Assembly (NCBI RefSeq): GCF_040938485.1 | Contig: NW_027271623.1 | Location: 147,756-211,755 of the forward strand | Reading direction: 5' to 3' | Source: Diadema antillarum | Lineage: Eukaryota | Length of the DNA: 64,000 nt | In this document: positions 1 to 64,000 of the stretch, piece by piece | Layout: every line of letters begins with the position of its first letter | Position numbering within the stretch: the first letter of the stretch is position 1 | Notes under the pieces: model-generated | The model's database searches: none | Seen by the model: only the letters and a program-made list of their open reading frames with translations | What the model was told of the DNA's origin: nothing | Position numbers and translations under genes: made by a program

Positions 1-3000
1 GCTGCTATTCTGATTTAAACACGATTATTTTTTCCTTCCGTCAGATTCCATGACGAATATTCTATATCGGAAGACCTAAACTTTTATTTCCATGAAATGT
101 CATGAACATGAGTCAGAAAAAAAAAATGCTTCTTTTGGGAAATAAAAACAATTGACACTATTCATGAACCAAACGAAGAGGAAGCACCATGAAAGATCAT
201 TCAGAATACCTATCGAATTTTAGATGATCAAAACTAGGGCAAATGGCATAGATATTATTTATAGGACAATATGGATGAAAGCGATTCCTCTCTTGATAAA
301 GGAGATTTCGAATGGGTCTTTTAATTACTGAAGTACACGATACACGAAGGGTCAAGTGCATTTATAAATGCGGTAAACTACAAGCAAAAGTAGATCTTAT
401 GGAAAAAAGAAAGAGCCAGTGATTATAACCAAGGAAACGACCATGACACTGCAATGTACAAAGTTGTATAACAAGAAATGACAAAATGTAATGAACATGC
501 ATATACATTGTATTACTAGTGTGCCAGGTATAGTGGAACTATAACGGTACCACGGTACGAAATGCGTGGGCTATTGTGGGGCTGAAAGGTTCAGCAAAGT
601 CAGCAGGAATCTGAAAAATATTTATTTGTACGACAGGGCTCCTAATCAGTTGTAATTTCGTAAAATCTTGGCATGGTTTCTTTTGCTCCATGCATAAACA
701 CAAACATAGTATTAAGATATCAAGTATTAGGACCTACTGGCGTGTTTAGAGAGACATAGGTAACATACACGTATGTGAATATTGTTTATTGTGCTCACCA
801 AGTATGCTCCGGGAGGTGACGCCTCCTATGTATTTCCTATGTATTTATACTTCCCAAATTTCTTGTGCAATTACTTAATGTATTTCAAAAAAGGTGATCC
901 AAACTTGTTGCATGTCGCGCCTCTCGACGGGTACATATTAAAATTCAAATGAATAAACTATTGCCTTACCAATGTGAGCCCAAAGGAGTGCTGTGAATTG
1001 AGGAGACACCGACATAATACAGGCACACACACACTCATGGCCTGCATGGTTATTGTTTGTCTTGGGCGTAACTAGATCAAAGGTTCCATGAACCAAAGGT
1101 TGTTGTATACACTGTATATCGGTAAATGCACGTAGACACAGGCCCGTACTTATCATTCATTTCTCTCTTTTTTATACTCCTCGGTGGAAAAAAACACCCA
1201 CTGTTCTACCAGACGTGATAACTCATCATAGATTCATTATGGTAGACCCGGTTCCATAATTCATTTTGGGAAAGAAAAGCGAAAGCAATAATGATTGCTA
1301 TGTGATAATTGTGACAATACCAGAGATAATATGATCAACGACACACTAAAACTTAAATTGAGACTGATGTAAAACCACAATTTTTATTGAAATGCCACAA
1401 ACTACGACAAATGAAAAAAAACATGACCAGTTTTTAAATAAAGAGAGGCGAAGAAATCTTGATTAATTAGTTGAAGTATGAATATTTTGACCTGTGCGAA
1501 CAACGCAGAACGTACACTGATTTACATGTAATCATATTATACTCACGTTGATAGATGAACGCCATTAGAGGCTTTACGTTTTCGATTAAACTTCTCCGAC
1601 GATGAATGGTCACGAGTTTCAATACGTTGTTCAGGGCGTCACCGACCCCTTCCGCCGTTTCCGAGTACCTTCAGTGGCGATTTCTTGTATCGTTGTTTAT
1701 GCGATGATTTGTTTCGTTAGGGTTTCTGTTTTAACATTGTCGTTTCATGTTCATTGTTGCTTTACGTGTAGATTGACCTGTTTGCACTGAGCTGTAGGCA
1801 TATTGCATAATTACAGGGCTCATCGCTAAAATTCTCCCATGGGGAGGGGGGGGGGGACCCCATTGGGCACCTAATAAAAGTTTCTTTCCTTTTGACTTTC
1901 TAAAAGCTGTTTATGAAAACAATAATTGCAGTATTAGTGTTGATGCATATACATCAAAGTATTTTCCCTGAGATCATCTCGTCATTCTTTGGTTAATATC
2001 ACTATTATACAAAGAGTAAACTTTAACAAGTGATCTTTAAAATTAGTCTTTGCAATACACGTGTGCTCAATTTTCAGAAATTCAGCAGATATCGTTTACA
2101 AATTACGCTGTAGACGACTGTACACATAGAGAAACTTTCTCTTTACGCTTCCCCGAGTTTTCATAATAACCATGCTATAGAATGCTGTTACCTACTCACC
2201 TTGTTTCGAAAGGATAATTTAGCCATTTGATGTATTTTTTCATGACGCAATAATTCTGACAGCCATATCCACTTTTTCCCTTTTGAGCATGCATACTTGT
2301 TTACCAACATATTTCTTTGTTTATCATGACATTGTATTATATTTTCAGTGATTCTATGTAATGTTGAATCTCTCTTTAAAATCTCTTTCATGCATGACCT
2401 TCACAATGCGTTCATTTAACTTATCATTCGCCTTTGTACAAGATGGGGAGGAATGAGTTAAGTCTTTGAAGATTATAGTGAATGTGTGTCATAAAGCAAT
2501 ACATATTTGATATTTGAGGAAAAATAAAATAACGAAATTCCTAATGCATTGTACAAAGAGGTTAAAAAACAACATAAAGAAAAGATACTTCTTCTTAACA
2601 TCAGTGGAGGTGAGATGATAAACTTTGGGTTACCTCCCTCTTTACATTCAGAAAAGTACTTGCATACACACATGATATATAAAATCAATGTTTTTCTTCC
2701 TCTTTGTCCGTCTCTCCTTCTCTCTCTTTCCCATAAATAAGAGTTCTAGAAAGCAAACAATTATTGAACCGTCAGCGATTTCATTATAACCAAGCTTATT
2801 CACACTTGAAAGGGACACAGAAATCGCTTTTTTTTTCTTTCAATTTGCGTGATAACCCAACTCCTGACCCCCCTGTAAGAGGGAGGTTTTCATTTTAGGC
2901 TAAAAATGCAACGATCTTGTGCATACATTGACAGGAATGTTGTGGAAATTTTCAGTCAAAATGAAAAAAAAAAATCGTTGTCACTTTTTGCTCCGTGTGT

Positions 3001-3177
3001 GTGTATACAGTGTACGATGTCTATGGAGGGGGATAATGGTCACCTGCAAACGACAAAGCATCGAATACAGTGCTGACAGATAACGTTAATGTCTTGTTTA
3101 TTCTTACAACGGGATAACGGAAAATGTAATTGATTATCAATTGATAATCAATTGATAATCAACACAAGTCCAAGAGA

Positions 3178-3497
3178 TTAAAGGGGATGGCTAGTACCTG
3201 ATCAGTGGGAATCAGTGGGAATGCTGGGGGATGATTGTTCCAATCCTTGTGGTATTCATTTGAGAGTACATTATATATCTATTGTTGTGTGAAAATTAAC
3301 AATCGTTAACGGGTCATAACGATCGCCCCGTCACTGTACAGATATGCTAAACTGGAAACATTAAACTGCACATTGCTTGAATATGAGACCATTCTGAAGC
3401 AAATAATTTTCACACAATAGATATATAATGTACTCCTAAAGGATTGGAACAATCATCCCCCAGTATTCCCACTGCATTCCCACTGATTCCCACTGAT
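3178..3497. mobile_element. Foldback MITE, family FB-1, copy 1. Long hairpin; TTAAAGGGGATGGCTAG... terminus; right end truncated by ~23 bp.
   Basis: Left arm 3178-3300 is the reverse complement of right arm 3405-3497. Homologous to the complete copy at 19371-19734. Confidence 0.75.
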
Positions 3498-4881
3498 GTT
3501 TGTACTTCGCATGTTTCACAAATTATGAAATTTTGGTTAACTACGTTAAATTCCCTTATTGTCATTGAAAAATATATCTATCTTGTGTTCTAGTTGTAAT
3601 TATATTGTGTTAATTTTATTAATGCTTTTGCAAATCCTCTTGATTGTTTATTTTATGTATTTTCTTGCCTTTAATGAATTTTACCATTTGTATTACCAGG
3701 CCGACCTTATATTGTTTATACTTTTTTATATACTATGTAACTAAATTTTGTCTTAAAAACTGTACCCGTTCATTTATGACTCATGTTTTTTACTTGAATA
3801 CTCAACAAATTAAAAACTTATTTTTATCATTCCTAACAACGAAGTTGGTTTTAACCTGAAAGCATTATTTAATTCAATTGCATGATTTGATATTGTTTCA
3901 TTATAGTCCTTTTTATTTATCATTGTTTTATACTGTTTAAACCATTTCTTTTTATTTTGTAGACATATTTGATCTTTAATTTGTAAAGCATTTTATATTC
4001 AATTTCATATGTTTTGAATATTATTTATATTTCACATTGTTCATTTAATTTGTTAATTATATATTTGAAATTGATTTTTAATTGATTTTACCCTTAATAA
4101 ATATGATTTAATTCAATAAGATGATTCAATACATGTATAGATTTTAAAATTTCTTTTCAGTTATTGTTTTATTTATCGTTTTTGTATTTCTTAAATCTGT
4201 TAGATTGTTATAACCATATTTGATTAACAATTGGTAAACTATTGTATGATTCATTTCTTTATTTAATGTTTCAGACTTTATTTTGTCTAATCTATTTGTT
4301 AATTTCTTTGTTCTCATTTGACCACTGTACAAAATCTTATACATCTTGTTTTTTCCCAGTTTGCTGTTATAGAGTTATCATACGTTTGTATTTGTTCATT
4401 GTTTTGTATACGTTGTATTTCTACATGTATGTGGACCCCTTTGGAAATCAGTCTTGAGCTGAAAGGGCTATCCACCCTATGAATGGAAATGAATAAATAA
4501 AATCAGTTACCAGCCATCCCCTTTAGATTTTGTAATTGCCTCGTGATTTTCTCATTCACTGAATGAATTGCAATGTATTTGAAAATCTCATGTGCGAGTC
4601 GAAGAAAATTTGGCTCTTACGGCAATGCACTGCACCCAACAGTCTGTTTTTATACCGCATTAACAATTCAGTTTCAACTCTGTGAACAATTATATTTCAA
4701 GAGATGAGGTCAAACTTGTACATACCATTAAGGTATGTTAGGCATTTGGGATTCGGTCCCTCTAATGAAAAACAAAAACAAAAACTGAAAAACAAACACA
4801 AAACAAAACAGAAAAGAACAAAAAAAGTCTCTCTGGATGTTTTTCCATTGAAGTATGAAATGAGCTCTCTATCTATATACA

Positions 4882-4882
<1 letters not shown>

Positions 4883-4925
<43 letters not shown>
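4883..4925. repeat. (TA)n microsatellite
   Basis: Perfect dinucleotide run. Confidence 0.95.
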
Positions 4926-4927
<2 letters not shown>

Positions 4928-5779
4928 CTTTTTTTCATCACGTTCATGCAGTGTGTGGCGAGATTAGGACAACTGTAAAATCTTTCCTAATCGTGGTAAA
5001 GTATTTTGCAGAAGAATCAAAGTATTTTCCCCGAGATCCTCTAGTCATTCTTTGGTTAATTTCACTATCATAGAAAGTACATTGACAAGTACTCATGAAA
5101 GTTAATCTATACAATACACGTGTACTCAATTTTCAGAAACTTGGAAGACACTGTAAACGCATTAAGCTGCAGAACTACATTCATTTCAATGTGTAAACAC
5201 AGAGAAAGTTTCTCTTCACCGAGTTTTCATTGTAACCAGGCTAGAATGATGCAACTCACTCACCTTGTTTCGAAAGGATAATTCAGCCATTGGATGTATT
5301 TCATGACGCATCCACTTTTTCCCTTCTGAGCAGTCATGGTAGTTATACTTGTTTACGAATATATTCCCTTGTTAATTATGTATGTGACCTTCACAATGTG
5401 TTCATTTTACCTTAGCATTCGCCTTTGTACAAGATGGGGAGGAATGAGTTAAGTCTTTGAAGATTATTATGAATGTGTTAAAGCAATACATTTGATTTGT
5501 TAAAGCAATTGTTTATTTTGAGGAAAAATAAAATAACGAAGTTCCTATACATTGTACAGAGAGATAAAAAACAACAACATGAAAAGAAATACTTCCTAAC
5601 AATAGGGAAGGTGAGATGAAATAACTTCAATAGATAAGTCATGTTGACATCCAGAAAAGCACTTGCATAATTTAATCTGTTTCTCTTTCTCGTTTTCCTT
5701 CTCTCCTTTTCCCTCTCCCTCTCTCTCTAGTTAGATATAATGATTACGTATAGTAAAACATGTACTATACCTCAAATAC

Positions 5780-5810
<31 letters not shown>

Positions 5811-5836
5811 TATGTGTGTGTGTGTGTGTGTGTGTA
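5780..5836. repeat. Compound (TA)n(TG)n microsatellite
   Basis: Direct reading. Confidence 0.95.
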
Positions 5837-5916
5837 TAATAACATGTGTATTTACTTTAACCTTATTTGACACTACACAATTGCACAGGCGCATAACATT
5901 CTAATGTAGGCAACCA

Positions 5917-5931
5917 TTGCACACACACACA

Positions 5932-5997
<66 letters not shown>
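5917..5997. repeat. (CA)n microsatellite
   Basis: Direct reading. Equivalent (CA)n sits at 27575-27640 in duplicate copy B. Confidence 0.95.
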
Positions 5998-5999
<2 letters not shown>

Positions 6000-6685
6000 T
6001 AAAATTACATGGAAGCAAAGAATTATTGGACGGCCAGAGATTTCATGTGCATTCAAGATGTTATTCAAACATAATTACAGAGCAGTAACAGCATGCATTT
6101 ATCATAATAGGCCTACTCATAAACATTACATACCATATTTTCCTTGTACCTTATACAAACACGGGGTGACATTCCTGTTTGGACGTCGCTGGATTCCACT
6201 GAAGAACAGCAAGCATACATATCATGTCACATGCTGAAGAAAAGATGGACCAGATAAAGGAAACAAGATATTGACATGATGGTTCGATGAGTTTATGCTC
6301 GCATTCTAAAAAACCAAACCAACAACGAGGAAAAAAGTGAAGTAGACGAAGGAACAGTGCCTGTACAGTAAATAAAGAAACCTCACATTGCTCATAACGA
6401 TTACATTATTTACTCAACGTTAATGTAAAGAAATTATACAACGAAGTTTTATATCACATGCCATGCAACAATAATTGCAATACATTATACTCCTTGCATC
6501 AAAATTATGTAAGCATCGATTCTCAAACGAGAGCACGAAGCAGAATAGTTCTCATTTTGCTTACTCTTGCATGGCGTTATGTATACCATTTCTCACGAGA
6601 CTGTATAAGCCACACACTGATATCAACATTACTGACTGGTAGATAATTGAATGCGTAATTATACATTTAGTCACGACCACATATA

Positions 6686-6740
6686 ATAACAATAATAATA
6701 ATAATAATAATGATAATAATAATAATAATAATAATAATGA
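6686..6740. repeat. (AAT)n microsatellite
   Basis: Direct reading. Confidence 0.95.
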
Positions 6741-6861
6741 CATTTTTACAGCGCATATATCAAATGAATGTTCCCTATGCGCTTTACAATCTCATCACAA
6801 AACATACTGTAAGTAACAACTTACTTTCAATACACACACGCACATGTACACAAAAAAAGTA

Positions 6862-7160
6862 TCAATTCACAAATAAATAAGTCTTTAAAGAAGATTTGAA
6901 TGAGGCCAATGAAGACGACTGACGGATATGTTGTGGTAATGAATTCCACAATCTTGGGGCAGCAACTGAAAAAGACTTGTCACCATAAAACTTTGTATTA
7001 ACTTTAAGAATGCGGAGAAGGGATTGATGTTGTGATCTACGACTACGTGTGGGGACAGGTGAGGTAATCAATTCCTTGAGATATTGTGGACTGATATCAT
7101 TTTGAGCTTTATAAACTAACAGGAGAATCTTAAATATGAGACGCTTTTCAATGGGGAGCC
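6862..7160 (-). mobile_element. CR1/L2-type LINE 3'-terminal fragment (ORF2 C-terminal tail), or a SINE derived from one
   Basis: The 69-aa ORF ...SFSVAAPRLWNSLPQHIRQSSSLASFKSSLKTYLF matches the conserved ORF2 C-terminal motif also seen at 17790-18254 (AFGHAAPTLWNNLP...FKSSLKTHLF) and at 43200-43362. Confidence 0.55.
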
Positions 7161-7789
7161 AGTGAAGTTGAGTGAAAGTATGTTATACTCACATATAAGT
7201 GAGTAACGGTAAGCATATTAACATGGTTATATCATGAACCATGTGAAATATTAAAGAATCGCGTATTCCTGATTGTGTTAATACTTTTAACAAAAGCATT
7301 TCACATTATACGGATGCCTTTATGTTCTGTTTACGATATTCGTCAGTCCAGTGCATACCCTATGCCGAAGTATCAAGGCAAAACAAGATTTAGTTCATCA
7401 GAGTATAAAAGTCTAACAATGACTTAAGTATTAGTTCAGTATTTCATTTTTGCGTTAGAATTTTATGGGAAGAGTAATGGGAAGCACTCTTTAACAGAAA
7501 CAAAAAAAAATCAAAGCTGTAGGCCCTATATCTATTTGTTTGCACATGTGAGAAAGAATAAAATAGAAGAAAGAAGGAAAGAATTCAACTTCATTTCGTA
7601 ATCAGCGGCCTACGTACAGTAGGGCTAGAATTAAATTCAATCTCTTAGAAAACTAGAATGAAAGCGACGATAGTGTAAGTTTAAGGACTGGATTGTGATT
7701 CTCTTCCTGGTCTATTACTCAGGCGCTGCGGTCTTCATACACGTTAACTTCTCGGGTATCATAGAAATGATGTTAACTCTGTACCCTCG

Positions 7790-7905
7790 ATAAAAAATCA
7801 TGGGCGTACATACTCGAGCAGGATTCGAACCTGCGACCTCCAGATCACCGGACAGGCGTCATCTCCACAAGACCACCGAGCTTTCGCCCGACAGCAAGTG
7901 TTGGA
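7790..7905 (-). mobile_element. tRNA-derived SINE copy
   Basis: Minus strand carries a T-arm GGTCGCAGGTTCGAATCCTGC and tRNA-like head. Homologous copies at 53775-53900 and 54055-54160. Confidence 0.6.
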
Positions 7906-8362
7906 TTAGAACCAACAAATGATTTTTTTCATTTGTATATTCAATCACGGCACAAACTTCAGTCCAAATACTGTTCTTCCGGAGGTCCATGCGGATGAAA
8001 TACAACATAAATACGTCAGAAATGAAAAAGAAAATTCATACATAAAAAAAACACACATAGAAAACAGATAAACATGGTGATGAAACTATGACACATGTCT
8101 AGACAGAAACAAACATGATCAATCAAAGATATTCATATACAATTACTATACAAGTATATTGCCGTAGTTTATATGAAAAAAATTCTTTATGTTCCTCCGT
8201 ATAACATCGAAATAATCTAGTTTACTTTCAAAGATTGATTCACAAGACAAAAGGGAAACATAATCAGTTATGAAAGACCGAATTCTTTTCAAGAAATATT
8301 TTTTTTTTTTAACGGTAATAATTTTCGCACAAAATAATCAATATCAGCCCCAGTTCCCGTTG

Positions 8363-10269
8363 TCAACGAGTAAATTTCCCCGTCTTGCGATCTTGTCCAA
8401 ATGTGGAAAGAAAATTAATAACGTTGTTCGCGAGATAAAAAAATCGACCTGATAGTGATTGAAATATGTAAAGTCTATCTGGAGTGCAAAGAGCTATCTC
8501 ACCACTCTCGAAATCTGGTAGATGTAATACCATTGGCTTTTCTGTTTTTTTGTGTCTTGAAATCAGTGACGATATTGTGCACGTGCTCCAAATCTCTCGT
8601 GTATCGATCAATACTGACAAGACCCTCTCTGTGCTTCACCCAGGCTACAATGACCAAATCATCTCGACAAACAGCTGGGAAGGCATACCTACCCTCCTTC
8701 TTCAAGACATGCTCCTTCCCATTACCATCAAGGCACACGACAGCTGATGTGTTAGTCAGTATCAGGTGTCTCCTGGTGTAAAAGGGAAATGCTTGAAAAG
8801 GTAAATACCCATCCCACGTTTTTCCCCCGACTGCCTAACCTCCATGTAATCATATGAAATAAATATCTGGATCTTCTTGCCCGTCACATAACCACATAGA
8901 CAATTATTATCATCTTTATCTAAAGTAAGACTATAACACACATTCCTTCTTCATAACTCGCGAACGTGAAGTCAAGCTAACTGTGGAGTGTATAGTAAAA
9001 TCTTATTGTGTCCATTACGTACGACACTTCGACCACCGGACAGGAATCCAATGTCAGTGTCAGTGACATCGTTCAACACGGTACCGTTACTCGCCACCAG
9101 GGGAGAGCATGGATTCCCCCTTGACCCGATCCCTACCGTCTGGTGCACGAGTAATAACGCTCATGGCGTCTTTGCTATAGGGAGCTCTACATCTGATTGA
9201 CATCCCACGTGTAACCTTTCCGCTCTCCTAGACAAAGTTCATTGATCTTCACGTGTTTAGTGAATGAAATCTTCTGAGCTCTTTCTGTCACACCTCTCGA
9301 TGATTGGTCGTCAGGATCATCTCGTACCATAAAGCTCTTCAAGTTCTCACACAGTGTGTCGTGTGCAGACAAGGCGTCTTTCTCTAGCGGTACCTTCATA
9401 CCGTTAGTTACCAGCTCTTCCATAGCGTTCATTTGACGAATTTTTCGCCGACTCTCTTCCTTGTCGAATTTTTCCGACCGTCGTTTCACTTGACATTTCA
9501 GCACCTCTCTTCTGTCTGACAATTTTTCATGTCTTCTTTGTACGTCTTGTCGATGTCATCATTGAGCCTTCTCAGCGTGTTTTTGATTTCATTGCGTTGT
9601 GTCTCTATGAAGTCAATGTCGTTTCCAACGTTTGTTTTCTTTAATTTTGTTCTTTATCTCAACTTCTTGATATGTTTCGTTAATTTCTCCTCATGGATAG
9701 GTGTTTAATTCTTCCAGATGATGACCAGCTTGCAAGTGCTTTAGCATCCCACAAGCAATACAGATGTACTCCCGACAATGGGTACAGAAACACTCTTCAT
9801 CAGCGCTGGGGTGTTTCTTACACTTCCGTCGTCTCTTCAGCGGAACTTTTCCGGAGAGCACCTCGCTCATGGGCACTACTTTGTGGCTGAAAAGCGGTTT
9901 CCAGATAGAGTGGTCCTTATCACACGATTTACACATATATTTTTCACAGTCCTGACAATAGGACACAGCTGGCGGCTTTTCGTCCATCTCACAAACTGTG
10001 CATGTTGGACTCGTGGTTTTCACTTCGTCCACAAGATAACTCAGGGGTACGTTTGTTTGTAGCTTTCCCACATCCCCACTGGGTACGGGCGTTCCTTTCC
10101 TGCACACAGGACATGTTATAGTTTGTTGGTTGGGCTGAGTTTGAAAGATATGTTCCAGACAGTCTTTGCAGAAGGTGTGAGAGCATGCCAGTAGCTTAGG
10201 TTGGCTGAAAAGTGTCAGACATATTGAACACTCCAGATTGTGGCTGCTGATTTGATGAAACGTTGCCAT
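8363..10269 (-). pseudogene. TRIM-like paralog, degenerate. RING plus two B-boxes are intact (192 aa). The coiled coil is frameshifted, most of the beta-propeller is deleted, and the C-terminal remnant lies at 8363-8738.
   Basis: ORF 9691-10269 (MATFHQISSHNLECSICLTLF...CSHTFCKDCL...) is ~85% identical to the N-terminus of the intact paralog at 21414-23264. ORFs 9187-9522 and 8363-8738 match its coiled coil and C-terminus in shifted frames. Only ~450 bp lie between these pieces, against ~1 kb in the intact gene. Confidence 0.75.
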
Positions 10270-12084
10270 ACGGTGGTTGTCAGTCTAATAGCAATAGATA
10301 CACGTAGAAGTAAACATAAGTGTCAACATTATATTGACAGAATCATCACATGAATATTCGCCAGACAGAAAAGGGAACGTTAACAAGATTAACAAAATAA
10401 AGTTTTGGTACTTGAAATTACCGAAGAGTATACTGTATCTCTTCACGCTTTCAAATGTAAATTAAGATTATATTTACTGAGTAACTACACTATATCAGTA
10501 TAGATATCGATAAAAACAGGTATTCAGTTTTCAAGTGTTATTTACTACGTAATTATATTGTCTTTCCATTTACAATTCTTCAGTGAGTGAACTCACTACT
10601 ATATCTTACTTCTATACATCATGGTTGTGCTTCAAAACAGAAATTTGTTTCGTTGCATCTTTTCGTATGTGTATTTTGTTTTGGTCAGTTTCAAACCATT
10701 TCCGACAACCAAAATGCTATGAACTAACAAGTTTCCTTGGATACCTGTAATTCCTACAAGCTTTAATTTTCGAAGCTTTTTTTTCTTTATGTCTCTCTCT
10801 CTCTCTGATTTTTTTTTTTTGATACATCTGCAATCACATTGCACAATTACCGTTAATGGTGCATTCTTAACTGTTTATTTTAGTGAGATGTGTTTTGTGT
10901 GCGCTATTCATATTCATTCATTCGTTTTTATTGATTTCAACACGGGAGCACCCATTCATCATAGACTATTTTTCAATAAGTCCTTGCATAATACTCACAA
11001 CAATGCTCAACTTAAAAACACACACAAATTGAAAAAAAGATACACACAAAACTTTATTCTTAGCGTATTTTCTTTCGTTTTCGATTACAGATATCTTGAC
11101 GATGTAACATGAAGGGGGGGGGGGGGTTGGTACATTCTAGATGAAAAGATTTTGTGGAAGCATTGTTGATCGCAGAGGGATAACGATCTGAAAGTGGGAA
11201 CGACTTTCGTTCCCGAACACTGGACCCTCTCTATGTATTTTTCGTCTGACTCCGATTGTTGCAATATTATCCGAGATATTATACGTGTCTTTACACAAAA
11301 TCACAGCGAAAAATATAATACCACCAATTGTTGCCATGGTTTTTTGCGACTTTAAGCTTAGGGCAGAATCTAATTCCACAGATAAAGACATAAAGACATA
11401 AAAAGAAGTCGCTTCGTAAGAGGAGCACAATATCGCGAAAACTGAGTAAAATAAGGCAAAAATTAACACATTTTGTCAGTGTGTTTGTCTGAAAAATATG
11501 GCTATGGGCTTTTACACAAATCTGTTTTGTTGAGCAATGCTATCAACGTGTATTCAACTTGATTTATCGGCAGGGTACTACCTTCTTTTTTTTTCATTTT
11601 GCGAGAAGATGCTGGTATGTCTCTGAGGGAAGACCAGAGCAAATTGCATATCCCTTATACCAAATATTACCCAATGATATGTCAATGTCACTGAGATGCA
11701 TACTTTATGGAAAATAAGACTTTCATTGATCCCACGAAGGTCCCATGTCCAACTTTCAGAATATTTTATCCAGCTAGATCATTTCAAAGCTTTCAGTAAA
11801 GTAAATGACAGTATTTCTATTTTTCATTTAAACATAAGAAATATGAATTACAATTTTGATAATTTTGTTTACCCATGGCTGATTCGCATCAAACTTCGTG
11901 TCCAATTATCGGATTAAGGGAAACATGACTATCACGGAATGTTGTTGTTGTTGTTTTATAGAAAGAAAGAAGAGAGAGAAAAATGGGGCCCTATACAAAT
12001 AATTTGCCCCAGACAGCACTCAACATAAAACAGACATTATAAATCTTAGAAAAATATAAACAAGATTATCAAATATATATGTAT

Positions 12085-13100
12085 GTACCAAGTCTCCACG
12101 AGGGAGCTCATATCGTCTCCACGGGGGAGCTCATATTGTCTCCACAAAGAAGCTAATTAGGTCTCCACGAGGGAGCTCATATGATATTTATGAATACCTC
12201 AAAATCTGTCACGGAATGTTGCCTCATCTTTTACTCTCCACGGCTTTAACCTCATTGAAAATAGTAGAAAAGACAGGCTGGATGAAGGAGTAGCCATATA
12301 TTTAAAGCAAGGATTTGATTATGTTGTTCATGATCATCTTAATCGTAAGAGTGATGCAATTGAATCTCCGGTAATTGAAATTAGAATTTAAGAGAATAAA
12401 AAACATTAAGTTAGTTATTATTCATAGGCCTCCAAATCCAAATACCAATGATTTCTTTGATTTTCTACAAGTTATATGGAATACACAATCCTGTTTTCAG
12501 AAAGAGAGATTGTTATATAACGAGGGATTTCAATATAGATTCATGTAAATTCAATTGAATTTATTCCCCACAATTTTTTTTAAAGCATTATGTTAACTGG
12601 TTCTTTTCTGCCATTTATTGATAGATTAATTCGGGGACCAGTCGCACAGCCACTCTGATAGATAATTCACATGTATTTACTAATGTCATTCCATTAACTT
12701 AATCAGGGATTTTTTCTTTACCAGACATATCTGATCATTATCGTATACTTATTTCATCTCCATATAAATCTAGAAATAATAAGGAATTGACAAAAAAATA
12801 AGACTCCCAATTAATAATTTGGCTATTTTACAACACAGTTCAAATGCTGCTGACTGTACAAATGTATACACTTCACTAGATGCAAGTACTTCATAATATT
12901 ATGATAATCTTATGAAAATGTTAATTTATCATTAAGGTAAGAATATTCCGTTTGTAAAAGCGAAATATATCAAAAAAAAGACTTTCATGGGTTTCTAAGT
13001 CCTCGTTGCGTTCTATCAATCGAAAACACGACATATATCATATGGATATAATGTAAAAACTGAATATTGTCGCTTTAAATACACTTCTTATAAAAATACA
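12085..13100 (+). mobile_element. LINE 5' fragment: 5'UTR-type ~24-bp tandem repeats (12085-12185) followed by a degenerate APE endonuclease-domain coding remnant
   Basis: Four tandem CTCCACGRGGGAGCTCATAT-like units. Translation of 12280-12420 (GVAIYLKQGFDYVVHDHLNRKSDAIESPVIEIRI) resembles the APE region of ORF2 at 40231 (GGVGFYVSQTLNYQLLHEY...). Stops and frameshifts are present. Confidence 0.5.
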
Positions 13101-16100
13101 CTTGCTGGAATACTTCCAAATGAAATAAGTGAATATCAAAATAAACAGTTAGTTTTGTTTGAACATGAAATTATAAATTCTTGTTAAACTTTTGATATGG
13201 CACCTAATTATTCTAATTCTAAGTCATGTATTTCTAATATCAAACGTAATAATGTGCATATTGATAGTACAGGATCAATTGCGAATGTATTTCATTTATA
13301 ATTTCTCAAATAGGTCATAATTTAGATAAGAACATACATCTCTCAAAAAAGAATTCTGTAACACGTCGTGCTGATGATTGTTTACATTTTTTTTTGTTGG
13401 AAATGGTTGAAATGAATGAAGTATAGAATGATATGATATAAAAAGAAAAACCAAATGTCAATCACTCAAACAATCACAAAATAGTTATATACGTCTGTTT
13501 GATAGTAGAACTACAGTGAAATTGATACAGTATTGTCGGGCTTATGTGGGGTTAAGATGTCCAATAAACCCAACAAGATTATTACATCAGCATGAACAAA
13601 ACAAACTGGGAAGAATCAATTCTAAACAAAATGTGATCCTTTGTATGCGTGAAACTACGTGTAGGATTTCGGAATTGAATAGTTGCCATAGTGCATTTTT
13701 TTAAATTCTGTATTACGGAATTACAGGAAGAAAAAAAACAGTAGTAGAATATCAAATAGTAGCAGAGGAATTTTAGCACAAATTGATATAAGCATGTTTA
13801 TCATGTGCTTACCAATTACACTGCATGTCCGGCGTTTGTCTGGCATTTAGGTGAAGGGACTCACAACTTATTGTATCTTGAGCCCCTTTGGATAGGATGT
13901 AGGTCTTACCAGTAAGTCCCAAACGGAGAGTCGAGGATAAAAGAAACACCAAAAGAACACCCCTATGCGCATATAGGCCTCTGGTAAAATACTGAGTAGC
14001 CTAATTTGATTTTTCATGAGACGTTCCACTAGACCAAAGGTTGTTATTAGACCAACATGACCAAAGGTTTGTCAACTATGTTTGAAAATCGCACGTAGTC
14101 ACATGTTTATTTATCTTTTAATTACTACTATTTTCAGGTTTATTATCTCAACGTGATTAAATTTATCGTCAAATAAACAAAGACAGGATGTCACTGCTTA
14201 AAGCACATGAATTCATCTTTTTGTTTAAAGGTATTAAAATCCTATTTTGTTCTTCATTTCTTCTTCCTCCTCTCAAAACTAACCCCAAATATGATGAATT
14301 CTAAGTAATCTCTACCATGCTTCATAAAACCATGTTCTATGAACTCTGCCAGTCCCCAGCCCTCAGGAGCTTCACAACCAATTGGGTTTAGGCCTTATAG
14401 ATAAAGCCTCAATTGGCTCTATGATAAACTTTCTCACATGTGGAAATAGAACTATTAAGTTCAGAAATTCCCATCCCGGGCAGTGTGTAAAACACAGGTG
14501 AACCAAATAATTTTGCCTCATCTTTCCACCACCACGCACACGCACACACACAGACGCAGACAGAGAGACAGAGAGACAGACAGGCACAAACACATAAGTA
14601 CACACACACCCACTAGTTTGAATCAACCAAACAAAGCTGGATATTAATCTGAATGACAGCAGCAGCAATGCAGCTGGATTTCCACGTTTAAAAGCCAGTT
14701 ACTACTATGACTTGCTTAGATAAAAATATAATCATAAACAATATTAGTATAAAGTATTTATTCTTTGAAAGCTTCACTTGAACGATATTTGATGCAATTA
14801 TATTCCCCCACTCATCAAGATAACAAATATATATGGTAAATGATTATTTGTTTTTTCAAGCTCTATTTTCTTCCTTCAACTGCATCTTGCACTCACACCT
14901 GCAACCGCACTGCACCCACCTGATCACTTTCTTCCAAGAGAGTTGTGTCGTTGGATAGTCCTTTTCATCCATTTCAAGCTTAATCGCTTACGATGGTGGT
15001 CTCCTGCATCCAATGATCTCTGTTATTTACTGAAAAATACTGTACATTTTATTTTATGTTTTGGTGTATGTACACTGTTCAATGCAATCACCCACGTGTA
15101 TCTGTTAGTGTACTGTTATCAGGTTATCGATTTATTTCACTGCACTTGCTATTCTTTGTCTTTGTACTTTTGAAATTTGTATCTAAATTTTATCTTATTG
15201 AATGCAGAAATAAAGCAAATCAAATCAAATCAAATCAAAATCTTGAATACAGACAGAATTGATTTGAGTCTGGACTGTTTAATGAATCTCTTGAGCAGAC
15301 ATTCCTATGAAAATCAAATCGAAAGATTTTTTGTTTTGTTTTTGCATAGCTATAAACACTTTAGAGCAAACATGAAAAACATGACGATGAAACTGATGAT
15401 AAAACAAATATATTTATTATCATCCAGTCATATGAAACAAAAATCTTATTTCATCCCTCTATTTCTTATCCTCTCTTCCCATCTCTTTCACATATCAAAT
15501 GGGGAGCTTTAGTTTAAGTTGTTGTTGTTCTTTACGCTATTCTGGTATTTACTCTGTTATTGTTATGGTTTATTGTGTTTAACTGTCTCACTATGGTGTG
15601 ATTTAATTTTCGGGGACCTGGGTAACACAAACTGTTCTTTTGATTTAGGCTCCCCACTTTGGTTCTAATGACTACTACTTACTTAAGATTTGTTGCAAAT
15701 GTATAGGTTATTAGAATATATGTTTCAATTATAAAAAGATATTTTTGTATAGTTAAATCATATTAACTCAGTATATTATTTGTGTCTTTGTGAACACAAA
15801 GTGGAAATGGATTCAAATCAAATCAAATCGAATCAAACAAACAGTAAAGACATTGCAAAAATACATGCGATACACGTTCAACCAATGAGCAAGGTGTCTT
15901 CAATCCATACAAAAATATCTATATCCACGGGTGTTTGTTTTACATAGTTCCTTTTTCTTATTTGCTTGAAGATATTGGCTTCCTGTTAGAATCTTATTCA
16001 TTTACCAAACAAGGCAAGAGCAAAGATTACCCAAACTTCATATGGACAAACAAAACCGGAAGCAGTACTTTTTAAAAGACCTTCGTAGCCTCCCATGGTC

Positions 16101-16391
16101 ACAAAATTTTATCGAAATGGTTCAAGGAAGTATTGTATAAGGTAAGTGAGTTAAGAAGGAATGATCCTCCAGCCCTTTTGTGATTGAAGGTAGTCATTTG
16201 TGATCTAAAGTCTCTACATCATGGATTCGATGTCCTGTCTTGGTTGATGTATTACATGAAATGAGTCTAGCGTCCAGAGAAATGCTCTTGCAGACTACGG
16301 GAAAGATTTGGCTGCCATGATTGTTTTCCTTTATTCCTTACCAGCCAAAATAATCCCATCTTTCTTTGAGCCTTCTGTCAATCAGTGCTAC

Positions 16392-17208
16392 GTTGAATAC
16401 AGTGAAAGCAGTCAAACGGAATAGCAGAAGTTCAACTTCAATAAAATACAGAGATTTGGGAACAAAAGTTAAATCTTTATCGTATAGTGATTTTGGTCTC
16501 AACCACATATAGATATCATCTGAGGTGTTGATGCCATCAACTCATAAACTCATCCTGATTTATGCACATACAAGTATGATATATGTCTAATGGGAAGAAT
16601 TGGGCGAAAGCACCTTACGGTACTTACGTCCAGCATAGCGTCCTTTCATTGTCAAACATGATAATTACAGAAAATTTGGTTGAGCCCCCCCCCCCCACAA
16701 AAAAAAGAACAAACAAACAAACAAAGAACACAAAGAAACAAACAATAAAAGCAAAAAAAAATCATTTTTATATTCTCTTCGCGTTCTAATGACGTACTGC
16801 CAAGGTTCAATGTCAAGCTCTTTGAGCATTTTGATCCTCTCTTATATTCTTTACTCCACGTTGCATTCGCCTACTTATGTCGGCAGTTGCAATTGTGTTA
16901 CATTAATTTGTGTTATTGATGTATAATTGATGTATATATCTCTGTATTTGTTACATCCAAACCCAAAAGTTTGGTGCTTTAGTCTAACTCCTCTCACTGG
17001 ACATAAATATTACTCGTATTTGCACAAATCAAAGGATGAGTTTATGAGTTGATTGCATCAACACCTCAGCTGACTTCTAAATGTGGTTGAGACCAAAATC
17101 ACTTTAAGATGAAAATTCAAAGTGGAGCTTTAAATTCCCAAATCTCTTTATTTCATGAAAGTTGAACTTTTACTATTCCTTTTGTCTGCTTTTACTGTAT
17201 AATCAAGT
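16392..17208. mobile_element. Foldback/MITE-like element with ~180-bp terminal inverted repeats and a ~460-bp core
   Basis: 16392-16570 is the reverse complement of 17030-17208, for example ...GGAATAGCAGAAGTTCAACTTCAATAAAATACAGAGATTTGGGAAC... vs the reverse complement of ...GTTCCCAAATCTCTTTATTTCATGAAAGTTGAACTTTTACTATTCC.... Confidence 0.7.
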
Positions 17209-17789
17209 AAATTTAGTATGGTTTCAAAGCATAAGGTCTAAAGTATACACATCGTTTGAAGGATATTTTGCGCTTAAGATATTGTCTGTCCCTCAAAATG
17301 CATAAGTTATTTCGCATGTTAAATCACGTTTGCGCTTATAGACATTTAAAATGTCCATACTTTCATATGCTGGGTTCTAGAATTGGGACAATCGAAGTAT
17401 TATATACTATGATGGTTAAAAAAATGCAATATAAACGTGATAAACTGGCTAAAAGAATCATTGTACTAATTTTGATGTCCCTCGAAGTATATGGGTTTCA
17501 GATACGTGCGCGCGTGAACACACACACTCACACACCCATAACGAGACAAAAAAACCTCTCCAAGTTCTCAAAATAAATAAGTAATAATTAGTGATCTCAT
17601 GAAGTTTTGCCACTACAATTCAAAGATAATACAGGAAAGTAGAAAGTTGCATAATCAACTATTCTAAGCCTGAAGCAACAATAAACATGTAATTTGTATA
17701 TCCAGAAGAACCAGACCGATATTACAAGTAACTTGTTTAGGTATACATGTTTAATTGCGTTTAGATACATCGAATGAAACCCTGAACTG

Positions 17790-18254
17790 TTGTGTTTCTT
17801 ACACAGGGAGGATAGTTTTGGAAACTCTGTCTTATTTAACTTACCACAAACTCAGCTCTCCATGCTACAGAGGCTTCAAAATGCGGCAGCACGCATCATC
17901 ACACTATCCAAGAAGCACACTCACATCACCCCTATTTTGAGATCACTTCATTGGTTACCAGTCAAAGATCGCATTATTTTTAAGATTTTACTTTTGACTT
18001 TTCATTGCATTCAGGGCGCTGCTCCTCAGTATAACATTGACTTACTCCATAATTACATCCCTGTTAGATCTTTACGCTCATCCAACTCCGGTTCTCTGAT
18101 AATTCCAAGATTCACTACAATATGGGGCACACGTGCCTTTGGCCATGCTGCTCCCACCTTATGGAATAACCTACCTTCAGCCGTTAAAAATTGTTCTTCA
18201 TCAGACTCCTTTAAAAGCAGTCTAAAAACTCACTTGTTTAAAGCCTCAATTTGA
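17790..18254 (+). mobile_element. LINE (CR1/L2-like) ORF2 C-terminal fragment, 5'-truncated
   Basis: 154-aa ORF carrying the conserved tail ...LQRLQNAAARII...TPIL..LHWLPV..RI.FKIL...PQY...L..Y.P.R.LRS...G.L..PR....G.RAF...AP.LWN.LP......S...FKS.LKTHLF. Confidence 0.7.
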
Positions 18255-18869
18255 TTACTCATTACATGTACTTGATATTTGTATGTCTTTTACTTCGTCA
18301 CTTTCTCTTCCTTCCGCGCCTAGAGCACTCTGCAGAGTGGATTTGGCGCTATATAAATCATATCAATTATTATTATTATTATTATAGTAGAGAGGGAAAA
18401 GAAGAAAATGGCAAATCATTGTTTGTAATGCGGTGTGATAGATGGATGATCTGATTTCTCAGTCCTATAGGCAGCGTTTATCATCTTTCCCATGTTTGGT
18501 CTTACAGTGAAGGGGGATCAATCATGAAGTATTGACATTTCGTTTATGCCAAAAACAGATAAAGAAACAAAAAAATACACAGAATTAATGTACATGCACT
18601 GTAAATCTAAAACATATCATCGTTCATTTGCAAACGAAATATCGGTACACAGAAACTCTCGTTATGTCTTGAGTAATACTAATCATAATAATTAAGAATA
18701 ATTGTTTTGGATATAAACTCCAAATTTTATTGTCCGAAAATGGAAATTATTTTTGCCCAGTTGATCGTGGGCCCGACAGCCACTGAGCAGCGCCAGATCG
18801 ACGTTGCTCTAACCTTTTCAACTGTTGAATGGCAAACAAGGTAGCAGCAACTCCCATCTTTAAACGTCT

Positions 18870-18975
18870 TTTGGTATGACGCGGCCGGGGTTCGAACCCA
18901 CGACCTCCCGATTGTGAGGCAGCCGCTCTACTTACTGAGCCAACACATCGGTACATCCGATGTATAGATAATAAT
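18870..18975 (-). ncRNA. Degenerate tRNA-like sequence (possible pseudo-tRNA or SINE head)
   Basis: Reverse complement reads ...GGCTCAGTAAGTAGAGCG (D-arm-like) ... GTGGGTTCGAACCCCGG (T-arm-like), but the anticodon and acceptor stems do not pair. Confidence 0.3.
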
Positions 18976-19370
18976 CTTACCGTGATGTAAAGCGACGTGT
19001 ACAATACTGTAAAGATGCCAATCTTAAATATGAACAGAGTGAATGCTTTCTTCCACCTGGAATAAATAACGTGATGTAAATGATAAAAAAACACAACACA
19101 TTACGTGTACTAGAATATTTTGATAGAATGAGCGAAATATTTCAAAGATAAAAATTCAAAGCCATTTAAATCAATCTAGATATGACTACTCAGTGAATGG
19201 GTGAAATGAAATGGTCCTACAGACGCACCATGCCGGTTCAGTTATTGGATAAATCAGATGACATGTAATGAAACATATATTTGATGCTATGCTACGAATA
19301 ACTTTCAAGGCATTTCAGTTAACTTCACTTATCTTAGTGTTGTTACTACATAGTTACTCGCTTACCCTGT

Positions 19371-19734
19371 TTAAAGGGGATGGCTAGTAACCGATCAGTG
19401 GGAATCAGTGGGAATGCTGAGGGATGATTTTTCAATCCTTGTGGGATTTATTTAAGAGTACATTATATATCTACTGTTGTGTGAAAATTATTTGCTTCAG
19501 AACGGTCTCATATTCAAGTAAAGTGCAGATTAATGCCCCGTCACTGACCAGGGACGCTTACCTGGAAACATTAAACTGCACATTACTTGAATATGAGACC
19601 ATTCTGAGGCAAATAATTTTCACGCAAGAATAGATATATAATGTACTCTTAAATGAACCCCACAAGGATTGGAACAATCATCCTCCAGCATTCCCACTGA
19701 TTCCCACTGATCAGTTACTAGCCATCCCCTTTAA
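19371..19734. mobile_element. Foldback MITE, family FB-1, complete copy. ~155-bp near-perfect inverted arms, ~50-bp loop, TTAA at both ends.
   Basis: TTAAAGGGGATGGCTAGTAACCGATCAGTGGGAATCAGTGGGAATG... at the left end. Its exact reverse complement ...CATTCCCACTGATTCCCACTGATCAGTTACTAGCCATCCCCTTTAA at the right end. Confidence 0.85.
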
Positions 19735-19971
19735 TACACCATACGATCAGAGATCTGCAGTTCAAACTCCTCCTTTACAGTTATGATGTTTGAGTATTGT
19801 CAGACACATTTTCTTATGTCAGAATATTCTGAACCTCCAGTGTCAGGTCCATTATATTAACGCAGTCAAGTAATTGTTTTCATTCGAAGAAAGAAATTGT
19901 TCATCCATTTCAGTGCTGAATCTGTTTACACAAAACACGCAGTCAGCAACGCATTAGTGTTCGCTGGATGT

Positions 19972-20549
19972 TTAAAGGACAAGTTCACCTTCATAAACAT
20001 AAGGATTGAGAAAATGCAACAATATTAGTAGAACACATGAGTGAAAGTTTGAGGAAAATTGGACAATCGATGCAAAAGTTATGAATTTTTTAAATTTTTG
20101 TGTTGGAACCGCTGGATGAGGAGACTACTACAGCTTTTGAGTCATATGCGTACAACAGTATAAAGAAAATATAAAAGAAAATTCAACATATTTTCACTTT
20201 TTTTCGCATAATAAAAGAGCAATTGACTTGCCTCTTTCTAAAGGCAGGGGGAATAATATTACCCATAACATTTATCGGTAACGAGTCAGGGGAATGTGTA
20301 CTTTTTTCAAAAGATGGAATTTTGTGAAATTCTCTTTATATTTTCCTTATATTGTTGTACGCATGTAACATCTAAGTTATTCATACACTGCAGTAGTTTT
20401 CTCATCCAGCGGGTACTGCACAAAAACTTCAAAAATTCATAACTTTTGAACGGATTGTCTGATTTTCCTCAAACTTTCAATGATGTGTTCTACTAATATT
20501 GCTACATTCTCTCAATCCTTATGTTTATGAAGGTGAACTTGTCCTTTAA
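19972..20549. mobile_element. Foldback MITE, family FB-2, copy a. ~220-bp inverted arms; termini TTAAAGG...CCTTTAA.
   Basis: Arms 19972-20190 and 20330-20549 are reverse complements. Homologous to 61885-62828 and to the fragment at 34440-34575. Confidence 0.8.
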
Positions 20550-21413
20550 CTTGGAATGAGACTGGATGAACTGGAGGGCAAAAAAAAAAATCATTTGTTT
20601 TTAACTGAGCTAGATCGCGTCACAGACAAAGGGAAGCTGAAGATTATATTATGCTCGCATTACTCGCCCTATAAAAGAGGGCGCTCTCGGGTTCCAAGTT
20701 CATTCTGGTGAATGGTTTCTCCAAGTCACGTCTTGTCACCTCTGTAGTTACGATATTTCATAATTTGCATTTATAACTCATCACGGCATAGCAGCATTCA
20801 CAACACATTAGAGAAAAAAGGACCACAGCAAGAATATTGTAATGTTAAAAGCAATGACAGGAGGTGACATCGGAGCCCCTGATTCATCGATTGTGACTTT
20901 TGGAATGGTCAAACGATTTATAGAATAAGTTTTATATATGGAAAACTACAGACATACATTATCAATATGCTTGGATACCCATTTATATGAAGGCCTACTA
21001 CGGAAATAACGCATGCACGCCACTCCATTCAGTGATACCCCCCCCCAAAAAAAAAAAAACAAAAACTATTGCTACTCTGGTACTTAAGAATGGACGGAGT
21101 CTTTAGTGAGTCCCGGAAGTATACAATGTCGTTCAGCGGTATGTTGTGTGAACAGCAATACTATCGTAAAGCTACCAGTGTTACAGAATCATTGCTGCTG
21201 GAAGTGTTAACCATCCATAATTATTTAGAATATTTGTAGTTTTCGACGCTCATACGGTCCTTTTATAAATGTGTGGAAATTCATGTCAGTAGGCGTATCA
21301 TAATGTGCTGCCCATTATTACATGCAGACTTCACATACGGTGTTAACTATTCCAGGGCATACTAGTATTCCACCAAAGAATCCATTGTTATTTTGGTAAA
21401 GTGCTATACTGCA

Positions 21414-23264
21414 TTACAAAATCAAATATGTATCAAATATGTATAGTCTATCTGGAGTGCAGAAAGCTATCTCACCACTCTCAAACTCTTGTAGATAGTA
21501 CCAATTCATTCCTTCTGCTTCTTGTATTTTGAAATCAGTGACGACAGTATGCATGTGCTCCAAATCGCTCGTGTATCGATCGATATTCACGAATCCCTCT
21601 TCGTACTTCACCCGGGCTACAATGACCGAATCATCTCGACAAACAGCTGGGAAGGAAGCCATGTTCTCCTTTTCCTGCAACCGGGCAGACTCTTTACTCT
21701 TCTCATCAAGGCAGATAACATTTGATAAATCTGTCACTATCAGTTTCCCCACGGATTGAAAGGAGAATAATTGGAAGGGTGAACATTCATCACACACTAT
21801 TTCCCTGACTGCCTTACCACCCTGTGGGGTAAATACCTGGATCTTGTTGGGTTTCTTATGACCCACGTAGATATTGTCATCTCTATCCACAGTGAGACCG
21901 CCACGCCCTCCTTCATCAAAACTCATCGTCTCGAATGTGACGTCAAGCTTCTCCCACTGTGAAGTGTATAGTGACACATCGCTTTCAGTATCACGTACAA
22001 CGCTTCGGCCATCAGACAGGAATCCAATTTTACTGACACTGACATCCTGCAACACGGTCTGATGTAACTTGCCATCAGGGGAGTAGAGATGGATTCCGCC
22101 TATAAACGAACCCACCGCCATCTTACCATCTGGTGCACGAGTGATACCGCTCATGCTGTCTTCGCCAGGGAGCTCTACAACATCCCATTTATAATCTTGC
22201 AAGTGTCCCAGATAAAGTTCATTGACGTTCACGTATCTACAGAACGAAACTTTCCGAGCTTCTCCTGTAACACAACTCGGTGACTGGTAGTCAGGATCAC
22301 TTCGTCCCAGAAAGCTTTTCAAGTTCTCACACAGTGTGTCGTGTGCAATCAAGGCGTCTTTCTCTAGTGGTACCTTCATACCATTAGTTACCAGCTCTTC
22401 CAAATCTTTCATTTGACGAATTGTATGCCAACTCTCCTCTTCCATGATCTGTAATTCCGTGTCGAATGATTCAAACCATCGTTTCACTTGGCATTTCAAA
22501 GCCTCTCTTCTGTCAAATAGTAACTTCATGTATTCTTCGTACGTTTTGTCGATGTCCTCATTGAGCCCTTTTAGCATATTTCTTATTTCAATGCGTTGTG
22601 TTTCTATGAAGTCGATACGTTTTCCGACGTTTATTTTCTTTGATTTTGTTCTTTCTCTCAACTCCTTGATATTTATCACCAATTTCTCCTCATGGATGGC
22701 TGCCTCTTCCAGATGATGACCAGCTTGCAGGTGCTTTAGCATCCCACACGGTATGCAACTGTACTCCCGACAATGGGTGCAGAAACACTGTGCATCAGCG
22801 CTGGGGTGTTTCTTGCACTTCCGTCGCCTTTTAAGCGGAACTTTTCCGGTGAGCACCTCGCTCATGGGTACTACTTCATGGTTGGAGAGTGGTTTCCAGT
22901 TACAGTGTCCTTTCTGACATGATTTACACATATATTTTTCACAGTCCTGACAGTAAGACACAGCTGGCGGCTTTTCGTCCATCTCACAAACTGTACAGGT
23001 TGGACTTTTGGTTTTCACTTCGTCCGCTAGAGAACTCAATGGTACGTTTGTTTGCAACTTACTCACATCACCACTGGGTACGGGTGTTCCTTCCCTGCAC
23101 ACAGGACATGTTATAGTTTCTTGGTCGGGCTGGGTTTGAAAGATACGTCCAAGACAGTCTTTGCAGAAGGTGTGAGAGCATGCCAGTGATTTAGGTTGGT
23201 TGAAAAGTGTCAGGCAGATAGGACACTCCAGATTCTGGCTGCTGATTTGATGAAACGTTGCCAT
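21414..23264 (-). CDS. Intact intronless TRIM-like E3 ubiquitin ligase (616 aa): C3HC4 RING, B-box1, B-box2, coiled coil, C-terminal NHL-like beta-propeller
   Basis: Start Met taken at MATFHQ (23262-23264), which is conserved as the start of the two paralogs. The given ORF extends 26 codons further upstream. RING: CPICLTLFNQPKSLACSHTFCKDCL...CPVCR. B-boxes: CTVCE...YCQDCEKYMCKSCQKGH and CKKHPSADAQCFCTHCREYSCIPCGMLKH. Coiled coil ~230-330. Repeated DGK/IYV/IQVF/LYIF blade-like motifs in the C-terminal 300 aa. Confidence 0.8.
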   Translation of the reverse strand: MATFHQISSQNLECPICLTLFNQPKSLACSHTFCKDCLGRIFQTQPDQETITCPVCREGTPVPSGDVSKLQTNVPLSSLADEVKTKSPTCTVCEMDEKPPAVSYCQDCEKYMCKSCQKGHCNWKPLSNHEVVPMSEVLTGKVPLKRRRKCKKHPSADAQCFCTHCREYSCIPCGMLKHLQAGHHLEEAAIHEEKLVINIKELRERTKSKKINVGKRIDFIETQRIEIRNMLKGLNEDIDKTYEEYMKLLFDRREALKCQVKRWFESFDTELQIMEEESWHTIRQMKDLEELVTNGMKVPLEKDALIAHDTLCENLKSFLGRSDPDYQSPSCVTGEARKVSFCRYVNVNELYLGHLQDYKWDVVELPGEDSMSGITRAPDGKMAVGSFIGGIHLYSPDGKLHQTVLQDVSVSKIGFLSDGRSVVRDTESDVSLYTSQWEKLDVTFETMSFDEGGRGGLTVDRDDNIYVGHKKPNKIQVFTPQGGKAVREIVCDECSPFQLFSFQSVGKLIVTDLSNVICLDEKSKESARLQEKENMASFPAVCRDDSVIVARVKYEEGFVNIDRYTSDLEHMHTVVTDFKIQEAEGMNWYYLQEFESGEIAFCTPDRLYIFDTYLIL

Positions 23265-24789
23265 AGTGTCTGTCTGTCTACAGGCAAAAGAATCACATAA
23301 CGGTAACACATCAACAAGGACTTGTCGAAAAAAAAAATACATGTATCAGTATTGATAGACAAATAAAGAAAATGGGAGGCATGTCGAGAAACTAGTAGTT
23401 GACACACTCCCGCCAAAGAGCAAAAAGAGAAAGAATATTGACAGAGCGGTGAAAGAGTGGTGCTCTCAACCAACGTACTTGTTACTCCTCTTTCTGAAGC
23501 AAATGTTCTCTTTTAGGTCATGAAATCTCCTCAGTAGATTCTTTGAGGAATAAAGCAATTACATCCTTTATACCAAAGTCCTCAAAGAAAGAGAACAAGG
23601 AAGAAGAGACAGAAATTGCTATTAAGCACTGAAACGTCCAAAGATGTAACTCTATTGACAATTTTCCCCACACAATTTAAAAATATGTGCTATCTGACAT
23701 TGGCTACGTGTAGTGTACAAATTATTAACAGCCTTGCGTTTATAATCTTCCTAATTTTTCCACTGTCATGTTAAAAACCTTGCAGGACCTATTTAGCGTG
23801 AAATTGCATTTGAGGAAAGAAAATGTGTGTAACAGCATCGTTTAAACTAAGTTTGTTCTTTACCTGCAGACGCTATGATCGAGTTCCAAATATTCTACAA
23901 GCATGAATAGACACCTCTCGCGTGCTTCAGTCTAAGTTATGAAAATAAAGTGATTTAGCAGGTCGCACTGTTAACACAATAAAAGAAAACAAAAAGGAAG
24001 TCCTAAAGAGTTTTGAATATTATTGTGCCAAGTTCTACTCGTGTCTCATAATTCGCTAACCTCTTATCCTTTTTTTTGCATAGATTTGCATTTTTTTTTT
24101 TTTGCATATTGCATGAGGTTCCTACGCCCACCTTCAGAGAGCGAACAGAGCTTAATAGTATTCTATCTTTTAAGATATGTATACATAATTTTCTCAAGCG
24201 CTCGCTCGCTTCGCTCGCTCGCGAAAATAGGCCTAGTAATTTCGACATAAGACACGGTCCACGCGTTGACAATGTCAAATGATATAGGCTTACATGTATT
24301 CATGCTATGACGCGCGCAACTCTGGACCGGCATGGTTCCCCAATGAAAGTATTTGGGGGCAAACATAACATTCTGCTCCTCCCCCTCATTCCCGAGATGT
24401 GGAAATTTTCTTGCCTTTTTGATACAAAAATGTCTAAATATTTCACCCAAAGATGGCTGAATTCTAATTTTCAAAATAAAAAATCTCCCTAACAGAAAGG
24501 GGGATAGGCCTACCCCCTTTCATACCCCCCCCCCCCCCCGTTCGGTAAACGTCCTTTCTACTTAATACACTTTTAGATGTTTCAAGTAAAGTGTGCACCA
24601 GGTCTGTCACTTCGGTAAAAAAAAATGCAAAAGTGGGCGGATGGGAGGAGATAACCGGTTATGGCTTGTCATCGTGATTGTACGTGATGGTGACTATTGC
24701 CAATCATCCCCCACTCCTCGGTACGGATTTCCGCCGTCACGGCTCCGAAGTACATTAATTAGGCATTCTCATGAGATCACAACCTGATG

Positions 24790-27215
24790 TGTAATGTGTT
24801 CAGCCTGTAGGAAGGTGAGATGATCAAAACTAGGGCCAATGGCATGGATGTTGTTCACAGGACAAAAGAATGGAAGCGATTCCTCTCCTACGAATGGCTG
24901 TTTTTGTTTAATGAAGTATACTATCCACGAAGGGTTCACAGAAGTGCATTTATAAATGAGGTAAACAACAAGCAAATGTAGAATTTATAGAAAAAGAAAG
25001 AAGCAGTAGATATAACCAAGGAAACAACCATGTCACTGCAATGGACGAAGATGCATAACAAGAAATGACAAAATATAATGAGCATGCATATAACAGTGTG
25101 ACAGGTTAACTGGAATTGTTTCTGTACCACGTTACGAAATTAGTGGGATAATATTGTGGGGCTAAAACTAAAGGCAGCTGAAATCTGGCAAATGCGCTTA
25201 TTTGACATTTTGATTTCATAAAACGTTGTCATGGATCTTTTTGTTCCATTGATACGCACAAACATGTAGCATTAAAATGTCAAATATTAGAGCCGACCGG
25301 CGTGTTAACAGAGAAACCAGGTAACATACACTAGTGAATAACGTTTATTGTGCTCACCAAGTATGCTCAGGGAGGTGACATCTCCTATGCTTTACTTCCA
25401 CTTGCAATATTGCTGATGCAGTTCATTAAAAAAAAACAGGTGATCAAAACTTATTGCATGTTAAGCCTCTAATAGGCGGGTGCATGTCAAAATTCGAATG
25501 AATAAATAAATTATGGTCTTACCGATGTGAGCCCAAAGGAGTGATGTGAATTGAGAAGACACCGACATAATACAGGCATAAACATTTAATATGGCCTGCA
25601 TGGTTATTGTTTGTCTTAGGCGTCTCAGATCAAAGGTTCTATGAGCCAAAGGTTGTTGTATATATGGGTTACTGCACGTAGACACATGGCTGTACATATC
25701 TTTAATTTCTCTCTTTTTATACTTCTCAGTGGGGAATGAAAACACTGTTCTACCAGACGTGAAACTCATCATAGATTCATTATGGTAGACCCGGTTCCAC
25801 AATTATTATTATTCATTTTAGGAAAGAAAAATGAAAACAAAGATGATTGCTATGGGATGATCAATACTGAAGATAATAATGATCAACGACAAGCTAATAC
25901 TTCAACTGAGAGGAAGAATCACAATTTTTATTGAAATGCCACAATCTACGACAAATGTAAAGAAACATAATGAGTTTTTAAATAAAAGACAGGTAAAGAA
26001 ATCTGTATCAATAAGTCGAAGTCTGAACATTTTGACCTGTGCGAACAACGTAGAACATACACTATGGATACACGTAATCATTTACTCACTTTGATAGATA
26101 ACCGCCATCAGAGGTTTACGCTGGCGTTTTCGAATAAACTTCGCAAACGATGAATGGTCACTAGTTTCAGTATGTTGTTCAGGGCGTCACCGACCCCTTC
26201 CACTGCTCCCGAGTACCTTCAGTGGCCATTTCTCGTATCGTTGTTTATGGGATGATTTCTTTCGTTAGGGTTCCTGTTTTAGCATTGCCGTTTTTTGTTC
26301 ATTGTTGCTTAACGTGCAGATTGACCTGTTTGCACTGGGTTGTATTGCATGCTTACAGGTCTCATCGCTAAAATTCTCCCATTGGGCACCCAATGTCCTC
26401 TTGACTTTTTAAAAGCTGCTTATGAAAACGATAATTGCAACATTTTCTGCATACACATCAAAATATTTTTCCTGAGATCCTCTAGTCATTCTTTGGTTAA
26501 TATCACTATTATACAAAGAGTAAACGTTGACAAGTAACCATTGAATTTAGTTTATACAATACACGTGTACTAGATTTTCAGAAACTCGGAAGTCACTGTA
26601 AATACATTACGCAGCAGAATTATTCATTTCAACGTGTAAACACAGAGAATGTTTCTCTTCACTGAGTTTTCATAATAACCATGCTAGAATGATGTAACCC
26701 ACTCACCTTGTTTCGAAAGTATAATTCAGCCATTTGATGTATTTCATGACGCAATAATTCTGACAGTTATATCCACTTTTCTTTTCTGAGCATGTATACT
26801 TGTTGACGAATATATTCTGTATCTATTATTATGTCATTTCCATTGAATCTATGTAATGTCGAATTTCGCTTTAAAGTCTCTTACATGCATGACCTTCACA
26901 ATGTGTTCATTTCACTTAGCATTCGCCTTGTACATGACAGGGAGGGATGAGTTAAATCTTTGAAGATTACTGTGATCGTGCTAAAGCTACGTATGAGTTA
27001 TTTGACGAAAATACAATAACGAAGTTCTTGATACAGAGAGGTTAAAATACAACATGGAAAGAAATACTTCTTAACATCAAAAGAGGTGAGATGAAATATT
27101 TTTAGTCGCCTCTCTATGGCATCTAAAAAAGCACTTGCACATTAATTATGAAATCTATGTTTCTCTTTCTCTTTGTCAGTCTCTCCTTTTCCCTCTCTCT
27201 CATTAGTTATATTTA

Positions 27216-27266
<51 letters not shown>

Positions 27267-28810
27267 ACCATTTTCTTTGCTCAAAGTTTTCGCTATATAT
27301 ATATATCTATATCTATATCATATATATATATATATATATCATATATATTTATATATCTATGATTATATATAGTAAAATACATTATAGTTCATATTTATAT
27401 AATTTATATGTATAATCATACATAGTAAAATATATAATGTAACCGTAATTGACACTACATTGTGGCAATGCCTTTCTGAGTCATGACCTTCCGGAATTTA
27501 TATCTAATGTTTGCATAAATAATTCAAACTCCTTTTTCATTCACAAATAAGAATCTTATGAAGGCAAGCATTGCAACACACAAACACACACACTCACACA
27601 CACTCACATCCACACCCTTACACACACACACACACACACAAATAAAAGTGCAAGGAAGCAGAATATTAATATCCATTGAATGGCCAGCGATTTAGTTTGC
27701 ATTCAAGATGTTGTTAAAACATATACAGAGCAGTAACAGCGTGCATTTATCGCATAGGCCTGCTCATAAGCATGACATACCATATTTTCTTTGTACCTTT
27801 TCAAACAACAGGTGACATTCCTGTTTGGACATCGCTGGATTCCACTGAAGAATAGCAAGCATACATATCATATCACATGCAAGAGAACAGATGGAGCAGA
27901 TAAAGGAAACAAGATATTGACATAACGGTTCGATGAGTTTAAGCTCACATTCTAAAAATCCAAACCAACGAGGGGGAAAAAGAGTGAAGTAGACCAAGGA
28001 GGTTTGAGAAATGGAGTAACAACAGTCTCATTCCCTTTGATCCCATGTTTCATGCCGCCACTCAGAAATATTTGAAATATGTGCTAAACTGGAGCTGCCT
28101 CACAGATAAGAAGACAATTGATTCATGTGGCATTGCATCATGACTCGTCACTCACAAAGGGAGATAATGTCTTTATGATCGTAATTGCTTTTCGCCGTCC
28201 CTTCCTAGAAAACAAGCGAAACTTTAATCGTACAGGGACGGGGATGTGTGAATAAAGATTGTACAAAAATTGATGAAACGAAAATCAAAATTACTCGTTT
28301 TTACATGACTTTACACTAATCTAACATATAAATGAATAAAGAACTGTACCCGAAAATTATACCATATCAGTTTCATTTGTCGGAGGCAATCGGAAAGATG
28401 ATACAATCGGCTTTGTAGTGAGAGTACAGTTTCAAATATTTTCATGACATACAGCTCATGTTCACATTTTTGCACACAATCTTGGACGGGCGTTATCATT
28501 AAGAGAACATTCATTCTATTTGACAAATAAACAAGCAGAATATAGACGATATAATGTTAGAGTTTAAAATGAATCTTCAGATTGCTCAAAAAGACGGCGG
28601 CATGGAACCCTGATCATCAAAGGCACAAGTGCACCTGCGGAATTCTTTTGTGCATCGATAGAAAAATGACAGCAGGAACTCAATCTCTTAAACTTACTTG
28701 AGTATAGGAAGGAACAGTGCCTGTAGTAAATAAAGAAACCTCACATGGTTCATAACAATTACATTATTTTCTTAACGTTAATGTAAAGAAATTATACAAC
28801 GAGGTTTTAT
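24790..28810. repeat. Segmental duplication, copy B (matches 1-2750 plus 5700-6450), with a ~700-bp private insert at 28010-28720
   Basis: See copy A. Confidence 0.7.
27215..27360. repeat. (TA)n-rich compound microsatellite
   Basis: Direct reading. Followed by (CA)n at 27575-27640. Confidence 0.9.
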
Positions 28811-31000
28811 TTTGATGTGAACACCTATGATAATTTTAATAGAAAAATACAATATCATTATGATAAAAATTCTCCATTGGTTAGGTTTAAAAAGAATAAT
28901 AAACATGGGAAGAGGCCTTGGATAACAAAATCGATATTACGTTCAATACATACAAGAAACAGGCTTTATAAGATTTATATAAATGATCTTACTGATTTTA
29001 ATCTGATAAAATTTAAGATATACCGAAATAAATTAACAACTGTTATAAAAGATTCACGAAAAGTATTTTATTCTGATAAGTTGAACCAAGTAAAATCAAA
29101 TATGAAAGCCACATGAAAAATTATAAATGATTTAGTTGGGAAGAAAGAACAACAATTACCAAAAACAGACTTTAAATTAAACGATTGTATTATTGATCAG
29201 GGAGATGTAGCAGATGTATTTAATACCTCTTTTTTGGTTAATGTTGGTCCTAATCTGGCAAATACATTTGATGATGTAAATGTGGATTTTTTTTGAAATT
29301 TTTGCCAAAACCTATTTCCTCATCGTTATTTTTAAACCCTACAAATCCCACAGAAATCATTGATATCACGAAAAAGTTTAATTTCTAGCCAAGCAAGTGG
29401 ATGTGATAGAATAAGCACATTAGTACTTAAACAAATCATATATCAAATTGCTGATCCACTTACTCACATATTTAACCTTTCCATATTGTCTGGAAAATGT
29501 CCCAATTTTTAAAAAATTGCTAAGGTTAACCCAGTGTTTAAGAAAGATGATCCTTGTCAAAATAGTAATTATAGACCAATTTCTATTCTTCCTAGTATTT
29601 CCAAAATTCTTGAAAAAATTATATATGATAGGTTTTATAAATTTTTGAATAATCATGCAGTTTTGAATTTACATCAATATGGTTTCCGAAAGAATTACTC
29701 TACAGATTTGGCTTTGGTCCAGTTTTATGATCAAATTACAAATGCAATGGCAAATAGAAAACATGTTATAGGAGTTTTTATGGATTTATCTAAGGCGTTT
29801 GATACGTTACAACATGATATTTTACTTAACAAGTTACAGCTTTATGGTGTTCTGGTGGCACTATGGCACTCTGGTGGTTTAGGGATTATTTATCTTGTAG
29901 ACAGCAATATGTTGTACATAATGACATGTCGTCAAATTTTTTACGGATAAAATGTGGTGTGCCCCATGGCTCAATATCAGGTCCCCTTCTCTTTTTGTTA
30001 TATATCAAATATATTGTTTAATTCGTCGTTTATATTATCATTTATATTATATGCCGACGACACGAATATTTTTTATTCCCAGGATAATATAGAAACGTTA
30101 GCATCCACACTTAATGCAGTTACCAAATGTATCAAACTGGTTTAAGAATAATAAATTATCACTTAATATTGATAAAACAAATTATATTCATTTTAAATAT
30201 ATGAAAACTCACACAGATGATTTCGTAAATAATATCAGGATTGATAATGTACTTCTTGGACGTAAAAGTTCTATTAAGGTTTAGGCATATTTATTGATGA
30301 AAACCTAACCTGGAATGATCATATAAGTTATGTTACAACCTGTATTTCTAGAAATGTAGGTGTTCTTTCAAAGATGAAAAGTTATCTTCCAGAACATACT
30401 CTTTTTATGCTTTACAATTCTTGAATCCTACCATATATCATGTATTGCAATCTAGTGTGGGCTACAAGTTCAAAAACTAAACTAAACTCTATTTATTTAT
30501 TTATTACAAAGAAAGCCATTCGCATCTGCACTGGATCACAATACTTAGCCCACACCAGTCCACTTTTTTATCAGTTAAAAACACTGAATATATTTGATAT
30601 AAACACCTTTCATTCTTGCTTTTTATGTTTAAGTATTTGAACAACTTACTTCCAAACATTTTCATGATTTCTTTAAACTGAATTATACTGTTCATTCATA
30701 TGCCACTCGTGATTCGCAAAATTTTCATGTAGTAAATCCCGAATTATTAATTGCACAAAAATCTATAAGACATAATGGACCAAATCTTTGGAACACACTT
30801 CCAGATTATGTTAAATCATGTAAAACTTTATATTCTTTCAAGGCTAGATTGAAAAATACATTACTGTCAGATTACAATCTATGAACAAAGCATCTGGATG
30901 TATATTTGGTTTTGTTTGATCACATTTCTTTTCCTGTAAATTGGATTTAAAATTACAACAAATATACGCAATGTTTCTGTGTCTATCATTTCATTTCATT
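28811..31000 (+). mobile_element. 5'-truncated, frameshifted LINE copy (ORF2 RT plus C-terminal tail) inserted at the edge of duplication copy B
   Basis: ORF pieces 28817-29116 (KRPWITKSILRSIHTRNRLY...), 29534-29950 (YRPISILPSISKILEKIIYDR...FMDLSKAFDTLQHDILLNKL) and 30440-30640 align to ORF2 at 40231-43362 in three different frames. Confidence 0.75.
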
Positions 31001-32299
31001 CCCATTATCTTCAGCATCACCACCATCATTTTCATCTTCGTTATCACATTTTTCATCATCATTACCCTGTCATCATCATCATACATCATCATTGTCACCA
31101 TCATCATATTTCACTTTACTCTTATTCGTATCTATGCACTAGAATATAAAAACATAATGTATTTACAGAGTATTATATTTTGTAGTATTTCTCCATTCCG
31201 CACACAATATAATTTTTTTTGTGTATTATGTAGATAGGTACCTGGGCTGCCACATGTTCAAGCTTTTGCTTATAGTGGCAGTCCTTCTTCCGCATAATTT
31301 TTCAGATAATTATTTGGAAACTTGGTAATACGAGTTATATTTCGTTAACGAAATTAATTTACACATCGATTTTCCTTCTTTGAATCATGTACATTGTAAT
31401 CTGCTTACTGATATTCTATGTGATATTACTGAAAAGAATCTTGATTTATGTATGAAATTGTGTTGGAAGAAAAATGAATCAAACAAACAAACATACAATA
31501 CTTCATTTTTATCAAGGAGCTTACAAATATGGAAAGACTTCTGAGGGAGATTCGATAAGAGCGAGGATCATTATCAAAAATGCTTTCATGTGTTAACTGC
31601 ATGGGAGGAAGGAAAATTGATATAAAAAAAATAGAAGATTTGATGATCTATTTGTAACATTTCCATAGTGAAAACAATGCAAAAATACATGTACATGTCA
31701 ACTATATCTCTAAATCTCTAAATCTCTCTTTCTTTTACCGAACCAGCTGTTTACATTTAACCAATGATATTACTTTTTAAGTTCCAGTTGAAGAACGTGA
31801 TCATAACTTCTTTCCTGTCTATTACTCAGCGAAATTCATACCTTGTTATGTTTTTTTGTTATTGTTCCATATTCCACATTTCAACAAATACATAAAAGAT
31901 AAACATCACAATACAAAAGCCTGGATGAATTGTCAAGTACAGCTTATAAGACAATAAAACATGTGAAATATGAGGAATCTACATAGAAGCATTGCTTGTA
32001 GGGTGTAGATTCCCAGATGAGGATGTGACATTATTTCTTACTTGATATATGTAATTAAAGGAATGAAAATTTGTGAATTGGAGAAATATAAAAGTAAAAA
32101 GAAAAAGAAAAAACAAAGAAAACAATGTCCGCGGCACAAGACTTCTTGAGAGTTGCGTGATCACCCGAGCGAGGTACAAGTCAGATGCAGTGTACAATAG
32201 CAGAGATACCAAATGTGTACAGAGAAAGTTCGGGAGATAATACAGAAATCACGAGCGAGGCACATGTTACATAATCGATAATGTCAGTAATGTGAAGTA

Positions 32300-33720
32300 T
32301 GAGCAGAGAATGTCGAGGAGGATTGAAGAATAGCTATAGATATGAATTCAGAAAAACTAGTTAAGTTTATGCTTAAATGAATAAAGAGACTGAGATTGGA
32401 TTATTTCTCTATCCAACTCATTCCAAAATTTAGGTCCTGTAGTGGTTATTGTTTTTAAAGCAGATACGGTCCGTACAGGAGAAAGATGAAAAGAATCTTT
32501 TTGTCTAGTAAGGTAAGAATGAACTGCAGTATTTTTGACAAACATCGAAGAAAACACATCAGGGAGACCACCTGAGTTTAATTGATCATAAATGACCCGA
32601 TATTGAAATGATATAAATCCTGGATCTTAGATGTTCTACTGGAAAAGAATAAGACATTAGTGTGTTCCAAAAATGTGGCGAAGTTAATTATCCGTATAGC
32701 TCTTTTCTGTATCAATAGTAAAGAATTACGTCTAGTTGTACAGCAGTTTACCCATGCCAGGATTCCATAACCTGTCCCTAAGGCAAAAATAGAGTAGAAT
32801 ACAATGAATGCAGAACATGTTTAGGAAAATACTGCTTTAACTTATACATAACACCTACATTTTTTGATAGTAATTTACGCAAAGAATCAACATGAACTTT
32901 CCATGTCAACTTACAATCAATATAAAGACCAAGGAATTTTATATATTCCACCTGGTTCAATTCCACGTCGTTTACGACCAACTTACCAGGTAAAATATCG
33001 ATTATATTGCTAAAGACCATAAATTTTGTCTTGGTCAAATTCAGTGACAATTTATTAGCCTGAATCCACTTAGATACTGATTTTAATTCATTATTAATGG
33101 TATTTAGTAAAACATGAGGGTTTCGATTTAAATAAAAAATGCTGGTGTCATCGGCAAAAAGTAGAAAATAGAGCAGAGAGGACGAACTGCGAAAGTCATT
33201 CATATAAAGAATAAACGATAAAGGACCTAAAAGGGATCCTTGCGGTACCCCACAAGTTATAGGCTGTGAGCTGGACACATGGCCATTCAAACTAACAAAT
33301 TGAGTTCTTCCAGTAAGGTAACTTCTAAACCACTCCAAGGCCCTTCCACGAATCCCACAGTGTTGTAATTTGTATAATAATATTTCATGGTTGATTGTGT
33401 CAAAGGCCTTGGAGTAGTCAAGAAAGATACCTACTGTGTGACACTTGGCATCGATCGCTTTAATAATTTTCTCTATCATTAGTAAAATAGCATGAATTGT
33501 CGAATGCTTTTTACGAAATCCAAATCGATTATCATCTATTACATTACAGTCGTTTCATAGAATACGCAATCTTTTCAAGTAATTTAGAAAGAGAAGTTAA
33601 TAACGATATTGGTCGATAATTTCCCAGTTCGTCCTCTCGACCCTTTTTATATATCGGGATAACTTTAGTGATTTTCATCCTAGTAGGCACTACACCGTTC
33701 AGTAATGACAAATTAAATAT
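32300..33720 (-). mobile_element. 5'-truncated LINE fragment (RT C-terminal half plus tail) on the minus strand
   Basis: ORF 32778-33479: ...GIFLDYSKAFDTINHEILLYKL...CGVPQGSLLGPLSFILYMND...FADDTSIF... (RT motifs). ORF 32357-32557: ...FKHKLN tail. Degenerate RT continues above 33479. Confidence 0.75.
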
Positions 33721-33725
33721 ATGGG

Positions 33726-33900
33726 CGAGAGGTACAAACCCTAACTCAAACTCCTAATCCTTAACCTAACCGTCACCCTAATCTTTACTGTCACCTTACC
33801 ACTAACCCTTAACTAACCCTCACTCAAACTCCTAACCCTTAACCTAACCGTCATCCTAATCTTTACTGTCACCTTACCACTAACCAGTATTGCCCTCTGC
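33726..33900. repeat. Two tandem ~97-bp units built from degenerate telomere-like CCCTAA/CCTAAC motifs
   Basis: CTCAAACTCCTAA(T/C)CCTTAACCTAACCGTCA(C/T)CCTAATCTTTACTGTCACCTTACCACTAACC repeated twice. Confidence 0.6.
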
Positions 33901-34439
33901 GAGTATTTGCCTGGATACAGTCATGATTAACGCTATAAAAGTGAAAAGTGCAATAAAAGAAAGATAGCTACAGAATAGATAAAGTTTACAAAAATGATAT
34001 GAATGGAATTTTCATAAGACTTGCAGCGTCTACAGAGCTGGGAAATGTATTTCTTGATAGGTATTCAGGAAATTGCGGGGATAAGAAATTCAATGAAATT
34101 TTACTCAAACTGATTTGTACAAGTCGCATACAAGGGAATATAACCCTTTCCCTGACACTTCTCCTTTATCTTTATCTAAAGCAAACATGACTTAGCTGAT
34201 TTCTGGGTGATAGAGCATACGGGGACCAGTAGGCCCGACTGTTGGTGCGCGGTGAGCACGTTCGATATGCCTATACACCTTTGAGACCTTTGAGATTTGG
34301 GTCAATTTTGTGTTTTCAAGAAAGTCTGCCATAAATGACATGAGGCTTTTCCCTTTTTCCCCATCATGATAATAAAACCCACAAGATAGTTGCGTCTTGA
34401 GGATCATCAATTTTTTTAGGAGCTAAGTCAGCGATGCTG

Positions 34440-34575
34440 GAAATTATAATGTAAAAATTCATAAGTTTTGAACGGATTTTCCAATTGTCCTCAAACTTCC
34501 ACCGATTATAGTGTTCTAGTAATATTGCTGCATTCTCTCAACTCACTTGTATATAATGTGAACGTGTCCTTTAGA
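34440..34575. mobile_element. Fragment of an FB-2 MITE arm
   Basis: Matches the 20420-20545 arm (…ATAAGTTTTGAACGGATT…CCTCAAACTT…GTGTTCTAGTAATATTGCTGCATTCTCTCAA…). Confidence 0.55.
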
Positions 34576-36296
34576 ATGTCTCCCTTTATGACAAGATTGC
34601 CACCTATTCTCTCCAGAAAGCTTTAGCTTCAGTATGTAACTAATATCGTTTTACTACATTTTTAGCATTTCCCATAGTCAGATACAGGTACATCAAAACA
34701 ATAATTACACGTAATTTATCATTATGATTTGACATTTTACTCGACAATTATTGTCCTCTGCGAGAAATTTTCCCATTTACAACAGCCTAGACCTTATCAT
34801 CATCGTGAATACGCGAGGAAACATGTCTGAGAATGTGTGCTTGTTTGTAAAGTTTAGAGGGAAATTTAAAGCCGAGTCCATCCGGGCTAGATAAGAATGC
34901 ATTTGGGCAATTCCACGGTAACTCGCGTTACAAATAATGGGTACATTTATGGGATAATGTGCCAATAACTTTGTAATTGGTAGGATCTACAAGTTACTTT
35001 TTTCATCATGCGTTAAGTAGACATACACCAACTAAATGAATTCAAAAAAAGAAAAATAAAGGACAAATATGTTGAGATTCTTGAATCATTTAATTATGGT
35101 AACTCGCGTTACACAAAAAGGACATGGTCAATTCTATAAAGACCTCTTTTTGGAAAGTCTCCTCATACTAGACAATCTAGATAAAAGTTTTCCTACCTTG
35201 AATTGACAGTGGGTTATGACTCATAACTTAACACTATCAAAGTTGAGTAACAATGACCTGGTAAAATGTAGGGAGCCTTTATGTCGGTAACTCGCGTTAC
35301 GGTAACTCGCGTTGCATTATGTCCACTAACACAGGGTGACACAAATTGATGACATACAACTGTTCTGGTGGCGCTGAATCTTGTGTTGAATATTTTGAGG
35401 GAAGCTTATTGTTGTAGATAGTAAAATGAATAAATGTTAAACAAATATTTCACTAATAAAACCAATAGAAGAATGCGTTTAAGACTAATAAAAGCTTCAC
35501 TCCTCATAGAGACCTTGAATATGTTTGAATATACCCAGATGATTTAGGTGTATAAGTGCATTGTAATTTTCAGATTGTAAAGATGAAAAATGTTGAAAGT
35601 CTTTTTAAAACAAAACATAAAAGTATCAAACCCTATCTACAAGTTTACAAAAAAGCTTACAATCTTTCAAAAATTCAAATCCTATCTTTGTGAGGAGTGA
35701 AAACTAGTACATTTCTTTGCAACTGATTGACAAAAAAACCAATAGACCAGTTCGTAATTCCACTTTGCGCATGAGCAGAAAAAGGTCATTTGTACCAACA
35801 GGCATTTTGATTTGTAAATTCACTGAGATAAGCATCTGTGATGCGATGACTATTCATGCAATCCTTATCTAAATGATGCTTGCCAGCACATCCACCTGAC
35901 AGCAAGAATGGTTTCAGTTTCAGTTTAGTTTATTTCCACAAGTTCAGGTAAAAACATATAAATATACAATCAATCAGTTCTAACACATACTTATACAAAC
36001 CAAAAATTATTTTGGATAAGTACATAATCACAGTTAAAAGTTAAAAAGCGTGTGTTCAAGATTGACATAACAATTAAAATAAATGGTGGAGGAAATCAGC
36101 AGTAGGCCATTGGCCTTTCGAGGCTGATCCCATGAGCAAATATACAATATACACTGTTTCATAAATCATAAGTGGATTTGCAATAAATAGGGACAAAAAA
36201 AAACATCCAAAAGGAAGGAACCATGACATAGCAAAAACAACCATAAAAGGGTGGGACAAAAAGATGGGCAAGAATTATCATTGAATTTGAATGCAA

Positions 36297-36300
<4 letters not shown>

Positions 36301-36347
<47 letters not shown>

Positions 36348-36352
36348 CGGGA
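36301..36352. repeat. (TA)n microsatellite flanking the LTR element; target-site context
   Basis: Direct reading. A matching (TA)n sits at 53314-53354 on the other flank. Confidence 0.9.
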
Positions 36353-37284
36353 AAATGGGTGTTGTTGCACTGACTACTGGGGGTGGCAGGATGTTTACCG
36401 AGCGGGAATGATACCCCCAATAGAAAGGCACATTTTCCGCAATGGAAGAGAGTTAATTGGTAAGATATAAGGTGCATCAGGTACATTCACACAATTCATT
36501 CACCATCACGATGAGAGGGCTGCAACATAGTTCAATCGGAAGAGCGTATGTTCCGGGCATAAACTGTTATTTTATTGGCAGATATACTTCACGTTGACAA
36601 ACGTACATGATCAAAATGAGTTATGACAGGACTTGCCTAATTACTCTAACAGCATGACACGACGACTTTCGCTAAAGTCCTTAGATTCAAGAAGTCGCTC
36701 CTCGTAAGAAGTAAAGTTCTCTCTATTCACGAAGTCCCACAAAGTTAAGTCCCTTGCTTTGACAGATCAATCGATATTTATACCTCTATGCTCAATGTAT
36801 TTCTTTAAACTTACAAAGGTATTCGGGCAATTCAAATTATGCGGAAACTATGAGGAACATAGAATATTTGGGGCGTATACCTTCATATTAGGTAAAACAT
36901 AGAATTCTTTAGTGGACTATACACAACATAAAATTCCAAACGATGTAATGCGAGGAATGGACAGAATTTACGGAATGTGCAAGGAATGTGTATTTTATCA
37001 GAGATTCAGTCTAGAACGGAAACCCACTTGTTTTGGAATGTGCCCTACTTGGTACTTAATGAGGTAGAGTTATGCCAAATATCCTAGGAGGAGAAACCCT
37101 GGAAAGTGTCAACATGGAGGGGTGTGCTTGGCACGTGCGGAATGTAAACATTGACCCCACGAGAATTCGCTGCGGAGGGTGAGTGGTTTTCATCTACAAC
37201 AAGGCACTTATTGTTCTACATGGTCAGTGCAGGGAGGTGGGTCCCTGGTCAGTGGTTTTCTGCTTATCATATTCGTAACACTAT
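36353..37284 (-). repeat. LTR; the 3' LTR of a minus-strand gypsy element
   Basis: ~932 bp, ~99.7% identical to 52370-53313. Two differences found on reading: TTTTGG vs TTTAGG at 37036/53060, and a 1-bp indel near the end. In minus orientation it reads TGTTACG...CCCGCAACA, giving TG...CA termini. The polypurine tract GGAGGAGGGGAG (minus strand of 37287-37299) abuts its internal side. Confidence 0.85.
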
Positions 37285-37839
37285 CTCCCCTCCTCGGAAG
37301 TCGATGCCCCCATCGACAGAGCGTTAGTGTTTAGGGGACTTGTGGACACGTTTAAATAATACTCACTATTGTATCAATACTAAATGAGCAAACCGGAATG
37401 CAATTTTATCATGGCGTGCGTGACTAAAAGCTCACAAATAGGCTACATAGTACAAACCTAACTCTTTGACCTAATTACTGCATGCTAGTGCGACAAATAC
37501 GAATACGAAATCACAATCATATTAACACAAAAGAATGACATCCAAAACAATGTACATGATATACTCGAATGATTAAAAGATGAGAAAAAGAAAGCAAGAT
37601 AAATAAGGTAAAGAATTCGACATTCGATGGAGACGGACGTGCAACTGTAGACTCTCTCTCGGGTTCTCGGTCTCCGCCCTGCCTCTCGCCTCCTTTTCCG
37701 CATTTTGACAGCAACTGCGCTTGTTTTCTGCTCTCATCAAATTGCCAATATTGTTCCAGTGAAATCTTCCTACCACTAAGTGAATCCATATTGTCTGGTA
37801 CTGCAACTTTCTTCGTTGTCAACTAGAATCTACGACACT

Positions 37840-38697
37840 ATGGCTTCCCGCAAAACCCGACAAACCACTAAGGAACTGAGCGCCACCGCCCAGCCAGCCC
37901 ACTCTGCACGGCCCGAATCTTCAAGCGACAGTGAGCCTGCCGACCTCACGCTGGTCGACATCCAGCGCAGTATTCAACTCTCTTCGGCGAATGTCTGTGC
38001 GAAGCTCGACTCCCTGTCTAGTGAAGTTGCCTCCATTAACAAGAAGATTTCTGACCTCGAGGATTCGGTGACAATGAATTCAGATAAAATCATAGAGATT
38101 GAACAGAGAAAACTACCACAAGTGGAAAAAAAGATGGCGGATGAAATCACCAAGCTGCAGGAAAAGCTCACACTCATGGAGATCTATGGTCGACGCACAA
38201 ATCTCCTCTTCTACGGCGTCGCAGAAGCCCAAAACGAGCACATTGAGGACGTTCTTCGTGATACCTTCACTTACCTGGGGGTCAACGACATCGACAACAT
38301 CGCCATGGTCAACGCTCATCGTCTTCCTCGTCGGGATATCGTGACTCCACACCAAGACTCTACTGGCCCATCCCGTAACACAGTCCCACGTGCTATCATT
38401 GCCAAGTTTGTGTACATGCGTGATCGTAACAGAATCCTGGCCGCCTTCGAAGACCGTCAACGCCAACGCCAACCGCCGGCATCCAACGGTGCCCTCCCGG
38501 ACCAGGACCCCCGAAGGATCACCGTCCGCACAGACCTTCCCCCAGCCTTGAAAGCTAGAAGGAGTGTCCTCGCAAAAGCTGCGTACAACCTCCGGAAAGA
38601 GAAGCATGTGTCCACAAAAATATCGGTGGTAGGTCCAAATGTGTTACTTCACTGGAAAGAGAAAAGCGCCACGAGCTGGAATCTGTTTCAGGATTGA
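37840..38697 (+). CDS. L1-type ORF1p (Transposase_22-like): coiled coil, RRM and C-terminal domain. GC-rich.
   Basis: RRTNLLFYGVAE...PRAIIAKFVYMRDRNRILAAFE (compare L1 ORF1p NLRIIGVPE...PRHIIVKL..KDKERIL). CTD ITVRTDLPPALKARRSVLAKAAYNLRKEK...LLHWKEK. Coiled-coil heptads at residues ~70-145. The given ORF begins 20 codons upstream at 37780. Confidence 0.7.
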   Translation: MASRKTRQTTKELSATAQPAHSARPESSSDSEPADLTLVDIQRSIQLSSANVCAKLDSLSSEVASINKKISDLEDSVTMNSDKIIEIEQRKLPQVEKKMADEITKLQEKLTLMEIYGRRTNLLFYGVAEAQNEHIEDVLRDTFTYLGVNDIDNIAMVNAHRLPRRDIVTPHQDSTGPSRNTVPRAIIAKFVYMRDRNRILAAFEDRQRQRQPPASNGALPDQDPRRITVRTDLPPALKARRSVLAKAAYNLRKEKHVSTKISVVGPNVLLHWKEKSATSWNLFQD

Positions 38698-39411
38698 GCT
38701 TCTAACACGTACTGCTTGTGCTAAACCACTCGAATTTGTTCTCTTTCCCCTTATCCTTTATTCAAATATGTCAATCAGTCTTCTAAGTATATCCTTGTAA
38801 AACTCAATCCTGGTTTTGTAAAAACATAAGACATCCATGTTAACTGAACATAATTGCTGTCATGTTATTTCATAGTTTTGGCTCATGCTGTACATGACGT
38901 ACTCGGCTGCCATTATAGGATTCATGAAATCGTTATACACCAAACCTGCCTTACCTTTTGTCTATTTTGCTACCAAGTATTTTAAGTATATTTTGGTGAA
39001 AATGAATCTTGATGATTGAGATCTGTATCCTTCCTGTGTTCACCTTAAGTAAAATATAATCTTCCGTAAATACACATAATATGTATCTGTACCAGATATA
39101 TTGCTTTGACGACAACTGGTAAATATCTTCGCTTAATGTCTTAATGTTATATTGCACGTGTCGTTCTCGGCTGCCATCCTGGCAGCATGAAACCTATCAC
39201 GACTGCTTATACGCCTTCAAAATTACGCATATTTTTCACGCATACAGACTCTGATACCCTGCTATCAGCTTCTATCAAGGTTTTGTAACACGAATTGGTT
39301 GTATTTCACTTTAACTCAGTCAAGTTACAAACTGAACAAAACTTTGTACATGCTATCTGACTGGGTCGAGGATAGGGAAGGGGGTGGGGGTGGGGGGGGG
39401 GGGGGGGGGGG

Positions 39412-42400
39412 GCTAGGGTGTGTGACCGTAGATACTCCGGGAGTCCGTTCATGATATGCCTGTTGGGAGTCTGTTTTGGATTGCCTTTTTATGTGCTTTA
39501 ACATGCTCGAAGTCAGAGCAAATCCTATTTTTCTACGTTATTTTGGATATATTTTCCTTCATGAATATGTTTCGATCAATTTTCACTTCTCAATGCATTT
39601 CCCGTATACCAACCAACAACTACCGTTTTACTCTGTGTCTCATTTGTTTCTGCTCGCTATTACAAAAAAGCCGCATGTCTGTACATGTATGCAACAAAAT
39701 GCAAGTAGTCTTGATTTATAAGCTATTTGATAACGCCTTCTGGTATAGTCTGGCATTTGAAATTCTCCAATTTAATACTGTTTTTAGGACAAGCTTCATA
39801 TCCTTACTCATTCATGCAACGTGTAGAAAATTCCATGAACCTGCTGTTCCAGTTACTTGTTACGTAACGTTGATACTCGATCAACTCACGCCTAGATACG
39901 ACTGTCAAGGACCTCACTTTGTCATAATGAAACAAACTGTCTATAGAGGTTCCTCATTATTTGGTTCTTTCTTGAAATTTTCCACTACCTGTATACCAAC
40001 CAACTCAGCCCTTGAAATTATATACCTGTCCTTAGTGCGTACTTATACAATTCGCAATGCACACCTGTCACTATCACCTCTTCGGATGTTATCCCACGTA
40101 AACGCCTGCACTTCTGTCATTGCTTATCATTGGAATGTTGTTTTTGAAAATTGTCTCAAAGTGACAGATGGAAATCGAATCTACGAACATGCATTCCTGG
40201 TAAACAACCCATCATGTAACTTGTGTTTGTTTGCCACCAAATATGGCTGAAGAAATTAATGCAAATGTACTTCCTGTTATGAACAACGAAGTATGTGATT
40301 ATCAGTCACCTGTACCAAACTCTCCCTTAACGTGTTCTGATTGTGAAGAAGGCAACAGCACCGATTTTATCACATCTTTAAATGCAGAAACCCAGGAATT
40401 AAATCTGGATTTTGATTTAAATGATATTTCACTGAAAAATGTATCTTCTAATTATCTTTTGGAAAATGATATAGTTACATTGTCTCATTCTAACCCGAAA
40501 GATCTCTTTGTTTCGCATATCAACATCAGAAGTTTGAATAAAAATTTTGATCAATTTCTTTCATTTGTTAACGAGTTACAATTTAGTCACATGATCATTG
40601 GCCTCAGTGAAACTTGGCTAAAGGAAACGTCGCCTTCTTCTCAATACTCCATCAATCGTTTTAAATTGCTTACCAATAACAGAACCGGGAAAAGAGGTGG
40701 CGGAGTAGGTTTTTATGTTTCACAAACTCTGAATTATCAATTGTTACATGAATACAGCATTACCTCAGAATGTATAGAGTGTATTTTTGTGGAGGTTATA
40801 ACTCCGAACAAAGGTAACATCATACTGTGGGAAATTTATAGACCCCCGCATTCTAACCCTACTGAGTTTATTGGGTTGCTTCATGATCTCCTCTCTGATA
40901 AATATTTTGATAACAAGACATGCATTATCATGGGAGACTTTAATATAAATCTCCTTAGTTATAATGAAACTACAGTCTGTCAAGATTTCCTCAACCTTAT
41001 GTTGTCCAAATCCTTCATTCCTTTTATAAGAAAACCTACTCGAATTTCCGATGTCACTTCAACTCTTATCGATAATATATTTGTTAATAATTTATCTCTT
41101 GATGTCACATCTGGCATTGTAGTCTCTGACATTTCTGATCACTTCCCGATTTATACCCTTGTACCTCAGTTTACAGCAAGAAAAACTCCAACATCTAACC
41201 ATGGTATTCGTGACATGTCTGAACGCAATCTAGATAGGCTCAGGGAGGGATTTGGGTCCGTTGACTGGTCTCCTGTCTACAACGCAGGAAATGTAAACTC
41301 ATCCTTTGAGGTTTTTATGAAAATTTTGATAGAAACTTGTGATAATCATATACCTTTGTTAAAACGATCTAAATCTAATTATAAAAGAATACCAAGACAG
41401 CCTTGGATCACGAAATCTCTTCTTAGGTCTATTAATAAGAAAAACAGATTATTTTGTAGATACCGTAAATCCCCAAATGTTTCAACTAAATCTCGTTATG
41501 TTTGTTATCGAAATACCCTGACCTCTACGTTACGCTTAGCTAAGCAACAGTATTTTTACCGACAGTTCGATAGATGCAAATCTGATATACAGAGTACGTG
41601 GAAGGTGATTAACACAGCTTTAAAATCCAGCACTAAGGCGAATTCTCCAAATCGTATTCTGAAAGAGGGTCGCCTGATAGACAATCCAGAGGAGATGGCA
41701 GATGCATTCAATGACTTCTTCGTTAACCTTGGGCCAGATCTTGCCAAGAAAATACCTCGCTCCGGGACACCTTTTTATTCGTTTCTAAGGGATAGGAATG
41801 CACACACTTTGTTTTCTGTTCCCATTGTTGAGGAAGAAATTAAAGAAATTGTTCGCAAACTAAATAACAAGAAAAGTACAGGTGATGACGGAATTTCAGT
41901 TTTTCTGTTAAAAAACATAATAACTGAAATAATTACTCCCCTTACTTATATTTTTAATCAATCTTTGTCGACTGGAAAGGTCCCTGAAAAGATGAAAATT
42001 GCTAGAGTCGTTCCCATATTCAAAAAGGGTGCTGAAGAATCGGTTAGCAATTATCGTCCAATATCTCTTTTAACTTCAATTTCAAAAATCTTAGAAAAGC
42101 TTGTTCACAAACGAACTCTTAGATTCCTTATCAACTGCAATATTCTTTCGAATTTTCAGTTTAGTTTCAGAAAACAGCATAGCACAACCCACGCTTTGTT
42201 AGCTTTCATTGATAAAGTAGCACATGCTTTAGACGACGCTTCCCATACTATAGGTGTTTTTCTCGACTTCTCGAAAGCGTTTGATACGATAGACCATGAT
42301 ATTTTGCTTTATAAGTTAAGCCATTACGGCATTCGTGGGACAGCTCAAGATTGGTTTAAAGACTACCTTACTAATAGAAAGCAATATGTTTATGTAAATG

Positions 42401-44097
42401 GATATGAGTCTCTATTGAAAACAACTTCTTGTGGTGTCCCTCAGGGTTCCCTACTTGGCCCGTTATTATTTATCCTGTACATAAACGACCTCCAAAATTC
42501 GTCCCAGATTCTTTCTTTCATATGCTTTGCTGACGACACAAATTTATTTCTTTCACATCGTAACTCAAACACGCTTATACATATGTTAAACAATGAACTG
42601 AAACTTGTTCAGTCCTGGATCCACGCAAATAAGTTGTCACTAAATATTGATAAGACGCATTATATGCTTTTCAGCAATTCTCTGAACTCTGTTTCTGATT
42701 ATGTTAAGATCAATGGTATCTATTTAAACCAGGTAGATAGTATCAAGTTTCTGGGACTTTACATTGATAGTGATCTATCCTGGAAAACCCATATTAACTA
42801 TTTAAGTAAAATTTTGTCCAGAAACATTGGAATTTTAAACAAGCTGAAATATAATTTCCCCATACGTATATTACAAATTATATATTCAACAATGATTTCC
42901 CCTTACCTCAACTATGGAATTCTAGCATGGGGTAATTCGTCCAAATTTTTACTTGATTCGCTATTCCTTCTTCAAAAACGCGCCATCAGAATTATCAATA
43001 ACGCCGGATATTTATCTCATACAAATGAATTTTTTCACAAGAATAAAATTCTGAAATTGATTGATTTGTTTGATTACAATCTAGGTATTTTCATGTATAA
43101 GTACTCAACGAATGATCTTCCTGATGTTTTTCTTCACATGTTCAAAAGAAACTACTCAGTTCACAATTATCCCACCCGCCAACGGGACGCTTATCACCTT
43201 CCACGTACTCGCACAATTTTCGCGATGAAAACAATTATGTATGCGGGACCGAAATACTGGAATGACCTCCCCCCTGAACTCAAAGGTTGTTTATCACTAT
43301 CATCCTTCAAATGCAAATTAAGACAGTATTTATTGAATAATTACGCTACATCAGCTCATTGAAATTCTGTTTTGTGCTGTCCAGGACTATCCCGTTATAC
43401 TGTACTCCAGGGTTGTTGTCATGTAAAACCAGACTTTAAGAGCCCAGCTGTTTGCGCCCTTAAATTCTATCACTGTGTTTATGTATATTTTTCCTTCTTT
43501 AAAGATAGCTGGGACGAGAAAACAGCTGGTATTTCACATTCTCACTGCACTGCAACTGGTTGTTCGATGTTTTTTTTAATGGATTTGCAGGTGCATGTGT
43601 TCCCTTCTTAATACACGCAATGTACACATTTCTAATACTGTCTGAACGGTATCATTGTTATTATAACTATATTAAGTCATATTGTATTGCCAGAACGACA
43701 ATGGTTCATCCGCCTATATACAGCATGTGGCTTTTCCGATCCCTAACCTGCACTAGAGAAGAATTTTGTTATATAACTGTATATTTGTACTTTTTTATTC
43801 ATTTTTTTGTTTTTCTCTTATGTTCCGGTCATTGTTGTACCCGTGCTCCCCTTCTCAATCTTAAACTCGTTTTTAACCGGGACCTACGCTCAACAAGCTC
43901 GCTTTTTAAGTAGGTTCCTTCATATTTCTTTAGCATTCATTCACAGATTCCAAACTGAACAGATCGACCACTATTATGTTTTACATATTTGCAATATTCT
44001 ATGTATGTCATGTATTTCATTTAATTTTGTTATATTTGATGTAATTTTTCATCGAGAAATATGAAAATAAATTGAAATTGAAAATTGAAATTGAAAG
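39412..44097 (+). mobile_element. Full-length-looking AT-rich LINE (CR1/L2-like by its ORF2 tail), nested in the LTR element in opposite orientation. Boundaries are approximate.
   Basis: A poly-G tract at 39378-39411 precedes it. The intact ORF2 is at 40231-43362. The 3' region ends in short tandem AAATTGAAATTGAAA repeats at ~44060-44097. Confidence 0.55.
40231..43362 (+). CDS. LINE ORF2: 1043-aa apurinic/apyrimidinic-like endonuclease plus reverse transcriptase, uninterrupted
   Basis: APE/EEP N-terminal domain (…LFVSHINIRSLNKNFDQF…IIGLSETWL…GGGVGFYV…SDHFPIY…). RT motifs (…FRKQHSTTHAL…FLDFSKAFDTIDHDIL…GVPQGSLLGPLLFILYINDL…FADDTNLF…). Conserved CR1/L2-type tail (…YPTRQRDAYHLPRTRT…GPKYWNDLPPELK…FKCKLRQYLL). 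Confidence 0.9.
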   Translation: MPPNMAEEINANVLPVMNNEVCDYQSPVPNSPLTCSDCEEGNSTDFITSLNAETQELNLDFDLNDISLKNVSSNYLLENDIVTLSHSNPKDLFVSHINIRSLNKNFDQFLSFVNELQFSHMIIGLSETWLKETSPSSQYSINRFKLLTNNRTGKRGGGVGFYVSQTLNYQLLHEYSITSECIECIFVEVITPNKGNIILWEIYRPPHSNPTEFIGLLHDLLSDKYFDNKTCIIMGDFNINLLSYNETTVCQDFLNLMLSKSFIPFIRKPTRISDVTSTLIDNIFVNNLSLDVTSGIVVSDISDHFPIYTLVPQFTARKTPTSNHGIRDMSERNLDRLREGFGSVDWSPVYNAGNVNSSFEVFMKILIETCDNHIPLLKRSKSNYKRIPRQPWITKSLLRSINKKNRLFCRYRKSPNVSTKSRYVCYRNTLTSTLRLAKQQYFYRQFDRCKSDIQSTWKVINTALKSSTKANSPNRILKEGRLIDNPEEMADAFNDFFVNLGPDLAKKIPRSGTPFYSFLRDRNAHTLFSVPIVEEEIKEIVRKLNNKKSTGDDGISVFLLKNIITEIITPLTYIFNQSLSTGKVPEKMKIARVVPIFKKGAEESVSNYRPISLLTSISKILEKLVHKRTLRFLINCNILSNFQFSFRKQHSTTHALLAFIDKVAHALDDASHTIGVFLDFSKAFDTIDHDILLYKLSHYGIRGTAQDWFKDYLTNRKQYVYVNGYESLLKTTSCGVPQGSLLGPLLFILYINDLQNSSQILSFICFADDTNLFLSHRNSNTLIHMLNNELKLVQSWIHANKLSLNIDKTHYMLFSNSLNSVSDYVKINGIYLNQVDSIKFLGLYIDSDLSWKTHINYLSKILSRNIGILNKLKYNFPIRILQIIYSTMISPYLNYGILAWGNSSKFLLDSLFLLQKRAIRIINNAGYLSHTNEFFHKNKILKLIDLFDYNLGIFMYKYSTNDLPDVFLHMFKRNYSVHNYPTRQRDAYHLPRTRTIFAMKTIMYAGPKYWNDLPPELKGCLSLSSFKCKLRQYLLNNYATSAH

Positions 44098-44998
44098 AAT
44101 CAGAGGATTCGAAGAAAGAAGAAAGGATAGAATTAAGATAGGGAAAAGGCAAAACATCGACGGTTTGAATAATTATTGTCACGTATGAACATTTTTCTAA
44201 TTCTAACAAATAAAGAAACATTAACTTAAATACGACCATCAGGTATGCACTACATAGATGTTGAACTTTACAGTACGAAATGATCGCAGCCTCAGTATAA
44301 TCTAACTGAACGTCAAAGACACATAAAAACATAAAGCGCATAAGCAAGTAAATTTGAAAAAGAAAACAAACAAATGCATCATAGGGTATACCGAGTGCCA
44401 GGTGTACCGAAATGTTATCCATGAATTTTGTCAGGCGAATGACAGCTAGGCCACTTTCAAGAAGATTGTGTCCAATGGACAGAGTTGTTGGAGAGAGGTA
44501 GGAAGACAGAGAGGAGAAGGCAATAAATGGGGAACGGAGAACATGGAGTAAACCGTGGACTATAAAAATCGAAACATAATCGTTAACGGGGCACTCGTTT
44601 CCCCAAACGCCTAAGAAAACTAGAAAAATAATCGCTATGAAGTCGTAAAAGGCTTGTCGCGATAAGACGACTAATAGAGGGAGCTAAAAAACATAAATCC
44701 GACGAACTGGGTACTGCACTAAACTCATTGTAAGAACAATTAAGTCACGAATATAAACTGTCAGTCGAACTTCCACTATCGGCACAAGATTATACATTTA
44801 AATACATATTACATACAACTGTAAACTGCGATATAAATGCTGGAGACTATTCAAAATAAAGAACACATTTAAAAACAACAACAATAACGGCAGAAATGCA
44901 TGAGCACAAGATCATTATACTGTTCAATTTGTCAGGACCAAGTTAGTGCAGATCAGTGCTTTCAACATGAGGCATAAAATAAATGATACTATATCTTC

Positions 44999-45002
<4 letters not shown>

Positions 45003-45040
<38 letters not shown>

Positions 45041-45046
45041 TTGTGT
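45003..45046. repeat. (GT)n microsatellite, with (GA)n nearby at 45125-45170
   Basis: Direct reading. Confidence 0.9.
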
Positions 45047-46003
45047 AGGTATAGGTAAAGCTGGTTAATCGTAATACGACTAATAACCGATATAAGCTTG
45101 CAAAATCATGACGTGTTCCAACCTCAAGAGAGAGAGAGAGGGAGAGAGAGAGAAGAAGAAGAAGAAAGACATAGTTAGGTCCTCTAACTGATTGTCACTT
45201 ATAAAAAAAAGGAAGACGTCGAATGTAATGCTAATTACAATTGTACCCTGTTTTGCTGTTGTTGTTGAACATTTATGGGTACTTGACCAATTTAACACAA
45301 TCACAGTAAGTTACCAACGGTACTTGAAAATAAACATGTAATGATTCATCCATCCGTGTCATTTAATTGACTAAAACTCTCTACTAATTCAATACATGAG
45401 AAGACATGATTTTACATTTTCAAATAAAACATGGCGAGTGCTAGACGACCCGGCTGAATGAGCTGGCAAAAGTGGAATAGAATAGCACATAGGGTTCCTC
45501 CTAGCTACAATAGAATATCAGCCAGCAAGTTGATATACTTAAGTTTTCATTAAAATATATTCTAATTAACTTGAATGTCCACATTTCATAATTATGGAAA
45601 CTCTTAGCTTTTAACGAAATGCTCATTCAACTTTGTGGATGGGGAAGAACATGTATTGTCCCTAATAATCCCAGCGGGGTTTTTTTTTTTCTTAACATAT
45701 CGAATATATTTACAGAGACATATTTTATGCGAGTGTACAGTCCAATCACCTCCATAGAATACACGGCATCACACACACAAAAAAAAAGATTAAAAAAAAA
45801 ACGGACCAATTACAGATCTGTGTCGCAGTCCAGTCCACGTTTTCGCTATACACTTGGAACGATCCAGCAACGTTCATGGCAACAATGGCGCATCACATTC
45901 ATCGTTCTTGAATCGGCTCGAATATGATCCGGTCGAAAGAATAATGAACAGAACAAAAAAAAAAACAAAAAACCAACAAAAATATGTGTATCCGCTGAAA
46001 GGA

Positions 46004-46528
46004 TTAATCCACAAGATCTTTAAGAATGTCGGACGCTCGTTTTACTTCATTTTTATGCTTCGAGATTGCAGCTGCCAAAAAGTTTACACCACTTGCAAAA
46101 TCCTGCTGGACAGCCGTCGTGCACTGGAGTCGACCCTCGCGTTCATCGTCCAGGCGGGCATGCAGAGACCTGACATCGGCGCGGATTGCTGCCATATCGT
46201 TCTGCAGCTTCATTTCCAGAGACTTCACCGCAGACAGGATAATGTCAAGTTTGTCATCCTCGAGGACAGAAGTGGTAACGTTGTCTGCTTTCCTCTTCCT
46301 GTTGTTTTCCGGCATCGGTAGGGCGGAAGGAAGAAATATCTGCTCTCCGGGCGATGACGACGACCCAGGCTGCGGCGTCGACCTAGTCATGTGTCCCCCA
46401 TGGTACCGCACATTTCGGGATGCCGAAGTTGACGCCAATGCTGAATTATAGTCGGGAGGAGACCTTGACGTGTCAGCGGGGCTGACTGGAGAAATCAATG
46501 TCATGTCCAGGTAAGACATGGCTGGCAT
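46004..46528 (-). CDS. ORF3 (174 aa) downstream of pol within the gypsy element. Serine/proline-rich N-terminus, predicted coiled-coil C-terminus, function unknown.
   Basis: GC-rich like gag-pol. Same strand, starting 136 bp after the pol stop. No recognisable catalytic motif. Confidence 0.4.
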   Translation of the reverse strand: MPAMSYLDMTLISPVSPADTSRSPPDYNSALASTSASRNVRYHGGHMTRSTPQPGSSSSPGEQIFLPSALPMPENNRKRKADNVTTSVLEDDKLDIILSAVKSLEMKLQNDMAAIRADVRSLHARLDDEREGRLQCTTAVQQDFASGVNFLAAAISKHKNEVKRASDILKDLVD

Positions 46529-46663
46529 AAAAAAAACAGTTTATTTTGGATTAAAGGGGAACCGGATGAAAGAAGGCCAGTGGCTTAAAGTGCTTAATGG
46601 TCATACACAGGTGGTCGTGGGAGCGTGTCAATTCCTTCAGGCACGAGACTGAAAGTGACCCTA

Positions 46664-49600
46664 TCACCATCCGAATCGCTGTGGGGGTTGAGACTGTCGC
46701 GTGCTGCGACGGGGGCTAATTGTATCCTTGGGATTAGTCTGCGTTCCGGCCTGACGTTTCCCTGGATCGCCTCCATCTTTCAACTTCCGAGCTAAATTCG
46801 CGATCCATGGTGGAACATCGGTGCTGGTATATGGTTTCAGGCGGTCATGATGCAACAATTTAGTCCTTCCCGCCTGTTTGATTCGAATTTCAAAGTTCAG
46901 GTCACTTAATTTTCTAATCACTACGTAGGGACCGACCCATTTACATGGATTTAGCTTTGGTGAAAGTCCCTTTTGTTTCGTGGAGTCTAGAAAATACACT
47001 AAGTCACCTGCTGCATAGTTATTTACCGTCAGTCTCGCATCATAGTTCTTTTTCTGTCTTTCCTTCGCTTCGCTTATGTGTTCCCTCGCTATGCGCGAAG
47101 CTTCCGTCATGGTTGCAACGATGTCGGCTGCGTGATCGTGCGGGGCATTGCGTTCGTGGTCGTTTTCTGGACGATCAATTCCGAGTGAAACTTCGATCGG
47201 CGTGCGTGCCTCCCTTCCCAACATGAGAAAATTGGGGGAGAAGCCGGTTGTCTCGTGTATGGTGCCCCGGTACGCAGATGTTAATAATGATAGATTTTCG
47301 TCCCAGTTCTGTTGTTTCTTGTCTACATATGAGGCAATCATGTCAACCAAAGTCCTATTGAAACGCTCGATCATCCCATTTGATGACGGATGGTACGGGG
47401 AGGTCCTGGTTTTAGATATTTCCAGTAATTTGCATATGTCCTGAAAGAGTGCAGATTCGAATGTCCTTCCCTGGTCAGTATGTATTTCCAGGGGTGTCCC
47501 GAAACGAGCTATGAACTCCCTTACGACCACGTCCGCGACTGTGGTGGCCGTTTGGTCGGGTATGGCGTATGCCTCTATCCATTTCGTAAAGGTGTCCCCG
47601 ACTACAAGGACAAAGCGATTCCCATTGTTGCTTATAGGGAATGGTCCCATGATGTCCATGGCGATGCGGTCCATTGGGGCACCCGAAGTATATTCACCAA
47701 GAGGCGCCCGCGGTTTCGACGACGGCCTTTTTCTCGCTCCGCAAGTCACACAGTTTGCGAGAAAAATACGAAGTGTCTCTTTCATGTTCAGCCAGTAAAA
47801 ACTACGTTGTAGTTTGCTAAGAGTTTTCTTCAGTCCTAAGTGCCCAGATAAGGTCGATGCATGGCTTGATTTCATTACACGATCACGAAGTTTCTCTGGC
47901 ACAACGAGCTGCAGTCCCGCTGTGAGCTTACTGTTCGTGTAATTTCGCTTATATAACAGTCCATCGACCATTTGCAATTGATTCCATAACAGCCACAAAT
48001 TGCGAATTGCTGGGCTCTTGTCGTGGACACGGCTACGAGTTGGTCGCTCTGTAGACTCTGTCAACCACCCGTAGATGATTCCGATGTCGGGGTCCTGTTT
48101 CTGCATTGCGATCAGTTCTGCACGGTCGAGGTTGCCAAGAAGAAGTCTCTGCGGCCCGGAAAAATTTCCAGCGACGGCGTCTGTGTCGGAGACGCAGGGC
48201 AGGTCATTGTTCTGTGCAACGTCAACAGCGTTGTCGCGATCATGTTGTGCCTTACTACCACGTGACTTTGACGCACTCTTCGCACTAAACATTCTCAAAA
48301 CTACATTCGGGGCTGGCCATAATCCCCGTCTCAAAAACTGCGTTGCGTCCCATACATTAACTAGATACACGTGTACTCCAAATAGGCACATTAATCCACA
48401 TAATACCAAAGATCGCGCGTCCGTGATCGACAATGAAATGAGAAATAGGACAAAACAAAGGGCGATGACTGCATGAAAAATTAGACCAGCACATCTTCTC
48501 AACATGTCAGGGCGTGTAGAAGTAGAAGTCTCATGAGTTTGGCTTTCGCGCTCTTCCTTCGGAGGAGTGTGACACACTTCCACTCTTTTTGCTGAGAGAG
48601 GAACAGTGTCGTCCTCGTCAAAGAAGTCGACCCACTCACGATGTCGTCGTCGGCATGTAGAACATCCACCACAAGGTAGCTGCTCGAGTATCAAAGTCCC
48701 ATCAAAACAGTCACATGAATCGGGGTCACACGACACGCGCGATAGCGAGTCTGCATTGCCATGCTTCTTCCCCTCTCGATGCTCGATGGCGAAATCGAAT
48801 TGCGATAAGATCTCTAGCCATCGGGCCATTTGGTCAGTTGGTTCACGGAAGGACATAATCCAGCGAAGAGAGGAGTGGTCAGTTCGAATAAGGAATTTCC
48901 GCCCAAATAGAAAGTGACGAAAATGGCGGACGAAGGCGACCACGGCCAGGAGCTCCCTCCGTGTTGTGCAATATCTTCGCTGAGTTCGTGTCAGAGAACG
49001 ACTAGCAAACGCAATAGAACGCTCAATCTCCTTCTGGGCGGACTCGTCCCACTGCATTTGAGATAGCACTGCTCCTATGCCGTCTGCGGAAGCGTCTGTG
49101 TCCAAGATGAATGTACCGACGTCGTTCGGGTAGGCCATTACGCTGTCACCCATGAGCGCTTGCTTCAACTGTTCGAACCCAGACTGGCACTCGTCGTCCC
49201 ATTTGAAGCGGACTGATTTCCCCAGTAGCTTGTTGAGTGGGGATGCTATAGTGGAAAATCCCCGAATGAAGCGGCGATAATATGAGCAAAGGCCCAGAAA
49301 AGATCTCACATCACTCACCGATGACGGGGTCGGCCAGTCTGCAATTCGACGTACCTTCTCTGGATCGGGCTTTATTCCCGCTTCGCTGACGACATGTCCG
49401 AGATATGCCACTTCGCTACGAAAAAGCTCGCACTTGCTCGGTTTAAGTTTCAGTCCAGCCGAGCTCAGCCTAACAAGGACCTCGTCGAGACGTCGTATGT
49501 GTTCGTCGAACGTCGAGCCCATGACGATGACGTCGTCCAGATACAAAATTAATGTTTTCCATTGTAGTCCTTTCATGATAAGCTCCATTGCACGCTCGAA

Positions 49601-50920
49601 TATGCCAGGCGCGTTGCACAAACCAAACGGCATAGTAACATACTCATAGTGACCAGTCCGTGTGCTGAACGCCGTTTTCTGTCGATCCTCCTCCTTTATC
49701 TCTATTTGCCAGTAACCGGACTGGAGGTCGAGAGTGGAGAAAAGTTTCGCCCCACCCAAACAGTCCAGGCAGTCTTCGATTAATGGCAAGGGATAAGCGT
49801 CTTTCTTGGTAACATCGTTTAGCTTGCGGTAGTCTACACATTGTCGCGTAGATCCATCGCGTTTTCGCACATATACGAGAGGACTCGACCACGGACTCGT
49901 CGATTCGCGAATGATACCAGCCTTAAGTTGCTCGTCGATAATCTTCTCCTCCTCCCCCTCGAAGGCACGAGGCGGACGGCGTGGTCGTTGCTTAATTGGC
50001 TGAGCATCACCCGTGTCGATAGTATGCTGGAAGACTGATGTGCGGCCGTGGTCAGATGGCGAAGAAGCAAACACTTTAAGATGTTTTTCGATTAAATTCG
50101 AGAGCTGCTCGCATTCTTCATCGCTGAGACCAATGATGCTGCGATCATAAAGCTCTTTTACTCCATCAGGCCAACTGCTGGCGTCGATATTGTCAGAAAC
50201 AGTCAGTTTGTCAATGCGGGCTGACGGGGAACGTTCGTGGTCGACGATGTCGGGCACCACACTTACGGACTCGATGCTAGCGATGCGTGTGCCCGCGAAC
50301 AACTGAATGTCATCAAAGTTGGTATTCGCCACACGAATTGGTATGTCGATGTCTCGCCGGCAGACATCGACAAGGCAGTGGGCGACGTGCACAGGTATCT
50401 CAACTCCTCTAATTGGCTCTACAATGGCATAGGACGCTTGGCGTGTGAACTCAGTGTCAATCGTCTTTCCGGCAACAATGCACTCTGAATTTGCCGGTAC
50501 CACTATATCGCTCTTCACATAAACATTAACAACGTTGACAATAGCATTATCTCCATCATATTCAATCGGAAATAATTGATCACCGATGCGAAGACCGCGT
50601 CTAGCCTCCAGGCTGCAATTGAAATGATGCAAAAAGTCGAATCCCAGGAGACCATCATCGGCAACATCAGCTACATATGCATTCCACTCAAAAGGCTTAT
50701 CCCCCAGTCTCACACAAATTTTAACGCATCCATAAACAGAGAGAAATCCATTGTCCGCTGCTTGAAGCTGAATATTTTCAACTAGCTGCTGCATAACTGG
50801 GCGCGAATGGTGGGGCATACGTTCATACAATTTTAATGAAATAACAGTGACCGCTGCACCAGAGTCGACCAACAGCTTAGCGTTCACGCCACTAACATCA
50901 GCTTTAACAAAGGCTGACAT
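46664..50920 (-). CDS. pol: Ty3/gypsy Pol polyprotein (1418 aa): aspartic protease, RT, RNase H, integrase (HHCC zinc finger, DDE core, GPY/F C-terminal module)
   Basis: PR: LLVDSGAAVTVIS. RT: …YLDDVIVMG…. RNase H: …DTDASADGIGAVLSQ…. IN: H-x4-H…C-x2-C (HASTLSGHLGLKKT…CVTCGARK), D…D…E (IAMDIMGPFP / VLVVGDTFTKW… / IHTDQGRTFES), and …CKWVGPYVV…. Confidence 0.92.
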   Translation of the reverse strand: MSAFVKADVSGVNAKLLVDSGAAVTVISLKLYERMPHHSRPVMQQLVENIQLQAADNGFLSVYGCVKICVRLGDKPFEWNAYVADVADDGLLGFDFLHHFNCSLEARRGLRIGDQLFPIEYDGDNAIVNVVNVYVKSDIVVPANSECIVAGKTIDTEFTRQASYAIVEPIRGVEIPVHVAHCLVDVCRRDIDIPIRVANTNFDDIQLFAGTRIASIESVSVVPDIVDHERSPSARIDKLTVSDNIDASSWPDGVKELYDRSIIGLSDEECEQLSNLIEKHLKVFASSPSDHGRTSVFQHTIDTGDAQPIKQRPRRPPRAFEGEEEKIIDEQLKAGIIRESTSPWSSPLVYVRKRDGSTRQCVDYRKLNDVTKKDAYPLPLIEDCLDCLGGAKLFSTLDLQSGYWQIEIKEEDRQKTAFSTRTGHYEYVTMPFGLCNAPGIFERAMELIMKGLQWKTLILYLDDVIVMGSTFDEHIRRLDEVLVRLSSAGLKLKPSKCELFRSEVAYLGHVVSEAGIKPDPEKVRRIADWPTPSSVSDVRSFLGLCSYYRRFIRGFSTIASPLNKLLGKSVRFKWDDECQSGFEQLKQALMGDSVMAYPNDVGTFILDTDASADGIGAVLSQMQWDESAQKEIERSIAFASRSLTRTQRRYCTTRRELLAVVAFVRHFRHFLFGRKFLIRTDHSSLRWIMSFREPTDQMARWLEILSQFDFAIEHREGKKHGNADSLSRVSCDPDSCDCFDGTLILEQLPCGGCSTCRRRHREWVDFFDEDDTVPLSAKRVEVCHTPPKEERESQTHETSTSTRPDMLRRCAGLIFHAVIALCFVLFLISLSITDARSLVLCGLMCLFGVHVYLVNVWDATQFLRRGLWPAPNVVLRMFSAKSASKSRGSKAQHDRDNAVDVAQNNDLPCVSDTDAVAGNFSGPQRLLLGNLDRAELIAMQKQDPDIGIIYGWLTESTERPTRSRVHDKSPAIRNLWLLWNQLQMVDGLLYKRNYTNSKLTAGLQLVVPEKLRDRVMKSSHASTLSGHLGLKKTLSKLQRSFYWLNMKETLRIFLANCVTCGARKRPSSKPRAPLGEYTSGAPMDRIAMDIMGPFPISNNGNRFVLVVGDTFTKWIEAYAIPDQTATTVADVVVREFIARFGTPLEIHTDQGRTFESALFQDICKLLEISKTRTSPYHPSSNGMIERFNRTLVDMIASYVDKKQQNWDENLSLLTSAYRGTIHETTGFSPNFLMLGREARTPIEVSLGIDRPENDHERNAPHDHAADIVATMTEASRIAREHISEAKERQKKNYDARLTVNNYAAGDLVYFLDSTKQKGLSPKLNPCKWVGPYVVIRKLSDLNFEIRIKQAGRTKLLHHDRLKPYTSTDVPPWIANLARKLKDGGDPGKRQAGTQTNPKDTISPRRSTRQSQPPQRFGW

Positions 50921-51003
50921 ACCTGAATGTCTGTTGATTCTTATTATCCTATTCGGCGCAGTCGAGTGTCGGGCCGATCCCTGGTCGATGAGGTCGGCCC
51001 GCT

Positions 51004-52173
51004 CTAGTTTCCCTGTTGTGTGGATGGCTGGTGACTGGGAGGTGGGGGCTGCTCATGCTCAGGCGACCACGGCTGCTGAGGCACAAACGGTGGTGGGGGT
51101 GGTGCCCACGCTGGCTCCGGTTGAGGTTGTTGACGGGGTTGTTGCCGGTGTTGTTGCCACTGTTGCTGCCACGGTTGTTGTCCTCGATATGCTGTTTGTC
51201 CCCAGGCATCCCGTGCAAACCGTTCATTCTGACGACAATTTCTGGCTATGTGTCCCAGTTTCTGGCAATTATAGCATCGCACCGGTGCTCGACCACCGTT
51301 TCCTCCTCGCTGCCCACATGGTGCTTTTTGCCGATTGCTGCCCACATCACTAGCCTTGTCTTCCGGTAATAATCCGGCAAACTTGTGTTCTATTGCGTCC
51401 ATCACGCGTTTTTCGAAAGAAGTGAGGCGCTCCTCAATAACATCGGTCGCCGTCGTCGTTCCCGTGATTGACCTCACAGGCCTCCTCACGGACTCCTCTC
51501 TCAGGTTCATGTACCTCTCCGCTATTTCCATAGCAACCTGCAATGTTTTGGGCTCATGCATCCCAATGGCTAGAGTCATTCCTCCATCGCATAGCCCTCT
51601 GAGGAAATGTCGCACGGCAATGGTTTCGGTGGTTGCCGGGTCCGCGGTTGGATAACCGAATTTTGACAGCCGGCGGATGTCGCCGGCGTACTCTGAGATG
51701 GGTTCTCTCGTTCCTAGGCGGCGCGCCTCAAGTTGGGTGATGTACGGTGTCGCGCTCTTTCTCGATGAGAATCTCTCTGATAGCGCCTTTATGAGTTTGA
51801 CATCGCTTTCGGTGGCATCAGCTGGTAATTGTTGGAAGGCGAAGTCGGCCGCGTCCCCTCGCAACGAAGCTAGCAGCCGAAATCGCCTCTCCCGTGAGTC
51901 CCATTTACACGCGTCGCTGAGATTGTTAAAAGCAGACAAAAAGCTCTCCCATGAACGTGTCCCGTCGAACAATTCCTGGTTTGGAATTTGAACACGCCGC
52001 CGCCTTTGGTCGTCAGGTAGTATCGAAGCACCGGCATCTGTTTCGTCGTCGGTCGATTCTGCCCCCTCTTCCACGCTGACCGTGGATTTTTGAAGGTCGC
52101 GCCTCGCCTGATCCAACTCCTCACGGAGTTGCTTCAGTTCACGCTGGAGATCCGCCTTTCTCTTTGGAGGCAT
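51004..52173 (-). CDS. gag: Gag (389 aa) with a CCHC zinc knuckle and a Gln/Pro-rich C-terminus
   Basis: CYNCQKLGHIARNC. Basic coiled-coil N-terminus MPPKRKADLQRELKQLREELDQARRDL. Stop lies 84 bp upstream of the pol start, in a different frame, so frameshifting or readthrough is expected. Confidence 0.85.
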   Translation of the reverse strand: MPPKRKADLQRELKQLREELDQARRDLQKSTVSVEEGAESTDDETDAGASILPDDQRRRRVQIPNQELFDGTRSWESFLSAFNNLSDACKWDSRERRFRLLASLRGDAADFAFQQLPADATESDVKLIKALSERFSSRKSATPYITQLEARRLGTREPISEYAGDIRRLSKFGYPTADPATTETIAVRHFLRGLCDGGMTLAIGMHEPKTLQVAMEIAERYMNLREESVRRPVRSITGTTTATDVIEERLTSFEKRVMDAIEHKFAGLLPEDKASDVGSNRQKAPCGQRGGNGGRAPVRCYNCQKLGHIARNCRQNERFARDAWGQTAYRGQQPWQQQWQQHRQQPRQQPQPEPAWAPPPPPFVPQQPWSPEHEQPPPPSHQPSTQQGN

Positions 52174-52369
52174 GTCGATTTTTGTTGATGTCGTTGAGGG
52201 AACAGATATAAAACTTGCTATGTCAGGCGCGTGTTGAAGTCACTATATCCCACTCCTGACACCAGTGTTGCGGGTGGGGGTGGTGCCCACGCTGGCCATT
52301 GTCCGCTGCTTGAAGCTGAATATTTTCAACTAGCTGCTGCATAACTGGGCGCGAATGGTGGGGCATACA

Positions 52370-53307
52370 GTGTTGCGGGAAAATGGGTGTTGTTGCACTG
52401 ACTACTGGGGGTGGCAGGATGTTTACCGAGCGGGAATGATACCCCCAATAGAAAGGCACATTTTCCGCAATGGAAGAGAGTTAATTGGTAAGATATAAGG
52501 TGCATCAGGTACATTCACACAATTCATTCACCATCACGATGAGAGGGCTGCAACATAGTTCAATCGGAAGAGCGTATGTTCCGGGCATAAACTGTTATTT
52601 TATTGGCAGATATACTTCACGTTGACAAACGTACATGATCAAAATGAGTTATGACAGGACTTGCCTAATTACTCTAACAGCATGACACGACGACTTTCGC
52701 TAAAGTCCTTAGATTCAAGAAGTCGCTCCTCGTAAGAAGTAAAGTTCTCTCTATTCACGAAGTCCCACAAAGTTAAGTCCCTTGCTTTGACAGATCAATC
52801 GATATTTATACCTCTATGCTCAATGTATTTCTTTAAACTTACAAAGGTATTCGGGCAATTCAAATTATGCGGAAACTATGAGGAACATAGAATATTTGGG
52901 GCGTATACCTTCATATTAGGTAAAACATAGAATTCTTTAGTGGACTATACACAACATAAAATTCCAAACGATGTAATGCGAGGAATGGACAGAATTTACG
53001 GAATGTGCAAGGAATGTGTATTTTATCAGAGATTCAGTCTAGAACGGAAACCCACTTGTTTAGGAATGTGCCCTACTTGGTACTTAATGAGGTAGAGTTA
53101 TGCCAAATATCCTAGGAGGAGAAACCCTGGAAAGTGTCAACATGGAGGGGTGTGCTTGGCACGTGCGGAATGTAAACATTGACCCCACGAGAATTCGCTG
53201 CGGAGGGTGAGTGGTTTTCATCTACAACAAGGCACTTATTGTTCTACATGGTCAGTGCAGGGAGGTGGGTCCCTGGTCAGTGGTTTTCTGCTTATCCATA
53301 TTCGTAA

Positions 53308-53313
<6 letters not shown>
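52370..53313 (-). repeat. LTR; the 5' LTR of the minus-strand gypsy element
   Basis: Near-identical to 36353-37284. The outer flank is (TA)n at 53314-53354. Confidence 0.85.
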
Positions 53314-53358
<45 letters not shown>

Positions 53359-53774
53359 GAGCATATAATATTCTATAAAAAATCAACAAAGACAAGAAAA
53401 TTACATATCATCACAATACTGAGTATCATTGAATGGTATTTGGCAATATAAAAGGAAATAAGTTGTTACAGCATTCAATACAAAACGATGAAATGGATGC
53501 CTGCTAAATTATAAACTGATGGGAGTATTGGATCCCATGATCTAATTATGCAAGTTCATTCTTTTTTTTTTTTTGAACATGAATTCCTAAATTGTTACAA
53601 TGAGCACTATGTATTATGTCGCTTTGAATTGAGTGAAGTGCCGAATCAACTGAGAGAAAAGAGAGGTCATTTGTACCAATGTGTACATGAGCTACAGTGT
53701 AATTAGGAACTGGCTTATTACCCTACATGGACGTCTAAATAGGCACTGAATTGATCAGTGTTTTAGTAGTAGCC

Positions 53775-53900
53775 ATGATAAAAAATTCATGGGCGTATAT
53801 ACTCAAGCAGTATTCGAAACCTAAGACCTCCTGATCACCGGACAGGCGTCATCTCCATTAGACCACCGAGCTTTCGCCCAACAGCAAGTGTTGGTTCTAA
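53775..53900 (-). mobile_element. tRNA-derived SINE copy, first unit of a ~285-bp tandem duplication
   Basis: …GTATTCGAAACCTAAGACCTCCTGATCACCGGACAGGCGTCATCTCC… is homologous to 7790-7905. The preceding 80 bp (…CACTGAATTGATCAGTGTTTTAGTAGTAGCCATGATAAA…) is repeated at 54010-54060. Confidence 0.6.
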
Positions 53901-54054
53901 TCCTTATAGCATGCAGCGGATACTGCGTAATTATTCAAATTCATGAAATTCTTCCGTTGAGATGTTTTCTGTGCAACTGATTGACAGATTGCCCTACATC
54001 AACGTAAACAAGCACTGAATTGATCAATGTTTTAGTAGTAGCCATGATAAACAA

Positions 54055-54160
54055 ATCATGGGCATACATACTCGAGGAGGATTCGAACCTAAGACCTCCT
54101 GATCTCCGGACAGGCGTCATCTTCAGTAGACCACCGAATAAGGATTGGAACCAACACATG
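54055..54160 (-). mobile_element. tRNA-derived SINE copy, second tandem unit
   Basis: …GGATTCGAACCTAAGACCTCCTGATCTCCGGACAGGCGTCATCTTC…. Confidence 0.6.
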
Positions 54161-55350
54161 CTGCTTTATAGCATTTTGTAATAACAATTCTGTATTACTG
54201 ATGCAGGAAATTCAGAAGATAAGTTTGCTGGATGTAAATGTACACATGCAGTGAAAACCTGGCTGGACTCTTCAATGTGGCATGTGTTCAGTGGTGTTGA
54301 TGCTAGTATATGTATTACACAATCACAGTTTATTAGGCTGCCCTCCTTTGTTTTAGTCCAGCAGCATAGTGTTTATAACACTGCATTTGGTTGTTTTCAC
54401 CACAATCTAGCTCAATAAGTGTTAAAATTTGCTTCTGTTGGGGGAAACTTGTGTTTATAGTCGGTAACTCGCGTTACACTTTTCATTGACGTTTTTTAAT
54501 GTGATAACAGTGTTTATTCAAGTCAGCATCCTGTGTCAGTATCAGGGTGTGATGAATTTAGAAAATTATGATTCCCAACAAATTACCTCCACTGCTTCCT
54601 TCAGAATGAAAAATATTTCTTGTTTCAGTAACTCGCGTTACATGGCTCAAGGGTTGAACTTTCATGTTGTGATTAAACTTTTTTGAAGGTGGCATGAAAA
54701 TTTCCTCATGGGAGACTGAATTAGAACCAATTTGCTTCTTTAAAATAAATTAATTGAAGTGCTAGCAGAATTTTTCTATTAAAGAAATGTATATTAAGTT
54801 AAGCATGCATTGTAGCAATTTGGATGACTGAAAAATTGTCTTCAACATTTGTAGCTGTTTCTCGGGAAATCTTTGACCGATTGATATGATTCTTTGAGTT
54901 TCTTTAACTTCAATATATGGGTAATACATAATGAGTAATTCTTTTGCAATATGATAAACTTGAAATTTTAATGCTATGTCCACATTCCCGTGGAATTGCC
55001 CATTTGATGCTCCGTGAGGTGGAATTTTCGTCTTTTTTGATTTGTGAAATTGCAGTTTGTCAAGGCCATTGTGCTAAGTGTTTGTAAGGTTGTAGACTGA
55101 CAGCAAGTATCGAAGAGAAACATGTACCTGTTAAATACCGCCGATTCACAGGTATTCATCAAGATATAATCATTAGAAATTGATGAACCTTCATACACTT
55201 TTACATGTAGCTATAAGCATGACACAGTCATGTACAACCCATAACAATATGTGACTTTTCTTGATATTCAAAAAATACAGTTACAATATCCTACTGAATA
55301 TATTTCCCTCAATTAGTAAAGTATAGCTTATAAATTATCGATCACGATGC

Positions 55351-56982
55351 TCAAATTTCACATTTCGTCGCAACAAATATGTACACTCTATCTGCAGTGG
55401 AGAAAGCTATCTCACCGCTCTCAAATTCCTGTAGATGGCATTCACTTCCAAGTACAAGATTTTGAATTTTGAAATCAGAGACGATATCGTACATGTGCTC
55501 CAAATCTTTCGTGTATCGATCGATACTGATGGTATCCTCAATGTAATCTACCCAGGCTACAATGACCGAATCATCTCGACAAACAGCTGGCCAGGCTGCA
55601 ATACCCTCCTTCCTTAAGACATTCTCCTTCTTCCCATTACTATTAATGCACATGACTTCTAATACCATTGGCACTTCATTTACTATGAAATTCCTCGAAG
55701 TGTGGAAGGAGAAAAGAGTGAAAGGAAAAAAAGCTTCATTGTCAAATGTTATTTCCCTGACTGGCTCACCACCCTGTGGGGTGAATACCTGGATCTGAGG
55801 GCATGTAGGGGATATTGAATAACACACGTAGATATTATCATCTTTATCCACAGCTAGAGCAGCAATATCTTCTTTATCGCAACTCATCGTCTCGAACTCA
55901 GTGTCGAGTTTTTCCCACTGTGGAGTGTACATGGAAATCTCATTTTCTGAATTGCGTATGACACTTCGACCATCCGACAGGAATCGAAAATCAGAGATAC
56001 CGACATCCTTCAGCACGGTTTGCTGTGTCTCACCATCAGGGGAGAAAATGTGGATTCCTCCTTCATCCGAACCCACCGCCATCTTACCGTCTGGTGCACA
56101 AATCATACACTCTATGTTGTCTTTGCTCGGGAGCTCCATTACGTCTACTTTGACATCCCACGAGCAAGTTTTCAGCTCTCCAATGTAATGTTCATTAACC
56201 TTCACTTGTCTACTAAATGAAATCTTCTCCGCTCGCTCTGTCACACCTCGCGGTGATTGGTCGTCAGGATCATCTCGTCCAAGAAGGCTCTCCAGGTTCT
56301 CGCACAGCGTGTCGTGCACAAACAAAGCATCTTTCTCCAGCGGTATCTTCGTGCCGTTGGTAACCAATTCTTCCACAGCGTTCATGTGACTGACTGTTTG
56401 GCGACTCTCTTCCGTCATAGTTTGTAATTCCTTCTCGAATTTTTCAGACAATCGCTTCACTTGAGATTTCAGGGCTTCTCTTCTGTCTAACAAAAGCTGC
56501 ATGCTCTCCTCGTAAGTCTTCTCGATGTCATCATTAAGCTTTCTTAGCATTCTTGTTACTTCATTGCGTTGTGTCTCTATGAACTCGATATGGTTTTCAA
56601 TGGTTGTTTTCTTTGATTTTGTTTTTTCTTTCAACTTCTTGATATTTTCAATTAATTTCTTTTCATGGATGACTGCCTCTTCCAGCTTGTGTCCCTCTTG
56701 CAAATGCTTCAGCATCCCGCATTTATTGCACGTGTACTCTCGGCAATTGGGGCAGAAACAGTCTTCATCCTCATTAGGGTGTTTCTTACATTTCCGTCGC
56801 CTCTTGATTGGAACTTTTCCTGAGAGCACCTCGCTCATGGCTACTATTGAGTGGATGGAGAATGGTGTCCAGGTAGAGTGGCTTTTCTCACAGGCTTTAC
56901 ACATATATTTCCCACAGTCCTGACAGTAGGACACGGCTGGCGGTTTTTCCTCCGTCTTACAAACCGTGCACGTTGGACTCCG
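55351..56982 (-). pseudogene. TRIM-like paralog 3, distal part (B-box1, B-box2, coiled coil, beta-propeller). The 527-aa ORF is intact but is separated from its RING exon by transposon insertions.
   Basis: ORF 55351-56934 extends in frame up to 56982 (…RSPTCTVCKTEEKPPAVSYCQDCGKYMC…). It is ~60-70% identical to the corresponding region of 21414-23264. Confidence 0.75.
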
Positions 56983-56984
56983 GG

Positions 56985-58919
56985 GGTGGTATTCTGTAAG
57001 GGCGATCCTTATTTCGATCCTAGGAGCGCGCGTAGGACAGAAAATAGGATACCCTTAGGACAGGCAAAATCGGTATTCTGTAAGCCTGTCCTAAGCCTAT
57101 CCTAGGACAGTCATTTATAAATAATGAATATTAATGAGGAAAGACAGGACACGCCCGGCGCAGTATCTATAAGCCAATCATCTGGCTAATTTTACGCAAT
57201 GCGCGCCCAAGATCTACATTGCTCAAACATGCGCTTCACGCAGCTCTTACTGTGCGAGGAGTTAAAATGTATTGTCAGTCTAATTTTACAGTTAAGAATA
57301 CAATTTTGATTATCAAAGCTTTAGCACGCACTTAGCCCACCATAATAGATGTGACCTTACGAGTTCCATTAATTAGCATTTAAAGTTTTTGCAGAAATTA
57401 GCTCAAATTTTGAACTTTTGGAGGATGTTGGGGTAAACTGGGATATCATCACTGCATGCCAAACTTCGCCCTTAATTCAAAGTTATTATAAAATATATAA
57501 GATTTTCTTAAATAAATATAAATAATAATAATGATAATAATAGATGCACTCACAGACACACACACACATGCGCTCACATTATTTTATAAATATGATCGAT
57601 ATGCTTGTAATGATAATGTCTTGCTTATAGTTAGGACCTACTGTTTGTCCCACTTAAACCAAACCAATGTTCCACTTCTCCCAGGAAAAAAAACCAATTA
57701 TAACACAAATATGAGACTTATACGAATATAGCGTAGCAACCCGTTATATGGCTAGCATCAAAAGTCTTTTGGTCCGATACATGTGTGCCCGGCCATTCTA
57801 GATATTAGAAAGTTATTCGAGAAACTTCATCAAATCACAATTTTTGTCCCTCTTAATTCACCCCGCTAGCTCTCCCCTATCTTTATGGTAGTATAGACTT
57901 ACATGCAGGGCAATGATAACAGAATAAATAAACAGAATAAATAAAGGAGATTACTGATAGATTAAACAAAGATATAAACATGGAGCTACTATAGCTCCAT
58001 GATATCCTTGTATACGGGTGCTGTTCGCTATTCCGAAGGTTCGTTAATCCGAAACACACAAATTCTCCATACCTAGAGGTTCGTTAATCCGAAAATGAAA
58101 AAGGGTTCGTTAATCCGAATATTTGTGGCGTTATTTCGAAGGTTCGTTATTCTGAAGATTTGTTAATTCGAAAATGAAATTTGGAATAACGAACCTTCGG
58201 AATAACGAATCTTCAGACTGGAGCATTCGGAATAACGAACCTTCGGAATAACGAGCTGTAACCGTATAAACACGTAAGTTCACTACATTTTGGAAAAAAA
58301 AAATGTTAACCCATGCACATGGACTGTTAGGTCACCGGGTTGCGTCACACACTATACGTACGTCTTAACAATAATGTGAGCGTATGGATCGTTGCGTTAC
58401 TAATACTTTACATGGCCGGCGGAACACAAAGAAATGCATAAGGTGTCATCACTTTGGGCCCCCACAATTTTTTTTAACCCGGAAGTACGTAAGTGGCACT
58501 AAATAGAAATAGATAGAGATCTTGAAGTGTGCGGAACGCGGTAAGGTTATGTTTTTCCAATGTAGACTTTTTTTTATTCGCTTGTCAGCTGAAGAAACCC
58601 AGAAATGGAAAGGGTGAGAGGAGCTGAGAACCTTTTTTTATTTTTTTTTTCTTGTTAGCTCATGAAACCCGGAAGTAGGCCCCCACGCTTTTAAAAACGT
58701 TCAGTCGGCCCTGCTTTATTCTTCACGCGACCTAGAAGCACACTGCGTACGTTTCTTTTTCTTTGGTTACTAGATCTTCATAGCAACGACTTCGAGGGTC
58801 ACGTAATGTGGGCGGCGAAGGTAGGCTACTTGCACCGCGTCCGCATGACGTTCGGGCAGACGTTGAGCATAATAATAATGATAACAATAATGACAATAAT
58901 GATAATAATAATAATAATG

Positions 58920-58960
<41 letters not shown>

Positions 58961-59600
58961 AATAATAACAATAACAATGATAATATTAATAATGATGATA
59001 ATTATTATCATTATTACAATATTAATTATAATTATAATAATAGCTTTTGTTGTTATTGTGTACATAATGTACTTTTTATTTATTTTGTGCCGAATAAAAT
59101 GAAATGTGAATTGAATTGAAAATGGCGAACAACAAACAAATAAACACATACCAGCTAGATAAAGAATACAACTGTTTCGAACATAATAGACTGCAGTTTT
59201 AGAATCCTCAGTATGAAAGGGACAGATAACTCTGTTATACGATTCATGTATCTATTTTCTTGTTCATGAACATACAAAATAAGAGACAGTGGGTCGTCAG
59301 TAGGCCTATATACGCAATAGCCCGGCATAATCGCCAGAGAAAGATTGCCTAGAGGCTATCCTTATTTTTGCTCCTAAACTTGATCCTACTTGTGCTTACA
59401 GAATACCACTTATCTTAAGATCTCATTAACATCTAATTACATCTAATTAACATATCAAGTTACGCCCCTATCCTAAACTGGGAAAGAAATAAGGATCCCT
59501 GACGTCACTATCCTATTTCTCCTCCTACGCGCGGTGTTACAGAATACCAATCGCGTATTTAGGAGCGAGAGCTGTCCTAGGATCCTTACAGAATACCACC
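56985..59600. mobile_element. Non-autonomous TIR (DNA-transposon-like) element, 2.6 kb, with 17-bp perfect TIRs GGTGGTATTCTGTAAGG, inserted in the TRIM coding sequence
   Basis: Left TIR 56985-57001; its reverse complement at 59584-59600. Sub-terminal GGTATTCTGTAAG / CCTAGGA repeats on both sides. No transposase ORF. Internal inverted GGTTCGTTAATCCGAA / TTCGGAATAACGAACC repeats at 58020-58260. Internal (AAT)n at 58862-59040. Confidence 0.75.
58862..59040. repeat. (AAT)n / (AATAAT)n microsatellite inside the TIR element
   Basis: Direct reading. It generates the spurious poly-N, poly-I and poly-L ORFs on both strands. Confidence 0.95.
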
Positions 59601-59603
59601 CCT

Positions 59604-59732
59604 GGGGGGCATTTCATGAAGCATTTTGTCTGACAACTTGTCGGACAAATTTGCTTTCAGCCAATCAGATGCAAGGATTTCGGTAGCTTTTAACAGTTTG
59701 TCAGACAAAATATCTGACAAAAGGCTTCATGA
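59604..59732. mobile_element. Palindromic MITE (~129 bp) with TIR GGGGGGCATTTCATGAAGCATTTTG
   Basis: GGGGGGCATTTCATGAAGC…GCTTCATGAAATGCCCCCC. Confidence 0.7.
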
Positions 59733-59733
59733 A

Positions 59734-59882
59734 ATGCCCCCCTGTGGGGCATTTCATGAAGCATTTTGGTCGGATATTTTTTTGACAGACTGTTACAAGC
59801 TATTGAAAACCTTGCATATGATTGGCTGAGAGCCCAATTTGTCCGACAACTTTCGAACAAAATGCTTCATGAAATGCCCCCC
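59734..59882. mobile_element. Second, tandem copy of the same MITE family (~148 bp)
   Basis: GTGGGGCATTTCATGAAGCATTTTGG…AAAATGCTTCATGAAATGCCCCCC. Confidence 0.7.
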
Positions 59883-59883
59883 A

Positions 59884-60138
59884 GGTTTTCACTTCGTCTA
59901 CGAGAGAACGCAGGGGTATGTTTGTTTGTAACTTACTCACACCTCCACTGGGTACGGGCGTTCCTTTCCTGCACACAGGGCATGTTATAGTTTGTTCGTC
60001 GGGCTGAGTTTGAAAGATACGTCCCAGACAGTCCTTGCAGAAGGTGTGAGAACATGTCAGTGATTTAGGTTGGTTGAAAAGTGTCAGACAAATAGGGCAC
60101 TCCAGATTCTGGCTGCTGATTTGATGAAACGTTGCCAT
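59884..60138 (-). pseudogene. TRIM-like paralog 3, orphaned 5' coding segment (RING finger, 85 aa up to …LVDEVKT)
   Basis: MATFHQISSQNLECPICLTLFNQPKSLTCSHTFCKDCLGRIFQTQPDEQTITCPVCRKGTPVPSGGVSKLQTNIPLRSLVDEVKT, then the reading frame runs into the MITE terminus. In the intact paralog the next residues are KSPTCTVCE, which here resume at 56982. Confidence 0.8.
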
Positions 60139-61884
60139 AGTGTCTGTCTGTCTGTCTGTCTATAAGCAAAAGAATCACATAACAGTAAACACATCAACAA
60201 GGACTTACCGATATATAATACGTGTATCAATATTAATAGAAAAGGAAAGTAAATGGGAGGCTTGTCGAAAGAATTTTACATTCGCAAGACCGAACAAAGT
60301 AATGAAAAACAAATTAAGATACTTGTGCAAATACCGTTTATTAATTACCAAGCATGCTTTATTCCCGGGTTCAATATCGCTAATTTATGTCTGCTCATTT
60401 AAGTGGACCCCACAACGTCTCATGCATCCCGAGAGTCTTTCATACGATGGTACCACTTTAGAATAAATGCGATATTTAGTATCACTCTGTGAGACCTGAA
60501 AGGAGCATTAGATAAACAAGGAATAGAAGGATGACCATGCACTCACAAAAATGTGATGAGGTGATCTTAGCAGGTATTTGCGGAATGGCTTATCTAATCA
60601 TGACCCTGTGTATAACCAAGGAGGTACTAGGCAAGCCTAGTACCTCCTTGGTATAACGCATGTAGGCCTATTATGTCCTCCCACGAGTTGCCATACACGT
60701 TAAAAAATAACATCAACAAGAACCGTAGCGATGTGAAAGAAATGATTCGCTAGAAAGGCATTATCGTTTGACTGTCTGTATTTCATGTAATAAGGTGTCC
60801 TTCAATTAAGACATAAGAAATATCCATGTATTGAATGATAGTCCCATTAGGTGTTTTGATTTTCTTTATTTGCATGAAGATGTTTTCTTTTGTCTTTGTG
60901 TTGGGGGAGTTTCGTATAGCGGGTACAACTCTTGCCTTAAAAAGAGAGGTGCCGAGATCGAAGAACTGCTGAGTGTTTTCGTCAGTTGACAAAATGACTC
61001 AGGTGTAAAAATGGGTTACTGCATGATGATGGTAATGCTTGATTAACAATAAAAGCAGTTTGTTTGTTTGTTTGATTTTTTGGCCGAAGAGTGCTAATAC
61101 TTTAGAGTCTGTTCTGGTAAGTAAGACGATGCTATTCTTTTTGCCATTATTATGTGACGTTTGAAGACTCTTTCTTTTACTTCGTACGTCAAGAGCAGAT
61201 AGGCACAAAGAAAACATTTCTTCCTGGGATCGATCAAATACGAGTAGAGAAACAAAACCTGTAGCAGTATTTTTATAGGAAAGTGTAACAGCCTTCGATG
61301 TTAAAGAAATCGATCGACAAATGGTGCAGAAAAATGAATGAATTAACTGAGTAGAGAAGAAGGATCCTAAAACCCTCAATTGGGTGGCTGAAGGCAGTCA
61401 GTTGTGGACTTGATCTCATAACTAGGTTCACGCATATGCCATTTTATTTGGCGTCGAGAGAAATGAGACTACATGAACAATTTAATGGCATGATTGGCTT
61501 TCTTTTTTCTCTTTGCAGCCACCATTATCGTTAAATAACCTTATTTCTGCTCGAACACTTGGTGCTGTCTTGTGTGAACTTTATAAAGGGATCCTTACGT
61601 CATTTTGGTCTAGGAGAACATCCTTTCATTTGGATTAGAATATACTTATCTAAGTAGTTGACTCCCACCCCCCCCCCCGACAAAAGAGCAAAAATGAGAA
61701 GAATATTGACAGAGCAGTGACAGAGTGGCGCTCTCACCCGACATCCTCGTCGCTCCTCTTACTGAAGCAAATGTTTTAGGTCATGAAATCTCCACAATTG
61801 ATACTTTGAGAAATAAAGCAATTTCAGCCTTGATACCAAAGTCCCCAAAGAAAGAGAACAATTAAAAAGAGACGGGTATCGCCA

Positions 61885-62828
61885 TTAAAGGGAACGTAAA
61901 CCCAAAGAGCAACGTGGATTGAGTGAAAGCAGTAACATTAGTAGAACACATCAGTGAAAGTTTGAGGAAAATCGGGCAATCGATGCAAAAGTTATGAATT
62001 TTTAAAGTTTTGGTGTTGGAACTGCTGGGTAAGGAGACTACTAGAGGTTATGACGTATGAGAGGACTACAACATTTATTTATTCAGTCTTCTTTAAAAAC
62101 AGGGTAGTCTTTTCAGAGCCAAAAGGCCTGCTTTTAAAAAGAGCCCTGTTAACATAAATATAACAATTACACATCGAAACATATTTGCATAAAATAATGT
62201 AAACAAAAAAAGTAATTACATCAAAACCAAAATATACCAAGTCAAAACACAATAACAACTAAACAGGAAAACAAACAAACAAACAAAACGAAACAGAAAC
62301 CATTAAACTAAGCTCATAACAGAACAATATGCTACATAACAAGACAGGGTAACCAACCTGCCACATAACAGTTGTGGCTACAGTTAGTGCGCAAAACTGT
62401 AAGAATGAATAAACCAGAATTTGCGTCAAATCTGCACTTACGACATGAAGAAAATATAAAGGGAATTCAATAGAAATTCATTTTTCATGAAAATTACACA
62501 TTCCATCAACTTGATACTGACATATGTTAGGGGTAGCACTTATTCCCCCTGCTTTCTGAAAGCGGTTAGTGAAGTACTCTTTCATTTTGCTATAAAAGTG
62601 ATTTTTTTTGTGTGTGGAATTCCTTTTATATTTTCTTTGTATTGTTGTCCACTCATACGTCATAACCTCTAGTAGTCTCCTCATTCAGCGGTTCCAACAC
62701 CAAAACTTTAAAAATTCTTAACTTTTGCATCGATTGTCCGATTTTCCTCAAACTTTCACTGATGTGTTCTAATAATGTTAATGCTTTTACTCAATCCACA
62801 TTGCTCTTTGAGTTTGCATTCCTTTTAA
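61885..62828. mobile_element. Foldback MITE, family FB-2, copy b (944 bp; ~215-bp inverted arms, ~530-bp core), flanked by a TTAA target-site duplication
   Basis: Arms 61889-62100 and 62630-62824 are reverse complements. The paralogous sequence upstream of TRIM copy 2 (23615-23640, …CTATTAAGCACTGAAACGTCC…) is an empty site with a single TTAA. Confidence 0.85.
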
Positions 62829-64000
62829 GCACTACGGATATAAACGTCCCAAGATGTATCAACACACAAGCTACAAAATTATATGCTATCTGATATTGGG
62901 TATGTGTGTATTGTACAAAATTAGAGTTATCAATAGCCTTGTGTTTATAATCTTCCTAATTTCTCCATTGTCATGTTAAAAACCTTTGAGAGGCTATTTA
63001 GCGTCAAAGTGCATTTAAGGAAAGGAAATTTGTGTAACAGCATCGTTTAGACTAAGTTTGTTCTGTATCTGCAGACACTATGATCGAGTTCCAAATATTC
63101 TACAAGCATGAATAGACACCTCTCGTGTGCTTCAGTCTAAGTTATGAAAAGGAAGTGATTTAGCAGGTCGCACTGTTAACATAATAAAAAGAAAAGAAAA
63201 AGGAAGTCCTAAAGAGTTCTGAATTGGACCTAGTTCTACTCGCGTCTCATAATTCGCTAGCCTCTTATCTTTTTGCATAGATTTGTGATAAGATAGTTAA
63301 ACATTGTTTTATTTCCAAAGGAGAAAGTAAGTAATATCTCTATTCAAATAGCATTTTCATGAAAGCCTGTATTTCAGTTTTTCTGCCTGCCAAATGTATT
63401 ACAAATTATATCATAGGTTGGAGGATTAAACATTCTAAGTCAAACAGCAAAGTCATAACAGAAATGTTAAACAACCAAACGAGGGAGAATCAATTCTAAG
63501 CGTATTCAGTGACCATGCATTATTGTAAAACCATGCGCGTCACGCACAAGTAACATGCGTGTGTATGGATATTGTTTCTCATGCTTACCAAGTATGCCGT
63601 ACTTCCGGGTTCAACATTGTCGATTTATGTCTGGCTCCGAAGTACAGTTAGGCATGGGATAACAACCTGTAATCGGCAGGGAGGCAAACGCAGCTTCGAT
63701 TGAATGTGGTCTTACTTTCTAAATATCCTGATAGAGTATATTACGAGTTTGGAGAAATGAAAGACAGATCATTACAAAGCACTCCCAAAACGGTCTAGAG
63801 CTATCAAATACAAATGAGCACGTCTGCTTATCATGACCTCTTCGCTGTGACCTTTGTTTATACTAATTCTAGCAGCGGGTTTTCCCCACTGTGTGTCTAT
63901 CTGAAAGTCACAGCCCATTATGTAGTGTATATCGCCTCGTAAAGTGAGGTATGCTTGCGACATTGACTTTGGCAAATTCATTGGAAAGAGGATGATATTA

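Follow-up and report, generated by a model that had tools for sequence, protein, structure and literature searches.

Vertebrate TRIM56 has a RING, B-boxes and a coiled coil, with an NHL-like region at its C-terminus, and acts as an E3 ligase in antiviral defence and innate signalling. There are few canonical TRIM-NHL members, and these are conserved, with one-to-one orthologs (PMC2533329). Fast evolution in species-specific tandem clusters characterises the "group 2" TRIM-SPRY genes of vertebrates (PMC2533329), and the finTRIMs of teleosts are described as a fast-evolving TRIM-SPRY family (PMC2657112). For the sea urchin S. purpuratus, 140 TRIM-annotated genes are given, and its stressed phagocytes induce genes like TRIM45, TRIM71, TRIM33 and TRIM56 (PMC13043383).

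Here, we analysed a window of 64 kb, i.e., the whole stretch of Diadema antillarum DNA introduced above. We consider it about 75% probable that the window is part of a tandem cluster of echinoid-specific, strongly expanded TRIM E3 ubiquitin ligases with a divergent NHL propeller, which form a repertoire of diversified recognition. Family members carry a RING, B-box1, B-box2 and a coiled coil, followed by a six-bladed propeller of a divergent NHL type; a filamin domain is absent. A tblastn search with the 616-aa protein, self-blastn and a family HMM run against six-frame translations agree on exactly three TRIM paralogs, all on the minus strand as the initial annotation had described them, and reveal no fourth copy in the window:

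8456-10269, minus strand: TRIM copy 1, full-length pseudogene
21414-23264, minus strand: TRIM copy 2, intact, single-exon coding sequence of 616 aa plus stop (from open reading frame and translation)
55351-56981 and 59886-60138, minus strand: TRIM copy 3, open frame split by mobile elements

Pairwise DNA identities are 78% (copies 1/2), 73.6% (copies 2/3) and 72.7% (copies 1/3), with dS values of 0.38-0.62. Since only 73-78% of the DNA is identical, the copies do not stem from one gene duplicated in the assembly. Misassembly often arises from tandem near-repeats, but we regard the chance that the three loci represent one gene, present as uncollapsed haplotypes or misassembled copies, as practically nil: a DNA divergence of 22-27% at the given dS is beyond what haplotypes show, each copy has its own lesions and its own transposon insertions, and the flanks of the copies are unlike each other. 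At the sequence level, the divergence of the copies thus already refutes this reading, which had been named initially as one that would overturn the array.

The intact gene reported earlier corresponds to copy 2 (tblastn self-match 23264-21417, 100%). Its domains are, all on the minus strand:

23097-23225, minus strand: RING
22863-23003, minus strand: B-box1
22704-22817, minus strand: B-box2
22380-22703, minus strand: coiled coil
22245-22379, minus strand: helical linker
21429-22244, minus strand: six-bladed NHL-like propeller

The open reading frame runs 26 codons further upstream (to 23342); the homologues all begin with MATFHQ, and a splice-acceptor motif lies between 23342 and the MATFHQ start. 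The proposed RING/B-box/coiled-coil/propeller architecture holds in every part. Pfam reports the RING (E 7e-10) and two B-box stretches above thresholds, so the absence of such hits, the other outcome named initially as refuting the array, is not what is seen; the RING zinc ligands C14, C17, C29, H31, C34, C37, C53 and C56 are invariant among 30 homologues. The AlphaFold2 model (mean pLDDT 77.9, propeller blocks mostly ~90) shows a coiled-coil helix at aa 188-295 and a beta-rich C-terminal domain at aa 340-612. Copy 2 is intact and presumably functional. The closest PDB sequence match of its protein is the RING region of TRIM56 (5jw7_B, E 1.2e-13). Some echinoid relatives carry the NCBI name TRIM56-like, and the filamin-free domain order appears to be the same, going by the general TRIM56 layout given above. 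In contrast to the expanded urchin family, TRIM56 is single-copy in vertebrates.

With regard to the C-terminal domain, neither a SPRY match in the 616-aa protein nor a match of the Pfam NHL model to any single sequence of the family was found. Nevertheless, the NHL domains of TRIM-NHL proteins (TRIM2, TRIM3, TRIM32, TRIM71/LIN-41 of vertebrates, Brat, Mei-P26, Thin of Drosophila, NHL-2 of C. elegans) provide the best structural as well as the best natural profile matches. A Foldseek search of the PDB with the copy 2 model is led by TRIM2, Brat, Mei-P26, Thin and TRIM71 with their NHL domains (target-normalised TM-score 0.63-0.74, probability 1.0), and the family profile, run against PDB sequences, finds the NHL domain of TRIM3 with E 5.4e-16 and those of Thin, TRIM2, TRIM71 and Brat with E 2e-13 to 5e-12. 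Judged by predicted fold and profile, the C-terminal propeller is a divergent NHL domain, in line with its initial description as six-bladed and NHL-like rather than PRY/SPRY. The differences to the canonical TRIM-NHL proteins are nonetheless clear: the urchin propeller is too divergent for Pfam NHL (12-16% identity to solved NHL domains), and the filamin/Ig domain is missing, with a helical linker at aa 296-340 instead. The SGL propellers (SMP-30/gluconolactonase/LRE-like, squid diisopropylfluorophosphatase) are six-bladed too, but their sequence likeness is weak. We rejected an SGL identity, given a Pfam score of 18.1 bits below the threshold of 26.3 bits and far better NHL matches in both profile and fold search; the squid enzyme reaches E 1e-7 with the family profile. 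The TRIM context gives no hint of an enzymatic role of the propeller.

The family is large. Among the first 91 matches listed for two Diadema species, at least ~90 paralog clusters are found (~51 named D. setosum, ~40 D. antillarum), and the window copies nest within this radiation. Diadema paralogs share 55-73% identity with the window protein, with no relative above 73% found in the two annotated Diadema genomes; Lytechinus and Strongylocentrotus relatives are ~40% identical. Tandem clustering is also seen in D. setosum, where seven single-exon paralogs lie within 280 kb (OZ188189.1, 33.63-33.90 Mb). Clustered at 50%, the propeller family comprises only 280 representatives, and all those checked that bear a name are echinoids. 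At NCBI, the urchin genes go by many different names (TRIM2-, 3-, 45-, 56-, 59-, 71-like, Midline-1-like), such that no clear ortholog stands out. Together with the substitution rates below, these numbers support the initial view of a lineage-specific, rapidly evolving TRIM expansion.

Rates were compared for 36 pairs from nine intact genes. The dN/dS ratio increases from 0.25 for RING and B-boxes over 0.31 (coiled coil) to 0.45 (propeller strands), and the propeller loops fall into two classes, i.e., 0.37 for the A-B/C-D loops and 0.64 for the D-A/B-C loops. No structural class reaches a value above 1 in these nine genes. An entropy scan of 82 diadematid paralogs separates the same loop classes (mean 1.80 bits for D-A/B-C vs. 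0.77 bits for A-B/C-D, Mann-Whitney p = 4e-10). Sites above 2.5 bits are located in the D-A/B-C loops (17/26) or in adjacent strand residues (6/26), with none of the 26 in the opposite loops. Hypervariable residues thus lie in or beside the D-A and B-C loops, and do so in each of the six blades; the opposite loops, strands, RING and B-boxes are conserved, the opposite loops as much as the RING. By beta-meander topology, the hypervariable loops would occupy one face of the propeller, an assignment made from the DSSP strands of the predicted model and blade topology, without coordinates. At 30 hypervariable sites pN/pS is 1.03, a test that is circular because the sites were chosen for their variability. 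Relaxed constraint alone could produce the pattern.

The RNA-binding face of the Brat and LIN-41 NHL domains is electropositive. The propellers of the window copies, on the other hand, have a pI of 4.4-4.7 (family median 5.7), with whole-domain pI being a crude proxy for one face, and such acidic propellers argue for protein rather than RNA ligands. This bears on another reading, in which the family would serve housekeeping or development in the manner of Brat, LIN-41 and TRIM2/3. Such TRIM-NHL regulators would bind RNA or cytoskeletal partners via the propeller, and their variability would reflect relaxed constraint after duplication. The closest solved folds are indeed RNA-binding NHL domains, dN/dS stays below 1 in all structural classes and many copies are evidently dispensable, given the pseudogenes of the cluster. 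We nevertheless judge this reading to be unlikely: besides the acidity of the propellers, the variability is confined to alternating loops in six blades instead of being diffuse, and canonical TRIM-NHL genes form a small, strictly conserved "group 1" (PMC2533329), in contrast to the tandemly arranged Diadema clusters with one hypervariable face.

The evolutionary mode has a parallel in the TRIM-SPRY families (TRIM5alpha, finTRIMs). Both show tandem species-specific clusters with pseudogenes among the copies as well as a conserved RING/B-box/coiled-coil core, the variability being concentrated on surface loops of the recognition domain at the C-terminus (PMC2533329; PMC2657112). They differ in the recognition domain itself, i.e., PRY/SPRY (B30.2) there and an NHL-type propeller in the urchin, and in the B-boxes, since group 2 members have B-box2 only and the urchin family has both. 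Furthermore, finTRIM and TRIM5 are documented cases of positive selection, compared to a dN/dS of 0.64 for the urchin loop class.

The two remaining copies are in different states. Copy 1 is an old pseudogene: tblastn aligns 10269-8456 to aa 1-612 in four frame pieces. The frame stays open over 192 codons from the start (RING and both B-boxes), and the remainder is frameshifted and contains stops. We count four stops at codons 204, 400, 439 and 484 (copy 2 register) and no fewer than 10 indels whose length is not a multiple of three. The frameshifts noted initially are therefore real, but the supposed loss of most of the propeller is not, as its DNA is kept almost to the end and the HMM recovers positions 401-440, 494-587 and 574-612. 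The conserved upstream element described below was not found 5' of copy 1.

Copy 3, in accordance with its initial description, is split by transposons:

59886-60138, minus strand: 5' part, open over codons 1-84 (RING), with 91% identity to copy 2
55351-56981, minus strand: 3' part, codon ~85 to end (B-boxes, coiled coil, propeller), 527-aa open reading frame
56982-59885, no strand: 2.9-kb insertion splitting copy 3 at codon 85 (junction alignment)
56980-57001 and 59584-59605: terminal inverted repeats (95% complementary) of the main insert element, 2.6 kb, non-coding
59601-59629 and 59857-59885: perfect 29-nt inverted repeats of short MITE-like units adjoining the 2.6-kb element
58869-59042: (ATA)n microsatellite inside the insertion

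In tblastn, 60138-59884 covers aa 1-85 (91% identity) and 56994-55375 covers aa 82-610 (60% identity). No indel against copy 2 shifts the frame (all are multiples of three), such that the joined halves yield an uninterrupted frame of ~625 codons with no internal stop, and in the region of RING and B-boxes, dN/dS against the other copies is 0.2-0.27. Copy 3 was thus under purifying selection during most of its history and was later broken in the RING-to-B-box linker by inverted-repeat transposons, being otherwise free of lesions. The open halves and the low dN/dS would also fit a copy 3 that still works, i.e., the 2.9-kb block is spliced out as a new intron and the array holds two working genes. 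We give this little credence, since the insertion borders read TGGGG... and ...CCCCC rather than GT...AG, and the closest cryptic donor (GAA/GTGAAA) and acceptor (TTACAG/) would break the frame on inspection by eye. Furthermore, the 29-nt terminal repeats are perfect and thus point to a recent insertion, and this is enough to explain why the frame is still intact.

The flanking and intergenic features are:

23265-24088, minus strand: copy 2 upstream flank, three segments common to copies 2 and 3
Copy 2 flank, minus strand: motif ttcttttgcctgtag resembling a 3' splice site, with its end 15 nt 5' of the ATG
23394-23658, minus strand: conserved non-coding element, candidate 5'UTR exon or promoter
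23669-24088, minus strand: further shared flank of copy 2
60139-63285, minus strand: copy 3 upstream flank, same three segments with insertions between them
61885-62828: foldback MITE in the copy 3 flank, related to 19972-20549
222-6452, no strand: block A, non-coding, duplicated as block B (77-91% identity, self-blastn)
24818-28810, no strand: block B, paralog of block A, between the copy 2 upstream flank and the 3' side of copy 3
36337-53313, minus strand: Ty3/gypsy LTR retrotransposon that separates copies 2 and 3 and contains a nested LINE
40231-43362: open reading frame of the nested LINE (APE and RT)

About 0.8 kb upstream of the ATG is shared by copies 2 and 3, as noticed before, with 78-86% identity in self-blastn (23267-23387 = 60149-60268; 23394-23658 = 61653-61922; 23669-24088 = 62863-63285). 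The non-coding element also occurs 2.2-4.7 kb upstream of D. setosum paralogs. In all ten genes examined, the coding sequence is a single exon and a 3' splice-site motif is conserved 12-20 nt 5' of the ATG. "Intronless", as the genes had been called, hence applies to the coding sequence and not to the whole gene, for which this motif makes a 5'UTR intron likely.

The duplication of the block at the window start, also seen initially, was recovered as 222-2734 = 24818-27203 (77%), 5893-6353 = 27547-28000 (83%) and 6341-6452 = 28701-28810 (91%). Block A has an internal 0.8-kb duplication (1953-2727 = 5016-5716) and shows no coding-like conservation, its matches being scattered over several frames and both strands; the extra piece of block B (27995-28673) is a dispersed repeat that is present in D. 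setosum, too. As the blocks diverge about as much as the genes (77%), a duplication unit exceeding the gene is plausible. Self-blastn detects neither the block on the 3' side of copy 2 nor any 3'UTR similarity among the copies, whose likeness stops at the stop codon, and the duplication history is therefore not simple. The 32-kb spacing of copies 2 and 3 is due to the Ty3/gypsy element, which lies outside the gene family. Its LTRs (36337-37284 and 52365-53313) are 99.6% identical, it encodes a gag zinc knuckle and a pol with protease, RT, RNase H and integrase, and its borders lie inside a (TA)n tract.

Single-exon coding sequences, similarity that ends at the stop codon and plentiful reverse-transcriptase-bearing elements nearby are what one would expect if the copies were processed retrocopies and the family had grown by retroposition instead of segmental duplication. 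This is very improbable given that copies 2 and 3 share their upstream flank including the conserved element, the splice-site motif indicates a retained intron, no A-run of at least 10 occurs within 1.5 kb 3' of the stop codons of copies 2 and 3, and the array is head-to-tail on one strand with duplicated intergenic blocks. An ancient retrocopy may still have founded the whole family. Based on the common upstream flank, the duplicated non-coding blocks and the lack of a poly(A) tail, the cluster evolves by tandem duplication at the DNA level followed by birth and death of copies.

As such, this kind of family is already known, i.e., it is an ordinary lineage-specific TRIM expansion, with the twist that the variable residues would sit on one face of a propeller. 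Going by what is known of TRIM proteins, the coiled coil would form the typical antiparallel dimer, the RING would recruit the E2 enzyme and the propeller would pick the target. The family would then provide a germline-encoded repertoire, in which the ligases have diversified in what they bind. From the analogy we infer an immune role, most plausibly in intracellular defence or stress surveillance, which would be convergent with the vertebrate TRIM-SPRY families.

The 616-aa protein encoded at 21414-23264, used as a tblastn query against the window, hits three loci, all on the minus strand. A family HMM run on six-frame translations of the window finds no degenerate copies beyond these three. 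The three minus-strand paralogs of the initial annotation are thereby borne out. The loci, with the insertions inside and between them, are:

8456-10269, minus: copy 1 (tblastn 10269-8456, aa 1-612 in four frame pieces)
21414-23264, minus: copy 2, the query's own locus, intact
55351-56981 and 59886-60138, minus: copy 3, split (tblastn 60138-59884 for aa 1-85, 56994-55375 for aa 82-610)
56980-57001 and 59584-59605: 22-nt inverted repeats of a 2.6-kb non-coding element, first part of the copy 3 insert
59601-59629 and 59857-59885: perfect 29-nt inverted repeats of the abutting MITE-like units, second part of the insert
36337-53313, minus: Ty3/gypsy LTR retrotransposon with LTRs 36337-37284 and 52365-53313 (99.6% identical), gag 51004-52173 and pol 46664-50920
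40231-43362, plus: APE and reverse-transcriptase ORF of a LINE nested in the Ty3/gypsy element

The copies differ from one another by 22-27% at the DNA level. This rules out an assembly artefact, i.e., one gene misassembled into three loci, for which a check had been proposed.

Copy 2 is the one intact copy, as claimed earlier, with an open frame of 616 aa. Its ORF reaches 26 codons further upstream; MATFHQ is the start in every homologue, and the stretch from the upstream ATG to the MATFHQ ATG carries a splice-acceptor motif. The frame of copy 1 stays open through codon 192, covering the RING and both B-boxes; beyond this point come at least 10 indels whose lengths are not divisible by three and 4 stops (in the register of copy 2). 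The initial annotation considered this copy truncated. The family HMM, however, still detects propeller-coding DNA nearly to its end, which together with the many frameshifts identifies copy 1 as a decayed pseudogene of full length. Copy 3 is indeed split by transposons, with a 2.9-kb insert exactly at codon 85. Joining its halves yields an open frame of about 625 codons, in which the indels relative to copy 2 are all multiples of three; it follows that the insertion happened recently or else is tolerated. The insert borders are not GT...AG, the nearest cryptic splice sites would, judged by eye, break the frame, and no target-site duplication was identified in the border sequences. Read from its sequence, the array comprises a gene that is likely functional, a pseudogene and a gene disrupted by transposons.

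The window has a GC content of 0.29-0.51 and a eukaryotic composition with abundant transposon fragments. Most of the 32 kb that lie between copies 2 and 3 belong to the young Ty3/gypsy element, whose target-site duplications are ambiguous because it sits within a (TA)n tract. Reverse-transcriptase fragments occur at 29.5 kb and 32.8-33.5 kb. The window is further dotted with MITEs, tRNA-derived SINE-like repeats and a family of foldback elements, and some dispersed repeats are 90-95% identical to Diadema setosum copies. One foldback/MITE-like family with long inverted arms is found at 19972-20549, 61885-62828 and 34453-34573. A second one (3177-3487, 19371-19735) is 90-93% identical to copies in two D. 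setosum TRIM loci (L002 and L004). At 33737-33885, a 78-nt unit is tandemly repeated (1.9 copies, 95% identity) with degenerate telomere-like AACCCT/TAACCC motifs, adjoining the reverse-transcriptase fragment 32778-33479. The ORFs 6865-7182 (minus) and 17790-18254 (plus) share 47% aa identity over 100 residues; the 154-aa ORF of this pair has no Pfam match, and both probably represent an unclassified repeat-encoded protein. Rfam reports tRNA matches barely above the gathering score at 7810-7882, 18877-18949 and 54068-54140 (all minus), while ARAGORN finds no tRNA genes in the window. They fall inside a dispersed repeat, whose copy at 7781-7904 matches 53769-53894 and 54038-54137 and is 95% identical to D. 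setosum L003 15621-15744, near a TRIM paralog. This repeat is probably a tRNA-derived SINE family, and we therefore rejected its match at 53769-54137 as colinearity between units 1 and 3.

With regard to protein architecture, Pfam places both the RING (zf-RING_UBOX 39.1 bits, cutoff 25.2; zf-C3HC4 31.9 bits, cutoff 21) and the B-boxes above threshold, so the HMM check suggested for these domains turned out positive. The N-terminal C3HC4 RING that defines the TRIM / RBCC family is present with its full set of zinc ligands (C14, C17, C29, H31, C34, C37, C53, C56), which are invariant across 30 homologues. It is followed by two zf-B_box stretches, the family having one or two at this position. 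Copy 2 scores 24.4 bits against a cutoff of 24.1, copy 1 36.6 bits and copy 3 33.7 bits. The ligands of B-box1 (C90, C93, C105, C108, C113, C116, H120, H129) and of B-box2 (C150, H153, C162, C165, C170, C173, H178, H183) are nearly invariant. An AlphaFold2 model based on 30 homologues (mean pLDDT 77.9) shows two B-boxes, an unbroken helix (188-295), a helical linker (302-338) and a beta domain. The coiled coil expected after the B-boxes is thus predicted by the model and also seen in the alignment: the RBCC alignment to KAP1/TRIM28 and TRIM25 extends to residue 292, and Pfam TRIM_CC gives only a weak match (E 0.18, copy 3). Sequence matches in the PDB comprise the RING/B-box parts of TRIM56, TRIM2, TRIM3 and TRIM72 and the RBCC of KAP1.

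The beta domain (340-612) is modelled with a block pLDDT mostly about 90 and has, by strand count, six blades of four strands. When compared to the PDB by Foldseek, the NHL domains of TRIM2, Brat, Mei-P26, Thin, TRIM71 and NHL-2 are at or near the top, with probability 1.0 at 12-16% identity for the top NHL matches; for Mei-P26, the target-normalised TM-score is 0.74 (rmsd 2.8 Å). A profile of 22 propeller sequences (A5) retrieves the TRIM3 NHL domain with E 5.4e-16 and Thin, TRIM2, TRIM71 and Brat with E 2e-13 to 5e-12. That is, fold and profile both identify the predicted propeller as a divergent homologue of the NHL propeller and support the six-bladed NHL-like domain proposed initially, while single sequences give no match to Pfam NHL (PF01436) at E up to 1. 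An SGL or DFPase-type propeller enzyme was considered and rejected: Pfam SGL (PF08450) covers only residues 435-491 and, with 18.1 bits, stays below its cutoff of 26.3; DFPase-type propellers (E 1e-7) trail far behind NHL domains in the profile search. The PRY/SPRY (B30.2) domain that marks group 2 TRIM-SPRY proteins is absent, i.e., no Pfam SPRY or PRY match at E up to 1 and a propeller fold instead, as the initial annotation had stated. Likewise, the filamin/ABP280 Ig-like domain of the TRIM-NHL subfamily has no Pfam match, and region 296-340 is modelled as helices rather than an Ig fold. Filamin is found in TRIM2, 3 and 71 but not in TRIM32, so its absence does not exclude membership of the subfamily. 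The architecture is accordingly RING, B1, B2, coiled coil and NHL-like propeller, without filamin. Brat, LIN-41, Mei-P26 and NHL-2 bind RNA via an electropositive NHL face. The propeller pI, a crude proxy for face charge, is acidic (4.4-4.7 in the window copies, family median 5.7), which would speak weakly against RNA binding here.

Diadema setosum and D. antillarum supply the closest database relatives, about 90 protein clusters with 55-73% identity. The best relatives of the 616-aa protein are 72-73% identical, with none above 73% in the database search, followed by Lytechinus and Strongylocentrotus proteins at about 40%. Searched alone against 1.84 billion cluster representatives, the propeller matches only 280 at E up to 1e-3, and all named ones checked are echinoids. 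This agrees with the lineage-specific TRIM expansion suggested before; the window holds a tandem cluster of TRIM-NHL-like genes belonging to an echinoid-specific expansion. In a neighbour-joining tree, the window copies lie on long branches within the Diadema radiation, where copies 1 and 2 cluster together and copy 3 is placed elsewhere. Seven D. setosum paralogs (loci L001-L007) are found within 280 kb of chromosome OZ188189.1 (33.63-33.90 Mb); the family HMM detects no further copies within 10 kb on either side of these. Genes of the family are already present in Diadema annotations as unnamed or arbitrarily named predictions, and the NCBI-style names of relatives (TRIM45-like, TRIM71-like) do not mirror orthology. 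Some annotated relatives are much longer, i.e., 823-1031 aa (P0001-P0003, P0108), and a reverse-transcriptase domain is present in one of them. Such gene models likely fuse a TRIM paralog to a neighbouring copy or transposon.

Both sequence sharing upstream of the genes and duplication of intergenic DNA, as initially reported, were recovered by self-blastn. Copies 2 and 3 have a common upstream flank of three segments, which follow one another directly in copy 2 and are set apart by insertions in copy 3; one foldback/MITE-like copy interrupts the copy 3 flank. Block A (222-6452) is duplicated as block B (24818-28810) with 77-91% identity. Translated matches between these blocks are scattered over several frames and both strands, so we treat them as putatively non-coding. 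All 10/10 genes examined carry a polypyrimidine tract and YAG 12-20 nt before the ATG:

23265-23282: copy 2
10270-10290: copy 1
60139-60160: copy 3
about 9975-10000: D. setosum L001-L007

An element of about 170 nt, conserved and non-coding, is located 0.2 kb upstream in copy 2, 1.5 kb in copy 3 and 2.2-4.7 kb in the D. setosum paralogs; copy 1 lacks it. The splice motif and the variable distance of this element suggest, as the simplest reading, a non-coding first exon followed by a 5'UTR intron of variable length, with candidate GT donor sites that are not conserved between copies 2 and 3. Thus, the initial label "intronless" holds for the coding sequence, which is single-exon in all seven D. 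setosum paralogs as well, and would not extend to the 5'UTR.

We favour DNA-level tandem duplication over retroposition as the origin of the array, since upstream sequence is common to copies 2 and 3, the genes follow each other head to tail on the same strand, intergenic blocks are duplicated in the window, and no poly(A) tract follows copies 2 and 3. The dS between window copies is 0.38-0.62, i.e., as high as against a D. setosum paralog, so the duplications are old by this measure. Similarity decreases from 5' to 3' in all three copies, with dS 0.25-0.33 for codons 1-85 vs. 0.5-0.8 for codons 86-187. Between copies 2 and 3, identity is 84-87% in the upstream flank compared to 73.6% for the rest of the CDS (high-similarity 5' segment: 59884-60268 in copy 3, 23010-23387 in copy 2). 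This gradient hints at gene conversion or extra constraint.

To locate variation within the protein, six blades of four strands (A-D) were defined from the DSSP strands of the model, and the propeller was split a priori into strands, A-B/C-D loops and D-A/B-C loops. Alternate loops of a beta-meander blade lie on opposite faces, such that each loop class would represent one face of the modelled propeller.

Variation per region (mean entropy over 82 diadematid paralogs; dN/dS from 36 pairs among 9 intact genes)
RING and B-boxes: entropy 0.80 bits, dN/dS 0.25
Coiled coil: entropy 0.84 bits, dN/dS 0.31
Propeller strands: entropy 0.90 bits, dN/dS 0.45
A-B / C-D loops: entropy 0.77 bits, dN/dS 0.37
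D-A / B-C loops: entropy 1.80 bits, dN/dS 0.64

Variability is concentrated on one set of alternating propeller loops (D-A/B-C vs. A-B/C-D entropy, Mann-Whitney p = 4e-10). D-A/B-C loops hold 17 of the 26 sites above 2.5 bits, and another 6 are strand residues next to such loops; the opposite loops contain no site of this kind. Twelve variable clusters succeed one another with exactly two strands between neighbours. At the 30 most variable propeller sites, pN/pS is 1.03 vs. 0.47 for the rest, a circular comparison given that the sites were picked for variability, and positive selection in the variable loops is therefore suggested and no more. At the level of the loop class, dN/dS stays below 1 (0.64 over the 36 pairs).

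Going by established TRIM knowledge, the protein would be a RING-dependent E3 ligase that dimerises via its coiled coil and selects targets via its propeller, and the paralogs may represent a repertoire of binding specificities. For S. purpuratus, 140 TRIM genes are annotated, and TRIM45-, TRIM71-, TRIM33- and TRIM56-like sea-urchin genes are induced in stressed phagocytes (PMC13043383), which makes an immune or stress-surveillance role of the family plausible by analogy. The NHL-bearing TRIMs of vertebrates are placed in the conserved "group 1", while the SPRY-bearing TRIMs of "group 2" are dynamic, clustered and fast-evolving (PMC2533329). The family studied here is of NHL type and yet resembles group 2 in its behaviour; whereas the vertebrate NHL TRIMs are a conserved, developmental class, its propeller is a diversified module.

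The most far-reaching interpretation, to which we assign a probability of about 35%, is that diadematids, and perhaps echinoids in general, may possess a germline repertoire of about a hundred intracellular E3 ligases with a hypervariable ligand-binding face of an NHL-type propeller. Such a repertoire would act as a restriction-factor or sensor system similar to TRIM5/finTRIM B30.2 and of independent origin. If so, the window would display its birth-and-death process directly, with one copy working, one decayed and one freshly interrupted by a transposon.

Lineage-specific TRIM expansions in invertebrates are an already known kind of feature; the part worth pursuing is the hypervariability of one face. 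Sea urchins are a reference case for innate immune gene expansion in animals without adaptive immunity, mainly concerning TLR, NLR and SRCR genes. Our literature search found no published analysis of the structure or evolution of the sea-urchin TRIM complement and nothing specific on Diadema TRIMs or echinoderm TRIM-NHL expansions. It is evident from this family that a large TRIM expansion can have an NHL-type propeller as its diversified module. Should the variable face bind proteins of pathogens or damage-associated proteins, the family would represent a case of convergence with the TRIM-SPRY restriction factors and, with Diadema being known for mass mortalities, would provide candidate genes for disease susceptibility in this genus.

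Follow-up and report, generated by a model that had tools for sequence, protein, structure and literature searches.

Two almost identical long terminal repeats (LTRs) that enclose a complete Ty3/gypsy coding block, a LINE on the opposite strand and a disturbed leader raise the question of how such a composite came about, by simple nesting of one transposon in another or by exchange between copies. The locus lies in the window, a stretch of 64,000 nucleotides from Diadema antillarum (GCF_040938485.1 NW_027271623.1:147756-211755), and its parts are listed in Table 1. In this study I argue that, probably, a Ty3/gypsy copy integrated into a (TA)n microsatellite, a LINE then inserted into its 3' untranslated region (3' UTR), and a patch between U5 and the primer-binding site (PBS) was added separately. 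I judge the locus to be a commonplace case of transposon nesting, in a family not described before, and the small leader patch is its sole curiosity.

Table 1. Anatomy of the nested element, in window positions.
Feature	Position	Strand	Basis or remark
(AT)21 microsatellite, outer flank of 3' LTR	36301..36342	.	TRF, sequence
3' LTR, 938 bp, TGTTAC...GCAACA	36343..37280	-	alignment, self-BLAST
Polypurine tract region, CCGAGGAGGGGAG + ATAG, adjoining LTR TG	37281..37297	-	same junction in L001, L002
Proximal 3' UTR piece of LTR element, polypurine tract to LINE 5' end	37298..37622	-	assigned to nothing else
Full-length LINE, 6,474 bp, antisense to LTR element	37623..44096	+	ends placed by L005/L006 divergence points
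LINE ORF1, 285 aa from relative-aligned ATG (mechanical ORF start 37780)	37840..38697	+
LINE ORF2, 1043 aa, uninterrupted	40231..43362	+	Pfam
AT-rich non-coding stretch with (TG)22 and (AG)13, LINE tail to ORF3 stop	44097..46003	-
ORF3, 174 aa; N-terminus disordered, C-terminal part coiled-coil-like	46004..46528	-	homology to L003/L004 ORF
pol, 1418 aa from first ATG (frame open from 51052)	46664..50920	-	Pfam
-1 frameshift cassette	50970..51013	-	kept in six related loci
gag, 389 aa, CCHC zinc knuckle aa 299-315, weak Ty3 capsid match	51004..52173	-	Pfam
PBS, TGGTGTCAGGAGTGGGAT, 18 nt	52247..52264	-	identical in relative L010
12-nt U5-end/PBS-start repeat CCCGCAACACTG, second copy	52263..52274	-	canonical junction LTR CA + C + PBS
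21-nt exact copy (21/21) of gag 51094-51114	52275..52295	-
73-nt exact copy (73/73) of pol 50748-50820, protease region	52296..52368	-
5' LTR, 939 bp; last 9 nt + next 3 (52368-52379) = first copy of 12-nt repeat	52371..53309	-
(TA)22 microsatellite, outer flank of 5' LTR	53311..53354	.	TRF

Aligned from TG to CA, the LTRs are 99.8% identical: one substitution gives T at 37034 where 53062 has A, and an additional C at 53296/53297 makes the only other difference, a 1-bp indel. The direct repeats with minus-strand TG/CA termini and the (TA)n tracts described in the earlier note are real, although its start for the left repeat, 36353, lay 10 bp too far in, and two differences across 938 bp of LTR agree with its view of a young element. 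Comparing the window with itself by BLAST, as had been proposed, recovers the pair as 36337-37284 vs 52365-53313 (99.6% over 949 columns, chance flank matches included), and four bases beyond the LTRs, CTAT, are common to both sides (37281-37284 and 53310-53313). The 3' LTR ends in CCCGCAACA, directly followed by the TA tract. On either side the TA tracts are in phase and of near-equal length (TRF), and within such a dinucleotide repeat the target-site duplication is unreadable: a duplication of 4, 5 or 6 bp would in each case leave the repeat in phase, according to the way the C at 53310 is counted. This C, between the CA of the 5' LTR and the TA tract, is unexplained.

In pol, Pfam finds the order PR (aa 5-99), RT (351-510), RNase H (574-708) and integrase (1007-1195 overall, with zinc finger 1007-1065 and core 1082-1178), followed by a GPY/F module (1330-1363); the integrase stands after RT, unlike in Ty1/copia, and the best match among solved structures (PDB) is Ty3 Gag-Pol (7q5b, E=1.8e-119). 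Order and structure match bear out the Ty3/gypsy identity suggested earlier, and every domain then named in gag and pol was found again, the CCHC knuckle of gag with E=1.6e-6; the Ty3_capsid match is below the cut-off. Among Pfam matches at E<=0.01 there is no chromodomain, the C-terminus of pol having only the GPY/F module, and a chromovirus was rejected on that account. ORF3 is homologous to a 186-aa ORF just past pol in two relatives, L003 and L004 (27% identity, E=3e-10). Pfam, read down to E<=5, offers for it coiled-coil noise but nothing envelope-like, and its translation has no long hydrophobic stretch; an errantivirus or another env-carrying Ty3/gypsy element was rejected for want of such a match. 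The GC-richness of about 55% once ascribed to gag and pol together holds for gag (55%) but not for pol (49%); ORF3 has 52% and the coding block as a whole 50.7%, while the flanks have 33-38%.

The pol product is 61-74% identical to that of six relatives on public metagenome contigs, L001, L002, L010 and L011 from ENA ERZ26222911 and L003 and L004 from ENA marine metagenome assemblies (L003 from Tara Oceans). They share with it an LTR-CA + 1-2 nt + PBS junction, the leader motif ACTTCAACACG, a cassette of GGGAAAC, stop and hairpin, and a junction of polypurine tract (PPT) + ATAG + TGT(T/C)ACG. The metagenome relatives have the same gag-pol layout and PBS type, with ORF3 in L003 and L004, and the LINE and the leader patch are missing from all of them. 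No alignment to the window is obtained with their LTRs or their non-coding regions, and L001, unlike the present element, has no flanking TA repeats. Minus the LINE, the present LTR element measures 10,487 bp, versus about 9.65 kb for L001.

The cis-elements are likewise complete, with the PBS beside the 5' LTR and the PPT beside the 3' LTR, both kept in relatives. The PBS resembles the tRNA-Leu type, which I take to be that of its primer, although the window offers no tRNA gene with which to confirm it; at its position the relatives other than L010 carry TGGTGGCAGCGGTGGGAT, and one L002 unit GCGCTG. In the present copy it is shifted 105 nt from the LTR, but a duplicated U5 end precedes it. 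Between gag and pol lie the slippery G_GGA_AAC (51013-51007, in frame with gag), the TAG that ends gag (51006-51004) and an 8-bp GC-rich hairpin (51001-50970; MFE -24 kcal/mol, z=-2.0), with the downstream pol open in the -1 frame relative to gag; in the related loci, 2 of the 9 hairpin pairs show compensatory double changes. These are the properties of a -1 programmed ribosomal frameshift site, and the predicted cassette would yield Gag-Pol. A polypurine tract abutting the left LTR had been noted at 37285-37299; it exists, but its region is now placed as in Table 1 and is one base off the string then given. Because the adjacent PPT + ATAG + TGTTACG is the canonical 3' junction of the family, seen in L001 and L002, the left LTR appears to belong to the same kind of element as the interior. 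The 1.9-kb stretch between the LINE tail and ORF3 is probably native 3' UTR, although it matches nothing and may not be native. The present copy holds the full family set of LTRs, PBS, gag, frameshift cassette, pol, ORF3 and PPT, and is structurally intact, as had been claimed.

The LINE sits in the 3' UTR of the LTR element. It does lie in reverse orientation, as reported, but is shorter than the roughly 6.7 kb first attributed to it. Its 5' end is TTCGATGGAGACGG, upstream of which two otherwise near-identical marine metagenome relatives, L005 and L006, part from each other; on its 3' side the LINE closes with an (AAATTG)n tail (44056-44096), which L005 and L006 also have, while the repeat is degenerate in L009 and L007 has no tail. 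Both ORFs are uninterrupted. ORF2 carries an AP-endonuclease (Exo_endo_phos, aa 98-304) followed by a reverse transcriptase (RVT_1, aa 598-844), the arrangement of an APE-type LINE, and its best PDB matches are L1 ORF2p and R2. ORF1 has no Pfam match, but on L005, L006 and L007 (the last also a marine metagenome sequence) a homologue of it precedes the ORF2 homologue, and the succession of ORF1, a 1.4-1.7-kb spacer and ORF2 is the same there, as is the contrast in GC between ORF1 (about 50%) and ORF2 (about 35%). A candidate duplication, AAAGAAT (37610-37616 and 44094-44100), is weak, lying 6 nt off the LINE 5' end with an estimated chance probability of ~0.1. Further LINE remnants occur in the window at 28.9-30.9 and 32.4-33.7 kb.

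The order of events I infer as follows. One Ty3/gypsy copy, of about 10.5 kb without the LINE, would have integrated in minus orientation into the (TA)n microsatellite; a full-length, coding-intact LINE would later have entered its 3' UTR, antisense, by target-primed reverse transcription; and 105 nt would have been added between U5 and PBS during cDNA synthesis of the present copy, or later. As the LINE is canonical and full-length, with ends typical of its family, a simple nested insertion suffices to account for it.

What the earlier note called an odd leader is this 105-nt addition. It consists of exact copies of pol and gag, bounded by the 12-nt repeat of the U5/PBS junction; each junction shows 1-2 nt of microhomology, and both donors lie in sense orientation 1.2-1.5 kb away in the same element copy. 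The addition is absent from the 3' LTR, and hence arose in the present copy. Most likely it was made by serial template switching at plus-strand transfer, the enzyme, I infer, being the element's own reverse transcriptase. The growing strand would have left its template 2 nt inside the PBS, switched to pol for 73 nt and next to gag for 21 nt, and re-landed 10 nt upstream of the PBS, thereby duplicating CCCGCAACACTG. DNA-repair synthesis after integration, that is, template switching in polymerase-theta end joining or microhomology-mediated break-induced replication, could equally yield such a patch, as the microhomologies fit templated repair just as well, the donors are nearby and a short direct repeat stands on both sides of the insert. 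Even so, I hold this origin to be possible rather than probable. The strand departs precisely where U5 meets the PBS, 2 nt inside the latter, and this is the point at which a template switch is obligatory for plus-strand strong-stop DNA; the two donors are sense-oriented stretches of the element itself; and after re-entry an entire U5 end again adjoins the PBS. Moreover, the templated inserts known for polymerase theta are shorter, and their donors nearer, than the 73-nt donor here.

The proposal that the locus is a recombinant of two copies, or that its LTRs were homogenised by gene conversion, so that their identity would not date the insertion, finds no support, as a canonical full-length LINE and a self-templated patch need neither. 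The leader is indeed abnormal, and rearranged copies do occur in the family, L001 being without a clean target duplication and L002 having head-to-tail units. However, the TA tracts outside the LTRs are in phase and almost equally long, the two junctions between LTR and interior have the form canonical in the family, and a patch 100% identical to the element's own gag and pol speaks of templated insertion and not of segment exchange; no feature seen requires a second copy, and I consider this explanation very improbable. An assembly artefact, in which two loci or haplotypes were misjoined via the LTRs or the TA repeats, would be more improbable still. Misjoins typically arise at microsatellites and at long identical repeats, but the internal order is coherent from PBS to PPT, neither LINE end falls in repetitive sequence, and the LTRs differ at two positions and were thus not collapsed in assembly.

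Alternatively, the LINE may already have been present in the parent element, the 17-kb composite having retrotransposed as a unit, in which case the LINE would be older than the LTR identity suggests. The LINE being antisense, its own promoter and tail need not halt the transcript of the LTR element; the LTRs are almost identical despite a 6.5-kb insert, and every cis-element for another round is intact. I nevertheless regard this as unlikely, as the LINE offers 6 AATAAA and 5 ATTAAA in the sense of the LTR element, which could truncate its genomic RNA, a 16-kb genomic RNA would far exceed the elements of the relatives (about 9.6-10.6 kb), and the LINE is intact and therefore plausibly a recent arrival. 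It is at least as doubtful, and I would put it a little lower, that the whole 17-kb composite replicates as a unit, with a complete, coding-intact LINE as antisense 3' UTR cargo. With a U5 end formed anew by the patch beside the PBS, progeny of this unit would bear LTRs 105 bp longer, which would open a direct path to LTR growth and to the dispersal of one retroelement by another.

The history preferred here, a nested insertion with a separately added patch, can be set beside known systems. The LTR element resembles Ty3/gypsy elements (Metaviridae; yeast Ty3 is the nearest solved) in its TG...CA LTRs, PBS, PPT, CCHC gag, PR-RT-RH-IN order with GPY/F and predicted Gag-Pol frameshifting. It stands apart in having the extra small ORF3, neither a chromodomain nor an env-like ORF, and an RNase H-integrase linker of about 300 aa with a Cys-rich motif and hydrophobic stretches. 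The LINE resembles APE-type LINEs (CR1/L2/Rex1-like by tail type only) in having ORF1 and ORF2 and a short tandem-repeat 3' end instead of poly(A); its family differs from them in the unusually long ORF spacer and the GC-rich ORF1 beside an AT-rich ORF2, and its ORF1 in finding no Pfam match. Nested insertions, such as LINEs in LTR retrotransposons or, in maize, LTR elements stacked in layers, place the younger within the older, preferentially in non-coding sequence and antisense. In the present case host and guest alike look very young and coding-intact, a less frequent combination, though nothing unusual for a genome rich in transposons. As for the patch, non-homologous template switches during retroviral strand transfer give rise to patch insertions and deletions near U5 and PBS. 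Those were seen in single-cycle assays, whereas the present patch stands in a fixed genomic copy with its enzyme deduced, but it shares with these aberrant products a patchwork of the element's own sequence, short microhomologies and a position at the obligatory strand-transfer site.

One young Ty3/gypsy insertion into a (TA)n tract, in which a LINE would have become nested later, explains everything seen at this locus. The long direct repeats described in the earlier note are present, and over their 938 and 939 bp they show two differences, one substitution (37034 T vs 53062 A) and one extra C (53296/53297); the left repeat had been placed 10 bp too far inward and begins at 36343. On the U3 side, the match runs on for four further bases, CTAT. 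The TA repeats reported for both outer flanks were recovered as well, in phase and almost equal in length, and excising the LTR element together with a 4-, 5- or 6-bp duplication leaves a perfect (TA) run of ~40 units. Which of these duplication lengths applies hinges on the reading of a lone C at 53310, which is either a substitution or a base carried over from the junction of PPT and U3, since a C also precedes the 3' LTR there. The divergence of one substitution per 938 bp (K ~0.001) corresponds to an insertion age of roughly 0.05-0.5 million years at an assumed rate of 1e-9 to 1e-8 substitutions per site per year. A family-wide preference for TA targets was considered and found no support: L001, a metagenomic locus and the sole relative with both flanks, lies outside a TA tract and has no clean duplication. 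Two further (TA)n tracts in the window border members of a repeated family (222-2734 resembles 24818-27203, and 5016-5802 resembles 26457-27267), and many TA microsatellites of this genome may belong to older repeats and not be free-standing.

Positions of the elements, their parts and neighbouring repeats (window coordinates unless a related locus is named)
Feature	Position	Strand	Details
3' LTR (left)	36343-37280	minus	938 bp TG to CA; alignment and self-BLAST
5' LTR (right)	52371-53309	minus	939 bp TG to CA; alignment and self-BLAST
Outer flank of 3' LTR	36301-36342		(AT)21
Outer flank of 5' LTR	53311-53354		(TA)22
PBS	52264-52247	minus	18 nt, TGGTGTCAGGAGTGGGAT; within leader
gag	52173-51004	minus	389 aa, CCHC knuckle
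Frameshift cassette	50970-51013	minus	related loci: L001 9806, L003 5014, L010 6119, L011 8316
pol	50920-46664	minus	1418 aa; protease, RT, RNase H, integrase zinc finger, integrase core, GPY/F module, in order
RNase H-integrase linker	47903-48796	minus	pol aa 709-1006
ORF3	46528-46004	minus	174 aa
ORF3 homologue	L003 9611-10171
Polypurine tract	adjoins 3' LTR	minus	GAGGAGGGGAG+ATAG
Nested LINE	37623-44096	plus	6,474 bp; ends from L005/L006 divergence points
LINE ORF1	37840-38697	plus	uninterrupted; mechanical ORF from 37780
LINE ORF2	40231-43362	plus	1043 aa, AP-endonuclease + RT; uninterrupted
G-rich tract in LINE spacer	39380-39412	plus	33 nt
Degraded LINE copies	28862-30875; 32363-33735	plus; minus	frame breaks
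SINE-like repeats	53717-53869; 53988-54140; 7789-7904; 18877-18949	minus	weak Rfam tRNA matches, 30-36 bits
Further (TA)n tracts	4870-4925; 27208-27370

The gag CCHC motif and the complete series of pol domains claimed earlier are all present and in order, and the best solved-structure match of pol is the Ty3 Gag-Pol (E=1.8e-119), well above caulimovirus and retroviral enzymes. The GC content of ~55% assigned to both genes holds for gag (55%) and fails for pol (49%), while the contrast with the AT-rich surroundings (33-38%) stands; ORF3 has 52%, the coding block 46004-52173 as a whole 50.7% and the LTRs 42%. Neither a chromodomain nor an envelope-like ORF is among the Pfam matches of the LTR element. 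The PBS is presumably complementary to the tRNA-Leu(CAG) 3' end; ARAGORN found no tRNA gene within the window against which to check it. The pol frame is -1 relative to gag and open from 51052, overlapping the 3' end of gag, whose final two sense codons form the heptamer G_GGA_AAC (51013-51007) with the stop directly after and, five bases on, an 8-bp GC-rich hairpin (51001-50970). Heptamer, stop and hairpin recur at the gag-pol junction in all six related loci, with double changes at two of nine hairpin pairs, and judged by its sequence the junction is a standard -1 frameshift cassette, intact in the window copy. The loop segment TCGACCAG is invariant across these hairpins and may pair downstream as a pseudoknot.

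The closest Pol proteins in a collection of 5.8 billion share 74%, 72%, 65%, 64% and 61% identity and are all encoded on metagenome contigs; named matches come from marine invertebrates, e.g. Holothuria and Pinctada. Contigs were examined for four of these relatives (L001, L002, L010 and L011 from ENA ERZ26222911, L003 and L004 from ENA marine metagenome assemblies). Their canonical 5' junction consists of the LTR ending in CA, 1-2 nt, the PBS TGGTG(G/T)CAG..GTGGGAT and the leader motif ACTTCAACACG, and their 3' junction of GGAGGAGGGG(G)ATAG followed by TGT(T/C)ACGG. As the relatives share both junctions, the left LTR of the window copy adjoins the 3' end usual for this family, and the PBS region the usual 5' end. 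A 186-aa ORF after pol in L003/L004 is a homologue of ORF3 (27% identity, E=3e-10), and no comparable ORF was found in L001, the closest relative; these small post-pol ORFs (174-186 aa) have a disordered N-terminus, a basic patch and a coiled-coil-like C-terminus, and are not envelope-like. In L002 (contig ctg978355_3x_c, 1-18132), the LTR element occurs as head-to-tail units with a period of 9,608 bp and a single LTR between them; these could be arrayed in tandem or stem from a circular form, the contig name ending in 'c'.

The most unusual feature noticed, at the level of the family, is a conserved hydrophobic segment, together with the Cys-rich motif CDPDSCDC...PCGGCSTC, in the long linker of roughly 300 aa between RNase H and integrase. 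Two strongly hydrophobic stretches (aa ~806-860, about 48340-48505), whose hydropathy over 19 residues reaches 2.75, resemble a transmembrane hairpin. Of the 92 Pol relatives that were scorable, 32 have such a stretch (hydropathy >=1.9), almost all of them with linkers of 240-330 aa, and it is missing in more distant relatives with linkers of 140-200 aa; a limited literature search brought up no description of such a segment, only an unrelated errantivirus paper.

The nested LINE is antisense to the LTR element. Homologues of its ORF1 and ORF2 occur on single contigs (L005, L006 and L007) in the same order, with a spacer of 1.4-1.7 kb and the same GC contrast (ORF1 roughly 50%, ORF2 roughly 35%), which argues that the LINE is one canonical element and not a chimera. 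Its bounds follow from the near-identical L005 and L006, which part company just upstream of TTCAATGGAGACGG and right after the (AAATTG)n tail. The best public relatives share 78% (ORF1) and 68% (ORF2) identity, and named ORF1 homologues are from sea urchins only (33-47%); an L1-type ORF1 (Transposase_22) was discarded, as Pfam gave no support even at E<=5. A 264-aa ORF (39456-40250) has no Pfam match and no tblastn match in the LTR-element loci L001-L004; LINE relatives have ORFs at the same position, and it is treated as spacer. The spacer also holds a G-rich homopolymer-like tract, and that of L007 a G9 run. A candidate target-site duplication, AAAGAAT (37610-37616 and 44094-44100), has its left copy 6 nt from the LINE 5' end; such 6-7-nt matches in an A-rich context were not accepted as proof. 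Just upstream of the LTR element lie degraded LINE copies with 37-49% ORF2 identity to the nested one, which suggests that its superfamily is long established at this locus. Rfam gave just three weak tRNA-like matches, in short repeats of what is probably a SINE of tRNA origin; at 0.4 kb from the 5' LTR there are two of these repeats in tandem.

Between ORF3 and the PPT, 44097-46003 is a 1.9-kb AT-rich stretch with (TG)22 and (AG)13. Neither it nor 37298-37622 matches anything in the window or the relatives, and sensitive BLASTN of the former gave nothing significant in the 3' regions of five relatives, a comparison that says little because these regions barely match each other. Both segments are treated, provisionally, as the native 3' UTR; the LTR element minus the LINE measures 10,487 bp, a length near that of L001 (roughly 9.65 kb) and of L002 (a 9.6-kb unit plus LTR). 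The earlier note had inferred a recombinant between copies or gene conversion between LTRs; neither is needed, and a two-element or recombinant model was rejected as unnecessary, since a single insertion and a later LINE account for all features. The main alternative, in which the LTR element held the LINE before it transposed and the two moved together, seems unlikely.

In the window copy the PBS does not directly follow the 5' LTR. On the minus strand the LTR end ...CCCGCAACA is followed by CTG, a copy of pol, a copy of gag and then CCCGCAACA-C-TGGTGTCAGG..., the canonical U5-end/PBS junction. The first part is an exact 73-nt copy of 50820-50748, overlapping the G of CTG, and the second an exact 21-nt copy of 51114-51094; the 105 added nucleotides thus comprise 72 + 21 nt of patch and a repeat of the 12-mer CCCGCAACACTG, and microhomology with the donors amounts to 1, 1 and 2 nt at the three junctions. 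The 3' LTR lacks the patch: it ends in CCCGCAACA, and the TA tract begins immediately after it. In standard reverse transcription, RNA primed at the PBS yields minus-strand strong-stop DNA and thence both progeny LTRs, and a patch in the genomic RNA would travel the same way into both; its absence from the 3' LTR implies, under this model, that it arose with or after the window copy and was not inherited. The exit point lies 2 nt into the PBS, where synthesis of plus-strand strong-stop DNA stops and has to move to a new template, and both donors come from the element itself and keep its sense orientation. These observations favour reverse transcriptase, which at plus-strand transfer would have switched templates serially through pol and then gag, over repair synthesis after integration, which I consider the less probable source.

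All coding and cis-acting parts of the LTR element are intact, and the 105-nt spacer, which could impair the copy, is probably tolerated. With a complete U5 end again adjoining the PBS, the copy could remain able to replicate; its progeny would have LTRs 105 bp longer, and such progeny, if they exist, would prove its competence. The antisense LINE, in which six AATAAA and five ATTAAA signals are oriented like the LTR element, could also impair it. From their sequences, both elements are probably active. An exact search with gag gave no match, nor did exact patterns for the U5-PBS junction and U3 start in metagenome contigs or for the PPT-U3 junction and U5 end in genome contigs; as the best protein relatives reach at most 78% identity, the host genome lies outside these collections.

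Both the Ty3/gypsy family (best Pol relative 74%) and the LINE family are undescribed, and the locus offers a clean, complete reference copy of each, its value lying chiefly in annotation. They are new families of familiar types, retroelement nesting is commonplace, and the known workings of such elements are unchanged; the nearest solved relative of pol is the Gag-Pol of yeast Ty3. The self-templated leader patch is a small curiosity that would document a natural case of serial template switching at U5/PBS, assignable to the window copy because the 3' LTR lacks it, and it is similar to the aberrant strand-transfer products described in retroviruses.

Follow-up and report, generated by a model that had tools for sequence, protein, structure and literature searches.

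Insertion of three adjoining transposable elements in the linker between RING and B-box1 of a TRIM gene of Diadema antillarum

Introduction

TRIM proteins without a RING domain (e.g., TRIM14, TRIM16, TRIM29 and TRIM44) and RING-deleted constructs are a known and viable format, and a RING-less TRIM composed of B-box2, coiled coil and substrate domain can hetero-oligomerise with RING-bearing partners. Inverted transposon pairs can form hairpin RNA precursors, as in MITE-derived hairpins and small-RNA loci. The Nuwa clade of transposons belongs to the PHIS (PIF/Harbinger-ISL2EU-Spy) superfamily, and NuwaI has the target site duplication CWG (Han et al. 2015, PMC4482050). The targets of NuwaII-1_MZeb and NuwaII-2_MZeb are C-CTG-G and C-CWG-G, and the ambiguity between a 3-bp and a 5-bp duplication has already been remarked for the clade (PMC4482050). 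Nuwa terminal inverted repeats (TIRs) are 12-61 bp in length and start with GGG (NuwaI) or GG (NuwaII), and the listed non-autonomous derivatives span 0.4-2.5 kb; the hosts given are 16 genomes for NuwaI and 12 species for NuwaII, with echinoderms absent (PMC4482050).

Here we analyze a TRIM gene copy (TRIM paralog 3) in a window of 64,000 nucleotides of Diadema antillarum DNA. By contrast to the natural RING-less TRIMs, the RING-less frame at this locus was made by transposon disruption and has a first ATG that truncates B-box1.

Results and Discussion

TRIM paralog 3 belongs to a diadematid TRIM-NHL-like family

TRIM paralog 3 is a member of a large single-exon TRIM-NHL-like family of ubiquitin-ligase genes in diadematid sea urchins. 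Its RING, two B-boxes, candidate coiled coil and propeller-like C-terminus are shared with proteins of Diadema antillarum and D. setosum (~610-620 aa, with TRIM2/3/45/71-like as NCBI names), whose coding sequence likewise lies in a single exon; its identity to them is 64-72% overall and 84% across the N-terminal 330 residues. Unlike these relatives, TRIM paralog 3 is interrupted, and it diverges more in its C-terminal domain than any other of the 71 sequences compared. For the intact paralog P2 of the same window, the top hit among Diadema proteins had ~72% identity, and an exact copy of its sequence was absent from the assembly collection searched. When the two halves were rejoined, the protein matched Pfam zf-RING_UBOX at residues 14-54 (E=6.4e-10), the RING being physically separated from the rest in the genome, and zf-B_box over two stretches (E=7.3e-7), of which residues 91-132 matched best. 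Heptad-like charged/hydrophobic patterns, judged by eye, were abundant at residues ~190-330, a candidate coiled coil. A profile of seven C-terminal domains matched six-bladed propellers, including DFPase (E=3e-5), as well as the NHL domains of TRIM71, Thin, TRIM3 and TRIM2 (E=0.002-0.03). Against Pfam, the C-terminal domain gave no match to the NHL model and only a weak one to SGL.

The gene is split in the linker between RING and B-box1

TRIM paralog 3 lies on the minus strand, with its RING part and downstream frame set 2901 bp apart:

59884..60138, minus strand: RING fragment (MATFHQ...DEVKT, codons 1-85) with the full set of eight zinc ligands
59800..60138, minus strand: read-through open reading frame (ORF) from the ORF list, 112 aa, RING plus 27 residues derived from MITE M1, then a stop
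55351..56982, minus strand: downstream frame, 543 codons and stop, with B-box1, B-box2, candidate coiled coil and six-bladed-propeller-like C-terminal domain
55351..56906, minus strand: longest ATG-initiated ORF downstream, 517 aa, ATG at 56904-56906 inside B-box1, weak Kozak context AAATATATGT

As stated in the original prediction, the reading frame MATFHQ...DEVKT was found to end at 59884 and to resume at 56982 with RSPTCTVC. The break follows residue 85 and falls in the linker, since the RING ends at residue 58 (Pfam, residues 13-58) and the first B-box starts at residues 88-91; its proposed position exactly between RING and B-box1 was thus correct. The RING fragment retains its native ATG in the context GACACTATGG and violates none of 52 family-conserved columns, and the 112-aa read-through ORF is expected to be the sole product from this start codon.

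The downstream frame, predicted to be without a stop, was free of stops and frameshifts over all 543 codons and extends open for a further 24 codons upstream into the transposon end. The 527-aa ORF previously assigned to it was an artefact of the bacterial code, and the codon at 56934 that had been taken for a Met is GTG (Val in ...PPAVSYCQ...). No ATG occurs in the open frame before 56904, and the 517-aa ORF that starts there opens with MCKACEK and is without the first four zinc ligands of B-box1.

Two paralogs without the insertion lie in the same window:

21417..23264, minus strand: P2, an intact single-exon paralog of 616 aa that provides the paralogous empty site …GTGAAAACC AAA AGTCC…
8456..10269, minus strand: P1, a paralog decayed to a pseudogene (stop after 192 aa, frameshifts), no linker insertion (ACC ACG AGT)

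Excision of the 2901 bp rebuilds a single-exon gene as in P2 and the D. setosum relatives. At the break point, P2 together with five relatives from D. setosum (six intact copies in all) has GAAGTGAAAACC-AAG/AAA-AGTCC. The linker codon is AGG in D. setosum copy L125, such that CCAGG is naturally present at this position in a paralog, and ACG in pseudogene P1. In 7/7 intact relatives checked, the break point was uninterrupted within a single exon. The three neighbouring copies, one intact (P2), one decayed (P1) and one freshly split, exemplify birth-and-death turnover in the sea-urchin TRIM expansion.

The insert consists of three adjoining elements

The insert was resolved into the following features, in the order RING - CTG - M1 - CAG - M2 - CAG - A - CCG - B-box:

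59882..59884, minus strand: flanking triplet 1, CTG, first base (59884) being the last base of the RING-ending ACC codon
59745..59881, minus strand: MITE M1, 137 bp, TIR GGGGGCATTTCATGAAGC, one terminal mismatch
59742..59744, minus strand: flanking triplet 2, CAG, common to M1 and M2
59605..59741, plus strand: MITE M2, 137 bp, of the M1 family, inverted, TIRs without mismatch, flanked by an exact 3-bp duplication (plus strand CTG/CTG)
59602..59604, minus strand: flanking triplet 3, CAG, common to M2 and A
56984..59601, minus strand: element A, non-autonomous TIR element, 2618 bp (2616 bp counting the TIR from GGTGG)
58011..58268, no strand assigned: fourth MITE, 258 bp, nested inside A, 43-nt TIRs 86% complementary, TA flanks
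56981..56983, minus strand: flanking triplet 4, CCG, its last two bases also starting the first codon (CGG) of the downstream frame

The three element lengths and 3 x 3 bp account fully for the 2901 bp; relative to the seven intact copies, exactly 9 bases are extra beyond the elements. Splitting of the gene by transposon insertion was supported. The 2616-bp TIR element and two ~140-bp MITEs that had been predicted were all found, but the 258-bp MITE had been overlooked. In addition, M1, M2 and A do not form a nested cluster: they adjoin side by side, and only the 258-bp MITE is nested (in A).

It is extremely improbable that this arrangement is an artefact of assembly or haplotype merging. The inverted MITE pair does fold into a highly stable hairpin (dG -184 kcal/mol), a type of structure that can trouble assemblers and polymerases. 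However, all boundaries are clean TIR ends beside a C-CNG-G triplet, and the frames rejoin to the base once the element lengths plus 9 bp are removed, which a misjoin would not yield.

M1 and M2 are MITEs by their size (under ~800 bp), TIRs, flanking duplication and non-coding sequence. Their TIRs are 18 nt with an imperfect extension to ~30 nt, and GGGGGCATTTCATGAAGC was found four times (at 59605, 59724, 59745 and 59864). The two copies are only 82.6% identical, which argues that they arrived separately and not by local duplication. Element A has a perfect 18-nt TIR (GGGTGGTATTCTGTAAGG), subterminal GGTATTCTGTAA repeats and microsatellites; the TIR sequence GGTGGTATTCTGTAAGG was perfect at 56985-57001 and 59584-59600, giving 2616 bp end to end. 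The chance expectation for the TIR matches (GGGGGCATTTCATGAAGC and GGTGGTATTCTGTAAGG) was 0.03-0.1. None of the ORFs of element A matched Pfam, consistent with the proposal of a large element without coding capacity. Further copies of M or A were found neither in the rest of the window nor in four D. setosum loci (~87 kb), and a metagenome scan returned only chance 17-mer matches.

Termini match, and target sites resemble, those of the Nuwa clade

The junctions CCGGG (56980-84), CCTGG (59601-05) and CCAGG (59881-85) on the plus strand were present as described in the original prediction, which missed a fourth, CCTGT (59741-45). Its suggestion of a CCNGG-like target matches the sites CWG, C-CTG-G and C-CWG-G reported for the Nuwa clade (PMC4482050). 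The termini of M1, M2 and A match those of this clade of PIF/Harbinger (PHIS) elements, and their flanks resemble those of the clade: the 18-nt TIRs, inside the published 12-61 nt, start with GGG, and the flanks are 3-bp and CWG-type, set between a conserved C and a conserved G. By contrast to Nuwa, neither a transposase nor a Myb-like ORF is present in M1, M2 or A, and an identical duplication was detected for one of the three elements (M2), with CCG as one flank. On the plus strand the flanks are CTG/CTG for M2, CTG/CAG for M1 and CGG/CTG for A, and 2/4 triplets deviate at the central base. When the large ORFs of the window were submitted to Pfam, none matched a DDE_Tnp_4-type transposase; because no transposase was seen, the superfamily assignment is drawn from termini and target. 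This resemblance points to the presence of Nuwa-type PIF/Harbinger elements in echinoderms, which are not among the Nuwa hosts listed in the 2015 survey.

Recent inactivation is the best explanation

We consider it probable (about 0.68) that TRIM paralog 3 was recently inactivated when three elements inserted independently, by cut and paste, at a single linker trinucleotide. Both halves read open, yet the sequence is best read as an ordinary case of gene death in a family with fast turnover. In keeping with this, P1 in the same cluster is a clearly dead copy, and one D. setosum copy has a RING frameshift with a downstream frame that is open for 546 aa. The process may have begun with a Lys-to-Arg change (AAG to AGG) in this lineage that converted ...ACC AAG AGT... 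to ...ACC AGG AGT... and made a C-CAG-G site. Non-autonomous Nuwa elements, by the mechanism of published families, would then enter C-CWG-G and duplicate its middle 3 bp, a structure that is seen here. Since the middle 3 bp are duplicated and the TIRs begin with GGG, each insertion would leave a new C-CWG-G site at either end, and the regenerated sites were probably taken by two more elements. Regeneration of the target by duplication may help to explain the repeated use of one site, and the locus would be a clean, base-resolved case of how one insertion can become a local landing pad for later ones when the transposon duplicates the palindromic target (C-CWG-G) that it uses. At most, the 112-aa RING-only peptide that ends in M1 would be made from the native promoter and start codon, and the transcript would probably be terminated by AATAAA signals inside A (59084, 58720, 58642 and 58578). 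The 543-codon frame would thus be deprived of start codon and promoter and would still be open simply because decay has not had the time to set in (less than ~0.05 substitutions per neutral site).

Estimates of decay bear on this age. Neither half of the gene shows decay. The dN/dS comparison with a paralog, which had been proposed to reveal constraint, gave a pattern that did not differ from that of intact P2 (nonsynonymous/synonymous changes of 50/28 on the TRIM paralog 3 lineage vs 37/22, Fisher p=1). In simulation, an ORF of the length of the downstream frame survived with P<0.05 once K reached 0.05. The four flanking triplets (CTG, CAG, CAG and CCG) differ, requiring at least 2 changes, both at the central base, and the probability that at least 2 of 12 sites changed was <0.05 for K<0.03. 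The unequal triplets fit poorly with a very young insertion, and the product of the triplet-change and ORF-survival probabilities was at most ~0.006 at any K.

This joint improbability under pure neutrality favors an unlikely alternative, in which the downstream frame is a working gene, transcribed from a promoter in or at the end of A, translated from the ATG at 56904 into the 517-aa protein, and kept open by selection. The protein, without RING and half of B-box1, could dimerise via its coiled coil and bind targets via its propeller, e.g., to inhibit RING-bearing relatives as a dominant-negative form. The 543 codons free of stops and frameshifts point in the same direction, as do the indels private to this copy, which are all in frame. 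In the C-terminal domain, 17/106 columns conserved in ≥90% of sequences are changed (the most divergent in the family), yet at columns conserved in ≥95% only 3/43 are changed, all conservatively. Two promoter-like motifs, TATAAA (57119) and CCAAT in inverted orientation (57178), are found close to the proximal end of A, and no ATG occurs between 57114 and 56904. However, such short motifs are expected to arise by chance in AT-rich transposon DNA, the ATG at 56904 is in poor context, the divergence pattern is explained equally well by selection before the insertion, the triplet argument is post hoc and concerns two bases only, and no homologue of ≥90% identity was found in the protein collection searched. 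Expression and constraint of this frame, if shown, would make the locus a natural instance of a RING-less TRIM variant created by a transposon. The locus has no bearing on any long-standing open question.

Splicing of the 2.9-kb insert as a new cryptic or non-canonical intron, such that a RING-bearing TRIM is still made with a linker perhaps slightly altered, is very improbable. The insert length is divisible by three, and the transposon ends ...CCCCCCAG/G look like 3' splice sites. Three in-frame, stop-free splice pairs would keep at least part of B-box1 (59942 to 57053, 59936 to 57053 and 59940 to 56919) and two more would skip it entirely (59942 and 59936 to 56843). By contrast, the boundaries read ACC/TG...CC/CGG; there is no GT...AG exactly at the junctions, as originally predicted, and the insert does not have introner-like ends. 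All candidate splice sites scored <3 bits with a rough metazoan matrix, the acceptor-like triplet beside the B-box frame is CCG and not CAG, and every in-frame join cuts the RING-linker or B-box1 or adds transposon residues, never restoring the normal linker. Furthermore, the coding sequence is single-exon in every family member examined, and the AATAAA signals would lie inside the intron.

The MITE pair forms a predicted hairpin

M1 and M2 are arranged head to head, 3 bp apart, and their RNA was predicted to fold into a ~140-bp hairpin (z = -24). This predicted inverted-pair fold resembles that of MITE-derived hairpin and small-RNA loci. In a comparison of the hairpin to Rfam, MIR8562 scored 71.5 bits, far under the family threshold of 211 bits. 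A quite unlikely extension of the working-gene alternative is that the locus has been re-wired, with a promoter from A driving a selected TRIM-propeller protein without RING and half of B-box1, and the native promoter making a RING-only peptide together with the 140-bp MITE hairpin, possibly feeding a small-RNA pathway. Such re-wiring, if true, would account for the open 543-codon frame alongside mutated-looking triplets.

Position of the break in P3

We interpret P3, the split TRIM copy, as a recent insertional pseudogene in which three Nuwa-type, non-autonomous PIF/Harbinger elements are probably stacked on a single C|CAG|G site (probability of about 0.68). The observation of the original prediction, a TRIM gene split by DNA elements that left an open RING-less frame, was essentially right, with corrections to the start codon and to the layout of the elements. 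TRIM copies of the window were mapped by tblastn using the intact paralog as query, and three were found.

P1, 10269-8456, minus strand: decayed pseudogene, stop after 192 aa, at least 3 frame changes
P2, 23264-21417, minus strand: intact, 616 aa, one exon (tblastn)
P3, minus strand: split, with residues 1-85 in one piece and 82-610 in the other (tblastn)

The first frame of P3 was found to run on the minus strand from 60138 (MATFHQ...) to the ACC at 59884 (...LVDEVKT), with repeat sequence directly after, and the second from 56982 (RSPTCTVC...) to 55351 without a stop. By Pfam analysis, the RING spans residues 13-58 and the first B-box begins at residue 88-91, which places the break (after residue 85) in the linker, four codons ahead of the first B-box cysteine. 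The profile of the C-terminal domain matched six-bladed propellers (DFPase at 3e-5; NHL domains of TRIM71, TRIM2 and TRIM3 at 0.002-0.03). Within the 64-kb cluster, two TRIM copies (P1 and P3) are thus broken and one is intact.

The closest proteins were ~100 paralogs of Diadema antillarum and D. setosum at 60-72% identity (~72% for P2 and its closest Diadema protein), followed by Strongylocentrotus and Lytechinus proteins at ~40%. Among six D. setosum loci, the coding sequence was one unbroken exon in five and intron-free with a RING frameshift in the sixth (L126); thus, an intron at the position of the P3 break is not a family trait. RING-less Diadema models were considered as precedents and rejected. 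The 524-aa RING-less call at D. setosum locus L125 (7719-9575) is truncated, with the RING in frame upstream, and L126 (7796-9641) has a genuine frameshift within the RING and an open 546-aa downstream frame, in parallel to P3. A 506-aa RING-less model of D. antillarum, P0084, begins at the same MCKACEK as the P3 downstream ORF.

Elements of the insert

The coding pieces of P3 lie 2901 bp apart (59883-56983), and the following elements were delimited between them.

A, 56984-59601: non-coding TIR element, 2618 bp
M2, 59605-59741: MITE, 137 bp
M1, 59745-59881: MITE, 137 bp

The plus strand reads, in order, C, CGG, A, CTG, M2, CTG, M1, CAG, G, and the lengths add up to the full insert (137 + 137 + 2618 + 9 = 2901). 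That the split was produced by faulty assembly was judged extremely unlikely. Two inverted pairs of the 18-mer GGGGGCATTTCATGAAGC, four copies in total, are present (chance expectation 0.03), and GGTGGTATTCTGTAAGG forms a perfect inverted pair at a spacing of 2.6 kb. M1 and M2 are of the same family in opposite orientation and share just 82.6% identity, yet TIRs are perfect in both A and M2; a local inverted duplication of one MITE was therefore rejected in favor of two separate arrivals. A contains subterminal copies of the TIR core and microsatellites, and no ORF with a Pfam match was detected in it. Within A, at 58011-58268, lies a 258-bp MITE with TA flanks, 43-nt TIRs (86% complementary) and repeated GGTTCGTTAATCCGAA units. 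The nesting originally described for the cluster of three holds for this fourth element alone, as M1, M2 and A are positioned side by side.

An 8-bp duplication of hAT type, or another longer one, was rejected for A, as its flanks agree only as 3 bp (2/3) or 5 bp (4/5). Other copies of M1, M2 and A were sought by blastn across the remainder of the window plus ~87 kb from four D. setosum loci, in metagenomes scanned for the 17-nt TIR core (with blastn on the 120 returned loci), and by a custom search for inverted repeats that begin GGG and have CWG flanks, which covered the window and six Diadema loci; each returned microsatellite or chance matches only, so that duplication length and family consensus are not independently fixed.

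The inverted pair of M1 and M2 (59602-59884) is predicted to fold into an RNA hairpin of ~140 bp (dG -184.4 kcal/mol, z = -24.5), for which Rfam gave sub-threshold hairpin-type matches only (MIR8562, 71.5 bits vs a gathering score of 211). This hairpin, which shares a transcription unit with the RING exon and lies directly 3' of it, could supply double-stranded RNA.

Target site and proposed order of events

Nuwa has been described as a clade of the PIF/Harbinger (PHIS) superfamily (Han et al. 2015, PMC4482050), in which NuwaI generates CWG 3-bp duplications and has TIRs that usually begin GGG, NuwaII targets C|TNA|G with TIRs that begin GG, and families with C|CTG|G, C|CWG|G and C|NNN|G targets are found in Table S7. 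The CCNGG-like target proposed from the junctions corresponds to this known property of the clade (C|CTG|G and C|CWG|G families). The TIRs of the P3 elements follow the Nuwa rule, with a perfect duplication in M2 alone, and the P3 elements share with NuwaII the reported ambiguity between 3-bp and 5-bp duplications (PMC4482050). The Nuwa hosts listed in PMC4482050 include no echinoderm.

The linker of six intact copies reads GAAGTGAAAACC-AAG/AAA-AGTCC, and that of L125 reads ACC AGG AGT (CCAGG). Without the three elements, and with a single one of the four flanking triplets kept, P3 reads GAAAAC-CNG-GAGTCC, of the same length as the paralog. In the simplest history, an AAG to AGG change would have created C|CAG|G in the P3 linker and three insertions would then have followed, each duplicating the middle three bases; the predicted empty allele is GTGAAAACC[A]GGAGTCC. 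Because duplication of a palindromic target places a new copy of it on either side of the inserted element, re-use of the spot would be possible, an argument that takes the CCNGG pentamer as the sequence context. The flanking triplets on the minus strand are as follows.

59882-59884: CTG
59742-59744: CAG
59602-59604: CAG
56981-56983: CCG

Variation is confined to the central base, the outer C and G being constant, and the deviants are the outermost two. One common target for all four would need at least two changes, both at the central base, which may have arisen by ordinary mutation, by integration repair error or from donor-derived overhangs pairing at the palindromic target.

Constraint on P3

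Nei-Gojobori distances were used for three-point estimates of dN/dS on the P3 branch. By this approach, values of 0.38 for the RING, 0.29 for the B-box/coiled coil and 0.63 for the C-terminal part were obtained, compared to family pairwise values of ~0.13-0.37, 0.20-0.36 and 0.49-0.88, respectively. Unique nonsynonymous/synonymous changes numbered 50/28 in P3 and 37/22 in intact P2 (p=1). Relaxed constraint in P3, examined through the comparison with paralogs advised at the outset, was rejected; this comparison is uninformative for the period after insertion. Compared to 71 family sequences, the P3 RING fragment violated 0 of 52 conserved columns, and the C-terminal domain violated 17 of 106 columns conserved at >=90%, the family maximum, but just 3 of 43 at >=95%, all conservatively. 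All P3-specific indels are in frame. This pattern reads as that of a fast-evolving but selected gene, which would place the split recently relative to the branch or mean that selection is ongoing.

The latter would apply if a RING-less protein were retained from the downstream frame, which we consider unlikely. Its sole argument is a small, post hoc tension between the open frame and the changed triplets: in simulations the frame stayed open with P=0.12 at K=0.03 substitutions per site and P=0.04 at K=0.05, two changed bases among the 12 flanking sites had P<0.05 for K<0.03, and the product of the two probabilities was at most ~0.006 at any K.

Start codon and splicing

The first Met had been placed at 56934, where the codon is GTG, the Val of ...PPAVSYCQ.... 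Upstream, the downstream frame takes in a further 24 codons from the end of A, none of them ATG; its first ATG is at 56904 (MCKACEK..., product of 517 aa, context AAATATATGT), with four B-box1 zinc ligands, the first ones, lying ahead of it. The native start (context GACACTATGG) now yields a 112-aa RING-plus-MITE ORF, and A contains four AATAAA motifs. Splicing around the insert, which would restore a transcript from both pieces, is very unlikely: no site around the insert exceeded 3 bits by a rough matrix of metazoan frequencies, and the few in-frame joins each leave segments of the protein missing or substituted. A precise intron was rejected, in line with the original prediction.

At the B-box-proximal end of A (57100-57190, minus strand), a TATAAA is present at 57119 and an inverted CCAAT (ATTGG) at 57178, with no ATG from 57114 down to the in-frame ATG at 56904. 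These motifs, which are short and expected by chance, are a possible candidate for an outward-reading promoter.

Upstream regions and other transposons

The regions upstream of P2 and P3 were compared.

60139-60776, minus strand: upstream of P3
26177-26596, minus strand: upstream of P2

The P3 block from -216 to -638 was 86% identical to the P2 block from -2913 to -3332, and in both genes the ATG is preceded by a leader containing (ACAG)n, with a splice-acceptor-like ...ttgcttatag directly ahead of it. These similarities suggest that P2 and P3 have a promoter and a non-coding 5' exon in common and that the leader intron of P2 is longer by ~2.7 kb.

The TRIM cluster is located in transposon-rich DNA, which includes the following.

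61885-62828, 19972-20549 and 19371-19734: three TTAA-flanked TIR elements
46664-52173, minus strand: Ty3/gypsy-like retrotransposon; gag with zinc knuckle, 1418-aa pol with RT, RNase H and integrase
40231-43362, plus strand: LINE; endonuclease and RT, 1043 aa
32778-33479: RT fragment

Judged by their flanks and termini (TTAAAGG...CCTTTAA), the three TIR elements, one of which has 187-nt TIRs, are assigned to a family that targets TTAA (piggyBac or Kolobok, for example). Two are located downstream of P2 and the third in the P3 upstream region. A 262-bp MITE at 3213-3474 has 48-nt TIRs beginning CAGTGGGAATGCTGGGGG, and a related motif is present within the 19371-19734 element.

Follow-up and report, generated by a model that had tools for sequence, protein, structure and literature searches.

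In a 64-kb stretch of Diadema antillarum DNA (in the following called the window), a long inverted repeat bounded by TTAA lies upstream of TRIM copy 3. Which superfamily of transposons does it belong to, and did it arrive before or after the upstream regions of TRIM copies 2 and 3 diverged? An earlier note, made from the sequence alone, had described a foldback element with a TTAA target-site duplication and had assigned it to the piggyBac superfamily. From the analyses below, we conclude with a probability of roughly 0.8 that it is a T2-like MITE of the Kolobok superfamily, inserted at TTAA upstream of TRIM copy 3.

Table 1 Features of the element (copy 1), of its empty site, of its relatives and of a second foldback family. 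Positions refer to the window unless a Diadema setosum locus (L002, L007) is named.
Feature	Position	Strand	Terminus (first five bases)	Basis or remark
Copy 1, left TTAA of target-site duplication	61885..61888	.		junction reading; single TTAA at empty sites
Copy 1, left TIR, 183 nt	61889..62071	+	5′-AGGGAACGTAAACCC (AGGGA)	arm alignment
Copy 1, internal non-coding region	62072..62641	.		
Copy 1, right TIR, 183 nt	62642..62824	-	5′-AAGGAATGCAAACTC (AAGGA), read on the minus strand	arm alignment
Copy 1, right TTAA of target-site duplication	62825..62828	.		junction reading
Paralogous empty site, single TTAA, upstream of intact TRIM copy 2	23622..23625	.		flank alignment
Copy 2, complete, with both TTAAs	19972..20549	.	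AGGACAAGTTCACC at both ends (AGGAC)	element proper 19976-20545, 570 bp
Solo arm, ends GTCCT	34423..34570	-	AGGACACGTTCAC (AGGAC)	followed by TTAG, 34571-34574
D. setosum copy	L002 1092-1598			80% identical to copy 2
D. setosum degraded fragment	L007 ~930-1095			one end with GTAA
Second family, complete copy, 356 bp	19375-19730 (19371-19734 with TTAAs)			~240 bp from copy 2 of the studied family
Second family, other copy	3182-4522 (3178-4526)			right terminus parted by an insertion of ~1 kb; right TTAA reads TTAG

Structure of the element and its junctions

We read both junctions base by base (GCCA-TTAA-AGGGAACG…GCATTCCTT-TTAA-GCACTACGG; the left one, rendered at another length, GCCA-TTAA-AGGGAACGTAAACC). 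The element, called copy 1 here, comprises 936 bp (61889-62824) and has a full TTAA at either side. Its inverted-repeat arms (61885-62071 and 62642-62828) span 187 nt with the TTAAs and are 91% complementary; without the TTAAs, they are 183 nt long each and differ by 16 mismatches. The 936-bp foldback with its TTAA target-site duplication, as described in the earlier note, was thus borne out by the inverted repeat, by both TTAAs and by the empty sites described below. The extent had also been given correctly, with the right boundary misplaced by one base: the element ends in …CCTT, and the full TTAA comes next. Folded as a single strand, copy 1 forms one hairpin of -233 kcal/mol, compared with -87±6 kcal/mol for shuffled sequences (z = -24).

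Further inside, copy 1 has a second, inner inverted repeat (62448-62468 and 62617-62637). Compared with copy 2, the left arm of copy 1 is broken in its inner part by a segment of ~370 bp (62076-62446) that copy 2 lacks. The extra segment contains an (AAAC)n run at 62269-62287, and no second copy of it was found in the window or in the fetched loci. Tandem Repeats Finder, applied to copy 1, reported only an internal (AAAC)4.8, leaving the arms without tandem repeats. At ~62105-62125, also within the extra segment, lies a look-alike of the histone 3′ stem-loop; an Rfam search of 60000-64000 returned only miRNA-like matches far below threshold and no histone stem-loop.

The longest open reading frame overlapping copy 1 has 68 amino acids. 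Both complete copies of the family are short (936 and 570 bp) and non-coding, and both are bounded by TIRs (183 and 165 nt, respectively), as is characteristic of MITEs. For a MITE, 936 bp is near the maximum length, which is due to the extra internal segment. Classification as a non-autonomous foldback or MITE-type transposon is therefore supported.

Very long inverted termini that form hairpins are also found in the foldback elements FB of Drosophila and TU of sea urchins, and TU elements occur in sea-urchin genomes. The arms of FB and TU consist of short tandem repeats, however, and their target-site duplications are longer than TTAA, in contrast to the repeat-free arms and the TTAA duplication found here. 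We rejected a foldback of the FB/TU type on the lack of tandem repeats in the arms of copy 1.

Further members of the family

Two more members had been noted in the window, a complete one at 19972-20549 and a fragment at 34440-34575, and both are real; the latter is a solo arm, for which we obtained slightly different boundaries (Table 1). The arms of copy 2 measure 169 nt at 87% with the TTAAs, corresponding to TIRs of 165 nt. Its core is inverted relative to that of copy 1. The TTAG that follows the solo arm is a TTAA with one mutated base. The motif TTAAAGGRMNNGTNNAC occurred three times, against 0.05 occurrences expected.

From ~175 kb of sampled D. setosum DNA, we recovered two further members, both degraded. 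The right end of the longer one, on locus L002, reads …GATCT-TTAA, and its left end is preceded by GCCT, not by TTAA. Metagenome contigs scanned with a 28-base conserved core of the arm gave no match. Arm divergence within the family amounts to 9-15%. This is a real, old, multi-copy MITE family of diadematoid sea urchins, with copies in two species.

A second, unrelated foldback family is present in the window. It is likewise flanked by TTAA and has Kolobok-type ends, TTAA-AGGGGATGGCTAGTA (AGGGG). It was absent from eight D. setosum loci.

Terminal sequences and superfamily assignment

Duplication of TTAA is made by Kolobok elements as well, which are set apart from piggyBac by their 5′-RR…YY-3′ termini (Kojima and Bao, PMC9587614). 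Xenopus T2-MITEs and Kolobok elements combine the TTAA target with a terminal AGGRR (Hikosaka et al. 2018, PMC6004289). The TIRs of full-length Xenopus Kolobok elements include AGGACATGTCAACCCC, AGGACAAGGAAAGCTT, AGGGGAACTATC and AGGGGAACTATCATGA, and those of the autonomous elements XKol A3 and A4 also begin with AGGAC (PMC6004289).

All five termini of the studied family in the window begin with A, and hence the element ends in T. Therefore, the terminal feature of piggyBac (first base C, last base G) is absent from five of five termini, and that of Kolobok is present: copies 1 and 2 read AG…CT, in addition to the TTAA duplication seen at both copies and confirmed by the empty sites. The 5′ ends of the arms begin with AG, including the one end of the solo arm; the only exception is copy 1, whose right end has AA. 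The AGGRR motif is seen at the left end of copy 1 (AGGGA), but not in full at its right end (AAGGA) or in copy 2 and the solo arm (AGGAC, with C as the fifth base).

The similarity to known Kolobok termini extends over slightly more bases. At 11-12 of 16 positions, the termini of the family agree with XKol TIRs, for instance AGGACATGTCAACCCC and AGGACAAGGAAAGCTT. The left TIR of copy 1 agrees with the TIR of Xenopus XKol-A3 at 11 of 16 positions, and with the terminus of the Ptychodera Kolobok element presented below also at 11 of 16. As a control, we compared all 835 TTAA-preceded 16-mers of the window (both strands) with the XKol TIRs, and only seven matched any of them at 11 or more of 16 positions. 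Three of these seven are termini of the studied family and two belong to the second TTAA foldback family.

The superfamily assignment rests on the TTAA duplication and on these ~14-16 terminal bases; further inward, no similarity between the arms and the Ptychodera or Xenopus elements is left. If only the site recognised and cleaved by the transposase were conserved, the similarity would be expected to end there. In other respects, the family resembles the Xenopus T2-MITEs (e.g. Xmix) and XKol elements in duplicating a TTAA target and in ends close to the terminal AGG(R)(R), and T2-MITEs, too, are non-coding and hairpin-like, fall into several subfamilies and have been described as ancient (PMC6004289). 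It differs in its host, an echinoderm and not a frog, in the lack of likeness past ~16 terminal bases and in its TIRs of 165-183 nt.

In the alternative reading, the element is a MITE of the piggyBac superfamily, moved by a DDD transposase of that superfamily with TTAA as its integration site. Integration specific to TTAA, with duplication of these 4 bp, is a trait that the family studied here has in common with piggyBac-like elements and their MITEs; the duplication is exact and the empty site clean, and in some structural groups of piggyBac-like elements the sub-terminal inverted repeats can reach 400 bp (PMC5381638). The termini, however, speak against it. A survey of 157 piggyBac-like elements found strong conservation of C as the first TIR base, with the motif C[C/A/T][C/A/T]…, and TIRs averaging 14 bp. 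Such elements run from CCC/CCY-like ends to G; the 3′ terminal G is needed for excision, which its loss abolishes in mutagenesis cited in PMC5381638. The elements in the window run from A to T, with AGG…CCT ends and TIRs of ~180 nt, and match the Kolobok ends of Xenopus and Ptychodera instead. A tblastn search of the window and of ~175 kb of D. setosum DNA with the T. ni piggyBac transposase gave no match, which is a weak test with an approximate query and a small sample. We give a piggyBac origin little credence. Of the statement that the TTAA duplication is the hallmark of piggyBac transposition, the duplication upon insertion holds and the superfamily does not, as the ends are AGG…CCT and not C…G.

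For the Sola superfamily, which makes 4-bp duplications, rules for target and terminus were not found in the literature searched. Kolobok itself is listed for many phyla, and for echinoderms only via the atypical KolobokP lineage (PMC9587614). Our literature search for Kolobok in sea urchins yielded nothing specific.

A Kolobok element of Ptychodera flava and searches for transposases

Using KolX domain queries taken from a supplementary figure of PMC9587614, we identified a homologue in the hemichordate Ptychodera flava and fetched the locus (L009, CM083783.1). It harbors an intact-looking element of 8.8 kb (9453-18238) with TTAA on both sides and long TIRs that are 100% identical. This Kolobok element was apparently active recently. 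Its left arm has an extra 97 bp (9483-9579) compared with the right arm. The KolX gene (PF20478) is 49% identical to the KolX of Kolobok-1_SKow, a Repbase element to which this member of the Kol0 group is related. A second reading frame of 522 amino acids is transposase-like, with GDGRCDSPG, ATDRH and DVWH (DxxH-type) stretches, and has weak Pfam matches to Mutator-like/MULE DDE transposases below the curated cut-offs.

The ends of the Ptychodera element read TTAA-AGGGGAAGTTCACCAAGG. In this cross-phylum comparison, its terminus AGGGGAAGTTCACC is identical to AGGACAAGTTCACC of copy 2 at 12 of 14 positions (12 of 16 over 16 bases), and it can likewise be compared to AGGGAACGTAAACC of copy 1. 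When all 835 TTAA sites of the window are ranked by their match to the Ptychodera terminus, the top three places go to copy 2 (both ends) and copy 1 (left end). The family thus shares its ends with an autonomous Kolobok element, one of another genome. TTAA flanks and long TIRs are common to both; the Ptychodera element, however, is 8.8 kb long and carries KolX and the transposase-like reading frame, whereas the elements in the window are non-coding, 0.57-0.94 kb long and unrelated in their sub-terminal sequence.

A Kolobok transposase combines THAP with a DDE with C/DxxH and H2CH, and may or may not be accompanied by KolX. In the 64-kb window and in ~175 kb of D. setosum DNA, a tiny sample, we found no remnants of Kolobok transposase, KolX or THAP genes, and local tblastn searches of the window and the D. 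setosum loci with KolX and the Ptychodera Kolobok transposase gave nothing significant. At the protein level, the KolX search returned 15 matches, none from Diadema, and the transposase search listed none named Diadema among the best 120 of 446 matches.

Two other loci were inspected for Kolobok ends. The Montipora locus L010 has no recognisable TIRs. The TARA eukaryotic scaffold L011 carries adjacent genes for THAP and a homologous transposase. At a distance of 365 bp upstream of them, TTAA-AGGGGAACTCC is a candidate for the left end; the contig stops before any right end. On the same scaffold (457-2808), type-B DNA polymerase genes (PF03175) lie a few kb from the THAP and Kolobok-like transposase genes. 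There, a Maverick/Polinton-like element may neighbor the Kolobok element or be nested with it.

Empty sites and timing of the insertion

The single TTAA reported upstream of TRIM copy 2 was found at 23622-23625, within the letters GCTA TTAA GCACTGAAACG (23618-23636). Alignment of the flanks showed that the regions upstream of copies 2 and 3 are truly paralogous and colinear, with 83.5% identity on the left (61683-61888 against 23415-23625) and 86.3% on the right (62863-63285 against 23669-24088). The match of the left flank reaches the last A of TTAA and that of the right flank begins at its first T, giving an overlap of exactly four bases.

We observed a second empty site in D. setosum on the minus strand of locus L004 (OZ188199.1), which is homologous to the region upstream of TRIM copy 3 and reads GGATATCGCCA TTAA GCACTGAAACGTCCCAAG. 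The flanks of copies 2 and 3 are 84-86% identical to each other, and either is 76-83% identical to L004. Because the two are closer to each other than to L004, the latter serves as the outgroup. Since the site is empty both upstream of TRIM copy 2 and in another species, a single insertion into the region upstream of TRIM copy 3, later than the duplication that produced copies 2 and 3, is the parsimonious history suggested by the alignments. Between the two arms of copy 1, divergence is K2P 0.094, lower than the 14-16% difference between the paralogous flanks, which fits an insertion after the duplication. The earlier view that the element inserted after the two upstream regions had diverged is in agreement with both empty sites.

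Beside the insertion site, copy 3 differs from both empty sites by a 7-bp indel (ACGGATA-type) at 62834-62840, 9 bp to the right of the duplication (TTAAGCACTACGGATATAAACG against TTAAGCACTGAAACG); MAFFT misaligned this stretch. On D. setosum L004, 8426-9046 is occupied by the 3′ end of a 5′-truncated LINE, which has an A-rich tail and a duplication of 7 bp (CAATTAC); the distance to the empty TTAA site is 65 bp. A homologous stretch of the window (31844-32435) adjoins a reverse-transcriptase reading frame (32778-33479).

The order of events could also be reversed, with an element older than the TRIM duplication that was precisely excised twice, once upstream of TRIM copy 2 and once at the D. 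setosum locus, restoring a single TTAA each time. The family is old, with arms that are 9-15% diverged. For piggyBac, the other TTAA-specific superfamily, precise excision free of footprints is documented (PMC7351741). Footprint-free excision is not known for Kolobok elements. One insertion and at least two independent precise excisions would be needed, though, against one insertion alone, and the lower divergence of the copy 1 arms relative to the flanks disagrees with an element that predates the duplication. We consider this history highly unlikely and retain a single late insertion.

The four overlapping bases also bear on the length of the duplication. A Stowaway-like MITE of the Tc1/mariner superfamily would duplicate TA, and its own A…T ends together with chance flanking T and A would mimic TTAA. 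The empty site T-TA-A, taken alone, is compatible with duplication of only 2 bp, provided that A is the first and T the last base of the element, and two degraded ends retain only TA-containing remnants (TTAG at the solo arm, GTAA on L007). Yet full TTAAs stand at both ends of both complete copies and, in D. setosum, to the right of the member on L002. Five of seven scorable outer bases fit TTAA, compared with ~31% by chance (p ~0.03 by our own binomial estimate on a small sample), the maximal overlap of the flanks at the empty site is exactly 4 bp, and the AGG termini match Kolobok. We favour the 4-bp reading and regard a Tc1/mariner origin as very improbable. A PIF/Harbinger element with a 3-bp duplication of TAA or TTA was rejected, since the two ends would become asymmetric by one base. 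Finally, long hairpins can come from replication or assembly errors, but a local inverted duplication or assembly artefact without any transposon is refuted by three members at unrelated sites of the window and two in D. setosum with the same kind of ends, as well as by the 4-bp duplication and the empty sites.

The remaining hallmarks of a MITE, a duplication proven by empty sites and dispersed copies, are present in the form of two empty sites and of five copies, three of which lie in the window and two in D. setosum DNA.

The TRIM cluster and its other insertions

The TRIM proteins encoded in the window have their best matches, at 72% identity, in proteins of D. setosum and D. antillarum. 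TRIM copy 2 (21414-23342, minus strand) is the sole copy with a full reading frame, of 642 amino acids, and TRIM copy 1 (~8462-10316) retains only a reading frame of 192 amino acids. In TRIM copy 3, the coding sequence is split by a 2.9-kb insertion of other inverted-repeat elements (~56979-59885), and this copy is therefore probably a pseudogene; the break corresponds to positions 23006 and 23010 of copy 2. One of the inserted elements has the TIR CCGGGGGTGGTATTCTGTAAGG (56980-57001 and 59584-59605). It is abutted by a hairpin element of 285 bp (59601-59885) with the perfect 29-nt TIR CCTGGGGGGCATTTCATGAAGC.

Copy 1 of the MITE occupies part of the 5′ flanking region of TRIM copy 3, with ~1.7 kb between it and the RING-coding part downstream. 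A functional or regulatory effect is unlikely because the coding sequence of TRIM copy 3 is already broken, and we infer that the insertion was probably neutral.

Also upstream of TRIM copy 3, a block of ~990 bp (60420-61407) has no counterpart on D. setosum L004. It contains a perfect 18-nt palindrome (60615-60652), and its Rfam matches are miRNA-like and far below threshold.

Mechanism and implications

How the element would have reached its site can be proposed from its termini and its target. A DDE-type Kolobok transposase, supplied in trans by an autonomous element, would recognise the AGG… termini within the long inverted repeats. It would excise the donor copy at the AGG…CCT ends and integrate it into a TTAA cut in a staggered manner, the repair of which would duplicate these four bases. 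These steps reveal no new mechanism; this is an ordinary mobile-element insertion of a known type.

MITEs flanked by TTAA that are called piggyBac by default can be mislabelled Kolobok elements, and in the case studied here the terminal bases decide. The MITE also provides a dated insertion marker for a diadematoid urchin, inside a cluster of TRIM genes expanded in tandem. For the phylum, the finding suggests that classical Kolobok elements were active in echinoderms.

A bolder reading, which we regard as unlikely, is that diadematoids carry a still-active lineage of classical Kolobok elements (TTAA-specific, KolX-type), with MITE families, at least two of them in the window, inserting polymorphically near the fast-expanding TRIM cluster and altering its regulation. 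If true, a classical Kolobok lineage would be active in a phylum listed only with the atypical KolobokP (PMC9587614).
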